NCBI RefSeq assembly: GCF_044324785.1
Contig: NZ_CP172127.1
Reading direction: 5' to 3' (one strand)
From: Escherichia coli
Lineage (GTDB): Bacteria > Pseudomonadota > Gammaproteobacteria > Enterobacterales > Enterobacteriaceae
Length of the DNA: 64,000 nt
Part shown: positions 1-64,000 of the stretch, piece after piece
Numbering within the stretch: position 1 is the stretch's first letter
Layout of the letters: each line of letters begins with the position of its first letter
Notes under the pieces: generated by a model
The model's input: only the letters and a program-made list of their open reading frames with translations
What the model was told of the DNA's origin: nothing
Database searches by the model: none
Translations under genes and position numbers: made by a program

Positions 1-481
1 CCCGGTTGATCAGCACATGGTTGAAGCCCAGCAACTGGATATGGCCGAGGGCATCCAGATGCTCATGCAGCAGTGCGACCAGCGCCGCCACAAACTCGTC
101 ATGGCGGTTGCGCTGTTTGACCTCAACAATCAGCCCCATGCTGTTTTCCACCGCCCAGCGCAGCACGTCCGCCAGCAAGGGGATGCGCGTTCCGGCAAAC
201 GACGGATGGTATTTCACGCCAAAGTCGCACGCCAGCAGCTGCGGGTACGTCATCTGCTCCACAAATCCGTGTCCGGTGGATACCCGGTCGATACGGTGAT
301 CGTGCGTGACCACCAGTTGGTTATCCGCCGTCAGGTGGATATCGATTTCAATACAGTGGGTTCCCGCCAGGCGGGCGGCTTCAAAGGCCGGGAATGTGTT
401 CTCCGGCGCGCAGCTGGAATAACCTCGGTGGCTGTTGGCCAGCACGATCCCCTCTGCCGCCCGGTGAAAGTTAAACGCCAT
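1..481 (-). CDS. Glycerophosphodiester phosphodiesterase family protein (GDPD/UgpQ-like); start at 481, runs off the window start
   Basis: Minus-strand translation from the ATG at 481-479 reads MAFNFHRAAEGIVLANSHRGYSSCAPENTFPAFEAA...HCIEIDIHLTADNQLVVTHDH, typical of the GDPD family; preceded by an RBS-like stretch and an AT-rich promoter region 482-680. The listed + ORF 17..511 is its antisense shadow. Confidence 0.7.
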   Translation of the reverse strand, partial: MAFNFHRAAEGIVLANSHRGYSSCAPENTFPAFEAARLAGTHCIEIDIHLTADNQLVVTHDHRIDRVSTGHGFVEQMTYPQLLACDFGVKYHPSFAGTRIPLLADVLRWAVENSMGLIVEVKQRNRHDEFVAALVALLHEHLDALGHIQLLGFNHVLINR

Positions 482-696
482 CTTCTTTTCCTCTCGAATG
501 TAAGATGGTAATTAACTTTACTACTTAAATTTAAATGTGAAAGATGTTTTTGTTATTTTATGGTTAACCCATTGTTTTATATGCTTTTAATTTGATATTT
601 AGATCATTTTTTAGCTTTAAGGATCTGTGTCACATAAATTTAATGTTTAGTATGTAAATTTAATAATCATCTTTTTAACCGATGGAAGAGAGACTC

Positions 697-1764
697 ATGT
701 CAAAACTGGTTCTGGAACAGGTGACCAAAACCTTCGGCGAATTCTATGCCGCCAGAGAAATCTCGTTCTGCGCCGAAGAGGGGGAGTTCGTGACCCTGCT
801 TGGGCCGAGCGGCTGCGGTAAAACCACCCTGCTGAAAATGATCGGCGGTTTTCACCAGCCGGACAGCGGACGCATTCTTATTGGCGATAAAACGGTCAAC
901 GCCCTGCCGCCAGAAAAGCGCAATACCGCCATGTGTTTCCAGTCCTATGCGCTGTTTCCGCACCTCAACGTGGCACACAACATCTGCTTCGGCCTGAAGC
1001 AGAAAAAAGTCGCTATCAGTGAACAGCAGGACCGGCTGACGGAGGCGCTGAAGCAGGTGGGGCTGGAGAGCCAGCGCCTGAAAATGCCCGCCCAGCTCTC
1101 CGGCGGCCAGCAGCAGCGCGTGGCGCTGGCGCGGGCGATGATCACCCGCCCGGACGTGATCCTGTTCGACGAACCTCTCTCCAACCTTGATGCCAAGCTG
1201 CGCGAAAGCGTGCGTTTTGAAATCAAGGAACTCCAGCGGCAGTATCAGCTCACCTCGATCTACGTCACACACGACCAGGCGGAAGCGCTGGCGATGTCGG
1301 ATAAAATTGTGGTGCTGAACGCCGGTAATGTTGAGCAAATAGGCAAACCGGAAGAGATTTACTACCGTCCGGCCAACCGCTTTGTGGCCGACTTTATCGG
1401 CGCGGCCAATATCGACACCGCGCAGGTCACGCCCTCAGAGCAGCCGGGCTATTACCGGGTACGCTGTGCCCTCGGCGAGTTTTATGTGCATTCCGTACAG
1501 CCGCCACGCACAGAGCACTGCTATATCTGCTGGCGACCGGAAGATGCGCAGTATGTCAGCCAGCCTCAGGCAGGCAACAACCACTTCTCCCTGACGCTCG
1601 ACAAAATGGCCTTTATGGGCAACCTCACCGAAGCCTGGGGCCACAACGACAGCGGGTTATCGGTCCGCTTACAGCTAATTAAAAAGCCGCCCGTCGCCCC
1701 CGGCGAGAGTGCCTGCTTCCGTCTGGCGGAAAACGCCATCCATTTTCTGGAGCCGGTATCATGA
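697..1764 (+). CDS. ABC transporter ATP-binding protein (PotA/FbpC-like, with C-terminal TOBE-like domain)
   Basis: Walker [13 protein letters not shown] signature [14 protein letters not shown], Walker [12 protein letters not shown]; GGAAGAGAG RBS precedes the ATG at 697; stop overlaps the next gene (ATGA at 1761). Confidence 0.85.
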
Positions 1765-2627
1765 AAAACTGGCGCAATGATGCGGTCGCCTGGCTGCTGA
1801 TGCTCAGCGGGCTGGGCACGATCCTACTACTGATGGGATCGACGTTTTATGTGGTGATCGTCCAGAGCCTGGGCTGGTTCAACATCGAAGGCGACAGCAA
1901 TTTCTCGCTGGAATACTGGCGCAATATGTTGCAGGACGAAGTGTTGCAAAGCGCCCTGTTCTACTCAGTGAAAGTGTCACTGCTGGGGGCGTTCGGCTCG
2001 GTGATTTTCGCCTATCCGCTGGCGCTGTGGCTGCGTAAACCGATGGCCTATAAAGAGGGCATTATCGCGGTGCTGCGTGCGCCGATGTTTATCCCCGGTC
2101 TGGTGGCGGCGTTTCTGTTCGTCAATATCGTCGCTTATCACGGCATTATCAACGAACTGCTGCTGGCGCTGGGGATTATCAGCGAGCCGCTGCGGATGCA
2201 GAACGATGACTTCGGCTGGGGCGTGGTTATCCTGCAAATCTGGAAAAACCTGCCCTTCGCCCTGATCCTCGTCGGCGGCGCAGTCAACGCCATCCGTAAC
2301 GACGTGCTGGACGCCGCCAGCAATCTCGGTGCCAGCCGCTGGCGCAGTTTTACCGGCGTGGTGGTGCCGCTGACGCTGCCCGCCGTGCAGGTGACGCTGA
2401 TTCTGGTATTTATCGGCGCGCTGGGCGACTTCGCCTTCTTCTCGGTGGCCGGGCCACGCAACACCTACTCGCTGGCGCGGCTGATGCAGGCCACCGCCAT
2501 GGAGTACGGCGAGTGGAATAACGCGGCGGTGATTGCGGTGATCATTATGGTCACGGCGGCCATCTGCACGTTGCTGATTGCCACACTGATTACCCCGTTC
2601 GCCACCCGCAAAGGAGAGGTCAAATGA
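1761..2627 (+). CDS. ABC transporter permease (PotB-like)
   Basis: 288-aa hydrophobic protein with multiple TM segments; translationally coupled to the flanking genes (overlaps at 1761 and 2624). Confidence 0.85.
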   Translation: MKNWRNDAVAWLLMLSGLGTILLLMGSTFYVVIVQSLGWFNIEGDSNFSLEYWRNMLQDEVLQSALFYSVKVSLLGAFGSVIFAYPLALWLRKPMAYKEGIIAVLRAPMFIPGLVAAFLFVNIVAYHGIINELLLALGIISEPLRMQNDDFGWGVVILQIWKNLPFALILVGGAVNAIRNDVLDAASNLGASRWRSFTGVVVPLTLPAVQVTLILVFIGALGDFAFFSVAGPRNTYSLARLMQATAMEYGEWNNAAVIAVIIMVTAAICTLLIATLITPFATRKGEVK

Positions 2628-3460
2628 GCCACACTGCCAACGGTCGCCGGGTGGTGACGATTTCGCTGATCTTCTTCGTGGTCGCTAATCTGATCTGGCT
2701 GGGTATGCCGTTCGGCATGGCGATCCTCTGGTCGCTGGTTGACCCGGCCCATCCGTGGAGCTACCCGGATATCTTCCCGCCGGTGCTGTCGTTCAGCCGC
2801 TGGCTGCTGGTATGGGAAAAGACTTCGCTTTCCGAGGCGCTGTTCAACAGCTACACCATTGCGCCTGCGGTAGCGGTCGCCAGCCTGCTGCTGTCGCTAC
2901 CCACCGCGTATGCCTTCGGGCGCATGACCTTTCGCGGTAAGGCGGTGGCGGAGATGCTGACGCTGATCCCGCTGGTGATGCCGGGGATGCTGATCGGGAT
3001 TTTTTTCAGCGCCATGCTGATCAACCTCAATATCGACAACGCGTTTATCAGCATTGTTATCGGCCATACGGTACTGACGCTACCCTATTCGATCCGCATT
3101 ATGTCTGCGGGGTTTAAGTCTGTGCCGCAGGATCTGATCGACGCCAGCCGCGACCTGGGCTCCGGCGCGTGGGACACCTTCTGCAATGCCTATCTGCCGC
3201 TGTTAAAACCGAGCTTCCTGGCGGCGCTGATTTTTTGTCTGGTGCGAAGCCTGGAAGAGTTCGGCATCTCATACGTGCTGGGCGCGCCGGACTTTATCAC
3301 CGTTCCGACCATTCTTTACTCTTTCCTTGGCTACTCCTTCGTCCGCCCGGATGCGGCGGTGGTGTCGATGATTCTGGTGATCCCCAATGTCATCCTGATG
3401 GTCATCATTGAGAAGTTGCTGAAGGGGAACTATCTGTCGCAATCCACGGGAAAAGCCTGA
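2624..3460 (+). CDS. ABC transporter permease (PotC-like)
   Basis: 278-aa polytopic membrane protein; operon context. Confidence 0.85.
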   Translation: MSHTANGRRVVTISLIFFVVANLIWLGMPFGMAILWSLVDPAHPWSYPDIFPPVLSFSRWLLVWEKTSLSEALFNSYTIAPAVAVASLLLSLPTAYAFGRMTFRGKAVAEMLTLIPLVMPGMLIGIFFSAMLINLNIDNAFISIVIGHTVLTLPYSIRIMSAGFKSVPQDLIDASRDLGSGAWDTFCNAYLPLLKPSFLAALIFCLVRSLEEFGISYVLGAPDFITVPTILYSFLGYSFVRPDAAVVSMILVIPNVILMVIIEKLLKGNYLSQSTGKA

Positions 3461-3478
3461 CCTTTTACAGGAGATAAT

Positions 3479-4558
3479 GTGATGAAAAAAACAGTGATGA
3501 TTCTGGCGGGCGGCCTGCTGTGCAGCTCGCTGGCAACGGCGGCGGATAGCCCCGACCTGATTGCCCAAGCGAAAAAAGAGGGCAGCGTGACCTTTAACGT
3601 CTGGTACTTACAGCCGCAGTGGCGCAGCTTTGTGAAGGATTTTGAGCAGCAGTACGGCGTTAAGGTGCGCATCCCGGAAGGGAATATCGACGGAAACGTG
3701 AACAAGTTGCTGGCAGAAGCGGGGAAAAAAAGGGGTAAAATAGATGTTATCGCCTTGTCTGTTGCGCAACTGCCAGTGGCAATGGGAGCGAAAGCGCTGG
3801 CGAAGGTGGACGATTTGCCGGGCTATGGCGACGCCATTCACCAGATTCAGAACGTTGACACCCAGGGTTATGCCGTGGCGTTCTGGGGCAACCAGACCGG
3901 ATTTGCTTACGACCCGCAGCAGATGGGTGACCGGGCGCTGCCACAAACGCTGGAGCAGTTGCAGAGCTTTATCGACGCCAACCCGAAAAAGTTCGGCTAT
4001 AACGACCCGAACAACGGCGGCGCGGGGGAAGCCTTTATCCAGCGCATCGTCACTACTCAGGGCGACACGTTTAACAGCGAAGCGGAGAGCGTTGACCCGG
4101 CAGTGGTGAAAAACTGGCAGAAAGGCTGGCAGTGGTTTGCTGCTAATAAGGACAAAATTACCCGCACGGCCTCCGGTGCTGATAGTCTGACACGCCTGAA
4201 TGACGGCGAGCTGATGCTGACACCATCCTGGGAAGACCATCTTGTCGGACTACAAAAAACCGGGGCTATCAATTCGCGGCTGAAATTTTACGTACCGGAG
4301 TTTGGCATGCCTGGCGGCGGTAACATCGCTGCCATTGCCGCCAACAGCCCACATCCGGCGGCATCACGCTTATTCCTCAACTGGCTGATTCAGCCTGAAA
4401 CGCAACATGCACTGAGTAAAGTCTTCGGCTCCACGCCGATGAACAAACAGCTCCGTCCGGATCTGAATGAGATCCCGGAGCCCACGGTGGAGTTTTATGG
4501 CAAAGCGTACAGTACACAGCTCAAAAAAGATTTCGTTCGTGAGGTCATGATGCAGTAA
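3479..4558 (+). CDS. Periplasmic substrate-binding protein of the ABC transporter (PotD/family 1 SBP-like)
   Basis: Signal peptide MMKKTVMILAGGLLCSSLATAADS; 359 aa; operon context. Confidence 0.8.
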   Translation: MMKKTVMILAGGLLCSSLATAADSPDLIAQAKKEGSVTFNVWYLQPQWRSFVKDFEQQYGVKVRIPEGNIDGNVNKLLAEAGKKRGKIDVIALSVAQLPVAMGAKALAKVDDLPGYGDAIHQIQNVDTQGYAVAFWGNQTGFAYDPQQMGDRALPQTLEQLQSFIDANPKKFGYNDPNNGGAGEAFIQRIVTTQGDTFNSEAESVDPAVVKNWQKGWQWFAANKDKITRTASGADSLTRLNDGELMLTPSWEDHLVGLQKTGAINSRLKFYVPEFGMPGGGNIAAIAANSPHPAASRLFLNWLIQPETQHALSKVFGSTPMNKQLRPDLNEIPEPTVEFYGKAYSTQLKKDFVREVMMQ

Positions 4559-4653
4559 GCTTCATTTCGCGCACAGCCATCCCCCTGAAATCTGGCTGAC
4601 TGTTATTTCGCAACAGTTATTGAGTAAATCTTTAACCTGTTAACAGAGGGTTT

Positions 4654-5178
4654 ATGAAACGTAAACTTATTGCCTTTGTGATTCTGGCTACATCATCCTG
4701 TGGATATGCAGCCACCAAAGATGTAACAATGAATCTTGTTGATAGTGACGGAAAAGAGCGAAATATTGGTAAAATAACCATCCAGAAGACACCCTACGGG
4801 CTGCTGTTCACCCCTGATCTTCACTCCTTACCCGCCGGCATTCATGGTTTTCATGTACATGAAAACGCAAGTTGTGCTCCTGCCCTGAAAGATGGAAAAA
4901 CTGTCGCTGCTTTATCTGCAGGTGGTCACTTTGACCCGGAAAAAACAGGGAAGCATCTCGGTCCATGGTCTCCTGATGGCCACCTGGGTGATCTCCCTGC
5001 GCTTTATGTCACTCATGACGGAAAAGCAACCTACCCGGTGCTTGCGCCAAGACTATCTGAATTAAAGGAGCTCGATGGCCGTTCGCTAATGCTCCACGCA
5101 GGAGGTGATAATCATGATGACCATCCTGAACCTCTAGGTGGCGGTGGTGCAAGAATTGCCTGTGGTATCATCCCATAA
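4654..5178 (+). CDS. sodC: Periplasmic Cu/Zn superoxide dismutase, accessory SodC paralogue
   Basis: Signal peptide plus Cu/Zn-SOD motifs [49 protein letters not shown]; clearly diverged from the chromosomal K-12 SodC as recalled. Confidence 0.85.
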
Positions 5179-5185
5179 TCAATCA

Positions 5186-5208
5186 GGTAAGGGATATCCT
5201 CCCTTACC
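5186..5208 (+). terminator. Hairpin downstream of sodC (possible intrinsic terminator)
   Basis: GGTAAGGGA-tatcc-TCCCTTACC perfect 9-bp stem just after the sodC stop; weak U-tract. Confidence 0.35.
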
Positions 5209-5306
5209 CTTAATCTTCCCTGGCTGCATGTGCATATCTTTCAGTTACTGTGAGATACCTGTATTACGGTGTCTTTTTAGCTCACAGAAATATCAGACAG
5301 CCCGTT

Positions 5307-5531
5307 TCAGTGTTTTATTACCTTAATCTTTTTACGGCATTCTTCAGCTCTTGCGCATGCTATTTTTTCACCTGTTTCATAACATTGCTGGCAGCCTAAT
5401 CCAAATTTCATCGCCATATCATAACCTTCCCGAAAACCTCGGAACCACGCGTTACGAAGGTATTCATCATATTCCCCGCAGTCAATAATAACCATTTTAT
5501 TTTCATGGGATTTTCCGGTATTCTCACTCAT
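5307..5531 (-). CDS. Hypothetical small cysteine-rich protein (about 74 aa from MSENTGKSHENK)
   Basis: ORF only; internal Met chosen as start; no recognisable family. Confidence 0.25.
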   Translation of the reverse strand: MSENTGKSHENKMVIIDCGEYDEYLRNAWFRGFREGYDMAMKFGLGCQQCYETGEKIACARAEECRKKIKVIKH

Positions 5532-6360
5532 TTTCGATACCTCAATGCTTACAACAGAAAAGTATACTTTTACGAAGTTCGCCTTTGCAGGACTATATAA
5601 AGTTATCACTGGATGCAAGAGCCGGAAATCCTGTATATCAGGATCAACTTTGTAATTCAATAACATATTATCCAGTGAAAAAGTAAGTATATTTAAGCTG
5701 GGGAAGGAGAAGGGGGACTTGATTTGATATTTTCATCAATAATATTATTTTTCCTCCTCCATTATTCATTCAGACCTGGTTCCGGGCGTAATTCCGATTT
5801 CTCTGTTGAAGCGATGCATTTATATTTAAATATTCACCTGTCATTGAATTTTATTTGAAATAGGAGAAAATCTCCTCCTGTACTACAGATAACCCGGAAT
5901 GTTCCTCGAAAGAAAATTCTGGCGCAGAATTCACGCCCGGTTCTGTTCAACATCATGCAGGATAACGATACCGAAACGTTAAACTCTGGCAATTCTCGTG
6001 TTATACACAGGCAGGAGTGATTACTACGGTAAGAATTGCTGAAAAGGGGAGAACACTGAAGGCCTTATTCGCGAAGAATAAAGGAGACATTTCATGTAAA
6101 TTATTATCAGAGATAACCTTCTCCAGGCGCTTTTGTTCGCTTCCTGAATTGCTACCTGATACATATTTACGGGATGCCAGCCTGGTGACTATAACTCCGA
6201 AAAGACCGATTATTGTATTGCGTGCATCCGGCATGTTTACAATGTACGCTGGTATCTAACGGAGTCTGACACAGATGCACGCAGGTGTATATTTTAACGT
6301 AATTATCCGGAAAGAACAGTATATTTTAATGCGGGAGTTGCATGAGCGGTGGATTTGCCC

Positions 6361-7266
6361 CTATATTTCCAGACACCTGTTATCACTTAACCCATTACTG
6401 GCCTGCTGCCGCAGATATTCCCGTGGCGAGCGATAACCCAGTGCACTATGCGGATGCCATTCGTTATAATGCTCGAACGCCTCTGCAAGGTTCTTTGCTG
6501 CCGTTAACCCGTCTGGTTTAGGCATGATACTGATGTAGTCACGCTTTATCGTTTTCACGAAGCTCTCTGCTATGCCGTTACTCTCCGGACTCCGCACCGC
6601 CGTGTTCTTCGGTTCAAGCCCCAACATCCGGGCAAACTGCCGTGTTTCATTAGCCCGGTAGCATGAACCATTATCCGTCAGCCACTCTACTGGAGACGCC
6701 GGAAGCTCGTTGCCGAAGCGGCGTTCCACCGCTCCCAGCATTACGTCCTGTACTGTTTCACTGTCGAAGCCGCCCGTAGTGACTGCCCAGTGCAGTGCCT
6801 CACGGTCACAGCAGTCCAGCGCGAACGTGACTCGCAGTTTTTCTCCGTTATCACAGCGGAACTCGAACCCGTCAGAGCACCATCGTTGATTGCTTTCTTT
6901 CACGGCCACTTTGCCAGTATGTGCCCGTTTCGATGGCGGTACAGCGGTTTTTCGCTCAAGCAACAGCGCATTCTGGCGCATGATCCGGTAAACACGTTTG
7001 GCATTGATCGCAGGCATACCATCAAGTTCGGCCTGTCTGCGAAGCAGCGCCCATACCCGACGATAACCATACGTGGGCAGCTCTCCGATAACATGGTGTA
7101 TACGGAGAAGCACATCCGTATCATCTGAGTGACGGCTGCGGCGACCATCTTTCCAGTCATCGGTTCGTCTGAGAATTACGTGCAACTGCGCACGCGACAC
7201 CCGGAGACAACGGCTGACTAAGCTTACTCCCCATCCCCGGGCAATAAGGGCGCGTGCGCTATCCAC
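6361..7266 (-). CDS. insD: IS2 transposase OrfB (InsD), DDE domain
   Basis: 301-aa ORF matching IS2 InsD; overlaps insC in the -1 frame, typical of IS3-family elements. Confidence 0.9.
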
Positions 7267-7589
7267 TTTTTTGCACGCCCGTATTCAACGGCTTCTTTAA
7301 GGAGTTCATTTTCCATCGTTTTTTTGCCGAGCAGGCGCTGGAGTTCTTTAATCTGCTTCATGGCAGCAGCAAGTTCAGAGGCAGGAACGACCTGCTCTCC
7401 TGCGGCCACAGCAGTAAGACTTCCCTCCTGGTATTGCTTGCGCCAGAGAAATAACTGGCTGGCTGCCACACCGTGTTGCCGGGCAACAAGGGAGACCGTC
7501 ATTCCCGGTTCAAAACTCTGCTGAACAATAGCGATCTTTTCCTGTGTAGTACGCCGTCTGCGTTTCTCCGGTCCTAAGACATCAATCAT
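7224..7589 (-). CDS. insC: IS2 transposase OrfA (InsC)
   Basis: [56 protein letters not shown]... matches IS2 InsC. Confidence 0.9.
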
Positions 7590-7681
7590 CTGCTCTCCAA
7601 TGACTAGTCTAAAAACTAGTATTAAGACTATCACTTATTTAAGTGATATTGGTTGTCTGGAGATTCAGGGGGCCAGTCTAA

Positions 7682-8499
<818 letters not shown>

Positions 8500-8745
8500 T
8501 AATTACACTGTGGGTTGACGCCGGAAGAATCAGAGAACAGATACCGTTCTTACTGTAAAACGTGGCTAATATTAATTGAGCACTGCAGTGTTCAGAGCAC
8601 AAAGAAGAAAAAAGATGTGTGCGAATGCCTGTAATGTGTTAAAAGAATGTTCCGCGTTTCCGGTACGCTTTTCGTAACTAACAATGCAGGGTGACGTAAC
8701 GCTGGTTGTGCCGGAAACGCGTCCCTCCCCCTATCTTTCCTGTTT

Positions 8746-8765
8746 GGATTTGCCCCTATATTTCT
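8746..8765 (+). repeat. Solo IS2 terminal-repeat fragment
   Basis: TGGATTTGCCCCTATATTTC is identical to the first 20 nt of the IS2 end at 6350; the sequence diverges afterwards. Confidence 0.5.
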
Positions 8766-9108
8766 GGATTATCCGACAAAACCGGCGTGAAGTATTACTC
8801 TCGTCGCCCAGCACCATAAGGATAACGCCCATAAAATCATGAAACTTTTCTTCCAGATTGGATACAATCAGGCCGAAACGGTGATGAATATTATCCAAAT
8901 CTGATGGTTCGTAGCGTTTTCAGCCCCCAGATTCTGAGTTGCCTGTAGGGATGATTTCAATTCCCGATTTGTCTATCGCATAGAGAAAAAGAATTTCATT
9001 TCTGTTCACCAGAACCCATGTAACCCACTCCAATTCGTTATTTATCTCACTGATTGCCCTTCATTTATCTCATTGATGCACCGAAAGGTAAAACTGCCAT
9101 CCGGTGCA

Positions 9109-10038
9109 TCACGCTCGATGCATCAAATCCTGATAAATCCCCGTCAGTATTCCTTGTAAGCTAAATTCTCTTTTTATCCACTGAGTGACTTGACCGCTTG
9201 CCGAATGCCTGGTTGCCAACAGCATTCGTGAATCCTGACGTGGGTTGCGGATCTGCCGTGTCACCAGCAATGACTTTTCCATCGCTTCACGCACCATATA
9301 GTCTGGCAGAAAACCGATTCCCTCCCCCAGGATCTGGCACTGAAGCTTAGTATTAAAGTCGGGAACCAGAATCGACTCTTGCCCGTGTAACAGCCAGCCG
9401 ACTTTTTTGTTTATAGTGTTTGCAGTGTCTTCCACCATGATGTTCGGGTACAGACGTAACTGACTCTCAGAAATGGGCTCAGGAATAAACGCCAGCGGAT
9501 GAGCCGGAGAAATCGCGAACAACCAACGAATCATGCCGATTTCAATGTAATCAATTCCACCACCGTCCAGTAACGTATCGGGCGCGCCAATGGCGATATC
9601 AGCCTGGTTATTAATGAGTGAATCCCAGACGCCATTATACACCTCTGTAGTAATAGCTATCTGGCAGGTTGGAAAGTGTTCCCTGAGCACTTGCAGAAGC
9701 CGAGCTGTATGCTGAGGGGTATACAACAGTTGATTAATACAAATGCGCACCCGGGATTTAATTCCCTGAGCGATGGCATCAACTCTACGTATGATGGAGT
9801 GGTAATCGTTGAGCAGGTCAGTTGCTTTGCAAAAAAGGTAGTGCCCGGGCTCGGTCAGCTCAATGCTACGGGTAGTTCGGGTAAAAAGCACCACGTCAAG
9901 CCCCATTTCCATACGCTTGATAGTGTAACTAATTGCCGATGTGGTTAAGCCCAGTTCCTTCGCCGCCTTGCTGAAACTTCTATAGCGGGCAGCCATAGTA
10001 AATGCCAGTAAGTTTTCTTCCGTAAATATTGAATTCAT
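9109..10038 (-). CDS. LysR-family transcriptional regulator (YahB-like), divergent from the downstream cluster
   Basis: N-terminal HTH MNSIFTEENLLAFTMAARYRSFSKAAKELGLTTSAISYTIKRME; start set at the Met that gives a LysR-type N-terminus (ORF track extends to 10167). Confidence 0.8.
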   Translation of the reverse strand: MNSIFTEENLLAFTMAARYRSFSKAAKELGLTTSAISYTIKRMEMGLDVVLFTRTTRSIELTEPGHYLFCKATDLLNDYHSIIRRVDAIAQGIKSRVRICINQLLYTPQHTARLLQVLREHFPTCQIAITTEVYNGVWDSLINNQADIAIGAPDTLLDGGGIDYIEIGMIRWLFAISPAHPLAFIPEPISESQLRLYPNIMVEDTANTINKKVGWLLHGQESILVPDFNTKLQCQILGEGIGFLPDYMVREAMEKSLLVTRQIRNPRQDSRMLLATRHSASGQVTQWIKREFSLQGILTGIYQDLMHRA

Positions 10039-10424
10039 CTTTCTTTCCTCTGGCGACAATACACATACACAACATGATGATTGTTGAATGTATTTGTAAT
10101 TCTTATAACCGGCAATCAGTTTTGAAAAAATTAACACCGTATTTACATTTAATTTGAAGGAAATCACACATCTGAATTTTAATTACAGGCAGCTATCCGT
10201 GCTGCAGACCACCTTTATTTATATGACTGCGGATTAATGGCTAAAATATCCCAGCTATAATAGAAATATTGCACTATATCACACTCTCTTATTATTGTTA
10301 ATTTTGTTTCAATAATTCATGGTCTAATGATGAGTAAATTTTAAATGGATGGTGCTCTATGCATTCTGTTGCTATTCTTGGCTTGTTATATTTGTAAAAT
10401 CTTAAAAAGAGCAGGAGATCGATT

Positions 10425-11030
10425 ATGTCCAATAAAGAACTCATTACAGAATTTCTGCTGGCGGCAGAACAAGGTAATGCCGATGGATTAAAATCATGCC
10501 TTGATAAAAAGGTTGATATTAATGCGACTAACCGCGAGGGGCGTACTGCAATTATTATTGCCAGTCTGAATAAACATTATGACTGCGTTTCTTTATTGAT
10601 TTCCGCAGGTGCTGATATTAATAAACAAGATCAAACTTGTTTTAATCCCTTCCTGATTGGCTGCCTGAATAATGATTTAACACTGTTGCGTACGGTATTA
10701 CCGGCTAACCCCGACCTTAATTGCCTAACCCGTTTTGGCGGTGTTGGTATTACACCTGCCTGCGAAAAAGGCCATGTCGAGATTGTACGTGAATTGCTGA
10801 TGCGTACTGATATCAATGTCAACCATACTAATTTTGTTGGCTGGACGCCGCTCCTAGAGGCCATCGTGCTGAATGACGGCGGTGAAAAGCAGCAGGAGAT
10901 CGTCAAACTGTTGCTTGAGCATGGCGCAAACCCGCACATGACGGATAAATACGGTAAAACCCCGCTGGAGCTGGCGCGAGAAAAAGGCTACCACAAAATT
11001 GCCGAGTTGCTGATTTCGGCTGGAGCCTGA
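10425..11030 (+). CDS. Ankyrin-repeat protein (YahD-like)
   Basis: Repeated ANK-type motifs (GRTAIIIASLNKHYDCVSLLISAGADIN; GWTPLLEAIVLN...LLLEHGANPH; GKTPLELAREKGYHKIAELLISAGA). Confidence 0.8.
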   Translation: MSNKELITEFLLAAEQGNADGLKSCLDKKVDINATNREGRTAIIIASLNKHYDCVSLLISAGADINKQDQTCFNPFLIGCLNNDLTLLRTVLPANPDLNCLTRFGGVGITPACEKGHVEIVRELLMRTDINVNHTNFVGWTPLLEAIVLNDGGEKQQEIVKLLLEHGANPHMTDKYGKTPLELAREKGYHKIAELLISAGA

Positions 11031-11115
11031 CAACAGGAGCACGATTATCGCTATATTATCACGGCAATCTTTTCGGGCACTAACCGCAGACTGCGCGTTT
11101 CTCACTTTTCGGGGA

Positions 11116-11964
11116 ATGGGCCAGGTTGAACAGGTTTTTTCCCATGCGGTAAATCTGTTAATACCTGAACAGCAGCGACTGCTGACGTTACTGAGTGAGG
11201 ATTGTGATAACGCACCTAACAGTTGTCGTTTAGCACTGACACATTATGAAGACCTTTTTCACCCCGGTGAACAGGTCAATTTTAGCGGGTCTGGAATAAC
11301 TGTTGGAAATGATAAATGGATAGAAATAACCGGTTGTCAGATGTGGCGAATACCACGGTGGACATCTGATTCAGCAAGCCTTGCCAAAGTCGGCTGGCAG
11401 CATTGGGAAGAGTTTATCCGCCAACAACTAAGAAGCAACGACACATTATTTCTGTACCAGGGTGACAATCCATTTTATCAGGAAATTTCTCGCCAATTAC
11501 TCAACCGCCGAAAAAATTTGCTGAAGGCGTTGTGTACAGGAGAAAACATCACTGCGGCAGTCAACCAGTTAATTGGTCTTGGAATAGGGCTGACGCCATC
11601 ATCGGATGATTATTTAGTAGGTTTAAGCACTATTTTATTTATTCAAGGACATCCACTAAGGAAGTATAGATACGATTTCTTAGCAGCATTACAACTTGCA
11701 GGAAATAACATAACGCTTCTCAGCAAAATAACGTTAGAGGAAGCATTTAATCAGCGTTATCGGGAAAGAGTCGGACGGCTACTGAACCAATTTATTACTG
11801 AGCCACAACCCATTTCTACGCAATATGTTACTGACATAAAAAATATAGGCTCAAGTTCTGGATGCGACATGCTGTATGGCATGGCGGATGCCTGCGCCCT
11901 GAGCCACAGGTCCGGAGGTAATTATGTCAATCAGGATAGTTGTAAAAAAAAACACGTATTTTGA
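11116..11964 (+). CDS. Conserved hypothetical protein (YahE-like, DUF2877-type)
   Basis: 282-aa ORF; position between the ankyrin and FdrA-like genes mirrors the K-12 yahD-yahE-yahF order as recalled. Confidence 0.55.
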   Translation: MGQVEQVFSHAVNLLIPEQQRLLTLLSEDCDNAPNSCRLALTHYEDLFHPGEQVNFSGSGITVGNDKWIEITGCQMWRIPRWTSDSASLAKVGWQHWEEFIRQQLRSNDTLFLYQGDNPFYQEISRQLLNRRKNLLKALCTGENITAAVNQLIGLGIGLTPSSDDYLVGLSTILFIQGHPLRKYRYDFLAALQLAGNNITLLSKITLEEAFNQRYRERVGRLLNQFITEPQPISTQYVTDIKNIGSSSGCDMLYGMADACALSHRSGGNYVNQDSCKKKHVF

Positions 11965-13471
11965 TTCTGTTTCACTGATGTCTATCTCCACGCGCGCAAA
12001 TAAGCTTGATGGAGTTGAGCAGGCATTTGTTGCTATGGCGACAGAGATGAATAAGGGGGTGCTGAAGAATCTCGGTCTGCTGACCCCTGAGCTGGAAGAG
12101 GCGAAAAGTGGCGATCTGATGATTGTCATTAAAGGTACCAGCGAGGAGGCGAACGAGCGGACGCTAATAGCGATTGATGAGCTGTTTGCGCATAAAGAAC
12201 AGGGAGGCCAGCACGAAGCACGCTATGCCACGATTGCCAGTGCGAAGAAGCATGCTCCAGAGAGTAATCTGGCGGTGATCTCTGTCAATGGCCTGTTTGC
12301 TGCTCGTGAAGCTCGTCAGGCACTACAAAATAACCTCAATGTTATGCTGTTTTCTGACAACGTCTCTCTTGAGGACGAGCTGGAACTCAAGCATCTGGCA
12401 CATGAAAAAGGGTTGTTGATGATGGGGCCTGATTGTGGAACCGCCATCATTAACGGCGCAGCGTTGTGTTTTGGCAATGCAGTGCGTCGCGGCAACATCG
12501 GAATCATTGGTGCCTCCGGTACGGGTAGCCAGGAGCTGAGCGTACGCATTCACGAATTTGGCGGCGGGATTTCCCAGCTGATTGGGACAGGTGGACGCGA
12601 TATGAGTGAAAAAATTGGCGGCCTGATGATGCTTGACGCGATTAGCATGCTGGAGGCCGATCCACAAACTGAGATCATTACGCTTATATCCAAACCTCCT
12701 GCACCAGCGGTAGCCCGTAAGGTGCTGGAACGTGCGCGCACCTGTCACAAGCCTGTGGTGGTGTGTTTCCTCGGACGTGAGTCCACCCCTGCGGATGAAG
12801 AAGGCCTACAGTTTGCCCGCGGTACTAAAGAGGCTGCCTTGAAAGCGGTACTGTTGACTGGTGTGAAAAAAGAGAGTCTGGATTTGCATCCGCTCAACTG
12901 GCAGCTGATTGAAGAGGTTCGCTCCCGTCTGACTCCACAACAAAAGTATATCCGTGGCCTGTTCTGTGGTGGCACGTTATGCGATGAAGCGATGTTTACT
13001 GCCATGGAAAAACTCTCGGATGTGTATAGCAATATTCACCCGAATCCGGCGTTCCGCCTTACAGATCTCAACCGTAGCGTGGCGCATACCTTCCTCGATT
13101 TCGGCGATGATTATTTTACCAACGGCAAACCACATCCGATGATCGATCCCACCAATCGCATTACCCGGCTCTTGCAGGAAGCACAGGATCCTGAAGTTGG
13201 CGTGATCGTGATGGACTTCATTCTTGGATTTGGATCACATGAAGATCCGGTTGGAGTGATGCTGGATACAATTGTTGAAGCCAAAGAAATTGCTGCCGCA
13301 GACGGTCGCCCGCTTGAGATCCTCGGCTATGTGCTGGGAACCGACCTTGATACACCGTCGCTGAAAAAACAGTGTCAGATGTTGACCGATGCCGGGGTTA
13401 TTTGGGCAAGCAGTAGCACCAACACCGGATTACTGGCACGTGAATTTATATTTAAAGGGGAGGAAGGCTGA
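11924..13471 (+). CDS. FdrA/YahF-like protein (CoA-binding, succinyl-CoA synthetase alpha-like fold)
   Basis: N-terminus MSIRIVVKKNTYFDSVSLMSIS resembles the FdrA family; 515 aa; glycine-rich loops GASGTGSQE. Confidence 0.75.
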   Translation: MSIRIVVKKNTYFDSVSLMSISTRANKLDGVEQAFVAMATEMNKGVLKNLGLLTPELEEAKSGDLMIVIKGTSEEANERTLIAIDELFAHKEQGGQHEARYATIASAKKHAPESNLAVISVNGLFAAREARQALQNNLNVMLFSDNVSLEDELELKHLAHEKGLLMMGPDCGTAIINGAALCFGNAVRRGNIGIIGASGTGSQELSVRIHEFGGGISQLIGTGGRDMSEKIGGLMMLDAISMLEADPQTEIITLISKPPAPAVARKVLERARTCHKPVVVCFLGRESTPADEEGLQFARGTKEAALKAVLLTGVKKESLDLHPLNWQLIEEVRSRLTPQQKYIRGLFCGGTLCDEAMFTAMEKLSDVYSNIHPNPAFRLTDLNRSVAHTFLDFGDDYFTNGKPHPMIDPTNRITRLLQEAQDPEVGVIVMDFILGFGSHEDPVGVMLDTIVEAKEIAAADGRPLEILGYVLGTDLDTPSLKKQCQMLTDAGVIWASSSTNTGLLAREFIFKGEEG

Positions 13472-14889
13472 TGAGCCAGACACTGTTTAATCAGCCGCTG
13501 AACGTTATTAATGTCGGTATCGAAATGTTCAGCGATGACATGAAAAAGCAGAATGTACCGGTAACCCAACTTGACTGGACACCGCCAGGCCAAGGAAACA
13601 TACAAGTGGTAACGGCACTGGACGACATTGCCGCTTCACCACTGGCAGACAAAATTGCAGCTGCTAATCAGCTGGCGCTGGAACGCATTATCCAGTCGCA
13701 TCCTGTGCTAATTGGCTATGATCAGGCGATCAACGTCGTGCCGGGTATGACCCGTAACACTATCCTTCACGCCGGGCCGCCAATCCACTGGGAAAAAATG
13801 TGCGGCGCAATGAAGGGCGCAGTAACCGGGGCTCTGGTATTTGAAGGACTGGCGAAAGATCTGGATGATGCCGCCGAACTAGCTGCTTCAGGTGAAATCA
13901 TCTTCTCTCCGTGCCACGAACATGACTGTGTCGGCTCAATGGCGGGTGTCACGTCTGCATCGATGTTTATGCACATCGTCGAGAACAAAACCTATGGAAA
14001 CCGCGCATATACCAATATGAGCGAGCAGATGGCAAAGATCCTGCGTATGGGCGCTAACGACCAGAGCGTTATAGAGCGTCTTAACTGGATGCGAGATGTA
14101 CTGGGACCTATGTTGCGCGATGCTATGAAGCTGGCGGGCGAAATCGATCTGCACTTGATGTTAGCGCAGGCGCTGCATATGGGCGATGAGTGCCATAACC
14201 GCAACAACGCCGGGACGGCGCTGCTGATTCAGACGCTGACGCCGTGGATTATTCAGACTGGCTACCCTGTTGAGCAGCAGCGTGAGGTGTTCGAGTTTGT
14301 CCTCAGTAGTGATTACTTCTCAGGACCAACATGGATGGCAATGTGTAAAGCCGCAATGGACGCTGCGCACGGCATTGAATACAGCACCGTGGTGACAACG
14401 ATGGCACGCAATGGTGTTGAGTTCGGTCTTCGTATTAGCGGTTTGCCGGGCAAGTGGTTTACCGGTCCGGCGCAGCAGGTGATTGGGCCGATGTTTGCGG
14501 GCTATAAGCTAGAGGATTCCGGACGTGATATCGGTGATAGTGCAATTACCGAAACCTACGGCGTTGGCGGTTTCGCTATGGCGACGGCACCAGCTATTGT
14601 GTCACTGGTGGGCGGAACAGTTGAGGAAGCTATTGATTTCTCACGTAAAATGAGAGAAATCACTCTCGGAGAAAACCCCAACGTCACCATTCCCCTGCTT
14701 GGTTTTATGGGCGTACCGACCGCTATCGATATTACGCGTGTAGGCAGTACAGGCATTCTGCCGGTAATTAACACAGCCATTGCGCACAAAGACGCAGGGA
14801 TCGGCATGATCGGCGCAGGAATTGTTCACCCGCCGTTCACTTGTTTTGAAAAGGCGATCCTCAACTGGCGTGACCACTACTGCCAATAA
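13471..14889 (+). CDS. DUF1116-type protein (YahG/YlbE-like)
   Basis: 472-aa ORF whose ATG overlaps the FdrA-like stop (ATGA); family assignment from operon context and recalled similarity. Confidence 0.65.
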   Translation: MSQTLFNQPLNVINVGIEMFSDDMKKQNVPVTQLDWTPPGQGNIQVVTALDDIAASPLADKIAAANQLALERIIQSHPVLIGYDQAINVVPGMTRNTILHAGPPIHWEKMCGAMKGAVTGALVFEGLAKDLDDAAELAASGEIIFSPCHEHDCVGSMAGVTSASMFMHIVENKTYGNRAYTNMSEQMAKILRMGANDQSVIERLNWMRDVLGPMLRDAMKLAGEIDLHLMLAQALHMGDECHNRNNAGTALLIQTLTPWIIQTGYPVEQQREVFEFVLSSDYFSGPTWMAMCKAAMDAAHGIEYSTVVTTMARNGVEFGLRISGLPGKWFTGPAQQVIGPMFAGYKLEDSGRDIGDSAITETYGVGGFAMATAPAIVSLVGGTVEEAIDFSRKMREITLGENPNVTIPLLGFMGVPTAIDITRVGSTGILPVINTAIAHKDAGIGMIGAGIVHPPFTCFEKAILNWRDHYCQ

Positions 14890-15001
14890 CAATAACCGGG
14901 GCTAACGCAGTTAGCCCCACAGTAGCGGAAAACGTTGTTTACCTTCAGGGCTGGGCGATCTCCATGATCGCAAACGATGCTTAACCTGTTAAGGAGATTC
15001 C

Positions 15002-16552
15002 ATGAACAGCATAAAACTAGAATGGAAACGTGGTGACTGGGCGGCTTACTTTGGACTGATGACCAACAATCTGACTAACCTGCTGACAATGATGGGTCTG
15101 CTAATTTTTGTCGTCGGAATCCCTACTGAAATTGTCTATGGACGCATTGCGCCTGCCTTTGGTCTTGCAGTGCTGGCGGCCAGTGTCTGCTACTCCTGGT
15201 TTGGTCTACAGATGGTGAAGAAAACCGGTCGTAGCGATGTAACGGCGCTGCCGTCTGGACCGAGCGCACCCTCAATCTTTACCGTGACATTCCTGGTGCT
15301 GATGCCGGTTTATCAGCAAACCAAAGATGCCAACTTTGCTATTCAGATAGGATTGGTGTGGTGCTTTGTCGAAGCGTTGATCCTGGTCGGTGGCTCCTTC
15401 CTGGGTGAGACTATCCGCAAGATGATCCCGCGTACAGTGCTGCTTTCTTGTCTGTCCGGACTGGGGTTATTACTGCTGGCAATGAACCCGATGCTGCAAG
15501 CGTTCGAAGCGCCGACAGTTTCTTTCATCGTCCTGTTATTGATCTTCATTAACTGGTTCGGTAAGAAGCCGATTTTTCCCCATATTCCTACCGGTTTGCT
15601 GTTGCTGATTGCTGGTACGTCCCTAGCGTGGATATCCGGTTTACAAAGCCCGGAAGACATTAAAGCGTCGATGTCTTCCTTCGGCTTCAACCCGCCGGAA
15701 ATTCATGTAAGGAGCTTCCTGCAAGGTTTGCCGCACGCTCTGCCATATCTGGCTTCTGCAGTTCCTTTGGGCCTGGCTAACTACATTTTTGACCTCGAGA
15801 ACATTGAAAGTGCGCACGCGGCTGGTGATGAATACAACACCCGTAAGGTCATGATGGCGAACGGCTTTGCCTCCATGCTCGGTTGCATGCTGGGTAATCC
15901 GTTCCCGGTAACCGTATATGTTGGGCATGCAGGCTGGAAAGCTATGGGCGCTAGTATCTGCTATACCCTCGCATCAGGCATCACTATGTTTCTGGTGCCA
16001 TTGTTTGGGTTGGGCGCGTTTATGCTCGCCATTATTCCCATGACTGCTATAGTGCCAATTCTGGTTTTTATCGGTGTGGTAACCGCCAATCAGGTGGTGC
16101 GAGAAACTCCTAAAGTCGAGGTTCCCGTCATTTTCATCTGTCTGTTCCCATGGGTCGCCAACTGGGCATTGACCATCGTTAACAGCGTGATGGGCGCAGC
16201 CGGAACATCCGCTGAGAAACTTGGTAGCGACCTGTTGCACAGCAAAGGCGTCTATTACGATGGACTGATGCATCTGGGAAGCGGTGCACCGCTGGCCAGC
16301 ATGCTGTGGGGATGCATTGCTATCTTTGCCATTATGAATAAGCCGCTGCGCGGGGCGATAGCTGCATCCTTTGGAGCACTGTTATCGCTGTTTGGCGTGA
16401 TTCACTCCCCAGCGGTTGGCTTTGCGGAAGGCAGCTCGATTGTGTTTGTTGTGGCCTACCTGATGATGCTTGCTATGTTTGCCCTCAAGCATGTTATTGA
16501 TAGCCGTGAAACAGTGGCTGCGTCTGAGCAGGAAGAGACTAAAACGACCTGA
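15002..16552 (+). CDS. Polytopic membrane transporter (putative nucleobase/ureide-type permease), not part of the K-12 yah cluster
   Basis: 516 aa, at least 10 hydrophobic segments; RBS AAGGAGA before the ATG; family unresolved without a search. Confidence 0.65.
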   Translation: MNSIKLEWKRGDWAAYFGLMTNNLTNLLTMMGLLIFVVGIPTEIVYGRIAPAFGLAVLAASVCYSWFGLQMVKKTGRSDVTALPSGPSAPSIFTVTFLVLMPVYQQTKDANFAIQIGLVWCFVEALILVGGSFLGETIRKMIPRTVLLSCLSGLGLLLLAMNPMLQAFEAPTVSFIVLLLIFINWFGKKPIFPHIPTGLLLLIAGTSLAWISGLQSPEDIKASMSSFGFNPPEIHVRSFLQGLPHALPYLASAVPLGLANYIFDLENIESAHAAGDEYNTRKVMMANGFASMLGCMLGNPFPVTVYVGHAGWKAMGASICYTLASGITMFLVPLFGLGAFMLAIIPMTAIVPILVFIGVVTANQVVRETPKVEVPVIFICLFPWVANWALTIVNSVMGAAGTSAEKLGSDLLHSKGVYYDGLMHLGSGAPLASMLWGCIAIFAIMNKPLRGAIAASFGALLSLFGVIHSPAVGFAEGSSIVFVVAYLMMLAMFALKHVIDSRETVAASEQEETKTT

Positions 16553-16578
16553 ATAGCCTGCAAACGGAAGATAATTCT

Positions 16579-17541
16579 ATGAAAGAACTTGTGGTCGTTG
16601 CCATTGGTGGCAACAGCATTATCAAAGATAACGCCAGCCAGTCGATTGAGCATCAGGCGGAGGCGGTGAAGGCCGTCGCCGATACGGTTCTGGAAATGCT
16701 GGCTTCCGATTACGACATTGTGCTGACCCACGGCAACGGGCCGCAGGTCGGTCTGGATTTACGCCGCGCGGAGATAGCCCACGAGCGCGAAGGGCTACCC
16801 TTAACGCCGCTGGCGAACTGTGTGGCGGATACGCAAGGCGGCATTGGCTATCTGATCCAGCAGGCGCTGAACAACCGGCTGGCGCCTCTCGGCGAGAAAA
16901 AAGCCGTCACCGTGGTGACTCAGGTGGAAGTGGATAAAAACGATCCGGGGTTTGTCCATCCCACCAAGCCCATCGGTGCATTCTTTAGTGAAAACCAGCG
17001 TGATGAACTACAAAAGGCAAACCCTGACTGGCGTTTTGTTGAAGATGCCGGACGGGGCTATCGCCGCGTGGTCGCCTCGCCGGAACCGAAACGTATTGTC
17101 GAAGCACCTGCCATTAAGACTCTGATCCAGCAAGGCTTTGTGGTGATTGGCGCGGGCGGCGGTGGCATTCCGGTGGTGCGTACTGACGCAGGGGATTACC
17201 AAAGCGTGGACGCGGTTATCGACAAAGATCTCTCTAGCGCGCTACTGGCTCGCGAAATTCACGCCGACATTCTGGTGATCACCACCGGCGTGGAAAAAGT
17301 GAGTATTCATTTTGGGAAACCCAACCAGCATGCACTGGATACAGTGGATGTCCTAACGATGGCCCGTTACATGCAGGAGGGTCACTTCCCGCCTGGGAGT
17401 ATGTTACCGAAGATTCTTGCCAGTCTGGAGTTCCTGGAACGTGGAGGTAAAAGAGTGATTATCACCACGCCTGAATGCCTGTCCGCGGCACTGCGTGGCG
17501 AAACAGGCACCCATATTATCCACTCCCAAGAGGAGACGTAA
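16579..17541 (+). CDS. Carbamate kinase-like protein (YahI/ArcC-like)
   Basis: MKELVVVAIGGNSI...VLTHGNGPQVG matches the carbamate kinase / amino-acid kinase family. Confidence 0.8.
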   Translation: MKELVVVAIGGNSIIKDNASQSIEHQAEAVKAVADTVLEMLASDYDIVLTHGNGPQVGLDLRRAEIAHEREGLPLTPLANCVADTQGGIGYLIQQALNNRLAPLGEKKAVTVVTQVEVDKNDPGFVHPTKPIGAFFSENQRDELQKANPDWRFVEDAGRGYRRVVASPEPKRIVEAPAIKTLIQQGFVVIGAGGGGIPVVRTDAGDYQSVDAVIDKDLSSALLAREIHADILVITTGVEKVSIHFGKPNQHALDTVDVLTMARYMQEGHFPPGSMLPKILASLEFLERGGKRVIITTPECLSAALRGETGTHIIHSQEET

Positions 17542-18639
17542 ATTAAGGAAAGCGACCGCCGCCGTGAATTTTTAATGTTCATTGCAGATTATCGTGGGCT
17601 GGAAATGATAACGGTTGGGGAGTTATTGTTTAGTTGCTAAAACAGAACGATAACCAACCCCAACCGTTCTCAATTTCGAATACTATCTTTTCCATTTATC
17701 TCTGGATAGGCTTTGACGTCGTCCCTACTGAGTAAAATCCCCCTCATCATCCACCTAAAACCGATTGAAAACGGTCATTACTCTTGTGGCAAACAGGCTA
17801 AAGCCGTTCACGATGCTTCACTTCGCACCTTATCGTAATGAACAATACTGGTATTTCCAGTTCAGTTACGCCTACCCGTCTACCGCATTCTTTGCCCTAA
17901 CTGCGGCATAGTTCGGGATTATATCAGCTGGCTAAAGCCTTATGCTCATCAGACCACATGACTCATTGAGCATGTTGAGGCGTTACTCAAAATCTTGCCG
18001 ATTAAACATATTTCGTAATTTCTTACCCTGCACTAACATATCATCAATACTATCGACAAACGTCAGTTGCAAATAGAGGTCACAGGGTCTGATTGATGTA
18101 CTGTCAAGGCCGGGTCATGAAAGAGTTTGCCCTGTTCAAAGCTCATCGTTACGCACCGTCGTAGCCGATGCGGATACTCATCAATCCTCTGGATAGGTGA
18201 GGTGCGTAGTAGAGAAGCTCGGTCGTTTTTCGTTAATCTGAATCAGTACTGTCAACATATTCAAGTCGTTAATATGGATATGAATACCTCCTTTGACCTA
18301 GAGGTACAGATGCACTACCCCCCAAGCTGTCAACGACGGATGAAAAGTGGCTCTTCCGCAACCTGGATGGAGATTTTCATGCCAGTGGACTCATGACCCT
18401 CTGCCTGAGTAGTTCAAATCCGGCTCGACCATACATCTGGCCTTTCAGCATTTTTAGCCAATTTACATGACTTTCGACCACCCCCCATTATTCCAGCGAC
18501 TGCTGATTGCCTCACATATAGCCGCAGCATCAGCTACCATCCTTGCAGCCACGCGCCGAAGTTACCACTTTCTCGTTGCTCTTTTAACCACTCCCTCCAT
18601 GGGTCCAGAAGTCCTCGCTCTGGAGGCCGGGTTGACATT

Positions 18640-19539
18640 TCAGGGAATGTTCCTGAACACACCCAGAGACTGACTGTCACACGTGATAAGCCTGTAATAC
18701 GGGATAAGCCTGTAATACGGGATAAGCCTGTAATACGGGATATTTCCCCTGAACCCACATCCCTTGTTATGTAGTGCCATAACCTCTGTCCAACGCTGAT
18801 GCCGTTTTTGGCGGGTTTGCTGTTTAAGGCGTTCCGGACGACGGAGCGATGCTACAGGCACAGACAGTACTGGCTTAGGTGATTTCTTTGGTGACAACCC
18901 ACTGGCAACAAGACGTATCAGAGGCATCTGTCTGTACATCATTCGTTCAGGCGCATCGCCAATATTTTTTAGCAGGTGCCATCGATCAGCTATCTGTCTG
19001 GCCTGAGGTGCACCTTCACGTGCTGCTGTCGCATAGACTCCGCCACGGTCACGTGAGACAACCTGTATTTCCGGATATTTTCTGAACCAGGTCGCCAGCG
19101 TACTCTGATCGCAACCGGGAAGCAGGACGAGGGGACGGTGAGTATCAAGATTGACAATTAACGTGCCGTAATGGTGGCCCCGATGCCACGCCCACTCATC
19201 AATACCGACATGAGGCGCGCCCGACTGTTTCGTCTCCGGGGTATTAATAACCCTGCGAAGAAGAGTATCAGCACTGCAACGGAGCCCCACTGCCGTTGCT
19301 GCCTGTTTCCCGGCCTCACCTCCGGCTATTAATCCCAGTTGATGTTGTAAATTTTGTAACACCTGTGAAGAATGCTGGGAGTGAACCGGCGAAGGGGGCA
19401 AGCGACCCGGCAAAAATTTTACGTGAACAAGCCGGGTTACGGCAGTACCAGTGGCGGACGGAAAATACAAGCCATAGCGTCTGCCCTGAGCAGGGTAGAT
19501 GCTGTATCCGGCGCCGACGATAACTATGAACAGAGTCAC
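18640..19539 (-). pseudogene. ISL3-family transposase fragment, 5'-truncated at the IS1 insertion, with repeat-containing C-terminus
   Basis: ...HVGIDEWAWHRGHHYGTLIVNLDTHRPLVLLPGCDQSTLATWFRKYPEIQVVSRDRGGVYATAAREGAPQARQIADRWHLLKNIGDA resembles the ISL3 transposase core; the N-terminal part is missing. Confidence 0.55.
18685..18738 (+). repeat. 18-bp perfect tandem repeat x3 (GATAAGCCTGTAATACGG)
   Basis: Three identical 18-bp units, read in the minus-strand ORF as (IPYYRL)x3. Confidence 0.9.
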
Positions 19540-19716
19540 TACGCTTAAAGCATTCAGGACTTGTGCTGTTTTGCGTTTTCCGTGGAGATGGAGGGTTATA
19601 CCGTCAGAGCTAATAATTTGTCGACTGCATCTCCATCCGCAAGGTAACTGTAGAAGTGTCTGGTGATGCTGCCAACTTACTGATTTAGTGTATGATGGTG
19701 TTTTTGAGGTGCTCCA

Positions 19717-19992
19717 GTGGCTTCTGTTTCTATCAGCTGTCCCTCCTGTTCAGCTACTGACGGGGTGGTGCGTAACGGCAAAAGCACCGCCGGACATCAG
19801 CGCTATCTCTGCTCTCACTGCCGTAAAACATGGCAACTGCAGTTCACTTACACCGCTTCTCAACCCGGTACGCACCAGAAAATCATTGATATGGCCATGA
19901 ATGGCGTTGGATGCCGGGCAACTGCCCGCATTATGGGCGTTGGCCTCAACACGATTTTACGTCACTTAAAAAACTCAGGCCGCAGTCGGTAA
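19717..19992 (+). CDS. insA: IS1 InsA
   Basis: [43 protein letters not shown]... matches IS1 InsA. Confidence 0.9.
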
Positions 19993-20414
19993 CCTCGCGC
20001 ATACAGCCGGGCAGTGACGTCATCGTCTGCGCGGAAATGGACGAACAGTGGGGCTATGTCGGGGCTAAATCGCGCCAGCGCTGGCTGTTTTACGCGTATG
20101 ACAGTCTCCGGAAGACGGTTGTTGCGCACGTATTCGGTGAACGCACTATGGCGACGCTGGGGCGTCTTATGAGCCTGCTGTCACCCTTTGACGTGGTGAT
20201 ATGGATGACGGATGGCTGGCCGCTGTATGAATCCCGCCTGAAGGGAAAGCTGCACGTAATCAGCAAGCGATATACGCAGCGAATTGAGCGGCATAACCTG
20301 AATCTGAGGCAGCACCTGGCACGGCTGGGACGGAAGTCGCTGTCGTTTTCAAAATCGGTGGAGCTGCATGACAAAGTCATCAGGCATTATCTGAACATAA
20401 AACACTATCAATAA
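19911..20414 (+). CDS. insB: IS1 InsB frame (expressed as InsAB' by -1 frameshifting)
   Basis: ORF carrying the IS1 InsB sequence ...[47 protein letters not shown]...; coordinates are the open frame, not a defined start. Confidence 0.8.
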
Positions 20415-20429
20415 GTTGGAGTCATTACC

Positions 20430-20578
20430 GTGTTCCCGACAGACGACTCGGTGAAAAAAGTGGTGTGGCTGGCAATCCAGTCTGCGTCCCAGAAATGGAC
20501 GATGCCGTTGAAGGACTGGCGAATGGCAATGAGCCGCTTTATTATCGAGTTCGGTGACCGCCTGGACGGTCACTTCTG
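20430..20578 (+). pseudogene. C-terminal fragment of an IS256/Mutator-family transposase, cut at the IS1 boundary
   Basis: VFPTDDSVKKVVWLAIQSASQKWTMPLKDWRMAMSRFIIEFGDRLDGHF followed by a stop; resembles IS256-family transposase C-termini as recalled; begins right at the IS1 end. Confidence 0.5.
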
Positions 20579-20848
20579 AGAAAAGGCATTTACACAGAAT
20601 CCTAAACAGGCTCATTCAGACAGCTTTTTATTTCACTATGGCTATCCCAGAACAATCAGTACAAATAATAAAAGACATATCACAGCAACACTCCACACTG
20701 ACAGCGCAAAAATAAATGCCGCCTTTGTTATCTTCATATACAAGCAACCTGTCCTGATAATCACCAGCTCATGTTTTATTCTTAACCATTCGTCACAAAT
20801 ACAACAAAAAATAACAGCAGCAGCACCGATATCACAATATAAGATACA

Positions 20849-21304
20849 TTATTCAACACCTGAATCCCCCGCCGCTTCTCTCCCCTTTATAAAACGCCCC
20901 TTCCGGAATCCAGACCGCTGCAGTGCACGACGAAGATGACCGTATACCGTCTTGTCATTCTGCCCCGTCTCTTCTGTAATCTCCGCAATACTTAAACCTC
21001 TGTAATACCGGTTCAGTAACGCTCTGCGCTCTTCCAGCGTCAACACACCTCCGGCCGCTCTCAGATTCAGCATCGACTTATTCAGAATACAGCAGGCCTC
21101 TCCGGTAAAAAGAATACGAACAATATCTGTATACTCATCATCACAGAATACAAAATAATATCTGAATGACCTGCCTGACTGCACCCTTCTTCTGTCTGAT
21201 ATGGCATCTTCTATATATCTGATTCGACTGCTTACGGTTCCAAATACCTCTCGCAGGGCTTTTTCAAAATAAATATCTCTCGTCGCCAGGATTATATCCA
21301 GCAT
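20849..21304 (-). CDS. Putative HTH transcriptional regulator (LuxR/sigma-70 region-4-like C-terminus)
   Basis: C-terminal LTLEERRALLNRYYRGLSIAEITEETGQNDKTVYGHLRRALQR resembles a GerE/region-4 HTH; lies immediately upstream of the adhesin gene on the same strand. Confidence 0.5.
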   Translation of the reverse strand: MLDIILATRDIYFEKALREVFGTVSSRIRYIEDAISDRRRVQSGRSFRYYFVFCDDEYTDIVRILFTGEACCILNKSMLNLRAAGGVLTLEERRALLNRYYRGLSIAEITEETGQNDKTVYGHLRRALQRSGFRKGRFIKGREAAGDSGVE

Positions 21305-21365
21305 CTCTGTACCTCATTATATCCCGGGGGACTCCCCCCGGGACAGATATCTAAATCCTGACCTG

Positions 21366-22631
21366 TCAGAACTCAAAATTCACACCAGCATTCCACGATG
21401 CGGATGACCCACCTGCAGCAACTGCAACTTTTCCTGCCACATTCTCTGTGAAACGGTAGCCCACGCCCACCGCAATGGCCTGCTCATCACGGTAACCACC
21501 AACGGCTGCTGTCGCGTTAAATTTTCCAACACTGTATGGCTGGAAAAGACCGGCCAGTGCCGCGCTCTGGGCTGCACTCTCCCTTAACTCCTTCCGGTTC
21601 TCTTTAATCTGCTCCTGCATATTATTCATTCTCTCTGTCGCCATCTTCTGCCAGGCTTCCGTCAAATCCAGACGATGACTGTTATTCCTTATCGCTGCTG
21701 TATTTGAGGCTATTGCTGCATCCGTCTGCGCCCTGTTCTTCACAAGCACATCGCTGAGATGTTCTGCCTGGCTTTTCGCTTCTTTACGGGCATCCCGTAC
21801 ACTTTTATCTGTATAAGCCCGGGAAACCTGAACTGTTTCATCCGCTTTTTCTTTTATTTCATCCTGAAGAGCAAGAGAAGATGCATCCGTATACGCCACC
21901 GCTGCCGATGTGCCTGCAATAATATCCCTGCTGAGTTCATCACGTACTGCTGTAACCTGACTGTCAGTATGAGCACGGGCATCTCTGTATACACCGCCTA
22001 TCTCACCGCGCAGGGCATCCCCCGACACCCGTACAGCATCTGCAATGGCGTTGTCCATCTGTCCTTTTGTGGCCGCATCACTATCCTTAACACCATCTGA
22101 AACATTTATAATCCGGCGGGTTTCCGGTGCTCCTTTGACACTCTCTCCATATCCCTCAGGCCCGGCACCAACAGATACCACGTTATTTTCTCCCGACACC
22201 TGTGAGCCATGGCCCAGAGCTACAGAACTGGTAGAATCCTGCACAGATGAAAACGCACCAATTGCCGAGCTCTGACGAGAAGAAATAAGTGACGCTTCTT
22301 TTCCTGCAACAGTCCCCCATTCAGAGTCAGCAATAAGTGCATCATGCCCCAGACTCACACTTCCCGGAGAGTTCACAACACCAGAATTATTCCCCAAAAG
22401 CACAGTCCTGTTTGAGTCTAATAAAAAAGAATCATCACCAATCAACCATACATTTCTTACTTTATCAATCGAACGGCCAGCTACTGATTCTCCAACAAGA
22501 AAGCTATTATCTTCGCCAGGTTCAATCGGTCCGATTAAAATATCCTGAGCCTGAGCCTGAGCCGAGAGCAGCAGGGCCACACTCACTGCCAGCGCGCTTT
22601 TCTTTAAAAAAGCATCACGTCTTTTAAGCAT
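21366..22631 (-). CDS. Trimeric autotransporter adhesin (YadA-like C-terminal anchor; Eib/Saa-like)
   Basis: Signal peptide [28 protein letters not shown]; repetitive head, long coiled-coil stalk; C-terminal anchor ...[35 protein letters not shown]; RBS AGGAGA before the ATG at 22631. Confidence 0.7.
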
Positions 22632-23118
22632 TCTGTTATTCTCCTGTATTATTACTTCACCAGCCAGAACGGTAGTGCGGAGCAAAAATACAGTGATAAG
22701 AATCCTCTTTTATTAATTTAATAATGCCAGGAATATTATTGTGTATAATATGCGCCCTCAATTTAAGCAGCAGAAAAGCAATGACGAGAAAATCATTAAA
22801 ATACATAAAGATAAAACATCATAACTATAATTATAATAAGCGCGCTTATTTTAGCATCTGAACATTTAAAGTACTGCTATCACAAAACAATAAAAATCCT
22901 GGGTAATATCTCTGATGATTGAATGAGAAATTCACGATGTCTGGTGAGAATTCTGTTCAAAACGAGGAATGCAGACATACATGTGGCAGGCATGGACTTC
23001 CACCGATTTAACTTTTTTCCTTCCTTGTATTTACACATCACACATTTTGCGCTACAAAAATTTCACGTGGCACGCACCACGTGATCCGTAGAAAAGCCTC
23101 TTGTTACGAATTTCGTAA

Positions 23119-23150
23119 ACCGCACGTCTGTCTGGTCGTGCGGATTTTTT
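23119..23150 (+). terminator. Orphan intrinsic-terminator-like hairpin with U-tract
   Basis: CCGCACG-tctgtctggt-CGTGCGG followed by ATTTTTTAT; no + strand CDS upstream. Confidence 0.4.
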
Positions 23151-23343
23151 ATCCGTCAACTTCACATGAAACCGCCAGATCACTGTTTCCGGATTCAGAC
23201 ATCAGGCATATTATCATCCACAATGTCGTGAACAAGATCACACTTTTGCAATTCCTTTATTGATCGAAAGCAGTTAATCACGGAAATTAATTACCGGAGT
23301 GAAAGCATTACTGCATCGTAAATATCTACCATTTTTGACTACA

Positions 23344-23373
23344 CCCTCTGACAGAATTTTCAGAGGGTTTTTT
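23344..23373 (+). terminator. Orphan intrinsic-terminator-like hairpin with U-tract
   Basis: CCCTCTGA-cagaattt-TCAGAGGG followed by TTTTTTAT. Confidence 0.45.
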
Positions 23374-23827
23374 ATCAGTTTCACCATCCAACCCTGTACG
23401 CCAGAATGGTTTCACTGTCACTCAGTTCTGCTATTGCCTTTTTCATCTCCCTTTACCTTACGTTCTGCCAGAGTCTGAGCCATTTGAACAGGAGGTTATC
23501 ATTGATATCGTGTTCCCGGGCAATACGGGCAACAGAGGCTCCTGGTTGCAAAACCAGTTTAACCATTTGAAGTTTAACTCATTTGAAAATGATCTGCGGG
23601 GTTCTGCGGATAATGTTTTTGCTCCATAACAGGCGCCCACCAGTTTGAAAAGGTGGGCACCTACGTTACCAATACTGGCTTAATGGATACATACGGCGGT
23701 CGGTTCTTACGGTAAAACGACACAACCAAACGCTTCTTATCCTGCAATGAACTGCTTTATTACCGAGTTTAGTGACCGCACAGACACTCACTTTTAAGAA
23801 AAACAGAATGGTAAACAAACTCCATGA

Positions 23828-24007
23828 ATTACAATAGCTCTCTGGCTGCCGCCACAATAGCTTGCGCGGTTAACCCGTACTCTCTCTGTAAAAAGTCCTG
23901 AGTTTCAACCTGGCCATACCGCTCTTTAACCCCCACCCGACGCATGGGCACAGGACAAGTTTCTACAAGCACTTCAGCAACTGCTGAACCTAATCCATTA
24001 TGAATAC
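23828..24007 (-). pseudogene. 3' remnant of a transketolase C-terminal-subunit gene, truncated by the IS1-like element
   Basis: Minus-strand translation ...IHNGLGSAVAEVLVETCPVPMRRVGVKERYGQVETQDFLQREYGLTAQAIVAAARELL* resembles transketolase C-terminal domains; the upstream coding sequence is replaced by the IS1-like element at 24008. Confidence 0.5.
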
Positions 24008-24770
24008 GGTAATGACTCCAATTAGTTGAATTAGGAGTATAATAGCCACTTTTAAGGTTCTTTCATGGTCACAGTTAACCTTCATTGCTCCTGTTGCCAG
24101 TCCGTTCAGGTTTACCGTCACGGGAAGAACCCAAAGGACATGATCGATTTCGCTGCCGTGACTGTCATCGAGTGCTTCAGCTCACTTACCGTTACGAGGC
24201 CCGTAAACCGGGAGTTAAAGAGCAAATCACTGAAATGGCTTTCAACGGTGCCGGAGTTCGCGATACTGCCCGTACGCTGAAAATCGGCATTAATACTGTC
24301 ATCCGGACTTTAAAAAACTCTCGCCACGAAGAATAACGTCATACCCGGTCGCTCATGCTGATATGGCACTCATCTGCGAACTTGATGAGCAATGGAGTTT
24401 TGTCGGCAGTAAAGCGCGACAGCACTGGCTCTGGTACACGTACAACACGAAAACTGGTGGCGTTCTGGCCTACACTTTTGGCCTACGGACTGATTAAACC
24501 TGTCGTGAATTGCTGGCGCTGCTTGCCCTTTTACCATCGGTATGTTGACCACTGACGAATGGGGTAGTTACACCAGAGAGTTACCGAAGGAGAAGCATCT
24601 GACTGGTAAGATTTTTACTCAGCGCATTGAGCGCAACATCTACCTCTGAGAACCCGAATCAAACGTCTGGCCCGCAGAACTATCTGTTTCACGCGCTCTG
24701 TAGAACTTCATGAAAAAGTCATCGGTGCCTTTATCGAAAAATATATGTTCTACTAATTGGAGTCACCACC
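24008..24770 (+). mobile_element. Degenerate IS1-family element (divergent from canonical IS1, disrupted reading frames)
   Basis: IS1-like termini GGTAATGACTCCAA ... TTGGAGTCACCACC; InsA-like ...RFRCRDCHRVLQLTYRYEARKPGVKEQITEMAFNGAGVRDTARTLKIGINTVIRTLKN and InsB-like fragments split across frames. Confidence 0.7.
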
Positions 24771-25321
24771 TTCGTTTGTTTAAAGAACCTGCTGGTCCTG
24801 CCATTAATATTACCTGCTGATTGCTTCACATCCGGATTCCTCGCACTGCGCGCGGGTTATTGTTTCGTTTTCGGCCACGGGGTCGCCAGGGCTCTGTTTG
24901 CAGGCCATGATGGCCTGACCTGTACTGTTTCTCAGGCACTGAGATGTCCGTTTACGCCATTTGTTCCCGGATATCCTTAACCTCTGACGTTTGTTCCCTG
25001 CCCCTCTGTCTGATAACGAATACGCTCACAACGCACAGTACTGAACAATACCGACAACAACATGTCTTACATGAAATTCGCTGTAACATCCACCGGAAAA
25101 CATTTTCAGATATCGGATGAGGTACTACTTCCATTGACAGCGCGAGGTAACAAAATTGATGGTAACTCTGACCATTAACCGTAAACCGCAGGGTATTTTC
25201 AGTAAATCACCGGCAACGCCGCTGCAGAATAAAACGGACACAGCATACAAAATGAAGGCCGGTGACCAGATACCACAGTTGAACGATAAACAGAAACCTG
25301 CTGATAAAACACCGTGGCGAC

Positions 25322-25667
25322 ATGACAAAACGCCAGAGCAAAAACCGTAAGCGCATTATTCGTCTTGTGGAACTCTGGCCTGAGTCATTCAACCGGGAAA
25401 AAAACAAAACCACTTAAAGTGGGGATACCTGACGACCTGATACAGGATATCGCCATCCGAGAACTGGCGTTTGGCGCTGGTACATTACATGCAGCAGTGG
25501 CGTCTTATGTGCAGTCTCCGCGCTATTACCGTGCGTTAATAGCAGGTGGCGCCCGTTACAACCTGAACGGTCAGCCGTGCGGGGAAGTGACACCACAGGA
25601 ACAGAAAGAGGCAGAGACCCGTTTAATGATGCTGAATGACCGACGAAAAGACAGAAAACCTCGTTGA
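25322..25667 (+). pseudogene. FinO/ProQ-family RNA-chaperone-like gene interrupted by a frameshift in an A7 tract
   Basis: Frame 1 MTKRQSKNRKRIIRLVELWPESFNREKNKTT* stops at 25415-25417; the +1 frame continues ...KPLKVGIPDDLIQDIAIRELAFGAGTLHAAVASYVQSPRYYRALIAGGARYNLNGQPCGEVTPQE (FinO-like); junction at GGGAAAAAAACAAAACC (25395-25411). Confidence 0.55.
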
Positions 25668-25684
25668 CTGCACAACAGCGCTGT

Positions 25685-26437
25685 TCACTGAGCTGTAATC
25701 AATGTACAGCGCTGTACCGGGCGATGGGTAATACCGGTCACAACCGGTAACCCCAGAGACAATGCAACTGTTTTTAACGCAATATACTGGCCGGATGTAT
25801 CACCCCGGGCAGCCTGAAAACACCTTTCCACCCGGCATTGTCCGTCAGCACTTATCACCCGCCATGTCTGTTGCAATAAATCCACCCGTTGCGAACATTC
25901 TTCATCAACCGTGGCACTGACCCGTGGATGGCAAATGCTCGTCTGGCTGAGCAGCAACAGGCATCGCATTGTTGCTCCTCCATGTTGTTCCCGCAACCAG
26001 CGTAATACCACCGGTGGTGCTGGACTGGCCGTGTGATTACGTTCAGTAATACGCTCGTGCACCTGTCGGTAAAAGGAAGTACAGAATGCATGAATCTGTT
26101 GTCCGTTGATGTTTCCTTCTGCCGAATGGAGTGTGAAGTGGACGGCCAGCAGACGCGGCCAGTGATCCACCGCCTGCTGAATAAAACGCCGGATTTCCAC
26201 CGGCTCTGAAAGTACGGTTTCGGTTATTTGCACGATTTGATCCCCTTGAATGTTGCTGAACCGGTGTCGGTACGCAGGAAAGCACGCCGAGACCGGTACG
26301 ATGCCTGTTACAGCGAAGAACGAGGAATGACAGACGGGGGCAGCAGGTCGCCAGCACCAGGGACAGGGCTGATTTCCACAATACCAACGCTGGTATTTTG
26401 CACATTGCCAGCGTACCGGCATTACAACACGTTTCAT
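25685..26437 (-). CDS. Hypothetical protein, start overlapping the alpA stop
   Basis: ORF with ATGA overlap to alpA; cysteine/tryptophan-rich N-terminus (MKRVVMPVRWQCAKYQRWYCGNQPCPWCW); no family recognised. Confidence 0.4.
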   Translation of the reverse strand: MKRVVMPVRWQCAKYQRWYCGNQPCPWCWRPAAPVCHSSFFAVTGIVPVSACFPAYRHRFSNIQGDQIVQITETVLSEPVEIRRFIQQAVDHWPRLLAVHFTLHSAEGNINGQQIHAFCTSFYRQVHERITERNHTASPAPPVVLRWLREQHGGATMRCLLLLSQTSICHPRVSATVDEECSQRVDLLQQTWRVISADGQCRVERCFQAARGDTSGQYIALKTVALSLGLPVVTGITHRPVQRCTLITAQ

Positions 26438-26670
26438 GCGGCGACTCCCCGTGATGCTTCGATGCGCTGCTGCATCCACTGCTCCACTTCGCTTCTGTAC
26501 CAGCGGCTGCTGCGGCCCAGTTTGATGGGTTTAGGGAAATGGCCTTCACTGATCAGCTTGTAAAACCATTTGTCGGTCATACCAGTGAAGCTGGTGATGT
26601 AGTTCATGTCGATCAGGGGATCGTCGGCACGCAGCAATACGCTGTCGTGACCTGTCATTGAGGTCAACAT
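26434..26670 (-). CDS. alpA: AlpA-family phage/island transcriptional regulator
   Basis: 78 aa; ...LIDMNYITSFTGMTDKWFYKLISEGHFPKPIKLGRSSRWYRSEVEQWM matches the AlpA HTH family. Confidence 0.8.
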   Translation of the reverse strand: MLTSMTGHDSVLLRADDPLIDMNYITSFTGMTDKWFYKLISEGHFPKPIKLGRSSRWYRSEVEQWMQQRIEASRGVAA

Positions 26671-26738
26671 GGTCAGAATGTCCTCTGTGAGATTTATGAA
26701 TGTTGGGCAAATGCGGGTGAATCTGCTGAGCTGAGCTT

Positions 26739-27311
26739 TCAGAGCTGGCCTGCTACGGGATACCAGGGATTACCGGCGAGGTAACGGGCTTCCGGATCGC
26801 GCACACCACGACGATCGCGGGCGAAATCACTGAACGCCCATATCAGCTCTTTGAGTCTCTCTTCGCAGTCCGGTGAACGGGGATCCAGCAGCACATCCCG
26901 GGTAATCTGCTTCTGGTACGGTGCCGCTTCACCCGGTGACGCGAAGCCCAGTACGTTGCTCCAGGCATCCAGAATCAGCCGATCCAGTTCAGGGCCGTCG
27001 AAATATTCCTCCCTGACGCACAGCACCACGTGGTATTCCGGTTTTTCAGGATGACGAGTCAGGAGCCAGCAGAGATCACGTCCGGGGGTTGCATTCATCA
27101 GCGCACTGACGGTTTCGATAAAGGCCATACCGAACCAGGTTTTTCTGTCGCTGAAGATGTTGCCATGTTCCCCCGGCAGACGAAGCAGGATCCGCCGTAT
27201 TCGGGAGCAGGGCTGCTCACGCAGCGCACGCTCAAGGACACCGATAACTTTGCTCTGATAAGATGGCCAGAAGGGCGCCATGCTATAGTCGAAATAAGGG
27301 ATAGCATTCAT
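26739..27311 (-). CDS. YagK/YfjJ-family protein (inovirus Gp2-type), apparently 5'-truncated relative to its paralogue
   Basis: Similar to the 27668..28399 paralogue (YHVVLCVREEYF vs YHVILLLNKDTW); the paralogue's conserved 5' leader motif lies about 160 bp upstream of this gene. Confidence 0.55.
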   Translation of the reverse strand: MNAIPYFDYSMAPFWPSYQSKVIGVLERALREQPCSRIRRILLRLPGEHGNIFSDRKTWFGMAFIETVSALMNATPGRDLCWLLTRHPEKPEYHVVLCVREEYFDGPELDRLILDAWSNVLGFASPGEAAPYQKQITRDVLLDPRSPDCEERLKELIWAFSDFARDRRGVRDPEARYLAGNPWYPVAGQL

Positions 27312-27667
27312 AAGATATGTTCCGTTATACGCAGCCCACAACGCGTCCTGCCCGTGGATGCGCTGACGTGTTATGGCTTGCGTATGGGGTTGATGGAATA
27401 AGTGAAAAACCGCGGCAGAACGGGAAGATCAGGTAACCGACAAGGGACAGAACACCGGATGCAGGTTCAGAATGAATGATCTCCGTTGACTTCGGTTCAC
27501 ATCATTAAGCAGGACAGTAAGGTTTTACCGACGGAGTGTTTCCAGGAGCGAAAGCAGAGAAAAATACCGTTGCATGACTTCAGGACGACTTTTTCAGAAA
27601 ACGAGCTAAGGGCGTCAGCCAACGTCCTGTAGCATAAGCTCAGGCACCGGATGTCGTTTTACAGGGC

Positions 27668-28399
27668 TCACCTGCCATCCAGTAGACGCCCCGGCCCACG
27701 ACTGCAACCATAATTACGTTGCCCGGAACCGTTATGCAACTTCGTTTCATATTTCACGAGATAACTGGCTCTGTTCCGGGCTTTCTGCATCGCTTCCACA
27801 TCACCACGCTTGACCCAGAGCACAGCGGATTCACCCGGCTTTTTGTCTGAAGCCTTCCTGGTATCAGAACATCCACCCGACAAAGGCGTATCATCGGAAG
27901 AAGGGCGAGCATCAGATGATGTCGGTTTACGGAAAGGCGTCCGCCTGGAAAAATGAACCAGTCCATTACCCTGCCAGGGCTCAAGATGCAGAGCACTACA
28001 CCATGCCAGCTTGATCAGTGTCGCCAGCGAAGAAGGAACGGTGAAATCCCCTGGCGAGCACCAGGTATCTTTGTTGAGCAGCAATATCACGTGATAATGT
28101 TTCCTGCCTTTTTCCTTGCCAAACTCCCGGCACCAGAAATAACGCAGAGTGGTTGCACGCACACGCTTGTTGGCACGTCGTTTTTTCCGCTGGTAAGCCT
28201 GAATTTTGGCTTTCAGGGATGCAAAAAAACGAGAAATCACCGCTGAATCCGGATCGGGATCCATGATGGTGACAGGCATATACTCAGGGAAACGTAAATC
28301 CACCCGGATTAACGAGACGGCACGGTGCTGCGCCAGGGCACTGTCGAGAAGGCTGTCAAAACGGGATAACCAGTAAGCATTATGTATTGGTTGATTCAT
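27668..28399 (-). CDS. YagK/YfjJ-family protein (inovirus Gp2-type)
   Basis: 243-aa ORF; RBS GGAG about 10 nt upstream of the ATG; family assignment from recalled CP4-type island proteins. Confidence 0.6.
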   Translation of the reverse strand: MNQPIHNAYWLSRFDSLLDSALAQHRAVSLIRVDLRFPEYMPVTIMDPDPDSAVISRFFASLKAKIQAYQRKKRRANKRVRATTLRYFWCREFGKEKGRKHYHVILLLNKDTWCSPGDFTVPSSLATLIKLAWCSALHLEPWQGNGLVHFSRRTPFRKPTSSDARPSSDDTPLSGGCSDTRKASDKKPGESAVLWVKRGDVEAMQKARNRASYLVKYETKLHNGSGQRNYGCSRGPGRLLDGR

Positions 28400-29319
28400 G
28401 ATGAGAGATCTCCGTTGATTTGGATTGACTTCACATCATTAATCACCGCAGTAAAACTTTACGGCGTCCTGTCATTAAGCAACACCAGTGGCTCCTGATT
28501 AGAACAGAATGAGTTTCCCACGAACAAAAAGACAAACCTACACGCAGGGTAAAAACACGCAACAACAGCATGAATGGATTTGAAAACAATATGGATGACG
28601 AAAAATGTCAAAAGTGAAACGGATCAACAGAACGTGCAAACAAAACGTCAGAAACGCAATCAGAGCACTTTCTGGCGCTGTGAATCAACAACAACACCAA
28701 AACCTACAGCTTAACCACATTACTCAATCACGAATGCGAATGACACGTTTAAAACCTGTTTACAGATAACGCCGTAACACGATCATCCCCATCACCATCA
28801 GAATCGATTTTCTCATCCCGAAAATGTTACGTTTCACTACGCACCATAAAAACGATTAACCATCGATAACGTAAATCTCATCTGAATCAAAAAACCAAAA
28901 CCAATCATCACACTTTCGCAATGCAAGAAGAAAAACCACATCATGACGAAAACAATGACCTTACATGAAAAAGCAAAACGTCAGGAATCGTTAATGCCTC
29001 AATCTGATTGTTATCAAAACATCCAGAAAGTCGTTTAACAGAATCGTCGTAAGCACATCGAAAAGAACGTCAGATCACCTCAGGAAAGTTCGGGTTGATT
29101 TAGCGTAAAGATACTTTTCTCAGCTTAACGTCGAAACACAAACCAAAAACCACAAACAACCAAAGCTCAGGAAAGGTTAAACGTCACATCAGTAAAATCG
29201 AATAGCAGATTGATTGCTTAAACAGAAAGGTTTTACAGCAGCTTTAAACTGATTTTAGCTAACGTAAAGATTTACTAAACTGGATGAGTTTCAGACAAAG
29301 CAATGTGTACAGCAATGCT

Positions 29320-29500
29320 TAATGAAAACACTTATAGGGCTGTTTATGAAAACACGTGTATGTCTGGTAAAACACTTAGTAGAAAATACGTGTATAACAC
29401 TTACTGAAATGCTTAGTAAAAATACTTAGTAAAATATGTGTAGAATTATCTATTTAAAAAGATATGTATATAACACTTAATAAAAACATGTGTATATAGT
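29320..29500 (+). repeat. Cluster of at least 7 degenerate 11-bp direct repeats (AAAA[CT]A[CT][GT]T[AG][TG]); iteron-like
   Basis: aaaacacttat, aaaacacgtgt, aaaacacttag, aaaatacgtgt, aaaatacttag, aaaatatgtgt, aaaacatgtgt within about 180 bp of an ORF-free AT-rich stretch. Confidence 0.6.
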
Positions 29501-30138
29501 ATCATACCGACATTCTCAACATCTTCAGACTTCCATACATACTGGGTGTTGATTTCTCACTTTTACAGCCAGCATGGAGTTTTCTGTCCTAAAAACAGAG
29601 CAGATTTACTCTGGAATTATTTTTCTGCCCCCGTATTTCAGGCCCCAGAAAAGACAATCCGAAGCAAACCGTTTGTCAGCCTCCATATCATCTTTTACCC
29701 CCGGAAAGTGATCGCGTTTTACAACCAGAATGACAGCCATACTGATTATGTCGTCTCCCGGCCCCCTTCACATATAACATGCATGTCTGTCATTGCTTAC
29801 TGCTCCACATGACCGGATTTCACATACAGGATGCACATTCAGTGTTTTTATCGCCACTATAACAGACAGATTACTGTCGTCTTTACTCTTCAGATTGTTA
29901 ATCTGACCACAAGAACAGCCGAACGGCAAAACGCCCTCCACAAGGGGCACATGAACCATAGTTGATAGCATGTTTTTCCTAATCAAGGAATAGTTCAGGA
30001 ATATTTTATTGCATTAATAACTGGCGAATAATCGTTCTGTGAACACAAAATGCTTTTATTTGTAAATTTTATTGCATTGCACTCGTTTTATTGATATGGG
30101 GTTTAATAACAGATAACCCGGAAAGAAGGAGAAAACAG

Positions 30139-30930
30139 ATGACATTACGGATTAACGATCAGGGGCGAGATAAACAGAATCAATTTTTATCGAAAAATGG
30201 AGAAAATCTGAATTCGTTAAAATCGCGTCATGTGCAGGATAGGCATTTACCTGAATGGCTTAAGGATAAAGTTGCAGCATTCTGGTTTTGTCTGGTGATA
30301 AAGGATATGAAAGTGTCAGGGAGCAGTTACTATGAACTTACCATGCAACTTCCCACTTCTGAAGAATCTGTTTGCATCAGTAAGCTGTCATCCTCAACCC
30401 ATGAGATTCGGCTGGAGATCATCAGGCGATGGATTGATAGTGTAGCACAGATAGAAACGGAAGCTTTTACTAAAAATCTCGTTGATGCCATCTATAAAAA
30501 CTGGAAGGAAATCGGGAACAAAAACCAGGCTACATGGCTTAAAAAAAATCCGGAACAACTCGAGTGGGCATGGAAATATATTAACATTCGTATTCCCGAG
30601 TCACATTTAACCTGGTTTTGCCCCGTCAATAACGAAGAGAAACGCATTGCCATCTTAGCATTGCTTAAAATACTGTATCCCGGAGATATACCATGCCAGT
30701 ACAACGACAAAGAGTTTCATGTCGGGATCTGCGCTGAAGAACATTTTTACAGAAGAATGCACGACGCTTTCAGAAAACAGTTTATCGACGGGAAAAAAGA
30801 TAAACGGGTACAAATTAACGTAAAGATATCACCGTCCGCAAAAAGCGCTCTGGACAGACTGACCAGAGCGAGGAAAACAACACAGCAGGCTATTCTGGAA
30901 CAACTGATTCTGAACGGTAGACTGGATTAA
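30139..30930 (+). CDS. Hypothetical protein (263 aa), possible ribbon-helix-helix-like C-terminus
   Basis: RBS AAGGAG 8 nt before the ATG at 30139; no recognisable catalytic motif; C-terminal ...KISPSAKSALDRLTRARKTTQQAILEQLI. Confidence 0.5.
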   Translation: MTLRINDQGRDKQNQFLSKNGENLNSLKSRHVQDRHLPEWLKDKVAAFWFCLVIKDMKVSGSSYYELTMQLPTSEESVCISKLSSSTHEIRLEIIRRWIDSVAQIETEAFTKNLVDAIYKNWKEIGNKNQATWLKKNPEQLEWAWKYINIRIPESHLTWFCPVNNEEKRIAILALLKILYPGDIPCQYNDKEFHVGICAEEHFYRRMHDAFRKQFIDGKKDKRVQINVKISPSAKSALDRLTRARKTTQQAILEQLILNGRLD

Positions 30931-31928
30931 CTTTCACTACTTCCACTCCTGGCAGTTTTCCTCTTTTTGTAGTGTCTCCCGGCTGCAGGCATCAGGTACT
31001 TTTCCGTCATTTCGTTGCAGAACTCTTCAATGTAGTTAATCAGCTTCTGGTGTGCTTTCACCTTTTCTTCCCCGGGGGACGCTTTCAGATAAATGTCCTC
31101 CTTTTCCACAAGTGTATTTATAAACTCTCCCGGACATCCCTGGTTATAAAGCAACGTGAAAAACAACACATTCCCCAGTCTCTCCAGTAACTGCGATTTA
31201 ACCCTGTATTGTTGTTTGCTGAGGATTGATTGTTTTATAAAGCTTAGTCTTGTTAAAAGTTGTTCAAATCCCGGTTCCAGTTTAAAAACAGATTTTAATA
31301 CCAGGGACTGATACTCCTGATAAAAAAGTTCAAACGTCGGGGATGCAGACTGACGAACAGATTTGGCTACAACCCATGGACTAAATCCCATGATTGGGAT
31401 TTCCTTCGCTCCCTCCAGCGCACTCAGAGGTAGTCCAGCAATCCATGCGTCCAGCTTAGCCGAATCAATATCCCCGCTCAAAACCTCATACAAACTGCCC
31501 GTGAACGGTTGAGTCGGTTTTTTTGTTGTTTTACCTTCTGATTGCCTGAATCCATCCACTTTTCTCCGGATATTACGCGGAATCAGCATAAAAGGCGGGA
31601 CATTAAGTGATAAACGTTTACCCGTCATACGATACCAGTGGCCCACCTCAACCTTAATCCGTGTATCTGGCCTTGTATCTGGCCTTGTATCTGGCCTTAG
31701 CTCAAGTGCTATTATGTTAAGCAGGTACAGATAACGCACCGTATAACAGTCAAAATGTTTCTCCGGATCAAACGGCTCTGATCGTTCTCTGCACACAAGT
31801 CCGCTGCGCTTCAGTATTCGCTGGGTATCTTTCCAGGCCTTACTCTGAAGAATGGTGGTAACTCTGGCTTTATTAGCAATCTCACGCAGCGCATCACTTT
31901 GTTGTGCCGTCATCTCTTCCCTCCACAC
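30927..31928 (-). CDS. Hypothetical protein (333 aa) with internal (TRPD)x3 repeat, divergent from the YfjP-like GTPase gene
   Basis: ORF convergent with the previous gene (stop codons overlap); in-frame 12-bp tandem repeat; no family recognised. Confidence 0.5.
   Translation of the reverse strand: MWREEMTAQQSDALREIANKARVTTILQSKAWKDTQRILKRSGLVCRERSEPFDPEKHFDCYTVRYLYLLNIIALELRPDTRPDTRPDTRIKVEVGHWYRMTGKRLSLNVPPFMLIPRNIRRKVDGFRQSEGKTTKKPTQPFTGSLYEVLSGDIDSAKLDAWIAGLPLSALEGAKEIPIMGFSPWVVAKSVRQSASPTFELFYQEYQSLVLKSVFKLEPGFEQLLTRLSFIKQSILSKQQYRVKSQLLERLGNVLFFTLLYNQGCPGEFINTLVEKEDIYLKASPGEEKVKAHQKLINYIEEFCNEMTEKYLMPAAGRHYKKRKTARSGSSES
31663..31698 (+). repeat. 12-bp perfect tandem repeat x3 (GTATCTGGCCTT), in-frame within the 333-aa gene
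   Basis: Three identical units encoding RPDTRPDTRPDTR on the minus strand. Confidence 0.9.
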
Positions 31929-32019
31929 TTTGTCACTCCAGATTTTTTCACGTCCATATTACCTGAATGATAAACCGGATTAGTGTGATCCGGTTCAGCG
32001 AAATCAACAGGATACCGGT

Positions 32020-32904
32020 ATGTCATTCAGCCATTCTTCCCTCTCTGCACAAGTGAAATCATATCTGACGTTTCTTCCTGAAGAAATTCGCCAGAAAATC
32101 CTTGAACATCTCCACGGTGTTATTCATTACGAGCCCGTGATTGGCATTATGGGTAAATCCGGCACAGGCAAAAGCAGCCTGTGTAATGCCATTTTTCAGT
32201 CCCATATCTGCGCCACGCATCCCCTGAACGGCTGCACCCGCCAGGCTCATCACCTCACCCTGCAGATCGGTGAACGCAGAATGACGCTGGTCGATCTGCC
32301 CGGCATTGGTGAGACACCGCAGCATGATCAGGAATACCGGGCACTTTATCATCAGTTGCTACCGGAACTGGATCTGATTATCTGGATCCTGCGGGCTGAT
32401 GAACGTGCGTATGCTGCCGATATTGCCATGCATCAGTTTTTACTGAATGAAGATGCCGATCCCTCGCGTTTTCTGTTTGTTCTCAGCCATGCCGATCGCG
32501 TGTTTCCTGCTGAAGAATGGAACGACACAGAAAAATGCCCGTCCCGTCAGCAGGAACTCTCACTGGCGACAGTAACAGCCCGGGTGGCCACCCTGTTCCC
32601 GTCATCATTTCCGGTACTCTCCGTTGCAGCGCCTGTCGGCTGGAATCTTCAGGCACTGGTGTCACTGATGATCCACGCACTGCCACCACAGGCAACCAGC
32701 GCGGTTTATTCGCATATCCGGAATGAAAAGCGCACTGCGCAGGATCAGCAACACGCACAGCAGGCTTTTGGTGACGCCATCGGCCAGAGTTTTGACGCTG
32801 CCATTGCCCGGTTCAGCTTTCCGGCCTGGATGCTGCAGCTTCTGCGCAAAGCCCGTGATCGCATTATCCGCCTGCTGATCACACTGTGGGATCGCCTGTT
32901 CTGA
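32020..32904 (+). CDS. YfjP/YeeP/YkfA-family GTPase (50S ribosome-binding GTPase domain)
   Basis: P-loop GIMGKSGTGKSSLCNAIF, then DLPGIGE (G3); conserved first gene of the CP4-type island terminal module. Confidence 0.8.
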   Translation: MSFSHSSLSAQVKSYLTFLPEEIRQKILEHLHGVIHYEPVIGIMGKSGTGKSSLCNAIFQSHICATHPLNGCTRQAHHLTLQIGERRMTLVDLPGIGETPQHDQEYRALYHQLLPELDLIIWILRADERAYAADIAMHQFLLNEDADPSRFLFVLSHADRVFPAEEWNDTEKCPSRQQELSLATVTARVATLFPSSFPVLSVAAPVGWNLQALVSLMIHALPPQATSAVYSHIRNEKRTAQDQQHAQQAFGDAIGQSFDAAIARFSFPAWMLQLLRKARDRIIRLLITLWDRLF

Positions 32905-33013
32905 ATGTCCCCGCTTTTTGACCGGCCCCGGCGATAACCAGGAAACGCATTTCCGGTTGCGTCACCACAATGCTGAAGGGCTTCGGTAAACCCTCATTCA
33001 TTTCATCCATCAG

Positions 33014-33044
33014 GCCGCGTCTTCTCCGTGAGACGCGGCTTTTT
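33014..33044 (+). terminator. Intrinsic terminator after the GTPase gene
   Basis: GCCGCGTCT-tctccgtg-AGACGCGGC followed by TTTTTC. Confidence 0.55.
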
Positions 33045-33089
33045 CATTGATTACGTCATTCAGTCTTAACCACTGATAAGGAGCAAAGT

Positions 33090-33908
33090 ATGCGATTAGC
33101 CAGTCGTTTTGGTTATGCGAACCAGATACGCCGTGACCGTCCGCTGACCCGTGAAGAGCTGATGCACCATGTGCCCGGGATTTTCGGGGAAGATAAACAC
33201 ACCTCCCGGAGCCGGAACTATACATACATCCCCACCATCACCGTGCTGGAAAGCCTGCAGCGGGAAGGCTTTCAGCCATTCTTCGCCTGCCAGACCCGCG
33301 TACGTGACCCGGGCCGCCGGGGGTATACCAAACACATGCTGCGTCTGCGCCGTGACGGGGAGATAAACGGACAACATGTCCCTGAAATCATCCTGCTGAA
33401 CTCCCATGACGGTACCTCCAGCTACCAGATGCTGCCGGGTTACTTCAGGTTCGTCTGCCAGAACGGATGCGTCTGCGGTCAGTCTCTGGGGGAAGTGCGT
33501 GTTCCGCACCGGGGAAATGTGGTGGACAGAGTCATTGAAGGGGCTTACGAGGTGGTGGGCGTGTTTGACCGGATAGAGGAGAAGCGTGATGCCATGCAGT
33601 CGCTGGTCCTGCCGCCACCGGCACGCCAGGCGCTGGCACAGGCGGCACTGACTTACCGTTATGGTGACGAACATCAGCCCGTCACCACCGCCGACATTCT
33701 GACACCACGACGCCGGGAGGATTACGGTAAGGACCTGTGGAGTGCTTATCAGACCATCCAGGAGAATATGCTGAAAGGCGGGATTTCCGGTCGCAGTGCA
33801 AAAGGAAAACGTATCCATACCCGGGCCATTCACAGCATTGATACCGATATAAAACTCAACCGCGCATTGTGGGTGATGGCAGAAACGCTGCTGGAGAGCA
33901 TGCGCTGA
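33090..33908 (+). CDS. DUF932-family protein (YfjQ-like)
   Basis: 272 aa; position and size match the YfjQ slot of CP4-type islands; recalled similarity only. Confidence 0.7.
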   Translation: MRLASRFGYANQIRRDRPLTREELMHHVPGIFGEDKHTSRSRNYTYIPTITVLESLQREGFQPFFACQTRVRDPGRRGYTKHMLRLRRDGEINGQHVPEIILLNSHDGTSSYQMLPGYFRFVCQNGCVCGQSLGEVRVPHRGNVVDRVIEGAYEVVGVFDRIEEKRDAMQSLVLPPPARQALAQAALTYRYGDEHQPVTTADILTPRRREDYGKDLWSAYQTIQENMLKGGISGRSAKGKRIHTRAIHSIDTDIKLNRALWVMAETLLESMR

Positions 33909-33999
33909 TGCTGTTTCCCTGAAAGTGCAGCCCTGACTCACGTCTGTACCAGTCCCCAGGCATTCTTCCATTCATTTACTTTTTATAAGGAATCATCTC

Positions 34000-34485
34000 A
34001 TGACAACCTTTTCGCATAGCTCCACCACACCTTCTGTTTCCGTAACTACTGCATCAGGGAATAACCAGTCTCAACTGGTTGCCACTCCCGTCCCTGATGA
34101 ACAGCGCATCAGCTTCTGGCCGCAGCATTTTGGCCTCATTCCACAGTGGGTGACCCTGGAGCCCCGTGTCTTCGGCTGGATGGACCGTCTGTGCGAAGAC
34201 TACTGCGGTGGTATCTGGAATCTGTACACCCTGAACAACGGCGGGGCATTTATGGCCCCCGAACCGGATGATGATGATGACGAAACATGGGTACTGTTCA
34301 ATGCCATGAACGGTAACCGCGCTGAAATGAGCCCGGAAGCCGCCGGCATTGCTGCCTGTCTGATGACGTACAGTCATCACGCCTGCCGTACGGAGTGTTA
34401 TGCCATGACGGTTCATTATTACCGTCTGCGGGATTACGCCCTGCAGCATCCGGAATGCAGCGCCATTATGCGCATCATTGACTGA
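34000..34485 (+). CDS. Antirestriction protein (ArdB/KlcA-like; YfjX/YafX family)
   Basis: 161 aa with acidic stretch PEPDDDDDETW and ...GGIWNLYTLNNGGAFMAPE, typical of KlcA/ArdB-like island proteins. Confidence 0.7.
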   Translation: MTTFSHSSTTPSVSVTTASGNNQSQLVATPVPDEQRISFWPQHFGLIPQWVTLEPRVFGWMDRLCEDYCGGIWNLYTLNNGGAFMAPEPDDDDDETWVLFNAMNGNRAEMSPEAAGIAACLMTYSHHACRTECYAMTVHYYRLRDYALQHPECSAIMRIID

Positions 34486-34500
34486 AAGGGGGCCGGAACA

Positions 34501-34977
34501 ATGCAACAGATTTCCTTTCTGCCCGGAGAAATGACAACCAGAGAGCGCAGCCTCATTCAGCGGGCCCTGAAAGCCCTGGACCGCCATCTTCATGAACCCG
34601 GCGTGGCCTTCACCTCCACCCGTGCGGCACGGGAATGGCTGATTCTGAACATGGCGGGACTGGAGCGTGAAGAATTCCGGGTGCTGTATCTGAACAACCA
34701 GAATCAGCTGATTGCCGGTGAAACCCTCTTCACCGGCACCATCAACCGCACGGAAGTCCATCCCCGGGAAGTGATTAAACGCGCCCTGTACCACAATGCC
34801 GCTGCCGTGGTGCTGGCACACAATCACCCGTCCGGTGAAGTCACACCCAGTAAGGCAGACCGCCTTATTACGGAACGTCTGGTACAGGCACTGGCCCTGG
34901 TGGATATCCGGGTGCCGGACCATCTGATAGTCGGTGGCAGCCAGGTTTTCTCCTTTGCCGAACATGGTCTGCTTTAA
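34501..34977 (+). CDS. RadC-like JAB/MPN-domain protein (YeeS/YfjY/YkfG family)
   Basis: JAMM motif HNHPSGEVTPSKADRLITERL; 158 aa. Confidence 0.85.
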   Translation: MQQISFLPGEMTTRERSLIQRALKALDRHLHEPGVAFTSTRAAREWLILNMAGLEREEFRVLYLNNQNQLIAGETLFTGTINRTEVHPREVIKRALYHNAAAVVLAHNHPSGEVTPSKADRLITERLVQALALVDIRVPDHLIVGGSQVFSFAEHGLL

Positions 34978-35039
34978 CCCGTCACAACCACATCACACCT
35001 GTTTTCACTTTTATCTTCTGTCTTCAGAGGTATCCCATT

Positions 35040-35261
35040 ATGAAAATCATCACCCGTGGTGAAGCCATGCGTATTCACCAACAGCATCCTGCATCCCGTC
35101 TTTTTCCGTTCTGTACCGGCAAATACCGCTGGCACGGTGGCACTGAAGCGTATACCGGTCGTGAAGTGCAGGATATTCCCGGTGTGCTGGCCGTGTTTGC
35201 AGAACGCCGTAAGGACAGTTTTGGTCCGTATGTCCGGCTGATGAGCGTCACCCTGAACTGA
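35040..35261 (+). CDS. DUF987-family small protein (YeeT/YkfH/YpjJ-like)
   Basis: 73 aa; conserved slot between the radC-like gene and the TA pair. Confidence 0.6.
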   Translation: MKIITRGEAMRIHQQHPASRLFPFCTGKYRWHGGTEAYTGREVQDIPGVLAVFAERRKDSFGPYVRLMSVTLN

Positions 35262-35275
35262 GTCAGGGCATTCTG

Positions 35276-35920
35276 ATGAGCAGAATTATCACCATCACAG
35301 TGTATACGCTGGATGAACTTTCCTGCCCGGCACGGGAAAAAGCCCGCGACGGGTACCGTCAGCATCATGCTGACAGCAGCTGGTATGAAAACGTGTATGA
35401 GGACTTCAGGGCGGTCTGTGACATTGTCGGGATTGCCCTCCGCCAGCGAGTTATCCGGCTCAGCAGCGGCAGGTTTATGGAAGAGCCGTGCATCTGGTTC
35501 AGCGGCTTCAGCAGCCAGGGGGACGGAGCCTGTTTTGACGGGCGCTGGCACTGGCAGCCGGCAACAGCCAGGAAAATCCGGGAATATGCCCCGCAGGACC
35601 GTGAGCTTCATCGTATCGCGGATGCCCTGCAGGCGGTGCAGAAGCGTAACTTCCGGCAGCTTCAGGCTGAAATCCGCCACCGGGGACGCTACTGCCATCC
35701 GTACAGCATGGATATCACCGTCACCCGGGACAGTCCGACTGGTCAGGCTATGACAGCCGATGCGGAAGCCGCTGTCAGCGAAGCCCTGCGCGACCTGGCC
35801 TTCTGGCTGTACCGTCAACTGGAAAACGAGTACGACCAGATGACCTCAGACGCCGCTGTGGATGAGGCCATTCTCATCAATGCATACATCTTCACCGAAA
35901 CCGGTCAGCGCACCGGCTGA
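35276..35920 (+). CDS. Hypothetical protein (214 aa) in the variable slot between the DUF987 gene and cbeA
   Basis: ORF with consistent coding composition; no motif recognised; the overlapping antisense ORF 35075..35818 is rejected. Confidence 0.5.
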   Translation: MSRIITITVYTLDELSCPAREKARDGYRQHHADSSWYENVYEDFRAVCDIVGIALRQRVIRLSSGRFMEEPCIWFSGFSSQGDGACFDGRWHWQPATARKIREYAPQDRELHRIADALQAVQKRNFRQLQAEIRHRGRYCHPYSMDITVTRDSPTGQAMTADAEAAVSEALRDLAFWLYRQLENEYDQMTSDAAVDEAILINAYIFTETGQRTG

Positions 35921-35969
35921 CCTGTCATCGTTAAACCATTCTTAACCACTTTTCAGAGAGGATTTTATC

Positions 35970-36338
35970 GTGTCAGACACACTCTCCGGGATAACTCATC
36001 CCGACGACAATCACGACCGCCCCTGGTGGGGGCTTCCCTGCACAGTGAGGCCCTGTTTTGGCGCCCGTCTGGTGCAGGAGGGTAACCGGTTGCATTACCT
36101 TGCCGACCGCGCCGGCATCAGAGGCCGGTTCAGCGATGCGGATGCATACCATCTGGACCAGGCCTTTCCGCTGCTGATGAAACAACTGGAACTCATGCTC
36201 ACCAGCGGTGAACTGAATCCCCGCCATCAGCATACCGTCACGCTGTATGCAAAAGGGCTGACCTGCGAAGCCGACACCCTCGGCAGTTGTGGTTACGTTT
36301 ATCTGGCTGTTTATCCGACGCCCGAAACGAAAAAGTAA
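35970..36338 (+). CDS. cbeA: CbeA/YeeU/YfjZ-family type IV antitoxin
   Basis: MSDTLSGITHPDDNHDRPWWGLPCTVRPCFGARLVQEGNRLHYLADRAGIRGRF...YVYLAVYPTPE matches the family. Confidence 0.8.
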   Translation: MSDTLSGITHPDDNHDRPWWGLPCTVRPCFGARLVQEGNRLHYLADRAGIRGRFSDADAYHLDQAFPLLMKQLELMLTSGELNPRHQHTVTLYAKGLTCEADTLGSCGYVYLAVYPTPETKK

Positions 36339-36428
36339 ACCACCGGAATAACCTTCTGCTCCGGCCAGGTGTTTTCACCACGCCACTCTCCCCATAATTT
36401 AATCTCTCATATCAGGAAAATCTTCAGT

Positions 36429-36839
36429 ATGAAATTATTACCCGACACACATGTACGGGAGGCATCGTGCTGCCCGTCTCCCGTCACCATCTGGCAGACA
36501 CTGCTCATCCGTCTGCTGGACCAGCACTATGGCCTCACACTGAATGACACACCGTTCGCTGATGAACGTGTGATTGAGCAGCATATTGAGGCCGGCATTT
36601 CACTGTGCGATGCGGTGAACTTTCTCGTTGAAAAATACGCACTGGTACGTACCGACCAGCCGGGATTCAGCGCAGGAGCCCCGTCGCAGTTAATCAACAG
36701 CATCGATATTCTCCGGGCCCGCCGGGCAACAGGCCTGATGACACGTAATAACTACAGAATGGTAAATAACATTACCCTGGGTAGCATCCGGGGGCGAAAC
36801 GATGAAACTTTCCCTGACGCTGGAAGCCGACAGCGTTAA
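36429..36839 (+). CDS. cbtA: CbtA/YeeV/YpjF-family toxin (cytoskeleton-binding toxin)
   Basis: ...[67 protein letters not shown]...[16 protein letters not shown] matches the CbtA family; start set at MKLLPDTH. Confidence 0.75.
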
Positions 36840-37227
36840 CGTACAGGCGCTGAACATGGGGCGAATTGTCGTTGACATTGATGGTGTTGAGCTCACTGAA
36901 CTGATTAACAAGGTCGCTGAAAACGGTTATTCACTCCGCGTGGTGGATGAACGTGACGCTACCGAAACACCGGCGACTTCTGCCAGCTCTCATCAGTTGC
37001 CGGAAGACAATACAGTGATACAGAGCGTGATGCCATTAACCACTGAAACAGCGCTGGATATCCTCATTGCGTGGCTGCAGGACAATATCGACTGCGGGTC
37101 CGGAATTATTTTCGACAACGATGAGGATAAAACGGATTCGGCAGCACTGCTGCCCTGTATCGAACAGGCCAGAGCAGATATCCGCACCCTGCGCCAGCTG
37201 CAGCAGCTTCTGCAACAGAACCGGTGA
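36802..37227 (+). CDS. YeeW-like hypothetical protein
   Basis: 141-aa ORF in the slot occupied by yeeW downstream of cbtA in CP4-44 (recalled); overlaps the cbtA 3' end. Confidence 0.45.
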
Positions 37228-37323
37228 GTCTTACTCATCATCTCACTCACCAGACTTCATTCCACTGACACCAGCCTGAACAGGGCTGGCGTTTTCATTT
37301 ATCTGCAAAAAGGAATATCGATT

Positions 37324-38190
37324 ATGTCTAAAATCACAGTCTCCCGTCCGGAAGTGGTCAACGGGCATACGGACGTTATCTGTTCCACCTCAATCTGCCA
37401 CATTCTGGCTGTACGAAAGAATACACTGCTGCAAATCGACACACTTATCCGGCAACTGGCTGAAATCTCGGTGCTGACGGAAAGCATCGGAGGTAAAACT
37501 GCCCCGGACTGGGCCATGAAACAGGATTTTCGCTGCGGATGCTGGCTCATGGAGAAACCTGAAACGGCAATGAAAGCCATTACCCGGAATCTTGACCGCG
37601 AAATCTGGCGTGACCTGATGCAACGTTCAGGGATGCTTTCCTTAATGGATGCACAGGCCCGTGATACATGGTACCGATCACTGGAATACGATAATTTTCC
37701 GGAAATCAGTGAAGCGAACATTCTGAGCACATTTGAACAACTGCACCAGAATAAGGATGAGGTGTTTGAGCGAGGGGTGATCAACGTCTTCAGGGGACTG
37801 AGCTGGAATTACAAAACCAATTGCCCCTGCAAATTTGGCAGTAAAATTATCGTCAACAACCTGGTGAGGTGGGACCGGTGGGGGTTTCATCTGAACAACG
37901 GCCCACAGGCCGATCGACTTGCCGATCTGGAAAGAATGCTGCACCTGTTCAGCGGCAAACCGATCCCCGACAACCGGGAAAACATCACCATTCATCTGGA
38001 TGATCACATCCAGTCTGTTCAGGGTAAAGAGGACTATGAAGATGAGATGTTCAGCATCAGATACTTTAAGAAGGGCTCCGCGCACATCACGTTCAGGAAA
38101 CCAGAGCTGGTTGACAGGCTTAATGATATTATTGCCAGACACTACCCGGAAGCCCTGGCAAGCACAGTGAACAAAAGCCGCAAGGCATAA
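37324..38190 (+). CDS. Hypothetical protein (288 aa), conserved-looking island protein of unknown function
   Basis: Long ORF with the GGAATATCGATTATG start context; no catalytic motif recognised. Confidence 0.5.
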   Translation: MSKITVSRPEVVNGHTDVICSTSICHILAVRKNTLLQIDTLIRQLAEISVLTESIGGKTAPDWAMKQDFRCGCWLMEKPETAMKAITRNLDREIWRDLMQRSGMLSLMDAQARDTWYRSLEYDNFPEISEANILSTFEQLHQNKDEVFERGVINVFRGLSWNYKTNCPCKFGSKIIVNNLVRWDRWGFHLNNGPQADRLADLERMLHLFSGKPIPDNRENITIHLDDHIQSVQGKEDYEDEMFSIRYFKKGSAHITFRKPELVDRLNDIIARHYPEALASTVNKSRKA

Positions 38191-38261
38191 AAGAGGTATT
38201 TTACAATTCGCGAATATTAACTATTATTAATTGATAGTAATCAATCGGCGAGAAAATAACC

Positions 38262-38525
38262 ATGCCTACCAGTGTATCCCTCAGTCCTTACTTTGAAACG
38301 TTTATCCGCGAACAAATAGAAAGTGGTCGGTACAACAATACAAGTGAAGTCATTCGTGCCGGACTTCGTGCGCTGGAAGAACGGGAACAGCAGATAAAGC
38401 TTGAATCACTCCAGAGCGCCGTGACCGCAGGCATCAACAGCGGTGAAAGTAAAAGTGCTGAAGAGGTATTCGGGCGACTGACGCACAAATACAAAAAGAT
38501 GGCAGAAGGTGAACAGCCAATATGA
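38262..38525 (+). CDS. parD: ParD-family type II antitoxin (ribbon-helix-helix)
   Basis: 87 aa; ...SEVIRAGLRALEEREQQIKLESLQSAVTAGINSGES... typical of ParD; stop overlaps the toxin start (ATGA at 38522). Confidence 0.75.
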   Translation: MPTSVSLSPYFETFIREQIESGRYNNTSEVIRAGLRALEEREQQIKLESLQSAVTAGINSGESKSAEEVFGRLTHKYKKMAEGEQPI

Positions 38526-38848
38526 AACTGACTGTTTCACCATTAGCAGAACACGATCTTGAAGCTATAGGTGACTGGATCGCTCAGGATAATCCTGTCC
38601 GTGCAATCAGTTTTACCGAAGAGCTTTACCAACAATGTCTGTTGATAGCCGAATCGCCAGTACTCTACAGAGAAAGACCCGAGTTAGGGGCTGGGATCAG
38701 AGGTTGTTCGTATGGTCGTTACCTTCTGCTGTTCAGGGTACTGGATACTGAAGTTCGTATCGAACGTATCGTTCATGGTTCCCGGGATATCAACAGGGTA
38801 CTTGCAGAGCCAGACGACAAACCATCAGATCATTTCTGGCAGCCATAA
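38522..38848 (+). CDS. parE: ParE/RelE-family type II toxin
   Basis: 108 aa, ...LLLFRVLDTEVRIERIVHGSRD... ParE-like; translationally coupled to parD. Confidence 0.75.
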   Translation: MKLTVSPLAEHDLEAIGDWIAQDNPVRAISFTEELYQQCLLIAESPVLYRERPELGAGIRGCSYGRYLLLFRVLDTEVRIERIVHGSRDINRVLAEPDDKPSDHFWQP

Positions 38849-39095
38849 ACAAAATCTGTGCGTTAACGCTCCCTAACACAGGTAGCCAGGTATTTTATAA
38901 ATCTCTGTATTTTGTTGTCACTTCGATTCCGCGATTCAGCATATCGAACCAGATAAAATGATTACAACAAACCACAAGAAAGAGGGATTATAGCGTCAAA
39001 AGAATTCGAATTGCACATGGGGGCCTCATTGGTGGCCTCAAAAATAACAAACACAAAACAATCAATATAAAACAACTTGTTATACAACCAGTTTC

Positions 39096-39114
39096 ATTCC
39101 GAGTCCGGGCACCA
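39096..39114 (+). repeat. 19-nt direct repeat of the tRNA-Phe 3' end (attR-like island boundary)
   Basis: ATTCCGAGTCCGGGCACCA equals the 3' terminal 19 nt of E. coli tRNA-Phe (pheU/pheV) as recalled; upstream sequence does not fold as a tRNA; followed by the tRNA-type terminator. Confidence 0.7.
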
Positions 39115-39126
39115 AATTCATATAAA

Positions 39127-39151
39127 CGGACCTCCACGGAGGTCCGTTTTT
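39127..39151 (+). terminator. Intrinsic terminator (native pheU-downstream type)
   Basis: CGGACCTCC-ac-GGAGGTCCG followed by TTTTT. Confidence 0.6.
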
Positions 39152-39730
39152 CGTTTCAGGACGCCACAATTTAAGCGTTCTGCCTAAAAATCATTTCTAC
39201 CGAACTCAACCAGATTCTCCCCACATCACCAGCAATTTGCGGGCATATCCCAATTCGGGGAAATGTGTTCCTGAGCTATAGCACTGACTGACGTGAAATG
39301 TCGTGCGGCCCCGTGATGCTGTTGAACGTCAAATGACGTCATCAGGAGCGTAACGCATCCATAAAGCACAACATCGGGCAGAACGCCGACTGATAAGATT
39401 TTCTGAATGAGAACAAAGAGAAATGTATCAGTCCGCTTGCTCATGCAAAGACTAACAATCCATTAAAATAGTAAGCGCTCCGGGCAATTTTCCATGGATT
39501 ATTTTCTGAACATTTTTCTTTGGCAAAGATGATGAATTTTGATGGTAAGGAATATTACTTCTGGTTCTCAGTAAAATCCTTTCGTAATACTATGTGATCA
39601 AGAAGTTTATGGCTGGTAAAAATAACGTCTTGCATTCACCAATAATATGTAAATAAACCCATCTATAGATGGTAAAAATAGGTTGTGGCAATTATCATTG
39701 CATCATTCCCTTTTCGAATGAGTTTCTATT

Positions 39731-41269
39731 ATGCAACAACCTGTAGTTCGCGTTGGCGAATGGCTTGTTACTCCGTCCATAAACCAAATTAGCCGCAATG
39801 GGCGTCAACTTACCCTTGAGCCGAGATTAATCGATCTTCTGGTTTTCTTTGCTCAACACAGTGGCGAAGTACTTAGCAGGGATGAACTTATCGATAATGT
39901 CTGGAAGAGAAGTATTGTCACCAATCACGTTGTGACGCAGAGTATCTCAGAACTACGTAAGTCATTAAAAGATAATGATGAAGATAGTCCTGTCTATATC
40001 GCTACTGTACCAAAGCGCGGCTATAAATTAATGGTGCCGGTTATCTGGTACAGCGAAGAAGAGGGAGAGGAAATAATGCTATCTTCGCCTCCCCCTATAC
40101 CAGAGGCGGTTCCTGACACAGCTTCTCCCTCCCACAGTCTTAACATTCAAAACACCGCAACACCACCTGAACAATCCCCTGTTAAAAGCAAACGATTCAC
40201 TACCTTTTGGGTATGGTTTTTTTTCCTGTTGTCGTTAGGTATCTGTGTAGCACTGGTAGCGTTTTCAAGTCTTGATACACGTCTTCCTATGAGCAAATCG
40301 CGTATTTTGCTCAATCCACGCGATATTGACATTAATATGGTTAATAAGAGTTGTAACAGCTGGAGTTCTCCGTATCAGCTCTCTTACGCGATAGGCGTGG
40401 GTGATTTGGTGGCGACATCACTTAACACCTTCTCCACCTTTATGGTGCATGACAAAATCAACTACAACATTGATGAACCGAGCAGTTCCGGTAAAACATT
40501 ATCTATTGCGTTTGTTAATCAGCGCCAATACCGTGCTCAACAATGCTTTATGTCGGTAAAATTGGTAGACAATGCAGATGGTTCAACCATGCTGGATAAA
40601 CGTTATGTCATCACTAACGGTAATCAGCTGGCGATTCAAAATGATTTACTCCAGAGTTTATCAAAAGCGTTAAACCAACCATGGCCACAACGAATGCAGG
40701 AGATGCTCCAGCAAATTTTGCCGCATCGTGGTGCGTTATTAACTAATTTTTATCAGGCACATGATTATTTACTGCATGGTGATGATAAATCATTGGATCG
40801 TGCCAGTGAATTATTAGGTGAGATTGTTCAATCATCCCCAGAATTTACCTACGCGAGAGCAGAAAAAGCATTAGTTGATATCGTGCGCCATTCTCAACAT
40901 CCTTTAGCCGAAAAACAATTAGCAGCACTGAACACAGAAATAGATAACATTGTTACACTGCCGGAATTGAACAACCTGTCCATTATATATCAAATAAAAG
41001 CGGTCAGTGCCCTGGTAAAAGGTAAAACAGATGAGTCTTATCAGGCGATAAATACTGGCATTGATCTTGAAATGTCCTGGCTAAATTATGTGTTGCTTGG
41101 CAAGGTTTATGAAATGAAGGGGATGAACCGGGAAGCAGCTGATGCATATCTCACCGCCTTTAATTTACGCCCAGGGGCAAACACCCTTTACTGGATTGAA
41201 AATGGTATATTCCAGACTTCTGTTCCTTATGTTGTACCTTATCTCGACAAATTTCTCGCTTCAGAATAA
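39731..41269 (+). CDS. cadC: CadC, membrane-integrated ToxR-like activator of cadBA
   Basis: 512 aa, MQQPVVRVGEWLVTPSINQISRNGRQLTLEPRLIDLLVFF...; single TM segment (FTTFWVWFFFLLSLGICVALVAF); matches K-12 CadC. Confidence 0.95.
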   Translation: MQQPVVRVGEWLVTPSINQISRNGRQLTLEPRLIDLLVFFAQHSGEVLSRDELIDNVWKRSIVTNHVVTQSISELRKSLKDNDEDSPVYIATVPKRGYKLMVPVIWYSEEEGEEIMLSSPPPIPEAVPDTASPSHSLNIQNTATPPEQSPVKSKRFTTFWVWFFFLLSLGICVALVAFSSLDTRLPMSKSRILLNPRDIDINMVNKSCNSWSSPYQLSYAIGVGDLVATSLNTFSTFMVHDKINYNIDEPSSSGKTLSIAFVNQRQYRAQQCFMSVKLVDNADGSTMLDKRYVITNGNQLAIQNDLLQSLSKALNQPWPQRMQEMLQQILPHRGALLTNFYQAHDYLLHGDDKSLDRASELLGEIVQSSPEFTYARAEKALVDIVRHSQHPLAEKQLAALNTEIDNIVTLPELNNLSIIYQIKAVSALVKGKTDESYQAINTGIDLEMSWLNYVLLGKVYEMKGMNREAADAYLTAFNLRPGANTLYWIENGIFQTSVPYVVPYLDKFLASE

Positions 41270-41634
41270 GTAACTCCCGGGTTGATTCATACTCGGGAAT
41301 ATTTGTTGTTGAGCTTTTGTATGTTTCTGTTGGTATAATATGTTGCGGCAATTTATTTGCCGCATAATTTTCATTACATAAATTTAACCAAAGAATGTTC
41401 CGCAATCCATTGTAAACATTGAATGTTTATCTTTTCATGATATCAACTTGCGATCCTGATGTGTTAATAAAAAACCTCAAGTTCTCACTTACAGAAACTT
41501 TTGTGTTATTTCACCTAATCTTTAGGATTAATCCTTTTTTCGTGAGTATTCTTAGCGCCAGTTTGGTCTGGTCAGGAAATAGTTATACATCATGACCCGG
41601 ACTCCAAATTCAAAAATGAAATTAGGAGAAGAGC
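41270..41634 (+). promoter_or_regulatory. cadC-cadB intergenic region containing the Pcad promoter and CadC binding region
   Basis: AT-rich 365-bp region upstream of cadB; Pcad and CadC sites are described for this interval in K-12 (established knowledge); exact sites not mapped here. Confidence 0.55.
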
Positions 41635-42969
41635 ATGAGTTCTGCCAAGAAGATCGGGCTATTTGCCTGTACCGGTGTTGTTGCCGGTAATATGATGGGG
41701 AGCGGTATTGCATTATTACCTGCGAACCTAGCAAGTATCGGTGGTATTGCTATCTGGGGTTGGATTATCTCTATTATTGGTGCAATGTCGCTGGCATATG
41801 TATATGCCCGACTGGCAACAAAAAACCCGCAACAAGGTGGCCCAATTGCTTATGCCGGAGAAATTTCCCCTGCATTTGGTTTTCAGACAGGTGTTCTTTA
41901 TTACCATGCTAACTGGATTGGTAACCTGGCGATTGGTATTACCGCTGTATCTTATCTTTCCACCTTCTTCCCAGTATTAAATGATCCTGTTCCGGCGGGT
42001 ATCGCCTGTATTGCTATCGTCTGGGTATTTACCTTTGTAAATATGCTCGGCGGTACCTGGGTAAGCCGTTTAACCACTATTGGTCTGGTGCTGGTTCTTA
42101 TTCCTGTGGTTATGACTGCTATTGTTGGCTGGCATTGGTTTGATGCTGCGACTTATGCCGCTAACTGGAATACTGCGGATACCACCGATGGTCATGCGAT
42201 CATTAAAAGTATTCTGCTCTGCCTGTGGGCCTTCGTGGGTGTTGAATCCGCAGCTGTAAGTACTGGTATGGTTAAAAACCCGAAACGTACCGTTCCGCTG
42301 GCAACCATGCTGGGTACTGGTTTAGCAGGTATTGTTTATATCGCTGCGACTCAGGTGCTTTCCGGTATGTATCCGTCTTCTGTAATGGCAGCTTCCGGTG
42401 CTCCGTTTGCAATCAGTGCTTCAACTATCCTCGGTAACTGGGCTGCGCCGCTGGTTTCTGCATTCACCGCCTTTGCGTGCCTGACTTCTCTGGGCTCCTG
42501 GATGATGTTGGTAGGCCAGGCAGGTGTACGTGCCGCTAACGACGGTAACTTCCCGAAAGTTTATGGTGAAGTCGACAGCAACGGTATTCCGAAAAAAGGT
42601 CTGCTGCTGGCTGCAGTGAAAATGACTGCCCTGATGATCCTCATCACTCTGATGAACTCTGCCGGTGGTAAAGCATCTGACCTGTTCGGTGAACTGACCG
42701 GTATCGCAGTACTGCTGACTATGCTGCCGTACTTCTACTCTTGCGTTGACCTGATTCGTTTTGAAGGCGTTAACATCCGCAACTTTGTCAGCCTGATCTG
42801 CTCTGTACTGGGTTGCGTGTTCTGCTTCATCGCGCTGATGGGCGCAAGCTCCTTCGAGCTGGCAGGTACCTTCATCGTCAGCCTGATTATCCTGATGTTC
42901 TACGCTCGCAAAATGCACGAGCGCCAGAGCCACTCAATGGATAACCACACAGCGTCTAACGCACATTAA
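41635..42969 (+). CDS. cadB: CadB lysine:cadaverine antiporter
   Basis: 444 aa APC-family transporter, [43 protein letters not shown]... Confidence 0.95.
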   Translation: MSSAKKIGLFACTGVVAGNMMGSGIALLPANLASIGGIAIWGWIISIIGAMSLAYVYARLATKNPQQGGPIAYAGEISPAFGFQTGVLYYHANWIGNLAIGITAVSYLSTFFPVLNDPVPAGIACIAIVWVFTFVNMLGGTWVSRLTTIGLVLVLIPVVMTAIVGWHWFDAATYAANWNTADTTDGHAIIKSILLCLWAFVGVESAAVSTGMVKNPKRTVPLATMLGTGLAGIVYIAATQVLSGMYPSSVMAASGAPFAISASTILGNWAAPLVSAFTAFACLTSLGSWMMLVGQAGVRAANDGNFPKVYGEVDSNGIPKKGLLLAAVKMTALMILITLMNSAGGKASDLFGELTGIAVLLTMLPYFYSCVDLIRFEGVNIRNFVSLICSVLGCVFCFIALMGASSFELAGTFIVSLIILMFYARKMHERQSHSMDNHTASNAH

Positions 42970-43048
42970 TTAAAAGTATTTTCCGAGGCTCCTCCTTTCA
43001 TTTTGTCCCATGTGTTGGGAGGGGCCTTTTTTACCTGGAGATATGACT

Positions 43049-45196
43049 ATGAACGTTATTGCAATATTGAATCACATGGGGGTTTATTTTAAAGAAGAAC
43101 CCATCCGTGAACTTCATCGCGCGCTTGAACGTCTGAACTTCCAGATTGTTTACCCGAACGACCGTGACGACTTATTAAAACTGATCGAAAACAATGCGCG
43201 TCTGTGCGGCGTTATTTTTGACTGGGATAAATATAATCTCGAGCTGTGCGAAGAAATTAGCAAAATGAACGAGAACCTGCCGTTGTACGCGTTCGCTAAT
43301 ACGTATTCCACTCTCGATGTAAGCCTGAACGATCTGCGTTTACAGATTAGCTTCTTTGAATATGCGCTGGGTGCTGCTGAAGATATTGCTAATAAGATCA
43401 AGCAGACCACTGACGAATATATCAACACTATTCTGCCTCCGCTGACCAAAGCACTGTTTAAATATGTTCGTGAAGGTAAATATACTTTCTGTACTCCTGG
43501 TCACATGGGCGGTACTGCATTCCAGAAAAGCCCGGTAGGTAGCCTGTTCTATGATTTCTTTGGTCCGAACACCATGAAATCTGATATTTCCATTTCAGTA
43601 TCTGAACTGGGTTCTCTGCTGGATCACAGTGGTCCACACAAAGAAGCAGAACAGTATATCGCTCGCGTCTTTAACGCAGACCGCAGCTACATGGTGACCA
43701 ACGGTACTTCCACTGCGAACAAAATTGTTGGTATGTACTCTGCTCCGGCAGGCAGCACCATTCTGATTGACCGTAACTGCCACAAATCGCTGACCCACCT
43801 GATGATGATGAGCGATGTTACGCCAATCTATTTCCGCCCGACCCGTAACGCTTACGGTATTCTTGGTGGTATCCCACAGAGTGAATTCCAGCACGCTACC
43901 ATTGCTAAGCGCGTGAAAGAAACACCAAACGCAACCTGGCCGGTACATGCTGTAATTACCAACTCTACCTATGATGGTCTGCTGTACAACACCGACTTCA
44001 TCAAGAAAACACTGGATGTGAAATCCATCCACTTTGACTCCGCGTGGGTGCCTTACACCAACTTCTCACCGATTTACGAAGGTAAATGCGGTATGAGCGG
44101 TGGCCGTGTAGAAGGGAAAGTGATTTACGAAACCCAGTCTACTCACAAACTGCTGGCGGCGTTCTCTCAGGCTTCCATGATCCACGTTAAAGGTGACGTA
44201 AACGAAGAAACCTTTAACGAAGCCTACATGATGCACACCACCACTTCTCCGCACTACGGTATCGTGGCGTCCACTGAAACCGCTGCGGCGATGATGAAAG
44301 GCAATGCAGGTAAGCGTCTGATCAACGGTTCCATTGAACGTGCGATCAAATTCCGTAAAGAGATCAAACGTCTGAGAACGGAATCTGATGGCTGGTTCTT
44401 TGATGTATGGCAGCCGGATCATATCGATACGACTGAATGCTGGCCGCTGCGTTCTGACAGCACCTGGCACGGCTTCAAAAACATCGATAACGAGCACATG
44501 TATCTTGACCCGATCAAAGTCACCCTGCTGACTCCGGGGATGGAAAAAGACGGCACCATGAGCGACTTCGGTATTCCGGCCAGCATCGTGGCGAAATACC
44601 TCGACGAACATGGCATCGTTGTTGAGAAAACCGGTCCGTATAACCTGCTGTTCCTGTTCAGCATCGGTATCGATAAGACCAAAGCACTGAGCCTGCTGCG
44701 TGCTCTGACAGACTTCAAACGTGCGTTCGATCTGAACCTGCGTGTGAAAAACATGCTGCCGTCTCTGTATCGTGAAGATCCTGAATTCTATGAAAACATG
44801 CGTATTCAGGAACTGGCTCAGAATATCCACAAACTGATTGTTCACCACAATCTGCCGGATCTGATGTATCGCGCATTTGAAGTTCTGCCGACCATGGTAA
44901 TGACTCCGTATGCTGCGTTCCAGAAAGAGCTGCACGGTATGACCGAAGAAGTTTACCTCGACGAAATGGTAGGTCGTATTAACGCCAATATGATCCTTCC
45001 GTATCCGCCGGGAGTTCCTCTGGTAATGCCGGGTGAAATGATCACCGAAGAAAGCCGTCCGGTTCTGGAGTTCCTGCAGATGCTGTGTGAAATCGGCGCT
45101 CACTATCCGGGCTTTGAAACCGATATTCACGGTGCATACCGTCAGGCTGATGGCCGCTATACCGTTAAGGTATTGAAAGAAGAAAGCAAAAAATAA
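43049..45196 (+). CDS. cadA: CadA inducible lysine decarboxylase
   Basis: 715 aa from MNVIAILNHMGVYFKEEPIREL...; PLP-dependent fold-III decarboxylase motifs (STHKLL); intact reading frame. Confidence 0.95.
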   Translation: MNVIAILNHMGVYFKEEPIRELHRALERLNFQIVYPNDRDDLLKLIENNARLCGVIFDWDKYNLELCEEISKMNENLPLYAFANTYSTLDVSLNDLRLQISFFEYALGAAEDIANKIKQTTDEYINTILPPLTKALFKYVREGKYTFCTPGHMGGTAFQKSPVGSLFYDFFGPNTMKSDISISVSELGSLLDHSGPHKEAEQYIARVFNADRSYMVTNGTSTANKIVGMYSAPAGSTILIDRNCHKSLTHLMMMSDVTPIYFRPTRNAYGILGGIPQSEFQHATIAKRVKETPNATWPVHAVITNSTYDGLLYNTDFIKKTLDVKSIHFDSAWVPYTNFSPIYEGKCGMSGGRVEGKVIYETQSTHKLLAAFSQASMIHVKGDVNEETFNEAYMMHTTTSPHYGIVASTETAAAMMKGNAGKRLINGSIERAIKFRKEIKRLRTESDGWFFDVWQPDHIDTTECWPLRSDSTWHGFKNIDNEHMYLDPIKVTLLTPGMEKDGTMSDFGIPASIVAKYLDEHGIVVEKTGPYNLLFLFSIGIDKTKALSLLRALTDFKRAFDLNLRVKNMLPSLYREDPEFYENMRIQELAQNIHKLIVHHNLPDLMYRAFEVLPTMVMTPYAAFQKELHGMTEEVYLDEMVGRINANMILPYPPGVPLVMPGEMITEESRPVLEFLQMLCEIGAHYPGFETDIHGAYRQADGRYTVKVLKEESKK

Positions 45197-45209
45197 TTAG
45201 CTCGTACAA

Positions 45210-45238
45210 GGGAAGTGGCTTGCCACTTCCCTTTTTTG
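45210..45238 (+). terminator. cadA intrinsic terminator
   Basis: GGGAAGTGG-cttg-CCACTTCCC followed by TTTTTTG. Confidence 0.8.
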
Positions 45239-45254
45239 CTCATAAGGAGAACAC

Positions 45255-46712
45255 ATGAAAACACCCTCACAGCCGCGCGCGATATACTATATCGTGGCGA
45301 TCCAAATCTGGGAGTACTTCAGTTTTTACGGCATGCGTGCCTTACTCATTCTCTATCTCACCCATCAGCTTGGTTTTGATGATAACCATGCCATCAGCCT
45401 GTTCAGCGCATATGCTTCTCTGGTTTACGTTACCCCTATTCTCGGCGGCTGGCTTGCCGACCGCCTGCTCGGCAACCGCACTGCAGTGATTGCCGGCGCG
45501 CTGTTAATGACCCTTGGCCATGTGGTGCTGGGCATTGATACAAATTCAACTTTTAGCCTGTATCTGGCGCTGGCTATCATTATTTGTGGCTACGGTTTAT
45601 TCAAATCAAACATCAGCTGTTTACTTGGCGAGCTCTACGACGAGAACGATCATCGACGTGATGGCGGTTTTTCGCTGCTGTATGCTGCAGGCAATATCGG
45701 TTCTATCGCCGCCCCCATCGCCTGCGGCCTGGCTGCTCAGTGGTATGGATGGCATGTTGGCTTTGCCCTTGCGGGTGGCGGCATGTTTATCGGTTTGTTG
45801 ATTTTCTTAAGCGGTCATCGTCATTTCCAGTCCACGCGTAGTATGGATAAGAAAGCGCTCACTAGCGTCAAATTTGCCTTACCAGTATGGAGCTGGTTAG
45901 TGGTGATGCTCTGTTTAGCCCCAGTATTTTTTACCCTGCTGCTGGAGAACGACTGGTCCGGATATTTGCTGGCGATCGTTTGCCTCATTGCAGCACAAAT
46001 CATTGCCCGCATGATGATCAAATTCCCCGAACACCGCCGTGCTCTTTGGCAAATTGTATTGTTGATGTTTGTCGGGACGTTGTTCTGGGTACTGGCACAA
46101 CAGGGCGGCAGTACCATCAGCTTGTTTATCGATCGCTTTGTGAATCGTCAGGCATTCAATATTGAAGTACCTACAGCACTATTCCAGTCGGTGAATGCCA
46201 TTGCGGTGATGCTCGCTGGGGTTGTTCTGGCCTGGCTGGCGTCGCCAGAAAGCCGCGGCAATTCAGCATTGCGCGTCTGGCTGAAGTTTGCCTTTGGCTT
46301 ACTGCTGATGGCTTGTGGCTTTATGTTGCTGGCATTTGATGCCCGACATGCAGCGGCTGGCGGTCAAGCGTCAATGGGCGTGATGGTATCCGGGCTGGCG
46401 CTAATGGGCTTTGCTGAACTCTTTATTGACCCGGTGGCGATTGCGCAAATCACGCGTCTGAAAATGTCTGGCGTATTAACCGGTATTTATATGCTGGCAA
46501 CAGGCGCGGTCGCCAACTGGCTGGCAGGCGTCGTGGCACAGCAGACGACAGAGTCGCAAATTAGCGGTATGGCAATTGCCGCTTACCAGCGATTCTTTTC
46601 TCAGATGGGAGAGTGGACGTTGGCTTGTGTCGCGATCATCGTGGTATTGGCCTTTGCTACCCGTTTTCTGTTTAGCACGCCGACGAATATGATACAGGAG
46701 AGCAACGATTAA
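45255..46712 (+). CDS. dtpC: DtpC (YjdL) di/tripeptide permease, POT family
   Basis: 485 aa, [36 protein letters not shown]...; POT/PTR2 signature region. Confidence 0.9.
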
Positions 46713-46948
46713 CTGTCGTAAAAACAATTGGTTATGAATAAATTAACTTTCAGTTTATCACACTAGCAAATCGAGATTAATAAGTCATTTAAACCATTTT
46801 TATGGTTATTTATTAGTGATATCAACTTGAGGTAAGCGTTAGTTTCGATAAGATAAACTGAGTTATTAATAGTCGAGGCAGATAATACAGTGTACCGATC
46901 TGTCTCTTTATCTACGCTAAATTGAAAGCTGGATTTAGAGGAACCAAA

Positions 46949-48466
46949 ATGTCTGAACGAGAAACACGGGGAGCCAATGAGGCTATTGATTTTAACGATG
47001 AACTGAGAAATCGCCGCGAAAAACTGGCGGCACTACGTCAGCAAGGTGTGGCGTTTCCCAATGATTTTCGCCGCGACCATACCTCTGACAAGTTGCACGA
47101 AGAGTTTGATGCGAAGGATAACCAGGAACTGGAATCCTTAAACATTGAAGTCTCGGTTGCTGGCCGAATGATGACCCGTCGTATCATGGGGAAAGCCTCC
47201 TTTGTAACGTTGCAGGATGTCGGTGGCCGTATTCAACTGTACGTTGCAAGAGATAGCCTGCCAGAAGGTGTTTATAACGATCAGTTTAAAAAATGGGATC
47301 TGGGTGACATTATCGGTGCCCGCGGTACGCTGTTTAAGACGCAAACGGGTGAGCTTTCCATTCACTGTACTGAGCTGCGCCTGCTGACTAAAGCACTACG
47401 TCCTTTACCAGATAAATTCCATGGTCTGCAGGATCAGGAAGTCCGTTATCGTCAACGTTATCTGGACCTCATCGCTAACGATAAATCCCGTCAAACGTTT
47501 GTTGTCCGTTCAAAAATTCTGGCCGCTATCCGTCAGTTCATGGTCGCGCGCGGCTTTATGGAAGTAGAAACCCCGATGATGCAGGTAATTCCAGGTGGGG
47601 CATCTGCTCGCCCGTTTATTACCCATCATAACGCTCTGGATTTAGATATGTACCTGCGTATCGCGCCGGAGCTGTATCTGAAACGTCTGGTTGTAGGCGG
47701 TTTTGAACGGGTATTCGAAATCAACCGTAACTTCCGTAATGAAGGTATTTCTGTTCGCCATAATCCTGAGTTCACAATGATGGAACTCTACATGGCGTAT
47801 GCGGATTACCACGATTTGATTGAACTGACGGAGTCACTGTTCCGCACCCTGGCACAAGAGGTTCTGGGTACCACTAAAGTCACTTATGGCGAGCATGTGT
47901 TTGATTTCGGCAAACCGTTTGAAAAACTCACCATGCGCGAAGCAATCAAAAAATATCGTCCAGAAACCGATATGGCCGACCTGGATAATTTTGATGCTGC
48001 TAAAGCATTAGCTGAATCTATCGGAATTACGGTAGAGAAAAGCTGGGGTCTGGGACGTATTGTTACGGAGATCTTTGATGAAGTGGCAGAAGCACATCTG
48101 ATTCAGCCAACCTTTATTACGGAATATCCGGCAGAAGTGTCCCCGCTGGCGCGCCGTAATGATGTTAACCCGGAAATCACCGACCGTTTTGAATTCTTCA
48201 TCGGTGGTCGTGAAATCGGTAATGGTTTTAGCGAATTAAACGATGCAGAAGATCAGGCTGAACGTTTCCAGGAACAGGTTAACGCTAAAGCTGCAGGTGA
48301 CGACGAAGCCATGTTCTATGACGAAGATTACGTGACTGCGCTGGAATATGGTCTGCCGCCAACCGCTGGTCTGGGTATTGGTATCGACCGAATGATTATG
48401 CTGTTTACAAACAGTCATACTATTCGCGACGTTATTCTCTTCCCGGCGATGCGCCCACAGAAATAA
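46949..48466 (+). CDS. lysU: LysU lysine--tRNA ligase (heat-inducible)
   Basis: 505 aa from [40 protein letters not shown]...; class II aaRS motifs; the track ORF starts 27 nt upstream at an in-frame Met. Confidence 0.95.
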
Positions 48467-48479
48467 ATTTCACTTTAAT

Positions 48480-48509
48480 GAACGAAGCAGTCAGGCGACT
48501 GCTTCGTTC
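48480..48509. terminator. Hairpin between convergent lysU and ghoT (probable bidirectional terminator)
   Basis: GAACGAAGCAGTC-aggc-GACTGCTTCGTTC, a perfect 13-bp stem; A/T-rich flank on the ghoT side. Confidence 0.55.
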
Positions 48510-48584
48510 GTCGTTCCGCAAATCCAGTTTTGAGGAGAGACGCTTCGTTTCACGATAACCAGCGGGTCCACTCAACTACAGCTC

Positions 48585-48758
48585 CTAAAAGAGAGAAAAA
48601 AGTAATGCCACAGGCAGACTCATTGGCCAGGTTATTCCTACCAGGAATGCACTAAGTAAACGAATATGTGTTTTCTCATGTGAGATAAACCAGATAATGA
48701 CAAAGGATATGTTCACACCAATCACATAAAAAATTAATATTTTAGAGAATAGTGCCAT
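48585..48758 (-). CDS. ghoT: GhoT type V toxin (small membrane-lytic peptide), 57 aa, below the ORF-track size cut-off
   Basis: Minus-strand translation MALFSKILIFYVIGVNISFVIIWFISHEKTHIRLLSAFLVGITWPMSLPVALLFSLF*; two hydrophobic helices; immediately downstream of ghoS. Confidence 0.8.
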   Translation of the reverse strand: MALFSKILIFYVIGVNISFVIIWFISHEKTHIRLLSAFLVGITWPMSLPVALLFSLF

Positions 48759-48785
48759 TTTTTATGTTCTTCTTATCCTTCCTGG

Positions 48786-49082
48786 CTACTTGTAAAACTG
48801 ACGGAAATAGTCATCAACTGTCATAATGTTGAGGTCAAAGTCAATATCCGGTAAGTCTAAGCATTTAAGCCTGATTAAATCTTCGATTTCACTTGCGGCT
48901 AATGATGTCGTTATTGCGAAGGAATTTTCATTCAATTGTCGTGGTATCCCATATTCATCAGCCACGATAGAGGAGAAATTCATATCATGCATCAATGATC
49001 TTAACCTTAAGAACACTGAGGAATAAGATGATGGATAATCAAAAGAAACAACATAAGTATTGAACTTGTTTTTACCTTCCAT
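48786..49082 (-). CDS. ghoS: GhoS type V antitoxin (sequence-specific endoribonuclease; YjdK)
   Basis: 98 aa MEGKNKFNTYVVSFDYPSSYSSVFLRLRSLMHDMNFSSIVADEYGIPRQLNENSFAITTSL... matches GhoS as recalled. Confidence 0.85.
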   Translation of the reverse strand: MEGKNKFNTYVVSFDYPSSYSSVFLRLRSLMHDMNFSSIVADEYGIPRQLNENSFAITTSLAASEIEDLIRLKCLDLPDIDFDLNIMTVDDYFRQFYK

Positions 49083-49310
49083 AATATGACTCCTATCAAT
49101 TTTAAACGCTCTGGGGACGCAAAACTTATTAACCCCGAATGATGATTCTCATATAGGAGATATTCTTTTTTTTTTGCTCAGTAAAGGGGATGACTTGGGA
49201 CAAAAAAACGCTCTCTCTGACCATTCTTTGTGCATCCCCCTACCCTTCAGATGCTCACCTGCATCACACCGCGGAGAGCATGAAAAATATCGTGACTCTG
49301 TACTCTCCCA

Positions 49311-49583
49311 TCAACTGCGAATATCATCATACTCCCGTGTTTTATCAAATTCGTGTTTCGCAAATGGGCATAGTGGGATAATTTTTCGTTTTTCCCGACG
49401 CATTTTTTCCACGACTTTCGCAACCAGCTGTTTACCAATCCCCTGCCCTTTCAGGCTTTCATCGACATCGGTATGTTCGATAATCGCTAAATTCTCTCCG
49501 GTCGGCACAAAGACAATTTCAGCGATTTGCTTGCCCTGTTCGTCATTAATGTAAAATTTATTGTGGCCTTCGCGTATTTCCAT
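49311..49583 (-). CDS. yjdJ: YjdJ GNAT-family N-acetyltransferase
   Basis: 90 aa with acetyl-CoA binding motif [14 protein letters not shown]. Confidence 0.8.
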
Positions 49584-49594
49584 TTTACCCTCGC

Positions 49595-49825
49595 TTATTT
49601 ATGACGGTATTTCAGCGCGCCGCTCGGGCACGTATCAATCACTTTAACCACAGTGGCAACGTCGACTTCATCCGGCATGATCCACGGCTTTCGTTTGAGA
49701 TTAAATAACTTGCCGTTGCCACGTACGCAATTGCCAGAATGCTGACATATCGCAGTATTGAAATAGACATCGATCTTTTCGCCGGTATAACAGCGATAAC
49801 CCCCGTCCAGTAGCGCCCGATCCAT
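49595..49825 (-). CDS. yjdI: YjdI small cysteine-containing protein
   Basis: 76 aa with CxxxxCxxxC...C spacing ([12 protein letters not shown]...CPSGAL). Confidence 0.75.
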
Positions 49826-50005
49826 GACCTTCCCTCTCTCATCAGTATGATTATCGCTATAAGCATAGCCCCGGAATCTTCATACAGCACTGGCAGTTTC
49901 CGTTGCCAGAGTCTCTTCCCCTATATAGCCAATCATTCTTACTCCCTTTGAATTACCCGCCTCATCAGAGATAATGCTTAAGAAATTTGTCACACAAGGA
50001 AGCTG

Positions 50006-51637
50006 ATGAGACATTCATTGCCCTACCGCATGTTACGCAAACGTCCGATGAAATTGAGTACCACAGTGATCTTAATGGTCAGCGCGGTACTGTTCTCGGT
50101 GCTATTGGTGGTGCATCTGATTTACTTCTCGCAAATCAGTGATATGACGCGAGACGGGCTAGCCAACAAGGCACTGGCAGTAGCGCGTACCCTCGCCGAC
50201 TCGCCGGAAATCCGTCAGGGCTTGCAGAAAAAACCGCAGGAGAGTGGAATCCAGGCCATCGCGGAAGCCGTGCGCAAACGCAACGATCTGCTATTTATTG
50301 TCGTTACCGATATGCAAAGTCTTCGCTACTCGCATCCTGAAGCCCAGCGTATTGGTCAGCCATTTAAAGGTGATGACATCCTTAAAGCGCTGAATGGCGA
50401 AGAAAATGTCGCTATCAATCGCGGTTTTCTGGCGCAGGCTTTACGCGTATTTACCCCCATCTACGATGAAAATCATAAACAAATTGGCGTGGTGGCGATC
50501 GGCCTTGAGTTAAGTCGCGTGACCCAACAGATCAATGACAGTCGCTGGAGCATTATCTGGTCGGTACTATTTGGCATGCTGGTCGGACTGATTGGCACTT
50601 GCATTCTGGTTAAGGTACTGAAAAAAATCCTTTTCGGCCTGGAACCCTACGAAATCTCCACGCTGTTTGAGCAACGCCAGGCCATGTTGCAGTCTATCAA
50701 AGAAGGCGTCGTTGCCGTGGACGATCGCGGCGAGGTCACGCTAATCAACGATGCCGCACAAGAATTGCTGAATTACCGTAAGTCGCAGGACGATGAGAAA
50801 CTGTCGACGCTAAGCCACTCGTGGTCACAGGTGGTAGATGTCTCGGAAGTGTTACGCGACGGTACCCCGCGCCGCGACGAAGAGATTACGATTAAAGATC
50901 GGCTATTACTGATCAACACCGTTCCGGTGCGCAGTAATGGCGTTATCATCGGTGCCATTTCAACCTTCAGGGACAAAACTGAAGTACGTAAACTGATGCA
51001 GCGACTCGACGGTCTGGTCAACTATGCTGACGCACTTCGTGAACGATCCCACGAATTTATGAATAAATTGCATGTGATTCTCGGATTATTGCATCTGAAG
51101 AGTTATAAGCAGTTGGAAGATTACATTCTCAAAACAGCCAATAACTATCAGGAAGAGATTGGCTCTCTGCTGGGTAAGATCAAATCTCCGGTTATCGCTG
51201 GTTTTTTAATCAGCAAGATTAACCGCGCGACCGATTTAGGCCATACGCTGATTTTAAACAGTGAAAGCCAGCTGCCAGACAGCGGCAGTGAGGACCAGGT
51301 CGCGACGCTGATTACCACATTGGGAAATCTGATAGAAAACGCGCTGGAAGCATTAGGGCCGGAACCCGGTGGCGAAATTAGCGTAACATTGCACTACCGT
51401 CACGGCTGGCTGCACTGTGAAGTTAACGATGATGGACCGGGGATCGCACCCGATAAAATCGATCACATTTTTGACAAAGGTGTCTCGACAAAAGGAAGCG
51501 AGCGAGGCGTCGGTTTAGCACTTGTCAAACAACAGGTAGAAAATCTCGGCGGCAGCATCGCCGTGGAATCGGAACCCGGGATTTTCACACAATTTTTTGT
51601 CCAGATACCCTGGGACGGGGAGAGGTCGAACAGATGA
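50006..51637 (+). CDS. dcuS: DcuS C4-dicarboxylate sensor histidine kinase
   Basis: 543 aa; two TM segments flanking a periplasmic domain, PAS, HisKA/HATPase (GVGLALVKQQVENLGGSIAV). Confidence 0.95.
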   Translation: MRHSLPYRMLRKRPMKLSTTVILMVSAVLFSVLLVVHLIYFSQISDMTRDGLANKALAVARTLADSPEIRQGLQKKPQESGIQAIAEAVRKRNDLLFIVVTDMQSLRYSHPEAQRIGQPFKGDDILKALNGEENVAINRGFLAQALRVFTPIYDENHKQIGVVAIGLELSRVTQQINDSRWSIIWSVLFGMLVGLIGTCILVKVLKKILFGLEPYEISTLFEQRQAMLQSIKEGVVAVDDRGEVTLINDAAQELLNYRKSQDDEKLSTLSHSWSQVVDVSEVLRDGTPRRDEEITIKDRLLLINTVPVRSNGVIIGAISTFRDKTEVRKLMQRLDGLVNYADALRERSHEFMNKLHVILGLLHLKSYKQLEDYILKTANNYQEEIGSLLGKIKSPVIAGFLISKINRATDLGHTLILNSESQLPDSGSEDQVATLITTLGNLIENALEALGPEPGGEISVTLHYRHGWLHCEVNDDGPGIAPDKIDHIFDKGVSTKGSERGVGLALVKQQVENLGGSIAVESEPGIFTQFFVQIPWDGERSNR

Positions 51638-52353
51638 TCAATGTATTAATTATCGATGACGACGCAATGGTCGCGGAGCTGAATCGCCGATACGTAGCAC
51701 AAATCCCAGGCTTTCAATGCTGTGGAACAGCCTCGACGCTGGAGAAAGCCAAAGAGATTATCTTCAATAGCGATACGCCTATCGACCTGATATTGCTCGA
51801 TATCTATATGCAAAAAGAGAACGGGCTCGATTTACTGCCTGTCCTGCATAACGCGCGTTGCAAAAGTGATGTGATTGTCATCTCCTCCGCAGCCGATGCG
51901 GCAACCATTAAAGATTCGCTGCATTACGGTGTCGTGGATTACCTGATCAAACCCTTCCAGGCTTCCCGCTTTGAAGAGGCGCTCACCGGCTGGCGGCAAA
52001 AGAAAATTGCGCTGGAAAAACATCAGTATTATGACCAGGCCGAGCTTGATCAGCTAATCCACGGCAGCAGCTCCAACGAGCAGGATCCTCGTCGCTTGCC
52101 AAAAGGCTTAACGCCGCAGACGTTACGCACGCTGTGCCAGTGGATTGACGCGCATCAGGACTATGAGTTTTCAACCGACGAGCTGGCCAACGAGGTTAAC
52201 ATATCGCGTGTTTCCTGCCGTAAATACCTCATCTGGCTGGTCAACTGCCACATCTTGTTCACCAGTATCCATTATGGCGTTACGGGGCGTCCGGTTTACC
52301 GTTACCGTATTCAGGCAGAACACTACTCACTGCTGAAACAATATTGCCAATAA
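51634..52353 (+). CDS. dcuR: DcuR response regulator
   Basis: 239 aa, receiver domain (LIIDDD...D) plus C-terminal HTH; overlaps the dcuS stop. Confidence 0.95.
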   Translation: MINVLIIDDDAMVAELNRRYVAQIPGFQCCGTASTLEKAKEIIFNSDTPIDLILLDIYMQKENGLDLLPVLHNARCKSDVIVISSAADAATIKDSLHYGVVDYLIKPFQASRFEEALTGWRQKKIALEKHQYYDQAELDQLIHGSSSNEQDPRRLPKGLTPQTLRTLCQWIDAHQDYEFSTDELANEVNISRVSCRKYLIWLVNCHILFTSIHYGVTGRPVYRYRIQAEHYSLLKQYCQ

Positions 52354-52923
52354 CGGATCGCTGGTTATCTGTAAGTAATAATTATTACTGTAATGCAAAA
52401 TATTCCTGGCACAAGTTACATTCTTCATCAGTAAAACTTGTGCCAGATCAAATATAATTATCCCTCCATCATCGTTAAAAATTAATATCTCTTCAGATGA
52501 ACGGTGTTTTTAATTTCAAAACGCTAACAAAAGTTAATTAACTATTATGTCACCCGCATTATGTGTATTTTTACCCACAAATGGGTAGATCAGATTAATC
52601 TATAAACCTAATGACATCTGCCCTGAGAACAAAAAATAGACCAATAAATATCAATAAGATAGAAGCAAACAAAACATTAACATCTGCGCAGTACAAACTA
52701 TAAACCCATCGCCAGAGAGTCATTCTCTCTGAAAAAGCCGCTTATCACAGTGCATAAATTTGCCGCTGCTTTAATCAGCCAATATTCACTGTGAGGTATT
52801 TGCTAAAGCCGGTAACGACCAAACGGATATTTAGTCAGGCTCTGAAAACAGTTCATACAAAACAGAACGTGACTGTGATCTATTCAGCAAAAATTTAAAT
52901 AGGATTATCGCGAGGGTTCACAC
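52354..52923 (+). promoter_or_regulatory. dcuB upstream regulatory region (DcuR/FNR/CRP-controlled promoter in K-12)
   Basis: 570-bp AT-rich intergenic region; includes the inverted repeat CTGGCACAAGTT...AACTTGTGCCAG (52406-52446); sites not individually mapped. Confidence 0.5.
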
Positions 52924-54264
52924 ATGTTATTTACTATCCAACTTATCATAATACTGATATGTCTGTTTTATGGTGCCAGAAAGGGTGGTATCGCGCTGGG
53001 TTTATTAGGCGGTATCGGTCTGGTCATTCTGGTCTTCGTCTTCCACCTTCAGCCAGGTAAACCACCGGTTGATGTCATGCTGGTTATCATTGCGGTGGTG
53101 GCGGCATCGGCGACCTTGCAAGCTTCGGGCGGTCTTGATGTCATGCTGCAAATTGCCGAGAAGCTGCTGCGCCGCAACCCGAAATATGTCTCAATTGTCG
53201 CGCCGTTTGTGACCTGTACGCTGACCATTCTTTGCGGTACGGGTCATGTGGTTTACACCATTCTGCCGATCATCTACGACGTTGCTATTAAGAACAACAT
53301 CCGTCCGGAACGTCCAATGGCGGCAAGTTCTATTGGTGCACAGATGGGGATTATCGCCAGTCCGGTGTCGGTTGCGGTCGTATCTCTGGTTGCGATGCTG
53401 GGTAATGTCACCTTTGATGGTCGCCATCTTGAGTTCCTCGACCTGCTGGCAATCACCATTCCATCGACGTTAATCGGTATCCTGGCGATCGGTATCTTCA
53501 GCTGGTTCCGCGGTAAAGATCTGGATAAAGACGAAGAGTTCCAGAAATTCATCTCCGTACCGGAAAACCGTGAGTATGTTTACGGTGATACCGCGACGCT
53601 GCTGGATAAAAAACTGCCGAAAAGCAACTGGCTGGCAATGTGGATCTTCCTCGGGGCAATCGCTGTAGTCGCCCTTCTTGGTGCTGATTCGGACCTGCGT
53701 CCATCCTTCGGCGGCAAACCGCTGTCGATGGTACTGGTTATTCAGATGTTTATGCTGCTGACCGGGGCGCTGATTATTATCCTGACCAAAACCAATCCCG
53801 CGTCTATCTCAAAAAACGAAGTCTTCCGTTCCGGTATGATCGCCATCGTGGCGGTGTACGGTATCGCATGGATGGCAGAAACCATGTTCGGTGCGCATAT
53901 GTCTGAAATTCAGGGCGTACTGGGCGAAATGGTGAAAGAGTATCCGTGGGCCTATGCCATTGTTCTGCTGCTGGTTTCCAAGTTTGTAAACTCTCAGGCT
54001 GCGGCGCTGGCGGCGATTGTTCCGGTCGCGCTGGCGATCGGCGTTGATCCGGCATACATCGTGGCTTCAGCACCGGCTTGCTACGGTTATTACATCCTGC
54101 CGACTTATCCGAGCGATCTGGCAGCGATTCAGTTTGACCGTTCCGGCACCACCCACATCGGTCGCTTCGTCATCAACCACAGCTTTATTCTGCCGGGGTT
54201 GATTGGTGTGAGCGTATCGTGCGTCTTCGGCTGGATCTTCGCCGCGATGTACGGGTTCTTATAA
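52924..54264 (+). CDS. dcuB: DcuB anaerobic C4-dicarboxylate antiporter
   Basis: 446-aa polytopic membrane protein, [30 protein letters not shown]... Confidence 0.95.
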
Positions 54265-54341
54265 ATGCACTTTGCGTGCCGCCCGTGACTACGCGGCACG
54301 CCATTTTCGAATAACAAATACAGAGTTACAGGCTGGAAGCT

Positions 54342-55988
54342 ATGTCAAACAAACCCTTTATCTACCAGGCACCTTTCCCGATGGGGAAAGACAATACCGA
54401 ATACTATCTACTCACTTCCGATTACGTTAGCGTTTCCGACTTCGACGGCGAAACCATTCTGAAAGTGGAACCAGAAGCCCTGACCCTGCTGGCGCAGCAA
54501 GCCTTTCACGACGCTTCTTTCATGCTCCGCCCGGCCCACCAGAAACAGGTCGCGGCTATTCTTCACGATCCAGAAGCCAGCGAAAACGACAAGTACGTGG
54601 CGCTGCAATTCTTAAGAAACTCCGAAATCGCCGCCAAAGGCGTACTGCCGACCTGCCAGGACACCGGCACCGCGATCATCGTCGGTAAAAAAGGCCAGCG
54701 CGTGTGGACCGGTGGCGGTGATGAAGAAGCGCTGTCGAAAGGCGTCTATAACACCTATATCGAGGATAACCTGCGCTATTCACAGAACGCGCCGCTGGAC
54801 ATGTATAAAGAGGTCAACACCGGCACGAACCTGCCTGCGCAAATCGACCTGTACGCGGTAGATGGCGATGAGTACAAATTCCTTTGCGTTGCGAAAGGCG
54901 GCGGCTCTGCCAACAAAACCTATCTCTACCAGGAAACCAAAGCCCTGCTGACTCCCGGCAAACTGAAAAACTTCCTCGTTGAGAAAATGCGTACCCTCGG
55001 TACTGCAGCCTGCCCGCCGTACCATATCGCGTTTGTGATTGGCGGTACGTCTGCGGAAACCAACCTGAAAACCGTCAAGTTAGCAAGCGCTCACTATTAC
55101 GATGAACTGCCGACGGAAGGGAACGAACATGGTCAGGCGTTCCGCGATGTCCAGCTGGAACAGGAACTGCTGGAAGAGGCCCAGAAACTCGGTCTTGGCG
55201 CGCAGTTTGGCGGTAAATACTTCGCGCACGACATTCGCGTTATCCGTCTGCCACGTCACGGCGCATCCTGCCCGGTAGGCATGGGCGTCTCCTGCTCCGC
55301 TGACCGTAACATTAAAGCGAAAATCAACCGCGAAGGTATCTGGATCGAAAAACTGGAACACAATCCAGGCCAGTACATTCCACAAGAACTGCGTCAGGCC
55401 GGTGAAGGCGAAGCGGTGAAAGTCGACCTTAACCGCCCGATGAAAGAGATCCTCGCCCAGCTTTCGCAATACCCGGTATCCACCCGCTTGTCGCTCACCG
55501 GCACCATTATCGTGGGTCGAGATATTGCACACGCCAAGCTGAAAGAGCTGATTGACGCCGGTAAAGAACTGCCGCAGTACATCAAAGATCACCCGATCTA
55601 CTACGCGGGTCCGGCGAAAACGCCTGCCGGTTATCCATCAGGTTCACTTGGCCCAACCACCGCAGGTCGTATGGACTCCTACGTGGATCTGCTGCAATCC
55701 CACGGCGGCAGCATGATCATGCTGGCGAAAGGCAACCGCAGCCAGCAGGTTACCGACGCGTGCCATAAACACGGCGGCTTTTACCTCGGTAGCATCGGCG
55801 GTCCAGCGGCGGTACTGGCGCAGCAGAGCATCAAGCATCTGGAATGCGTCGCTTATCCGGAGCTGGGTATGGAAGCTATCTGGAAAATCGAAGTAGAAGA
55901 TTTCCCGGCGTTTATCCTGGTCGATGACAAAGGTAACGACTTCTTCCAGCAAATCGTCAACAAACAGTGCGCGAACTGCACTAAGTAA
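54342..55988 (+). CDS. fumB: FumB class I fumarate hydratase (anaerobic)
   Basis: 548 aa, [31 protein letters not shown]...; Fe-S class I fumarase family. Confidence 0.95.
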
Positions 55989-56110
55989 CCTCTTCGGCCC
56001 AGCGCCTGGCAGCATGCTGCCAGGTGATCCCCCTGGGCCACCTCTTTTGCGATTGTAATTTCACGCTTGCTGGTGAATAGTCAGTATTTTCCCTGACTTG
56101 CGAACTCACC

Positions 56111-56761
56111 ATGACCCGCACACTCAAGCCGTTAATTCTTAACACCGGCGCACTGGCGCTAACGTTAATCCTGATTTATACCGGCATTTCGGCCCATGAC
56201 AAACTCACCTGGCTGATGGAAGTGACACCGGTGATTATTGTCGTGCCGCTACTGCTTGCCACCGCCAGACGTTATCCGTTAACGCCGCTGCTCTATACGC
56301 TCATTTTCTTTCACGCCATCATCCTGATGGTCGGCGGACAATACACCTACGCGAAAGTCCCCGTTGGTTTTGAGGTGCAGGAATGGCTGGGGTTGAGTCG
56401 TAATCCGTATGACAAGCTGGGGCACTTTTTCCAGGGGCTGGTGCCTGCACTGGTGGCACGAGAAATTCTCGTTCGCGGGATGTACGTGCGCGGACGTAAA
56501 ATGGTGGCGTTCCTGGTCTGCTGCGTGGCGCTGGCGATAAGCGCGATGTATGAATTAATCGAGTGGTGGGCGGCGCTGGCAATGGGCCAGGGAGCGGATG
56601 ATTTTCTCGGCACCCAGGGCGACCAGTGGGACACGCAATCCGATATGTTCTGCGCGCTGCTTGGCGCATTAACGACGGTGATATTCCTCGCTCGCTTTCA
56701 TTGCCGCCAGCTACGGCGCTTTGGCTTAATCACCAGAGCGCCGGAAGCGATTACCCCTTAA
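56111..56761 (+). CDS. yjdF: YjdF inner-membrane protein (DUF2238)
   Basis: 216-aa hydrophobic ORF, MTRTLKPLILNTGALALTLILIYTGISAHDK...; the true start may lie upstream; the stop overlaps the melA stop. Confidence 0.8.
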   Translation: MTRTLKPLILNTGALALTLILIYTGISAHDKLTWLMEVTPVIIVVPLLLATARRYPLTPLLYTLIFFHAIILMVGGQYTYAKVPVGFEVQEWLGLSRNPYDKLGHFFQGLVPALVAREILVRGMYVRGRKMVAFLVCCVALAISAMYELIEWWAALAMGQGADDFLGTQGDQWDTQSDMFCALLGALTTVIFLARFHCRQLRRFGLITRAPEAITP

Positions 56762-58113
56762 CGGTGCAACCAGCCAGGCAGCCAGTCGCCGTGGGCAGCA
56801 ATCAAGTCGTCAACAAGAGCATATATTTCGTCAATGCCCAGCACGGCGGCAGTATGCGGGTCCATCATCGCGGCGTGGTAAACACGGTCGCGATTTTCCG
56901 TAAGAATGGCTTCGGTCAGCAGCGTCTGTACGTTGATGTTGGTTTGCATCAGAGCGGCCAGATGCGAAGGTAGCGTACCGACTTTGGTCGGCTGAATGCC
57001 ATTAGCATCAACCAGACAGGCTACTTCCACGCAACATCCTTGTGGCAGGTTATCAATCAAACCATCGTTACGGACGTTGCCGTAAATCACACTCGGCTCG
57101 CCAGTCCAGATAGCGTTCATGATTGTGCTGGCATATTCCCGTGACGGTTTAATATCAATCCGGGAGGCGTTTTTATACTCCTCCAGCTCTTTATGCCAGT
57201 TCGCCAGCTGCTCGACGCAGCGTTTCGGGTACTCATCCAGCGGTACTTTATAACGCTCAATCAAATCCTCACGACCTGGCTTAATAAACCACGGTGTGTA
57301 CTCAGCAAAATGTTCTGACGATTCCGTGACGAAGTAGCCCAGCTTTTTGAACATTTCGTAGCGCACAATATTCTGGCAGCGAGTATTGCCATGAATATTC
57401 GGCTTCGGTGCCTGCCCTGCTTCATAAGCCGCCAGCAGTTCCGGGTAGAGATTCACGTAACTGCCGTCGGCGGTTTTGCGCTCCAGTTCCAGGTAAAACG
57501 CCATATGGTTGATACCTGCGCAACGGTAACGTAGCGTAGCCGGGTCGATATTGAGGTCACGCGCCAGCTCTTCCGCCGTTCCCTGCACCGAATGGCACAA
57601 CCCTACCTGTTTGATATGCGGATAGTGGGCATACATCGCCCAGGTATTCATCGCCATTGGGTTAACGTAGTTGAGCATGGTGGCATCGGGGCAGACTTCC
57701 GTCATGTCCTCGCAAATTTGCCACAGATGCGGAATGGTACGTAGCGCGCGCATAATACCGCCCGGCCCCAACGTATCGGCAATGGTTTGTTCCAGACCAT
57801 GCCGCTTACAGACCTCGAAATCAGTCACCGTGCAAGGTTCATAACCGCCAATCTGAAATGCCACCACCACAAAATCGGCATCCTGTAAGGCTTCTTTCTG
57901 TTGGGTGTGGCAGGTGATTTTGCCGCTGGCCCCTGCTGAATCCATCAGCTTACGCACCACAATGTGCGACTCTTCCAGGCGGGTGGGATCAATGTCCATC
58001 AGGGCAATATGCGCCGTTTTCAGCGCCTCGCGATGGAACACATCACCAAGAATATTTTTAACGAAAATCGTCGAACCAGCGCCGATAAATGTAATTTTGG
58101 GTGCAGACATCAT
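56758..58113 (-). CDS. melA: MelA alpha-galactosidase (NAD/Mn-dependent, GH4)
   Basis: 451 aa, MMSAPKITFIGAGSTIFVKNILGDVFHREAL... ...AAHGDWLPGWLHR; intact. Confidence 0.95.
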   Translation of the reverse strand: MMSAPKITFIGAGSTIFVKNILGDVFHREALKTAHIALMDIDPTRLEESHIVVRKLMDSAGASGKITCHTQQKEALQDADFVVVAFQIGGYEPCTVTDFEVCKRHGLEQTIADTLGPGGIMRALRTIPHLWQICEDMTEVCPDATMLNYVNPMAMNTWAMYAHYPHIKQVGLCHSVQGTAEELARDLNIDPATLRYRCAGINHMAFYLELERKTADGSYVNLYPELLAAYEAGQAPKPNIHGNTRCQNIVRYEMFKKLGYFVTESSEHFAEYTPWFIKPGREDLIERYKVPLDEYPKRCVEQLANWHKELEEYKNASRIDIKPSREYASTIMNAIWTGEPSVIYGNVRNDGLIDNLPQGCCVEVACLVDANGIQPTKVGTLPSHLAALMQTNINVQTLLTEAILTENRDRVYHAAMMDPHTAAVLGIDEIYALVDDLIAAHGDWLPGWLHR

Positions 58114-58395
58114 GCAGATCTCCTGGCTTGCTTGAATAACTTCATCATGGCAGGCGAATCTGCAGAAAACCTCCGGCTTCCAGGTTGAGCATTCCCATAA
58201 ACTCAGATCCTGCGTGAAGCGGCAGTAAATCTAAGTTTATGGGAATAATTTACCTGAAAAGCAGAGTTTTCGGCCTCATGATGCTCGGACAGTCCCCTCG
58301 CCGCTGTGGGAAGAGGGTGAAAACCGTGCTCCCACTCGCAGTCATCCTCCCTCACTCCTGCCATAATTCTGATATTCCAGGAAAGAGAGCCATCC
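58114..58395. promoter_or_regulatory. melA-melR divergent control region (MelR and CRP sites in K-12)
   Basis: 282-bp intergenic region between divergent melA and melR; binding sites known from K-12 were not mapped individually. Confidence 0.55.
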
Positions 58396-59304
58396 ATGAA
58401 TACAGATACGTTTATGTGCAGCAGCGACGAAAAACAGACCCGCAGCCCGCTGTCGCTGTATTCGGAATACCAGCGGATGGAGATTGAGTTTCGCGCACCG
58501 CATATCATGCCCACCAGCCACTGGCATGGTCAGGTCGAAGTGAATGTGCCTTTCGATGGCGATGTGGAATACCTGATCAACAATGAAAAAGTGAATATCA
58601 ATCAGGGTCATATCACGCTGTTCTGGGCCTGTACACCGCACCAACTAACAGATACCGGAACCTGTCAGAGCATGGCGATTTTTAATCTGCCGATGCATCT
58701 GTTTCTCTCCTGGCCGCTGGATAAAGACCTGATTAACCACGTCACTCACGGCATGGTGATCAAATCACTGGCCACACAGCAACTTAGCCCGTTTGAAGTG
58801 CGCCGCTGGCAGCAGGAATTGAACAGTCCGAACGAGCAAATTCGCCAGCTCGCCATTGATGAAATTGGCCTGATGCTCAAGCGATTTAGCCTCTCTGGCT
58901 GGGAACCGATTCTGGTCAATAAAACCTCGCGCACACACAAAAACAGCGTCTCGCGCCATGCGCAATTTTATGTCAGCCAGATGCTGGGCTTTATTGCCGA
59001 AAACTATGATCAGGCGCTGACCATCAACGATGTGGCTGAGCACGTCAAACTTAACGCCAACTATGCAATGGGGATATTCCAGCGGGTCATGCAATTGACG
59101 ATGAAACAGTACATAACCGCGATGCGCATCAACCACGTTCGCGCGTTACTGAGCGATACCGATAAAAATATTCTCGATATTGCCCTGACGGCAGGCTTTC
59201 GTTCAAGTAGTCGTTTTTACAGCACGTTCGGCAAATATGTCGGCATGTCGCCGCAACAATACCGCAAACTTAGCCAACAGCGCCGCCAGACGTTTCCCGG
59301 CTAA
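58396..59304 (+). CDS. melR: MelR AraC-family melibiose operon activator
   Basis: 302 aa; C-terminal AraC-type HTH (...DILDIALTAGFRSSSRFYSTFGKYVGMSPQQYR). Confidence 0.95.
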   Translation: MNTDTFMCSSDEKQTRSPLSLYSEYQRMEIEFRAPHIMPTSHWHGQVEVNVPFDGDVEYLINNEKVNINQGHITLFWACTPHQLTDTGTCQSMAIFNLPMHLFLSWPLDKDLINHVTHGMVIKSLATQQLSPFEVRRWQQELNSPNEQIRQLAIDEIGLMLKRFSLSGWEPILVNKTSRTHKNSVSRHAQFYVSQMLGFIAENYDQALTINDVAEHVKLNANYAMGIFQRVMQLTMKQYITAMRINHVRALLSDTDKNILDIALTAGFRSSSRFYSTFGKYVGMSPQQYRKLSQQRRQTFPG

Positions 59305-59502
59305 AGACGATATCAGTATCAGCCAAAAAAATAGTTTAGCCGTCGATAATAAGCAGTGAAAATAATTTAAAATAATCACATAACATATTGTTTATAAAAA
59401 CAAATATTTCAAAAATGTTTGTTTTTCACGCGCTTTACAGCCCGAAAAGGCCGGAAGATACTTGCCCGCAACGAAGATTCCTTCATAACCGGGTAAGCAA
59501 TG

Positions 59503-61770
59503 ATGAAAGTATTAATTGTTGAAAGCGAGTTTCTCCATCAAGACACCTGGGTCGGTAACGCCGTTGAGCGTCTGGCAGATGCTTTAAGCCAGCAAAATGT
59601 TACCGTGATTAAATCCACCTCCTTTGATGATGGTTTTGCCATTCTCTCTTCAAACGAAGCCATTGACTGCCTGATGTTCAGCTATCAAATGGAACATCCG
59701 GACGAACATCAAAACGTCAGACAATTGATCGGTAAGCTTCATGAGCGTCAACAAAACGTGCCGGTCTTCCTGTTGGGCGATCGGGAAAAAGCCCTCGCCG
59801 CAATGGACCGGGATCTGCTGGAGCTTGTCGATGAATTCGCCTGGATTCTGGAAGATACCGCCGACTTTATCGCCGGACGCGCCGTTGCCGCGATGACCCG
59901 CTACCGCCAGCAACTGTTGCCGCCACTGTTCAGCGCGCTGATGAAATATAGCGACATCCATGAATATTCCTGGGCAGCGCCAGGCCACCAGGGTGGCGTT
60001 GGTTTTACCAAAACACCCGCCGGACGTTTCTACCATGACTACTATGGTGAAAATCTGTTCCGCACCGACATGGGCATCGAACGAACTTCCCTCGGTTCTT
60101 TGCTTGACCATACTGGCGCATTTGGCGAAAGCGAAAAATATGCCGCACGCGTATTTGGTGCCGATCGCTCCTGGTCGGTAGTCGTCGGTACTTCCGGCTC
60201 TAACCGCACCATCATGCAGGCTTGCATGACCGATAACGATGTCGTGGTCGTTGACCGTAACTGCCATAAATCCATCGAACAAGGCTTGATGCTGACAGGC
60301 GCGAAACCGGTCTACATGGTGCCAAGCCGCAACCGCTACGGCATTATCGGGCCAATCTATCCGCAGGAAATGCAACCTGAAACCTTGCAGAAGAAAATCA
60401 GTGAAAGCCCGCTGACTAAAGACAAAGCCGGGCAAAAACCGTCTTACTGCGTAGTGACCAACTGTACCTATGACGGCGTGTGTTATAACGCTAAAGAAGC
60501 GCAGGATCTGCTGGAAAAAACCTCCGATCGTCTGCACTTTGACGAAGCCTGGTACGGCTATGCACGTTTCAACCCGATCTATGCCGATCACTATGCCATG
60601 CGCGGCGAACCTGGCGATCACAACGGTCCTACCGTTTTCGCCACCCACTCCACCCACAAACTACTGAATGCACTGTCACAGGCCTCTTATATTCATGTAC
60701 GTGAAGGTCGTGGGGCGATTAACTTCTCCCGCTTCAACCAGGCCTACATGATGCATGCCACCACCTCCCCGCTGTATGCCATCTGTGCATCCAACGACGT
60801 GGCAGTGTCGATGATGGACGGCAACAGCGGCCTGTCACTGACCCAGGAAGTGATCGACGAAGCGGTTGATTTCCGTCAGGCGATGGCGCGGCTGTATAAA
60901 GAGTTCACCGCTGACGGTAGCTGGTTCTTCAAACCGTGGAACAAAGAAGTCGTCACCGACCCACAAACCGGCAAAACCTATGACTTTGCTGACGCACCAA
61001 CCAAACTGCTGACCACCGTTCAGGACTGCTGGGTCATGCATCCGGGCGAAAGCTGGCACGGCTTCAAAGATATTCCGGATAACTGGAGTATGCTCGACCC
61101 GATTAAAGTCAGCATCCTTGCTCCGGGAATGGGTGAAGATGGTGAACTGGAAGAAACCGGTGTTCCGGCGGCGCTGGTCACTGCCTGGCTTGGTCGCCAC
61201 GGCATTGTGCCTACCCGCACCACTGACTTCCAAATCATGTTCCTGTTCTCTATGGGCATAACCCGTGGGAAATGGGGGACTCTGGTTAACACCCTTTGCT
61301 CCTTCAAACGCCACTATGACGCCAACACACCGCTGGCGCAGGTGATGCCGGAACTTGTTGAACAATATCCTGACACTTACGCGAACATGGGGATTCACGA
61401 TCTGGGTGACACCATGTTTGCCTGGCTGAAAGAAAACAACCCTGGCGCACGGTTGAACGAAGCCTATTCCGGCCTGCCGGTGGCGGAAATCACCCCGCGT
61501 GAAGCGTACAACGCGATTGTCGACAACAATGTCGAACTGGTATCCATTGAAAATCTGCCAGGACGCATCGCGGCAAACTCAGTTATCCCGTATCCGCCAG
61601 GAATCCCGATGCTGCTGTCTGGTGAAAACTTCGGCGATAAAAACAGTCCGCAAGTAAGTTATTTACGCTCGCTGCAATCCTGGGACCATCATTTCCCTGG
61701 ATTTGAACACGAAACAGAAGGGACAGAAATTATTGACGGTATTTACCACGTTATGTGTGTGAAAGCGTAA
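59503..61770 (+). CDS. adiA: AdiA biodegradative arginine decarboxylase
   Basis: 755 aa from MKVLIVESEFLHQDTWVGNAVERLADAL...; PLP fold-III decarboxylase paralogous to CadA. Confidence 0.95.
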   Translation: MKVLIVESEFLHQDTWVGNAVERLADALSQQNVTVIKSTSFDDGFAILSSNEAIDCLMFSYQMEHPDEHQNVRQLIGKLHERQQNVPVFLLGDREKALAAMDRDLLELVDEFAWILEDTADFIAGRAVAAMTRYRQQLLPPLFSALMKYSDIHEYSWAAPGHQGGVGFTKTPAGRFYHDYYGENLFRTDMGIERTSLGSLLDHTGAFGESEKYAARVFGADRSWSVVVGTSGSNRTIMQACMTDNDVVVVDRNCHKSIEQGLMLTGAKPVYMVPSRNRYGIIGPIYPQEMQPETLQKKISESPLTKDKAGQKPSYCVVTNCTYDGVCYNAKEAQDLLEKTSDRLHFDEAWYGYARFNPIYADHYAMRGEPGDHNGPTVFATHSTHKLLNALSQASYIHVREGRGAINFSRFNQAYMMHATTSPLYAICASNDVAVSMMDGNSGLSLTQEVIDEAVDFRQAMARLYKEFTADGSWFFKPWNKEVVTDPQTGKTYDFADAPTKLLTTVQDCWVMHPGESWHGFKDIPDNWSMLDPIKVSILAPGMGEDGELEETGVPAALVTAWLGRHGIVPTRTTDFQIMFLFSMGITRGKWGTLVNTLCSFKRHYDANTPLAQVMPELVEQYPDTYANMGIHDLGDTMFAWLKENNPGARLNEAYSGLPVAEITPREAYNAIVDNNVELVSIENLPGRIAANSVIPYPPGIPMLLSGENFGDKNSPQVSYLRSLQSWDHHFPGFEHETEGTEIIDGIYHVMCVKA

Positions 61771-61877
61771 CCACTATTCCGCTGAAGGCGTAATTGTTAA
61801 ATAACATTACGCCGCCTGGCTTGAGGCCTTTTAAGTATGGCAACGTTTTCATAAAAATTGCTGCAAACAAAAAATGT

Positions 61878-61904
61878 CATGCTTTTTGCGCGGTCCCACC
61901 CCGC
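61878..61904 (+). terminator. Intrinsic terminator downstream of adiA
   Basis: GCGCGG-tcccac-CCGCGC followed by TTTTTTTT. Confidence 0.7.
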
Positions 61905-62105
61905 GCTTTTTTTTGCCTGTTATTTATCCTTTTTTTAGCCTGTAAAAAAATATGTACATGAGAAATTACTATAAAAATTTGTAATATTAGTAAAACTCGT
62001 TATTTTTATGCATGTTTATATTCATCATACAATTATATAACCATTTCCCGGTATCGCTTCGCTTTAGCGAGAACTGGTCTTTTATTCGCACTCAGGAGTA
62101 CATGT

Positions 62106-62867
62106 ATGAGGATTTGCAGCGACCAACCTTGTATTGTTTTATTGACTGAAAAAGATGTCTGGATAAGGGTGAATGGGAAAGAACCTATTAGCCTTAAAGC
62201 TAACCATATGGCGTTATTAAATTGTGAAAATAATATTATCGACGTCTCCTCTCTTAATAACACTTTGGTTGCTCATATTAGTCACGACATCATCAAAGAT
62301 TACCTCCGGTTTCTGAATAAAGATCTCTCGCAAATACCAGTATGGCAACGTAGCGCTACGCCCATCCTCACCCTTCCATGCCTGACGCCAGACGTCTTTC
62401 GCGTTGCCGCGCAACATAGCATGATGCCCGCTGAAACTGAGTCAGAAAAGGAACGAACACGTGCATTATTATTCACTGTGCTATCCCGTTTTCTCGACAG
62501 TAAAAAATTCCTTTCGCTAATGATGTATATGTTACGTAATTGTGTAAGTGACAGCGTTTATCAAATTATTGAAAGCGATATCCACAAAGACTGGAATCTT
62601 AGTATGGTAGCCAGTTGTTTATGTCTTAGCCCAAGTCTGTTAAAGAAAAAGCTGAAAAGCGAAAACACCAGCTATAGCCAAATAATCACCACCTGCCGCA
62701 TGCGTTATGCCGTAAATGAATTAATGATGGACGGTAAAAATATCTCTCAGGTATCACAGTCCTGCGGCTACAACAGTACGTCTTACTTTATTTCTGTCTT
62801 TAAAGACTTCTACGGTATGACGCCGCTGCATTATGTTAGTCAGCACAGAGAACGCACTGTCGCCTGA
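62106..62867 (+). CDS. adiY: AdiY AraC-family regulator of the arginine decarboxylase system
   Basis: 253 aa, MRICSDQPCIVLLTEKDVWIRVNGKEPISL...; C-terminal AraC HTH. Confidence 0.9.
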   Translation: MRICSDQPCIVLLTEKDVWIRVNGKEPISLKANHMALLNCENNIIDVSSLNNTLVAHISHDIIKDYLRFLNKDLSQIPVWQRSATPILTLPCLTPDVFRVAAQHSMMPAETESEKERTRALLFTVLSRFLDSKKFLSLMMYMLRNCVSDSVYQIIESDIHKDWNLSMVASCLCLSPSLLKKKLKSENTSYSQIITTCRMRYAVNELMMDGKNISQVSQSCGYNSTSYFISVFKDFYGMTPLHYVSQHRERTVA

Positions 62868-63003
62868 TTTTTAACCTTAACGAAGAGCTATATTAATAAC
62901 GGCATCAGCGATAACCCGGTCGATAATAATTCAACTATCGAATGCAGGCGTATGATATGACGTAATTTATTGTCACGAAGCTCGCCTTCGCAGGAGTTTA
63001 ATT

Positions 63004-64000
63004 ATGTCTTCGGATGCTGATGCTCACAAAGTGGGCTTAATCCCCGTCACCCTGATGGTGTCGGGGAATATTATGGGGTCAGGTGTTTTTCTGTTACCTG
63101 CAAACCTGGCCTCCACTGGCGGGATTGCCATTTATGGATGGTTGGTGACGATTATCGGTGCGCTGGGGCTCTCGATGGTATACGCCAAAATGTCGTTCCT
63201 CGACCCAAGTCCTGGTGGTTCTTACGCTTACGCCCGCCGCTGCTTTGGGCCGTTTCTCGGTTATCAAACCAACGTCCTCTACTGGCTGGCCTGCTGGATC
63301 GGCAATATCGCCATGGTGGTCATTGGCGTAGGATATTTAAGTTACTTCTTCCCGATTCTGAAAGATCCACTGGTATTAACCATCACCTGCGTCGTGGTGC
63401 TGTGGATCTTCGTCCTGCTGAACATTGTCGGTCCGAAAATGATCACCCGCGTGCAGGCCGTTGCCACTGTGCTGGCGCTGATCCCCATCGTCGGGATTGC
63501 CGTATTTGGCTGGTTCTGGTTCCGTGGTGAAACCTATATGGCGGCATGGAACGTCAGCGGCCTGGGCACCTTCGGCGCGATTCAAAGTACCCTTAACGTT
63601 ACGCTGTGGTCGTTCATCGGTGTGGAAAGTGCCTCCGTTGCCGCAGGTGTGGTGAAAAACCCGAAACGCAACGTCCCTATCGCCACCATTGGTGGGGTAT
63701 TGATTGCCGCCGTTTGCTATGTGCTCTCCACCACCGCGATTATGGGGATGATCCCTAATGCCGCACTGCGCGTTTCTGCCTCGCCATTCGGTGATGCCGC
63801 ACGGATGGCGTTGGGTGACACCGCCGGGGCCATTGTTTCCTTCTGCGCAGCTGCGGGTTGCTTAGGTTCACTGGGCGGCTGGACGTTGCTGGCGGGTCAA
63901 ACGGCGAAAGCCGCTGCCGATGACGGACTGTTCCCACCGATTTTTGCCCGTGTAAATAAAGCGGGTACGCCAGTGGCAGGGCTGATTATCGTCGGTATTT
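63004..64000 (+). CDS. adiC: AdiC arginine:agmatine antiporter, 5' part (runs off the window end)
   Basis: [64 protein letters not shown]...; APC family; open to the window end. Confidence 0.9.

Follow-up and report, generated by a model that had tools for sequence, protein, structure and literature searches.

A conserved Escherichia coli core-chromosome segment carrying the cad and adi decarboxylase/antiporter modules downstream of a pheU-inserted island

The sequence analyzed in this study, hereafter called the window, is a stretch of 64,000 nucleotides of E. coli DNA whose positions 39731 to 64000 carry, in K-12 order, cadC-cadB-cadA-dtpC-lysU-ghoT/ghoS-yjdJ-yjdI-dcuS-dcuR-dcuB-fumB-yjdF-melA-melR-adiA-adiY-adiC. 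A check of the coordinates places the ATG of cadC at position 39731, and position 64000 is the end of the window and falls inside adiC. A genomic island precedes this segment, and two features mark the transition from one to the other:

39093..39114, plus strand: 22 nt duplicating the 3′ terminus of pheU (tRNA-Phe), the right-hand attachment repeat that closes the upstream genomic island
39312..39474, plus strand: yjdQ, a P4-like integrase remnant (a pseudogene in K-12), 96.3% identical over 163 nt to K-12 yjdQ

Homology to both K-12 and E. coli 042 begins at the repeat at 39093, and no intact tRNA was found in the window. The distance from pheU to the yjdQ remnant is occupied by more than 39 kb of genomic island in the window, whereas it is only 198 nt in K-12. 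Near this boundary, Pfam models identify a ParE-family toxin at 38522-38848, and they assign the 288-amino-acid open reading frame at 37324-38190 to DUF4942, which led us to reject a guess, made from the size of the frame, that it encodes an IS3 transposase. An Rfam scan of positions 38500-64000 returned no RNA family at gathering thresholds. Neither the island at pheU nor its mobile elements have damaged the adjoining core, from about position 39093 onward.

When K-12 genes were compared with the window by using blastn, full-length and gapless matches with 98.1-99.6% nucleotide identity were obtained for cadC, cadB, cadA, dtpC, lysU, ghoT, ghoS, yjdJ, yjdI, dcuS, dcuR, dcuB, fumB, melA, melR, adiA and adiY. 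Partial matches were obtained for yjdF (624 of 630 nt) and for adiC (997 of 1338 nt, extending to the window end), and melB had no match in the window. On translation, the genes of the block all have ATG starts and zero internal stop codons, and they retain K-12 lengths and correct stop codons except for yjdF and the adiC gene that is cut by the window end. The CadA, CadB, DcuS, DcuB and GhoT proteins, as well as residues 1-332 of AdiC, are 100% identical to their K-12 counterparts. Scores above the curated NCBIfam cut-offs were obtained with every one of the models for lysine decarboxylase, CadB, CadC, AdiC and arginine decarboxylase.

The corresponding region of K-12 MG1655 (b4115-b4133; NC_000913.3, 4335694-4361934) has the same genes in the same order and orientation, with 98.4-98.7% nucleotide identity over two colinear blocks. 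Relative to K-12, the window lacks melB, encodes a YjdF protein of 216 amino acids, carries eight substitutions in CadC, and has small intergenic indels, one of them an insertion of 11 nt between adiA and adiY. Of the complete genomes, E. coli 042 (EAEC; NC_017626.1) matches best, with 99.0% identity over 24.9 kb and no internal indels. Since this is a single colinear alignment that lacks indels in the core, the synteny is far beyond chance. We also searched the 19 genes and all intergenic regions for hidden lesions relative to K-12 and 042, and found no internal stop codons, frameshifts or altered starts; the only indels are intergenic and are seen only against K-12. These alignments bear out the gene identifications of the first-pass annotation, and likewise its claim of synteny with K-12 apart from melB.

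The cad module accounts for the first part of the segment. The K-12 sequence of the Cad1 41-mer and a proposed TTAxxxxT contact motif have been reported previously (PMC5430869), and the regulatory sites are given here accordingly:

39731..41269, plus strand: cadC, ToxR-like activator of cadBA that is integrated in the membrane and senses pH and lysine; 512 amino acids, intact by blastn and translation
41410..41450, plus strand: Cad1, CadC-binding site, matched to the K-12 41-mer; one A>G change relative to K-12 at 41421
41474..41504, plus strand: Cad2, CadC-binding site, -89 to -59 in the 41-mer numbering of the paper; identical to K-12
41521..41580, plus strand: core promoter of cadBA with the site of transcription initiation, which lies near 41557-41563; two SNPs relative to K-12, at 41549 and 41555
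41635..42969, plus strand: cadB, lysine:cadaverine antiporter; 444 amino acids, identical to K-12
43049..45196, plus strand: cadA, inducible lysine decarboxylase; 715 amino acids, identical to K-12

CadC scores 753 bits against the NCBIfam equivalog model NF007540 (cut-off 400). None of its eight substitutions relative to K-12 (A129D, D131A, I276V, E308Q, T325M, K328Q, N356D and D393A) falls in the DNA-binding domain (residues 1-107), in the transmembrane helix (residues 160-183) or at the R184/L185 cleavage site (PMC11484849). Strain 042, whose CadC differs from that of the window at residues 131, 356 and 393, has the other five of these changes. All eight also spare C208 and C272, which form a disulfide. 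An identical CadC allele occurs in 373 collection blocks and on 265 contigs with an E. coli label. We therefore rejected these substitutions as inactivating changes, as evident by their location outside the known functional elements and by the wide distribution of the allele. D131A and D393A are confined to this group of CadC alleles, yet the allele itself is widespread.

The A>G change in Cad1 falls at the center of the quasi-palindrome, on the 'A' of the proposed TTAxxxxT motif. This Cad1 allele is identical in 3645 of the 5171 complete genomes examined (70% of those carrying the site), and a promoter defect was rejected because it is the majority allele of E. coli. The SNPs at 41549 and 41555 precede the inferred start of transcription by about 14 and 8 nt and are near the -10 region. 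They too were rejected as lesions, given that a core-promoter 60-mer identical to that of the window is found in 1914 of 5180 complete genomes (37%). Strain 042 has the same Cad1 and core-promoter alleles as the window.

CadB scores 920 bits against model NF007754 (cut-off 585), and its gene is directly upstream of cadA, with a gap of 79 nt as in K-12. The true start of cadA is at 43049, whereas the mechanically called open reading frame begins at 43010. CadA is a full-length fold-III PLP lysine decarboxylase that scores 1628 bits against model NF011929 (cut-off 1056), and its complete identity to the K-12 protein confirms the initial view that cadA is intact. The first-pass annotation made its reading depend on alignments of cadA, cadB and cadC, and we observe no inactivating changes in any of the three genes, which align without gaps to K-12 and 042 and are accompanied by common regulatory alleles.

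The cad and adi modules are separated by the following genes and by the site of the melB deletion:

45255..46712, plus strand: dtpC (yjdL), dipeptide/tripeptide permease; 485 amino acids, three substitutions relative to K-12
46949..48466, plus strand: lysU, inducible lysyl-tRNA synthetase; 505 amino acids, two substitutions
48585..48758, minus strand: ghoT, type V toxin; 57 amino acids, identical to K-12
48786..49082, minus strand: ghoS, type V antitoxin; 98 amino acids, one substitution
49311..49583, minus strand: yjdJ, GNAT-family acetyltransferase; 90 amino acids
49595..49825, minus strand: yjdI; 76 amino acids
50006..51637, plus strand: dcuS, C4-dicarboxylate sensor kinase; 543 amino acids, identical to K-12
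51634..52353, plus strand: dcuR, response regulator; 239 amino acids, M125I
52924..54264, plus strand: dcuB, anaerobic C4-dicarboxylate transporter; 446 amino acids, identical to K-12
54342..55988, plus strand: fumB, anaerobic class I fumarase; 548 amino acids, three substitutions
56111..56761, plus strand: yjdF, DUF2238 membrane protein; 216 amino acids versus 209 in K-12
56738..56757, no strand: melB deletion junction, where about 1665 nt of K-12 (melB and flanks) are replaced by about 20 nt
56758..58113, minus strand: melA, alpha-galactosidase; 451 amino acids, intact, three substitutions
58396..59304, plus strand: melR, AraC-family regulator; 302 amino acids, S258N

The loss of melB, which the first-pass annotation singled out as an exception to K-12 synteny, is confirmed by the mapped junction, and represents the only structural departure of the core from K-12. 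It is also a common polymorphism of E. coli, as the same junction between yjdF and melA is present in 1264 of 5426 complete genomes (about 23%), including 042. The new C-terminal tail of YjdF results from this deletion, and the exact 216-amino-acid protein occurs on 538 contigs. A literature search for a described E. coli lineage lacking melB yielded nothing useful.

[quoted passage not shown]

59503..61770, plus strand: adiA, inducible arginine decarboxylase; 755 amino acids, with the conservative changes V586I and V663I
62106..62867, plus strand: adiY, AraC-family activator of adi, located between adiA and adiC; 253 amino acids, V136L
63004..64000, plus strand: adiC, arginine:agmatine antiporter; truncated by the end of the window after codon 332 of 445, with the available residues identical to K-12

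AdiA scores 1704 bits against model NF011603 (cut-off 1167), and the available codons of AdiC score 692 bits against NF007929 (cut-off 574). AdiY is identical to the K-12 protein at 252 of 253 residues, and its exact sequence is widespread and is named AdiY by its sources. The original claim that both acid-resistance systems are intact stands for Cad but was slightly overstated for Adi, because adiC runs off the window. However, the draft genome of a relative (GCA_037978695.1) is 100% identical to positions 46111-64000 of the window (17.9 kb), encodes a 445-amino-acid AdiC identical to that of K-12, and continues from the complete adiC into eptA and basR. Judging by this relative, codons 333-445 are probably complete in the source strain as well.

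In comparisons with K-12, the cad and adi genes yield pN/pS values between 0 and 0.17 (cadB, cadA and the available adiC, 0; adiA and adiY, 0.02; cadC, 0.17), and these low values indicate that the genes are under purifying selection. Of 5426 complete E. coli genomes, 4595 contain 80% or more of the segment at a single location. Given these findings, we consider it about 95% probable that the block is a conserved segment of the E. coli core chromosome (about 93.5-94 min on the K-12 map, b4115-b4133), located directly downstream of a pheU-inserted island and carrying two complete and independently regulated decarboxylase/antiporter modules. The cad-dcu-adi block as such is ordinary and already well known, and there is nothing novel about it.

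If the modules operate in the manner expected from their gene content, CadC would sense low pH and, by way of a LysP protein encoded elsewhere, also lysine. The activated protein would then bind Cad1 and Cad2 in the promoter Pcad to turn on cadBA. CadA would decarboxylate lysine, consuming a proton in the process, while CadB would exchange cadaverine for lysine. Similarly, AdiA would decarboxylate arginine under anaerobic acid conditions, with AdiC exchanging agmatine for arginine and AdiY serving as the activator. The housekeeping and anaerobic genes located between the modules (dtpC, lysU, ghoST, dcuSR-dcuB-fumB and melAR) are neighbors by descent rather than parts of one machine. From its gene content, the source strain probably expresses both systems and is both LDC-positive and ADC-positive, and this being a standard genotype, the significance of the segment beyond annotation is small. 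LysP, ldcC, RavA/ViaA, H-NS and RcsB/GadE influence these systems, and all are encoded outside the window.

The intact cadA gene had also been taken to argue against a Shigella or EIEC background. The cad loci of these bacteria occupy the same chromosomal locus as that of the window, and the EIEC cad region is colinear with that of K-12 (PMC5723341). According to published descriptions, the locus is eroded or deleted in Shigella, whereas in classical EIEC it is cadC that has been hit by IS insertions or other lesions, and in some cases cadB is frameshifted or the entire locus is missing. The window locus is intact and has none of these features, as alignments to K-12 and 042 reveal no deletion, IS insertion or frameshift in cadC, cadB or cadA. 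The argument points in the right direction but is weaker than it was made out to be: an intact cadA excludes erosion or deletion of the Shigella kind, not EIEC. The gene is a weak marker because EIEC usually silence cadC and keep cadBA. Loss of lysine decarboxylase in EIEC is mainly due to inactivation of cadC, with cadBA remaining intact in HN280, 4608 and 53638, and the cad operon is intact in EIEC of serotype O96:H19, which are LDC-positive (PMC5723341; PMC4156367). Since cadC and Pcad are also intact in the window, an LDC-positive genotype is predicted, which would be atypical for Shigella and for classical EIEC. Such backgrounds are made unlikely by the intact locus, which does not weigh against the newer EIEC clones, and calls of pathotype should include inspection of cadC and Pcad rather than of cadA alone.

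The same precedent raises the question of whether the cad module is cryptically silenced, in the manner of EIEC, by a regulatory or missense lesion such as CadC D131A/D393A, the A>G change in Cad1 or the core-promoter SNPs at 41549 and 41555. EIEC do silence the system mainly through cadC while cadBA remains intact, and the window differs from K-12 at eight CadC residues, at the center of Cad1 and at two positions upstream of the transcription start. However, these variants are all common, as evident by the 70% and 37% of site-carrying complete genomes that share the Cad1 and core-promoter alleles and by the 265 contigs with the same CadC. Furthermore, all 27 differences between cadB and cadA and their K-12 counterparts are synonymous, and this, along with the pN/pS value for cadC, is unlike the pattern of a decaying locus. 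The lesions reported for EIEC are IS insertions, frameshifts and deletions, none of which is present in the window. We therefore regard silencing as highly improbable.

Least probable of all is the proposal that cad and adi lie close together around dcuSR-dcuB-fumB as a functionally selected supra-operon for acid and anaerobiosis. In its favor, both systems are acid-induced when oxygen is limiting and are controlled by H-NS and RcsB/GadE (PMC2984483), a negative effect of CadC on the adi system has been reported (Casalino 2010, cited in PMC4156367), and the order is kept in at least 4595 of the 5426 genomes. However, descent alone explains conservation within a species at 98-99% identity, and the intervening lysU, ghoST, melAR and yjdF are functionally unrelated. 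The block also tolerates the melB deletion (23% of genomes) and, in a close relative, the insertion of an IS at ghoS, and the window shows nothing that sets it apart from other E. coli.

Returning to the reading of the block as a conserved core segment, two of its variable features offer some room for speculation. The CadC allele, with its lineage-restricted D131A in the cytoplasmic linker and D393A in the periplasmic sensor, might shift the threshold for pH, lysine or cadaverine. Likewise, the melB-less junction, which adds seven residues to YjdF and leaves the ends of yjdF and melA convergently overlapping, might change the expression level of melA, which has been orphaned. We consider functional effects of this kind very unlikely.

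Among 5426 RefSeq complete genomes, no close relative of this lineage was found in this region, and the closest assemblies are GCA_037978695.1, GCA_020389665.1 and GCA_053151395.1. Strain 042, which likewise has an island remnant upstream of cadC, differs from the window by 251 SNPs. Their density is uneven, ranging from 0-2 per kb near 46 kb and at 59-61 kb to about 20 per kb at 54-56 kb, and this pattern suggests a recombination mosaic.

The genes of the cad-dcu-adi segment were located from an ORF listing together with a blastn search of the window with K-12 MG1655 genes b4115-b4133. The segment start proposed in the first-pass annotation, 39731, is the ATG of cadC to the base, and its claim of synteny with K-12 apart from melB holds, as 19 genes are colinear with the K-12 order read in reverse (98.1-99.6% gapless nucleotide identity by blastn across the 19) and K-12 melB has no blastn match in the window. 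This layout is the ordinary, already known core order of E. coli. In 4595 of 5426 RefSeq complete E. coli genomes, a single place covers 80% or more of the 24-kb query.

Genes of the core segment (ORF listing and blastn against K-12; position, strand, gene)
39731-41269, +, cadC
41635-42969, +, cadB
43049-45196, +, cadA
45255-46712, +, dtpC (yjdL)
46949-48466, +, lysU
48585-48758, -, ghoT
48786-49082, -, ghoS
49311-49583, -, yjdJ
49595-49825, -, yjdI
50006-51637, +, dcuS
51634-52353, +, dcuR
52924-54264, +, dcuB
54342-55988, +, fumB
56111-56761, +, yjdF
56758-58113, -, melA
58396-59304, +, melR
59503-61770, +, adiA
62106-62867, +, adiY
63004 to window end, +, adiC

Translation of the window revealed ATG starts, proper stops and K-12 lengths for the 19 genes, except for YjdF (216 versus 209 residues) and adiC, which is cut at the window end; no internal stop was found in any of them. 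The frame of cadA is open, as had been claimed, and CadA (715 residues) and CadB (444 residues) are the K-12 proteins without a single difference, their two genes together carrying 27 synonymous and no non-synonymous changes. DcuS, DcuB and GhoT likewise have K-12 protein sequences, whereas AdiA differs from K-12 by V586I and V663I and AdiY by V136L. The pN/pS values relative to K-12 (0 for cadB, cadA and adiC, 0.02 for adiA and adiY, 0.17 for cadC) reflect purifying selection rather than decay. Curated NCBIfam cut-offs are well exceeded for CadC, the cadaverine/lysine antiporter, lysine decarboxylase, arginine decarboxylase and the arginine/agmatine antiporter, and also for DcuR, the DcuS family, the Dcu transporter and class I fumarase.

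An open frame can hide inactivating changes in cadA, cadB or cadC, and such lesions were sought in CadC residues, the cadBA promoter (Pcad) and indels; none was found. The 512-residue CadC carries eight substitutions relative to K-12 (A129D, D131A, I276V, E308Q, T325M, K328Q, N356D and D393A), which map to the disordered cytoplasmic linker (129 and 131) and the periplasmic domain (276-393). All eight lie outside the C208/C272 disulfide of CadC. None falls within the DNA-binding domain (residues 1-107), the transmembrane helix (160-183) or the cleavage site R184/L185, as these elements have been described (PMC11484849). Five of the eight are common to CadC of the EAEC strain 042 (NC_017626.1), N356D is present in other alleles, and D131A and D393A mark the allele group of the window. 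This exact protein occurs on 265 contigs labelled E. coli and in 373 assembly-collection blocks. By alignment, there are no indels relative to 042 anywhere in the core segment, and all those relative to K-12 are intergenic.

Within Pcad, the CadC-binding site Cad2 has the K-12 sequence. Cad1 has a single difference from the K-12 41-mer (PMC5430869), A>G at 41421; this base is at the centre of a 17-mer quasi-palindrome and is the 'A' in a TTAxxxxT motif that has been proposed. Of the 5171 complete genomes with the site, 3645 have the same 41-mer as the window, and therefore K-12 carries the minority Cad1 allele. Two further SNPs relative to K-12 near the -10 region (41549 and 41555) are both common to 042, and the 60-mer containing them is identical in 1914 of 5180 genomes. 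K-12 minority alleles in this promoter concern positions 41421, 41549 and 41555. About 250 of the 5426 complete genomes yield no Pcad match and may lack cad. We conclude from these sequences that the cad system is wild type at the genotype level.

The claim that both decarboxylase/antiporter systems are intact stands for cadC, Pcad, cadB and cadA, and for AdiA, AdiY and AdiC residues 1-332; adiC as a whole cannot be read within the window, which ends at codon 332 of 445, the residues up to that point being those of K-12. A draft assembly, GCA_037978695.1, is 100% identical to window 46111-64000 (17,890 nt) and continues with a complete, K-12-identical AdiC of 445 residues, then eptA and basR, which is strong but indirect support for a complete adiC in the source. 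The adiA-adiY spacer has an 11-nt insertion (CCTTTTTTTAG) at 61928-61938 and three single-base indels nearby relative to K-12; the same stretch is indel-free relative to 042.

Intact cadA had been taken to argue against a Shigella/EIEC background. The gene is indeed intact, but the inference needs correction: cadA alone is a poor marker because O96:H19 EIEC keep an intact cad operon and are lysine decarboxylase-positive (PMC5723341, PMC4156367). The wild-type state of cadC, Pcad, cadB and cadA together supports a stronger argument, making Shigella or classical EIEC unlikely while remaining compatible with some EIEC. The observation on the already known cad-dcu-adi block is confirmed and its interpretation is partly supported. 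H-NS and RcsB/GadE provide upstream control common to cad and adi (PMC2984483), and interference of CadC with adi expression has been reported (Casalino 2010, as cited in PMC4156367); the window adds nothing on this co-regulation.

At the melB junction (56738-56757), about 20 nt replace about 1665 nt of K-12, from just beyond the melA stop to the final 6 nt of yjdF. Consequently melB is lost, YjdF has an altered tail, and the yjdF and melA stops overlap by 4 nt. Both melA and melR are intact, leaving melA as an orphan alpha-galactosidase gene. Since 1264 of 5426 complete genomes, 042 among them, have a contiguous match across the melB-less junction, the loss is a common polymorphism and not peculiar to the source strain.

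From about 39093 onwards the window is homologous to K-12 and 042. The homology opens with 22 nt that copy the 3′ end of pheU (TTCATTCCGAGTCCGGGCACCA, 39093-39114), and a yjdQ integrase remnant comes next; the 22-nt copy marks the right-hand limit of the upstream island. The 64-kb window contains no intact tRNA gene, and therefore the island is longer than 39 kb or has its pheU end beyond the window. The island tail consists of a CP4-like module with DUF932, an antirestriction protein, RadC, CbeA/CbtA, DUF5983 and DUF4942. After these comes a ParE-family toxin, which suggests a small toxin-antitoxin pair at the island edge.

Last ORFs of the island
36802-37227, DUF5983_N
37324-38190, DUF4942
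38522-38848, ParE-family toxin

The island cargo (window 1-20000) comprises an ABC transporter, sodC, an allH-like/fdrA/ylbE/xanthine permease/carbamate kinase cluster and a YadA-like adhesin, accompanied by several IS copies and fragments; the core is free of mobile-element intrusion from the island. This cargo is 99.8-100% identical in mostly avian (chicken-derived) E. coli. Two of these relatives (L013 and L014) carry IS1, IS3-family, ISL3, IS256 and IS4 copies or fragments.

For window 39000-64000, the top match among the 5426 complete genomes is 042 at 99.0%, and none of them is a close relative; draft assemblies match the core at 99.97-100%. SNPs relative to 042 are uneven (0-2 per kb at ~46 kb and 59-61 kb, ~20 per kb at 54-56 kb), which suggests a recombination mosaic. 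The 90%-identity protein cluster holding CadB also includes MnmE GTPase sequences (454 residues), which looks like a database clustering artefact rather than biology. In GCA_053151395.1, a near-identical relative (99.97-99.98%), an IS3-family element with 121- and 301-residue ORFs occupies the ghoS site (L005 19271-20499 and L012 1555-2783, two loci of that assembly; approximately window 48786-49082), leaving the ghoT toxin gene there without its antitoxin gene; ghoS is intact in the window.

What the first reader, a model, noticed from the sequence alone, without database searches (positions are those of the whole stretch)
48585..48758. ghoT toxin gene (57 aa) missed by the ORF track; complete GhoT/GhoS type V system next to lysU
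Translating the minus strand downstream of ghoS gives a 57-aa two-helix hydrophobic peptide matching GhoT; it falls below the 60-aa ORF cut-off. Together with ghoS (48786..49082) this is an intact type V toxin-antitoxin locus. The only ORF listed across ghoS on the + strand is an antisense artefact.
Basis: partly seen in the sequence, partly recalled or inferred. Interest (0 to 1): 0.4.

Follow-up and report, generated by a model that had tools for sequence, protein, structure and literature searches.

The report
Known E. coli ghoST toxin-antitoxin locus
This is the ordinary, intact copy of the well-known E. coli GhoT/GhoS toxin-antitoxin gene pair, which an ORF list missed only because the toxin gene (57 codons) is shorter than the 60-codon cut-off.

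Summary
Window 48585..48758 (- strand) is an uninterrupted ATG-to-stop ORF of 57 codons. Its product is identical, 57 of 57 residues, to the annotated GhoT of a K-12 derivative, and it matches Pfam Toxin_GhoT_OrtT at 90 bits. Twenty-seven bases upstream on the same strand lies ghoS (48786..49082). GhoS matches Pfam GhoS at 137 bits and is 97/98 identical to the solved structure 2LLZ. The gene order dtpC-lysU-ghoT-ghoS-yjdJ-yjdI-dcuS is the same as in K-12. The locus is present in 5342 of 5426 complete E. coli genomes and is annotated there as a type V toxin-antitoxin system.

Features tied to the published mechanism are all kept:
- two hydrophobic segments and F38 in GhoT;
- R28 in GhoS;
- three GCU sites in ghoS and none in ghoT.

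The only protein difference from K-12 is GhoS Y32H. This allele is rare (37 of 5426 genomes) and sits at a position that also varies (Y/H/C) in other GhoS homologues, so it is probably neutral.

Verdict: real, intact, already known and of low interest. The locus lies in the conserved chromosome about 9.5 kb outside a tRNA-Phe-associated island, which carries two further toxin-antitoxin pairs (CbtA/CbeA and ParDE).

The parts
48585..48758 (-). ghoT coding sequence (57 codons plus stop): small two-segment hydrophobic membrane toxin
   Evidence: ORF listed. Pfam PF10753 Toxin_GhoT_OrtT at 90.4 bits, E 8.9e-26. 57/57 aa identical to WP_001173343.1 of J53 and strain 1190, with 1 synonymous nt difference from J53. 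Hydropathy: segments 4-26 and 34-57 have mean Kyte-Doolittle values of about 2.0 and 1.9, and the loop 27-33 has -2.1. No GCT triplet.
48759..48785 (-). 27-nt ghoS-ghoT spacer, with a purine-rich stretch (48769..48783) that probably serves as the ghoT ribosome-binding region
   Evidence: The sequence CCAGGAAGGATAAGAAGAACATAAAAA is identical to K-12 J53. There is no room for a terminator, which fits a bicistronic transcript. The ribosome-binding role is inferred, not tested.
48786..49082 (-). ghoS coding sequence (98 codons plus stop): endoribonuclease antitoxin, Y32H allele
   Evidence: Pfam PF11080 GhoS at 136.7 bits. 97/98 identical to PDB 2LLZ chain A (YjdK). Identical to WP_001560287.1 of strain 1190. 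Three GCT triplets, at nt 121, 213 and 221. R28 present.
49090..49094 (-). Shine-Dalgarno AGGAG, 7 nt upstream of the ghoS ATG
   Evidence: Read directly from the sequence: AAATTGATAGGAGTCATATT then ATG.
49083..49310 (-). yjdJ-ghoS intergenic region, presumed to hold the ghoST promoter; contains an A10 tract at 49166..49175 (A8 in K-12)
   Evidence: Alignment with J53 and strain 1190. The consensus scan found no strong sigma-70 match inside this region; the one minus-strand match, 49348..49320, lies in the 3' end of yjdJ. The promoter is therefore not located.
48480..48509 (.). 13-bp perfect hairpin between the convergent ghoT and lysU genes, a likely shared transcript-end structure
   Evidence: RNA fold of 48467..48584 (-): minimum free energy -39.5 kcal/mol, z = -3.1, with stem GAACGAAGCAGUC/GACUGCUUCGUUC. 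There is no T-run on either strand, so the terminator scan did not call it. The function is inferred.
46949..48466 (+). lysU (neighbour, not part of the system): lysine-tRNA ligase, 505 aa
   Evidence: Pfam tRNA-synt_2 at 324 bits plus the anticodon-binding OB fold. 2 aa differences from the J53 protein at the syntenic position between dtpC and ghoT. PGAP labels the gene lysS. The name lysU follows from its K-12 map position, which I recall from memory.

Best explanation
The region is the chromosomal ghoST operon of Escherichia coli, the founding type V toxin-antitoxin system, intact and in its usual place.

Shown here:
- ghoS (antitoxin, 98 aa) and ghoT (toxin, 57 aa) lie head to tail on the minus strand, 27 nt apart.
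- They sit between yjdJ and the convergent lysU.
- GhoT is identical to the K-12 protein, and GhoS differs from it by one residue (Y32H).

Inferred from the published K-12 work (Wang et al. 2012, 2013; Cheng et al. 2014; as summarised in PMC4010927, PMC4344625, PMC4905990 and PMC3905216):
- Both genes are transcribed together.
- GhoS, a Cas2-like endoribonuclease with R28 as its key residue, cleaves the ghoT part of the mRNA, so little toxin is made.
- Under stress, the MqsR toxin, which cuts at GCU, destroys the ghoS part (three GCU sites) but spares ghoT (none). GhoT is then translated.
- GhoT inserts into the inner membrane through its two hydrophobic helices, dissipates membrane integrity and ATP, and slows growth or produces ghost cells.
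For: ORF and coordinates. Family matches far above the cut-offs, PF10753 at 90.4 bits and PF11080 at 136.7 bits. GhoS is 97/98 identical to the solved structure 2LLZ. GhoT is 57/57 identical to K-12-lineage GhoT, the ghoS-ghoT spacer is identical, and ghoT differs by one synonymous nt, so any K-12 cleavage sites in the ghoT mRNA are essentially unchanged. Gene order is the same as in J53 (a K-12 derivative) and strain 1190, both annotated as type V TA. The locus is in 5342 of 5426 complete E. coli genomes, with a median of one copy. GCU asymmetry (ghoS 3, ghoT 0): matching PMC4344625 and PMC4905990. Two hydrophobic segments, and F38 and I21 present: and the sequence; PMC4344625 reports that F38R abolishes GhoT toxicity. 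R28 is conserved in all near-full-length homologues aligned.
Against: Nothing in the sequence argues against it. Four caveats remain. No expression or activity was measured here. The promoter was not located. mqsRA lies outside the window, so whether the regulatory cascade exists in this strain is unknown. GhoS carries Y32H next to M31, and PMC4010927 reports that M31L alone makes GhoS growth-inhibitory, so an altered activity cannot be formally excluded. The physiological role of chromosomal TA systems is itself debated in the literature (PMC5996881, PMC7438911).
Confidence: 0.96

Rival explanations
1. The 57-aa ORF is the orphan paralogue OrtT (YdcX) or another member of the GhoT/OrtT family, not GhoT itself, and so is not controlled by an antitoxin.
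For: The Pfam model PF10753 covers both GhoT and OrtT. OrtT is also 57 aa with two predicted transmembrane segments (PMC4344625).
Against: The peptide is 100% identical to annotated GhoT, whereas OrtT is only 63% identical to GhoT (PMC4344625). It sits 27 nt downstream of ghoS at the K-12 ghoT position. It also lacks GCU sites, as ghoT does, whereas ortT has two (PMC4344625).
Confidence: 0.01
2. The locus is intact in sequence but functionally altered in this lineage. The rare GhoS Y32H substitution, the A10 (not A8) tract upstream of ghoS, or both, change antitoxin activity, specificity or expression.
For: The H32 allele is found in only 37 of 5426 complete genomes, against 5192 with the K-12 base. 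Residue 32 adjoins M31 and is four residues from the catalytic R28. M31L and L25I each make GhoS growth-inhibitory (PMC4010927). The A-tract length differs from K-12.
Against: Position 32 is Y, H or C among natural GhoS homologues, including a 78%-identical one that has H, while R28, M31 and L25 are nearly invariant. The allele persists in 37 genomes from diverse hosts and is annotated there as ghoS, and in the window and strain 1190 it sits beside an intact ghoT. That would be unlikely if the antitoxin had been lost or had become toxic. Strain 1190 has the same A10 tract.
Confidence: 0.05
3. The ORF is a chance open frame in AT-rich intergenic DNA, and the real gene is on the other strand.
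For: The ORF is short (57 aa) and AT-rich (34% GC). A + strand ORF of 41 aa (48530..48655) overlaps its 3' end.
Against: It has a strong family match, it is identical at protein level in the two other genomes compared (J53 and strain 1190) and it is an extreme hydrophobicity outlier among ORFs of similar size. Published work shows that mutating the start codon of the close paralogue ortT restores growth, which proves that OrtT acts as a protein (PMC4344625); the same paper reports that F38R abolishes GhoT toxicity.
Confidence: 0.005

Closest known systems
GhoT/GhoS (YjdO/YjdK) type V toxin-antitoxin system of E. coli K-12
   Same: Same genes, same order, same chromosomal neighbours (dtpC, lysU, yjdJ, yjdI, dcuS). 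GhoT is 57/57 identical, GhoS is 97/98 identical, the 27-nt spacer is identical, and the GCU distribution is the same.
   Different: GhoS has Y32H, a rare allele found in 37 of 5426 genomes. There are five synonymous differences in ghoS and one in ghoT, and an A10 tract instead of A8 upstream of ghoS.
OrtT (YdcX), orphan GhoT-like toxin of E. coli
   Same: Same Pfam family PF10753, same length (57 aa), two predicted transmembrane segments and a conserved F38 (PMC4344625).
   Different: OrtT is 63% identical to GhoT, has no adjacent antitoxin and carries two GCU sites (PMC4344625). The ORF here is identical to GhoT, follows ghoS and has no GCU.
Cas2 (CRISPR-associated endoribonuclease), structural homologue of GhoS
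   Same: The literature reports a shared fold and five conserved catalytic residues, with R28 the most important in GhoS (PMC4010927). R28 is present here.
   Different: No CRISPR context. No sequence-level family match to Cas2 was seen, only PF11080. The fold comparison was not repeated here.

Membership tests
GhoT/OrtT toxin family (Pfam PF10753) | Sequence match to the family model above its curated cut-off | tested here: met
   90.4 bits against a cut-off of 22.1; residues 4-57 cover model positions 1-55 of 55.
GhoT/OrtT toxin family (Pfam PF10753) | A peptide of about 57 aa with two hydrophobic transmembrane segments joined by a short polar loop | tested here: met
   57 aa. Segments 4-26 and 34-57 have mean Kyte-Doolittle values of 2.0 and 1.9, and the loop HEKTHIR has -2.1. 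This agrees with the segments 6-26 and 34-54 quoted in PMC4344625. A dedicated transmembrane predictor was not available.
GhoT/OrtT toxin family (Pfam PF10753) | F38, the residue whose F38R substitution abolishes toxicity | tested here: met
   F38 (and I21) are present in the translated ORF. Their functional importance is taken from PMC4344625.
GhoT/OrtT toxin family (Pfam PF10753) | Membrane damage, ATP depletion and growth arrest on expression | not testable with these tools
   This needs an expression experiment. It is inferred from the 100% identity with the K-12 protein that was tested.
GhoS antitoxin family (Pfam PF11080) | Sequence match to the family model and to the solved GhoS structure | tested here: met
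   136.7 bits against a cut-off of 21. 97/98 identical to 2LLZ_A.
GhoS antitoxin family (Pfam PF11080) | Catalytic R28 retained | tested here: met
   R28 is present, and it is nearly invariant in the alignment of 14 homologues. Its role is taken from PMC4010927.
GhoS antitoxin family (Pfam PF11080) | Endoribonuclease activity specific for ghoT mRNA | not testable with these tools
   This needs an in vitro cleavage assay. The substrate (ghoT mRNA) differs from K-12 by one synonymous base, nt 120.
Type V toxin-antitoxin system (GhoTS) | Antitoxin gene first and toxin gene second, on one strand, close enough to be one transcript | tested here: met
   ghoS 48786..49082 and ghoT 48585..48758 are both on the - strand with a 27-nt spacer and no hairpin between them. 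Co-transcription itself was not measured.
Type V toxin-antitoxin system (GhoTS) | Differential MqsR sensitivity: GCU sites in ghoS, none in ghoT | tested here: met
   ghoS has GCT at nt 121, 213 and 221. ghoT has none. This is the same as in K-12 J53.
Type V toxin-antitoxin system (GhoTS) | The upstream regulator MqsR/MqsA is present in the same genome | not testable with these tools
   mqsRA lies far from this locus in K-12 (from memory) and is outside the 64-kb window.

The most novel reading that the evidence does not exclude
The rare natural GhoS H32 allele (0.7% of complete E. coli genomes) sits beside M31 and near the catalytic R28. In the laboratory, single substitutions in this patch of the protein turn the antitoxin into a growth inhibitor with broader RNA targets. 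The H32 allele might therefore shift the substrate range or activity of GhoS in this lineage. That would make it a natural example of the antitoxin-to-toxin plasticity shown experimentally.
Probability: 0.05. Interest if true: 0.3.

Novelty: already known. Interest (0 to 1): 0.05.

Why it matters
It matters mainly as a quality check. Small toxin genes below an ORF-length cut-off are routinely missed, and this one is real, so the scan's ORF track should be read with that blind spot in mind. Biologically, the locus is the textbook type V toxin-antitoxin pair. It is present in about 98% of complete E. coli genomes, and its presence here adds no new knowledge. The only strain-specific point is a rare GhoS Y32H allele, which is probably neutral.

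Tried and rejected
1. NCBIfam scan of GhoT and GhoS gave no family. This is a gap in that library, not evidence against the identification; Pfam and RefSeq product names cover both proteins.

2. The consensus promoter and terminator scan of 48350..49400 found no convincing ghoST promoter and no canonical terminator. The hairpin between ghoT and lysU was found only by folding.

3. I tried to use the synonymous/non-synonymous pattern to show that the + strand ORF 48826..49026 is non-coding. The test is uninformative because that frame shares its third codon positions with ghoS: five of the six differences fall on position 3 in both frames.

4. I tried to read the primary papers, Wang et al. 2012 and 2013 (PMC3514572, PMC3620836 and by DOI). 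They are not held. The exact GhoS cleavage sites in ghoT mRNA therefore could not be mapped onto the window. The mechanism is cited from later open-access papers of the same group and from reviews.

5. Rfam and tRNA scans of the whole window found nothing.

6. OrtT identity was considered and rejected (see rival explanations).

Full report
**Observation**

The minus strand of window 48585..48758 holds an uninterrupted ORF of 57 codons that starts with ATG at 48758. Its product is MALFSKILIFYVIGVNISFVIIWFISHEKTHIRLLSAFLVGITWPMSLPVALLFSLF. Twenty-seven bases upstream on the same strand is a 98-codon ORF, 48786..49082.

**Is it more than chance?**

Yes, on three counts.
- Of the 80 ATG-ORFs of 50-70 aa in the window, this is the most hydrophobic by a wide margin (GRAVY 1.50, next best 0.80).
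- It matches Pfam PF10753 (Toxin_GhoT_OrtT) over the full model at 90.4 bits, against a cut-off of 22.1.
- The upstream ORF matches PF11080 (GhoS) at 136.7 bits and is 97/98 identical to the solved structure 2LLZ, deposited as YjdK, the old name of GhoS.

**Comparison with annotated genomes**

A 921-bp query across the locus hits 5342 of 5426 complete E. coli genomes, with a median of one copy per genome, almost always chromosomal. In all 24 listed records that hold the full query, the features under the match are annotated as ghoS, ghoT, a lysine-tRNA ligase and yjdJ.

In the K-12 derivative J53 and in the best-matching strain 1190, the gene order is dcuR-dcuS / yjdI-yjdJ-ghoS-ghoT / lysine-tRNA ligase-dtpC. 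The window has the same order: dcuS at 50006..51637, yjdI and yjdJ at 49595..49825 and 49311..49583, and the ligase at 46949..48466.

Base-by-base comparison gives the following.
- ghoT differs from J53 by one synonymous base, so the protein is 57/57 identical (WP_001173343.1).
- ghoS differs by six bases, five of them synonymous and one giving Y32H. It is identical in DNA and protein to strain 1190 (WP_001560287.1).
- The ghoS-ghoT spacer is identical.
- There is no frameshift or premature stop.

The ligase differs from the J53 protein by two residues. It occupies the K-12 lysU position. PGAP uses the generic label lysS, and the name lysU follows from map position, which I recall from memory.

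**Anatomy relevant to mechanism**

- GhoT has two hydrophobic segments, residues 4-26 and 34-57, with mean Kyte-Doolittle values of about 2.0 and 1.9. They are joined by the polar loop HEKTHIR. This agrees with the two transmembrane segments quoted for the family (PMC4344625).
- F38 is present. Its F38R substitution abolishes toxicity (PMC4344625).
- GhoS keeps R28, reported as the most important catalytic residue (PMC4010927).
- ghoS has a good Shine-Dalgarno sequence, AGGAG, 7 nt before the ATG. The spacer before ghoT is purine-rich.
- ghoS contains three GCU triplets and ghoT none, exactly as in K-12. This asymmetry is the published basis for activation by the GCU-specific RNase MqsR (PMC4344625, PMC4905990, PMC3905216).
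- Downstream of ghoT, between it and the convergent lysU, is a perfect 13-bp hairpin at 48480..48509 (fold z = -3.1). It has no T-run, so the consensus terminator scan did not call it.
- No convincing sigma-70 consensus was found in the 228-bp yjdJ-ghoS intergenic region, so the promoter remains unlocated.

**Mechanism**

The sequence directly shows an intact antitoxin-first bicistronic arrangement that encodes proteins identical or nearly identical to the characterised ones.

The rest is inferred from the K-12 literature. GhoS cleaves ghoT mRNA and so prevents toxin synthesis. MqsR removes the ghoS part of the transcript under stress and spares ghoT. GhoT then damages the inner membrane, lowers ATP and slows growth. 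None of this was, or could be, measured here.

I could not read the two primary papers, so the exact GhoS cleavage sites could not be placed on the sequence. Because ghoT differs from K-12 by one synonymous base, they are essentially unchanged.

**The single protein difference**

A 55-nt probe was designed so that every 28-mer seed spans the variant base.
- The H32 allele is found in 37 of 5426 complete genomes.
- The K-12 allele is found in 5192.

The allele adjoins M31, where M31L alone makes GhoS growth-inhibitory (PMC4010927). However, a search of 5.8 billion proteins found GhoS homologues named, where a name is given, almost only from Escherichia and Shigella. In an alignment of 14 of them, position 32 is Y, H or C, with H also in a 78%-identical homologue. 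R28, M31 and L25 are nearly invariant. I therefore regard Y32H as a probably neutral lineage marker and give an altered function about 5%.

**The antisense ORF**

The + strand ORF 48826..49026 (66 aa) has no Pfam match and is not annotated in the records examined. It overlaps a gene whose product has a solved structure. The substitution pattern cannot add to this, because the frame shares its third codon positions with ghoS. Calling it an artefact is reasonable but rests on these indirect grounds.

**Context**

The locus is in conserved core chromosome. Upstream of cadC, a 23-nt remnant of the 3' end of tRNA-Phe at 39092..39114 matches 21 of 23 bases, with none expected by chance (the tRNA sequence was recalled from memory). 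There is no intact tRNA in the window. Everything to the left of the remnant is therefore likely to be a tRNA-Phe-associated island, and large parts of it are found whole in only 20 to 145 complete genomes. That island carries a type IV CbtA/CbeA pair and a type II ParDE pair. These are unrelated to ghoST.

**Verdict**

The locus is the already known ghoST system, intact and ordinary. Interest is low: 0.05.

Noticed in passing
window 39092..39114 (+), and 1..~39114: A 23-nt remnant of the tRNA-Phe 3' end (TTTCATTCCGAGTCCGGGCACCA, 21/23 bases, 0 expected by chance) lies about 600 bp upstream of cadC, and no intact tRNA is in the window. This marks the right edge of a large genomic island that fills the left 39 kb of the window. 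Parts of the island are found whole in only 20 to 145 of 5426 complete E. coli genomes.
   Followed up: partly
window 35970..36338 (+) and 36369..36839 (+): A type IV toxin-antitoxin pair inside the island: CbeA/YeeU antitoxin (PF06154, 184 bits), then CbtA toxin (PF06755, 199 bits; the true start is probably the internal ATG about 20 codons into the listed ORF). It is followed by a DUF5983 gene at 36802..37227.
   Followed up: partly
window 38262..38525 (+) and 38522..38848 (+): A type II ParD/ParE toxin-antitoxin pair with a 4-nt overlap, at the very edge of the island (PF03693 at 63 bits, PF05016 at 65 bits). Toxin-antitoxin systems of three types (II, IV and V) therefore lie within about 13 kb.
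   Followed up: partly
window 35276..35920 (+): A 214-aa ORF between the DUF987 gene and cbeA has no Pfam or NCBIfam match. It has no counterpart at that position in the otherwise similar island of strain B1, locus L003. A long antisense ORF (35075..35818, -) overlaps it, so whether it codes for a protein is unsettled.
   Followed up: partly
window 49166..49175 (- strand): The A-tract in the yjdJ-ghoS intergenic region is A10 here and in strain 1190, but A8 in the K-12 derivative J53. It is a length polymorphism in the presumed ghoST promoter region, and its effect is unknown.
   Followed up: no
window 48989 (ghoS nt 94, codon 32): The GhoS Y32H allele is rare, 37 of 5426 complete E. coli genomes against 5192 with the K-12 base. 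The genomes that carry it come from dogs, humans, chicken, mink and lake water. It may serve as a lineage marker for the source strain.
   Followed up: yes
window 46922..48466 (+): The mechanical ORF for lysU starts at TTG 46922 (514 aa). The start that matches the RefSeq gene length is ATG 46949 (505 aa).
   Followed up: yes
window 1..24000: The left part of the island matches, at 99.4-99.8% identity, regions of a few genomes annotated with an S6-family peptidase, a YadA-like protein, fdrA/YlbE/DUF1116 genes, a xanthine permease and ISL3 and IS21 transposases. This content was not examined further.
   Followed up: no

Follow-up and report, generated by a model that had tools for sequence, protein, structure and literature searches.

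A widespread melB-less allele of the Escherichia coli mel locus in which melA and yjdF converge on overlapping stop codons

In Escherichia coli K-12, the melRAB regulon comprises a MelR-activated melAB operon, the second gene of which encodes MelB, a Na+/H+/Li+:melibiose symporter. The K-12 record gives the order adiA, melR, melA, a 102-bp spacer, melB (1,422 bp), a 138-bp spacer, yjdF (630 bp; 209 amino acids), fumB and dcuB, and the arrangement melR–melA–melB is also found in Citrobacter, Salmonella, Kluyvera, Cedecea, Buttiauxella, Serratia, Pantoea, Vibrio, Photobacterium and Pasteurellaceae, with yjdF downstream also in Citrobacter and Kluyvera. Losses at this locus have been reported within the species. 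In STEC/EPEC O80:H2, the mel operon is missing, a 70-bp fragment ('70mel') is inserted and melibiose is not fermented, a combination that serves as a lineage marker (PMC11945584). Touchon et al. (2009) included 'melB, melibiose permease' in their list of genes that group B2 strains lack (PMC2617782), and Touchon et al. (2020) found phylogroup B2 to be negatively associated with melibiose degradation genes (PMC7314097); literature searches found no published description of the junction sequence itself. Here we analyse a 64-kb stretch of E. coli DNA (the window) in which melR and melA are intact and melB is absent. We conclude that the mel locus of the window very probably has the common B2-type melB-deletion allele of Escherichia, the outcome of a single old deletion that left MelR and MelA in place. 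As a discovery this carries little weight, the absence of melB from B2 strains having been tabulated since 2009, and the feature belongs to an already catalogued and widespread allele.

The window retains the order dcuB–fumB–yjdF / melA–melR–adiA, with fumB (54342..55988, plus strand) as the flanking synteny anchor. According to the open reading frame list, melA (56758..58113, minus strand) encodes an intact α-galactosidase of 451 amino acids and melR (58396..59304, plus strand) an intact AraC-family activator of 302 amino acids, the products being 99.3% and 99.7% identical in amino-acid sequence to K-12 MelA and MelR, respectively. The conserved 282-bp control region between these divergent genes (58114..58395) matches K-12 at 275 of 282 positions with zero indels and presumably holds the melAB promoter and the MelR and CRP sites known from K-12. 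The segment from melR through the control region to melA is collinear with K-12, at 97.5–99.6% identity. Of a functional K-12-type regulon, an intact melR, control region and melA are present, whereas melB is not found downstream of melA, leaving melA as the single gene of what is the melAB operon in K-12. The O80:H2 lineage, likewise a natural deletion at the mel locus, is set apart by its published description, as it has lost the mel operon to a 70-bp insert, whereas the window lacks melB alone and keeps melA and melR intact.

On the other side of the junction, yjdF (56111..56761, plus strand), encoding a DUF2238 inner-membrane protein of 216 amino acids, converges on melA, and the tetranucleotide TTAA at 56758..56761 is common to both stop codons. 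The yjdF stop TAA occupies 56759–56761 and the melA stop, a TAA on the minus strand, is the reverse complement of TTA at 56758–56760, giving a 4-nt overlap of the two reading frames (...ACCCCTTAACGG..., also given as ...GATTACCCCTTAACGGTGCAACC...). In a blastn comparison with K-12, the match ends at 56734 on the yjdF side and resumes at 56758 on the melA side; the 23 bp between (56735–56757) stand for 1,668 bp of K-12, made up of the end of yjdF, the 138-bp spacer, melB and the 102-bp spacer. The K-12 features missing from the window are therefore melB itself, the two flanking spacers with the hairpin and REP element positioned 3′ of melB and yjdF, and the stop codon native to yjdF. A tblastn search with K-12 MelB as the query detected no MelB-like sequence across the 64-kb window (best E = 5). 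The junction is a structural fact rather than a statistical signal, and chance is not at issue. The first-pass annotation had given the K-12 order as melR, melA, melB, yjdF, which the K-12 record confirms, and had described melB and both spacers as absent with melA and melR intact, a description upheld by the reading frames, the K-12 record and blastn alike. It had also called for alignment to K-12 melAB–yjdF and to other Escherichia; the match to K-12 has its limits at 56734 and 56758, and comparison with other Escherichia, described below, gives the same junction in three further species. The annotated locus of E. coli 042 has the same architecture: melA and yjdF converge, their stops overlap and melB does not intervene.

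The 23-bp junction remnant, AGAGCGCCGGAAGCGATTACCCC (56735..56757), appears as the gap in the blastn alignment and encodes the tail RAPEAITP on the plus strand. K-12 YjdF ends in ...RRFGLITG* (209 amino acids), whereas YjdF of the window ends in ...GLITRAPEAITP (216 amino acids; over a longer stretch, ...RRFGLITRAPEAITP), the eight residues RAPEAITP taking the place of K-12 G209. Codons 1–208 of yjdF are native, with 98% identity of residues 1–208 to K-12 YjdF, and codons 209–216 and the stop are made by the deletion junction. Whether this C terminus was native or created by the junction had initially been left undecided; it is junction-made, the extra codons being the antisense of a remnant of the melA–melB spacer. 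Remnant and K-12 spacer have the 9-mer GCGCCGGAA in common. In the orientation of melA, the window reads TAA-GGGGTAATCGCTTCCGGCGC-TCTG-GTGATTAAGCC, and the melB-bearing loci of K-12, CB6837 and Escherichia sp. MOD1-EC7003 (L006) have TAA-AACGCGACTAAACGCTACTGCGCC-GGGGGATTTATTCCGGCGC-ACACC-TCTG-ACGATACC... Aligned in this way, the remnant is evidently the loop and distal arm of the melA–melB spacer hairpin plus TCTG, fused to yjdF at around codon 208/209. An origin of the 23 bp as a foreign insert was also considered and is ruled out by their alignment with the distal arm and loop of that hairpin.

Relative to the modern spacer, the remnant is also missing 24 nt beside the melA stop and another 5 nt deeper in the spacer, and these two further small losses indicate that the deletion was not one clean excision. 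The extra gaps may represent either added small deletions or a different ancestral spacer, such that the exact breakpoints cannot be fixed. Spacer comparisons allow at most 1–2 nt of microhomology at the breakpoints, and a repeat-mediated mechanism therefore cannot be claimed.

The junction has also brought together an inverted repeat, GGCGCTTTGG / CCAGAGCGCC (56714..56743), which RNAfold predicts to form a 10–11-bp stem with an 8-nt loop; native yjdF codons supply one arm and the spacer remnant supplies the other. This element could conceivably act as a 3′-end hairpin, although a terminator role would be speculation. It is followed by no U tract on either strand, and a consensus terminator scan returned 4 sites compared with 2.3 ± 1.5 in shuffles, with none convincing between melA and yjdF. 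Covariation in the hairpin is unsupported, as the sole stem change (T to A, in E. whittamii (L004) and SCPM-O-B-8794 (L005)) falls within coding sequence and disrupts a wobble pair.

To gauge how common the junction is among E. coli, we used a 121-bp probe centred on it, scored as colinear when at least 80% was covered. Of 5,426 complete genomes, 1,263 (23%) meet this threshold, and elsewhere just one of the probe's halves matches; a 2.4-kb probe likewise aligns as a single colinear piece in E. coli 042 and many other genomes. Carriers include the B2 strains CFT073, Nissle 1917 and ATCC 25922 and the phylogroup D strain 042, all of which have the gene order, remnant and 4-nt stop overlap of the window. 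The 12.1-kb locus is 100% identical among CFT073, several assemblies of ATCC 25922, Nissle 1917 and many more, and the 121 bp around the junction in the window are 100% identical to Nissle 1917. The yjdF gene is frameshifted in Nissle 1917, and hence also in CFT073 and ATCC 25922 with their identical loci, whereas that of the window is intact. A 651-bp yjdF is annotated in 042, where it overlaps melA exactly as in the window, and in AVS0093; both strains have TTAG at the overlap as opposed to TTAA in the window. The junction is annotated in 042, Nissle 1917 and AVS0093 and, in all, in hundreds of RefSeq genomes. Loss of melB had at first seemed a rarity, an impression dispelled by the occurrence of the junction in nearly a quarter of complete E. 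coli genomes as well as in three further Escherichia species. Over 24 kb, identity to the window reaches at most about 99.0% in any complete genome, the best being 042 at 99.0%, and the flanks are mosaic, with melA nearest to 042 (0.8% divergence) and yjdF nearest to K-12 (1.4%).

These distributions bear directly on alternative accounts of the missing gene. If K-12 were the only comparison, the deletion could pass as recent and private to the source strain; yet the identical junction is carried by 1,263 complete genomes and by three Escherichia species with flanks diverged at the species level, and, among E. coli strains alone, copies of the junction allele have diverged by as much as 3.2% in melA and 4.4% in yjdF, leaving that account with practically no credibility. 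It is just as hard to believe that assembly or sequencing collapsed melB at this point, because independently finished genomes agree, with Nissle 1917, CFT073 and ATCC 25922 each represented by several separate assemblies, and recurrence of an identical junction in so many complete genomes excludes an assembly artefact. The window covers only 64 kb of the source genome, which leaves room for a melB relocated elsewhere with its function kept, but we regard this as highly improbable. K-12 melB DNA is detected in 4,136 genomes and K-12 melA in 5,399 of the 5,426, and the counts add up exactly (4,136 with melB plus 1,263 with the junction make 5,399), indicating, from matching genome counts rather than a per-genome table, that the junction carriers have no melB elsewhere and that melB has very probably not moved. 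Essentially all melA-bearing genomes thus have one or the other of melB and the junction. Furthermore, genomes have a median of one melB place, just 2 such places lie on plasmids and the window itself is devoid of MelB-like sequence.

Beyond E. coli, a species scan using one MelA-bearing genome per species identified the same junction in E. whittamii, in 'E. coli' SCPM-O-B-8794 and in Escherichia sp. E1V33 (L081), which have the motif TAAGG[G/T]GTA[A/G]T[C/T]GCTTCCGGCGCTCTGGTGAT in common. Their loci are 92.1%, 92.8% and 94.1% identical to the window, respectively, and sliding windows show species-level divergence right up to the junction. One junction embedded in flanks of such divergence argues for a single old event, the product of which would have diverged along with Escherichia lineages or been exchanged among them long ago. 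Conservation of the remnant extends to 042, Nissle 1917, AVS0093 and these three genomes, in the common form AGAGCGCCGGAAGCGAT[T/A]ACCCC that gives RAPEAITP and is also that of the window; across four melB-less lineages, the YjdF tail is RAPEAITP in three and RAPEATTP in one, with mostly synonymous changes. The wide melR–melA–melB synteny and the spacer remnant together show the melB-plus arrangement to be the deeper ancestral state and the state in the window to be a deletion. Representatives of E. albertii, E. fergusonii and E. marmotae are absent among the MelA loci of the scan and contribute no outgroup information.

Citrobacter youngae and its relatives (five loci: L012, L021, L026, L027 and L070) are also melB-less, with melR–melA followed by convergent yjdF and fumB. 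Unlike the window, however, they have a 55–70-nt spacer that keeps the GCCGGAT...ATCCGGC hairpin found between melB and yjdF in melB-bearing Citrobacter, as well as a native YjdF C terminus and stops that do not overlap. The retained hairpin and native YjdF end indicate that melB was deleted independently in these five Citrobacter.

Where melB is present in Escherichia, it is far more uniform than the genes on either side of it. Three melB-bearing loci were compared in detail: K-12, CB6837 and MOD1-EC7003, the flanks of the last being about 96% identical to K-12. Pairwise divergence among them is 0.28–0.63% in melB, compared with 1.7–3.3% in melA and 2.7–4.0% in yjdF, and in sliding windows between K-12 and MOD1-EC7003, identity rises from 95–97% to 99.3–100% in exactly the part that comprises melB, the spacers and the end of melA. 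Only 9 of 4,136 melB copies are less than 99% identical to K-12, whereas melA falls below 99% in at least 1,210 melB-bearing genomes. This pattern suggests that a uniform melB segment may have passed from lineage to lineage by homologous recombination acting through melA and yjdF. It also raises the prospect, which we entertain only tentatively, that in E. coli and its sister clades the older, resident state is the melB-less allele and that the K-12-type melB segment is a young haplotype that has re-spread, in which case the window would represent retention of an old state rather than a loss in its own lineage. The low divergence of melB relative to melA and yjdF in the same pairs, the confinement of the K-12/MOD1-EC7003 identity jump to melB and its spacers, the genome-wide contrast between melB and melA, and the sharing of the deletion allele with three other Escherichia species all favour this reading. 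Against it, melB must have persisted somewhere in Escherichia, given that MelB is 84–87% identical in amino-acid sequence to its Citrobacter and Salmonella counterparts, a level consistent with that of MelR and YjdF; the detailed comparison comprises three melB-bearing loci only; and the data are accounted for equally well if one melB allele swept through a polymorphic population. In its fullest form the proposal, again possible but doubtful, is that melB presence or absence is an ancient cross-species polymorphism: the deletion would predate the divergence of E. coli from E. whittamii and further species of the cryptic clades and would have been kept as a working LacY-dependent MelR–MelA module, with a single young melB haplotype recently re-spread by recombination into phylogroups A, B1, E, part of D and a sister clade.

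Among four melB-less Escherichia lineages, and on the assumption that these were melB-less throughout their divergence, dN/dS is 0.014–0.029 for melA (dS 0.20–0.43), 0.017–0.045 for melR and 0.05–0.09 for yjdF, with dS of 0.17–0.45 across the melA and melR comparisons. By this measure, melA and melR are under strong purifying selection in melB-less lineages and are not decaying. ATCC 25922 is MEL-positive in the API 20E test (Table S2, PMC11546641), the one carrier strain for which this phenotype is documented, and since it has the junction, a Mel-negative phenotype does not follow from loss of melB. The first-pass annotation had predicted that a strain with this locus would lack the dedicated melibiose transporter; the prediction holds for the Na+/melibiose symporter, which is gone, but any Mel-negative implication needs qualifying, given the MEL-positive ATCC 25922.

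Melibiose is also transported by LacY. The standard transport-null host for work on MelB, DW2, is melA+ melB− lacZ−Y− and is Mel-negative 'since lacking melibiose transport' (PMC10374971). LacY is thus the likely route of melibiose uptake in melB-less carriers. The textbook figure of 75% of E. coli fermenting melibiose (quoted in PMC11546641) lies close to the 76% of genomes with melB, and a causal tie between the two was dropped, as ATCC 25922 is both melB-less and MEL-positive. The type strain DSM 30083T is melibiose-positive (PMC4334874), an observation set aside as evidence on melB-less carriers.

Collectively, these comparisons are best accommodated by an old illegitimate deletion of about 1.65 kb. 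Lost in it would have been the final codon and stop of yjdF, the spacer between yjdF and melB together with its REP and terminator hairpins, the whole of melB and that half of the melA–melB spacer lying nearer to melB; what was left of yjdF would thereby have been joined to roughly 23 nt of residual spacer beside the melA stop. Fusion to the remnant gives YjdF its 8-residue tail and leaves the convergent genes ending on a common TTAA with no intrinsic terminator between them; any consequence of this terminator loss we infer only. The allele would have had one origin, after which it diverged in step with several Escherichia lineages while homologous recombination reshuffled it with its flanks. 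The product would be a working MelR–MelA module without a permease of its own, in a cell that has lost Na+-coupled, lac-independent melibiose uptake but that should still take up and ferment melibiose, most probably via LacY: LacY would bring melibiose into the cell, MelR would activate the melA promoter and MelA would hydrolyse the sugar. Continued use of melibiose, most probably by this route, would explain the purifying selection on melA and melR.

K-12 is not, then, a universal template for the mel locus: about one-quarter of E. coli genomes have melA without melB, including the clinical and probiotic workhorses CFT073, ATCC 25922 and Nissle 1917. Metabolic models should not call these strains melibiose-negative, as at least ATCC 25922 ferments the sugar. 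The remaining interest of the locus lies in population genetics, as a compact case of gene presence/absence polymorphism in which the 'absent' allele is old and diverse and the 'present' allele young and uniform. If the resident-state proposal is true, melB of K-12 would be a recent arrival and the arrangement in the window a long-standing state.

Across the 24 kb spanning 40000–64000 of the window, the best match among complete Escherichia coli genomes is 042, with none exceeding about 99.0% identity; this lineage has no close representative among the complete genomes. The flanks of the melB-less junction are mosaic, with melA nearest to 042 and yjdF nearest to K-12, and the junction itself is identical to that of Nissle 1917. 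In Nissle 1917, yjdF (L084, 5430–6072) is annotated as a frameshifted pseudogene within an ST73-type locus that is identical in CFT073 and ATCC 25922; the window, 042 and AVS0093, by contrast, each carry an undamaged yjdF. The overlap between the yjdF and melA stop codons is kept in a variant form in the latter two genomes, as TTAG replaces TTAA (042, L001, about 3859–3862; AVS0093, L085, about 3069–3072), such that yjdF ends in TAG and melA still ends in TAA.

Loci without melB also occur in other genera. In five Citrobacter loci (L012, L021, L026, L027 and L070; 5354–5425), only 55–70 nt separate melA from the convergent yjdF, and these loci retain a GCCGGAT...ATCCGGC hairpin that, in the melB-containing Citrobacter gillenii (L007), sits between melB and yjdF. 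The five Citrobacter loci are independent cases of melB loss. In Raoultella, Klebsiella and Enterobacter sp. 10-1 (L040–L044 and L046), melR and melA are both present and a MelB homologue was not found within 4 kb downstream of 5344. yjdF was not detected between melB and fumB in Salmonella enterica subsp. diarizonae (L014) or in Citrobacter sedlakii/amalonaticus (L010 and L018); as melB is followed by fumB in these loci, yjdF is itself variably present here in related genera. A contig labelled Chryseobacterium sp. 18061 (L032) carries an enterobacterial melR–melA–melB locus with a MelA that, like that of Buttiauxella, has 90% amino-acid identity to E. coli MelA; this record is probably contaminated or mislabelled.

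Between Escherichia sp. MOD1-EC7003 (L006) and K-12 (L002), identity reaches 99.3–100% across melB and both of its spacers (about 1350–3100 in the former; 5129–6780 in the latter) compared with only 95–97% in the flanking melA, yjdF and fumB. Given this difference, the melB segment looks like a recombination tract that moved melB from lineage to lineage. Among E. coli genomes that have melB, the gene is broken in some by IS5-like or IS1 elements (H106, H116 and H144), and in one genome ISApl1 lies inside melA (H206). Such interruptions of melB or melA are further independent ways of losing mel function.
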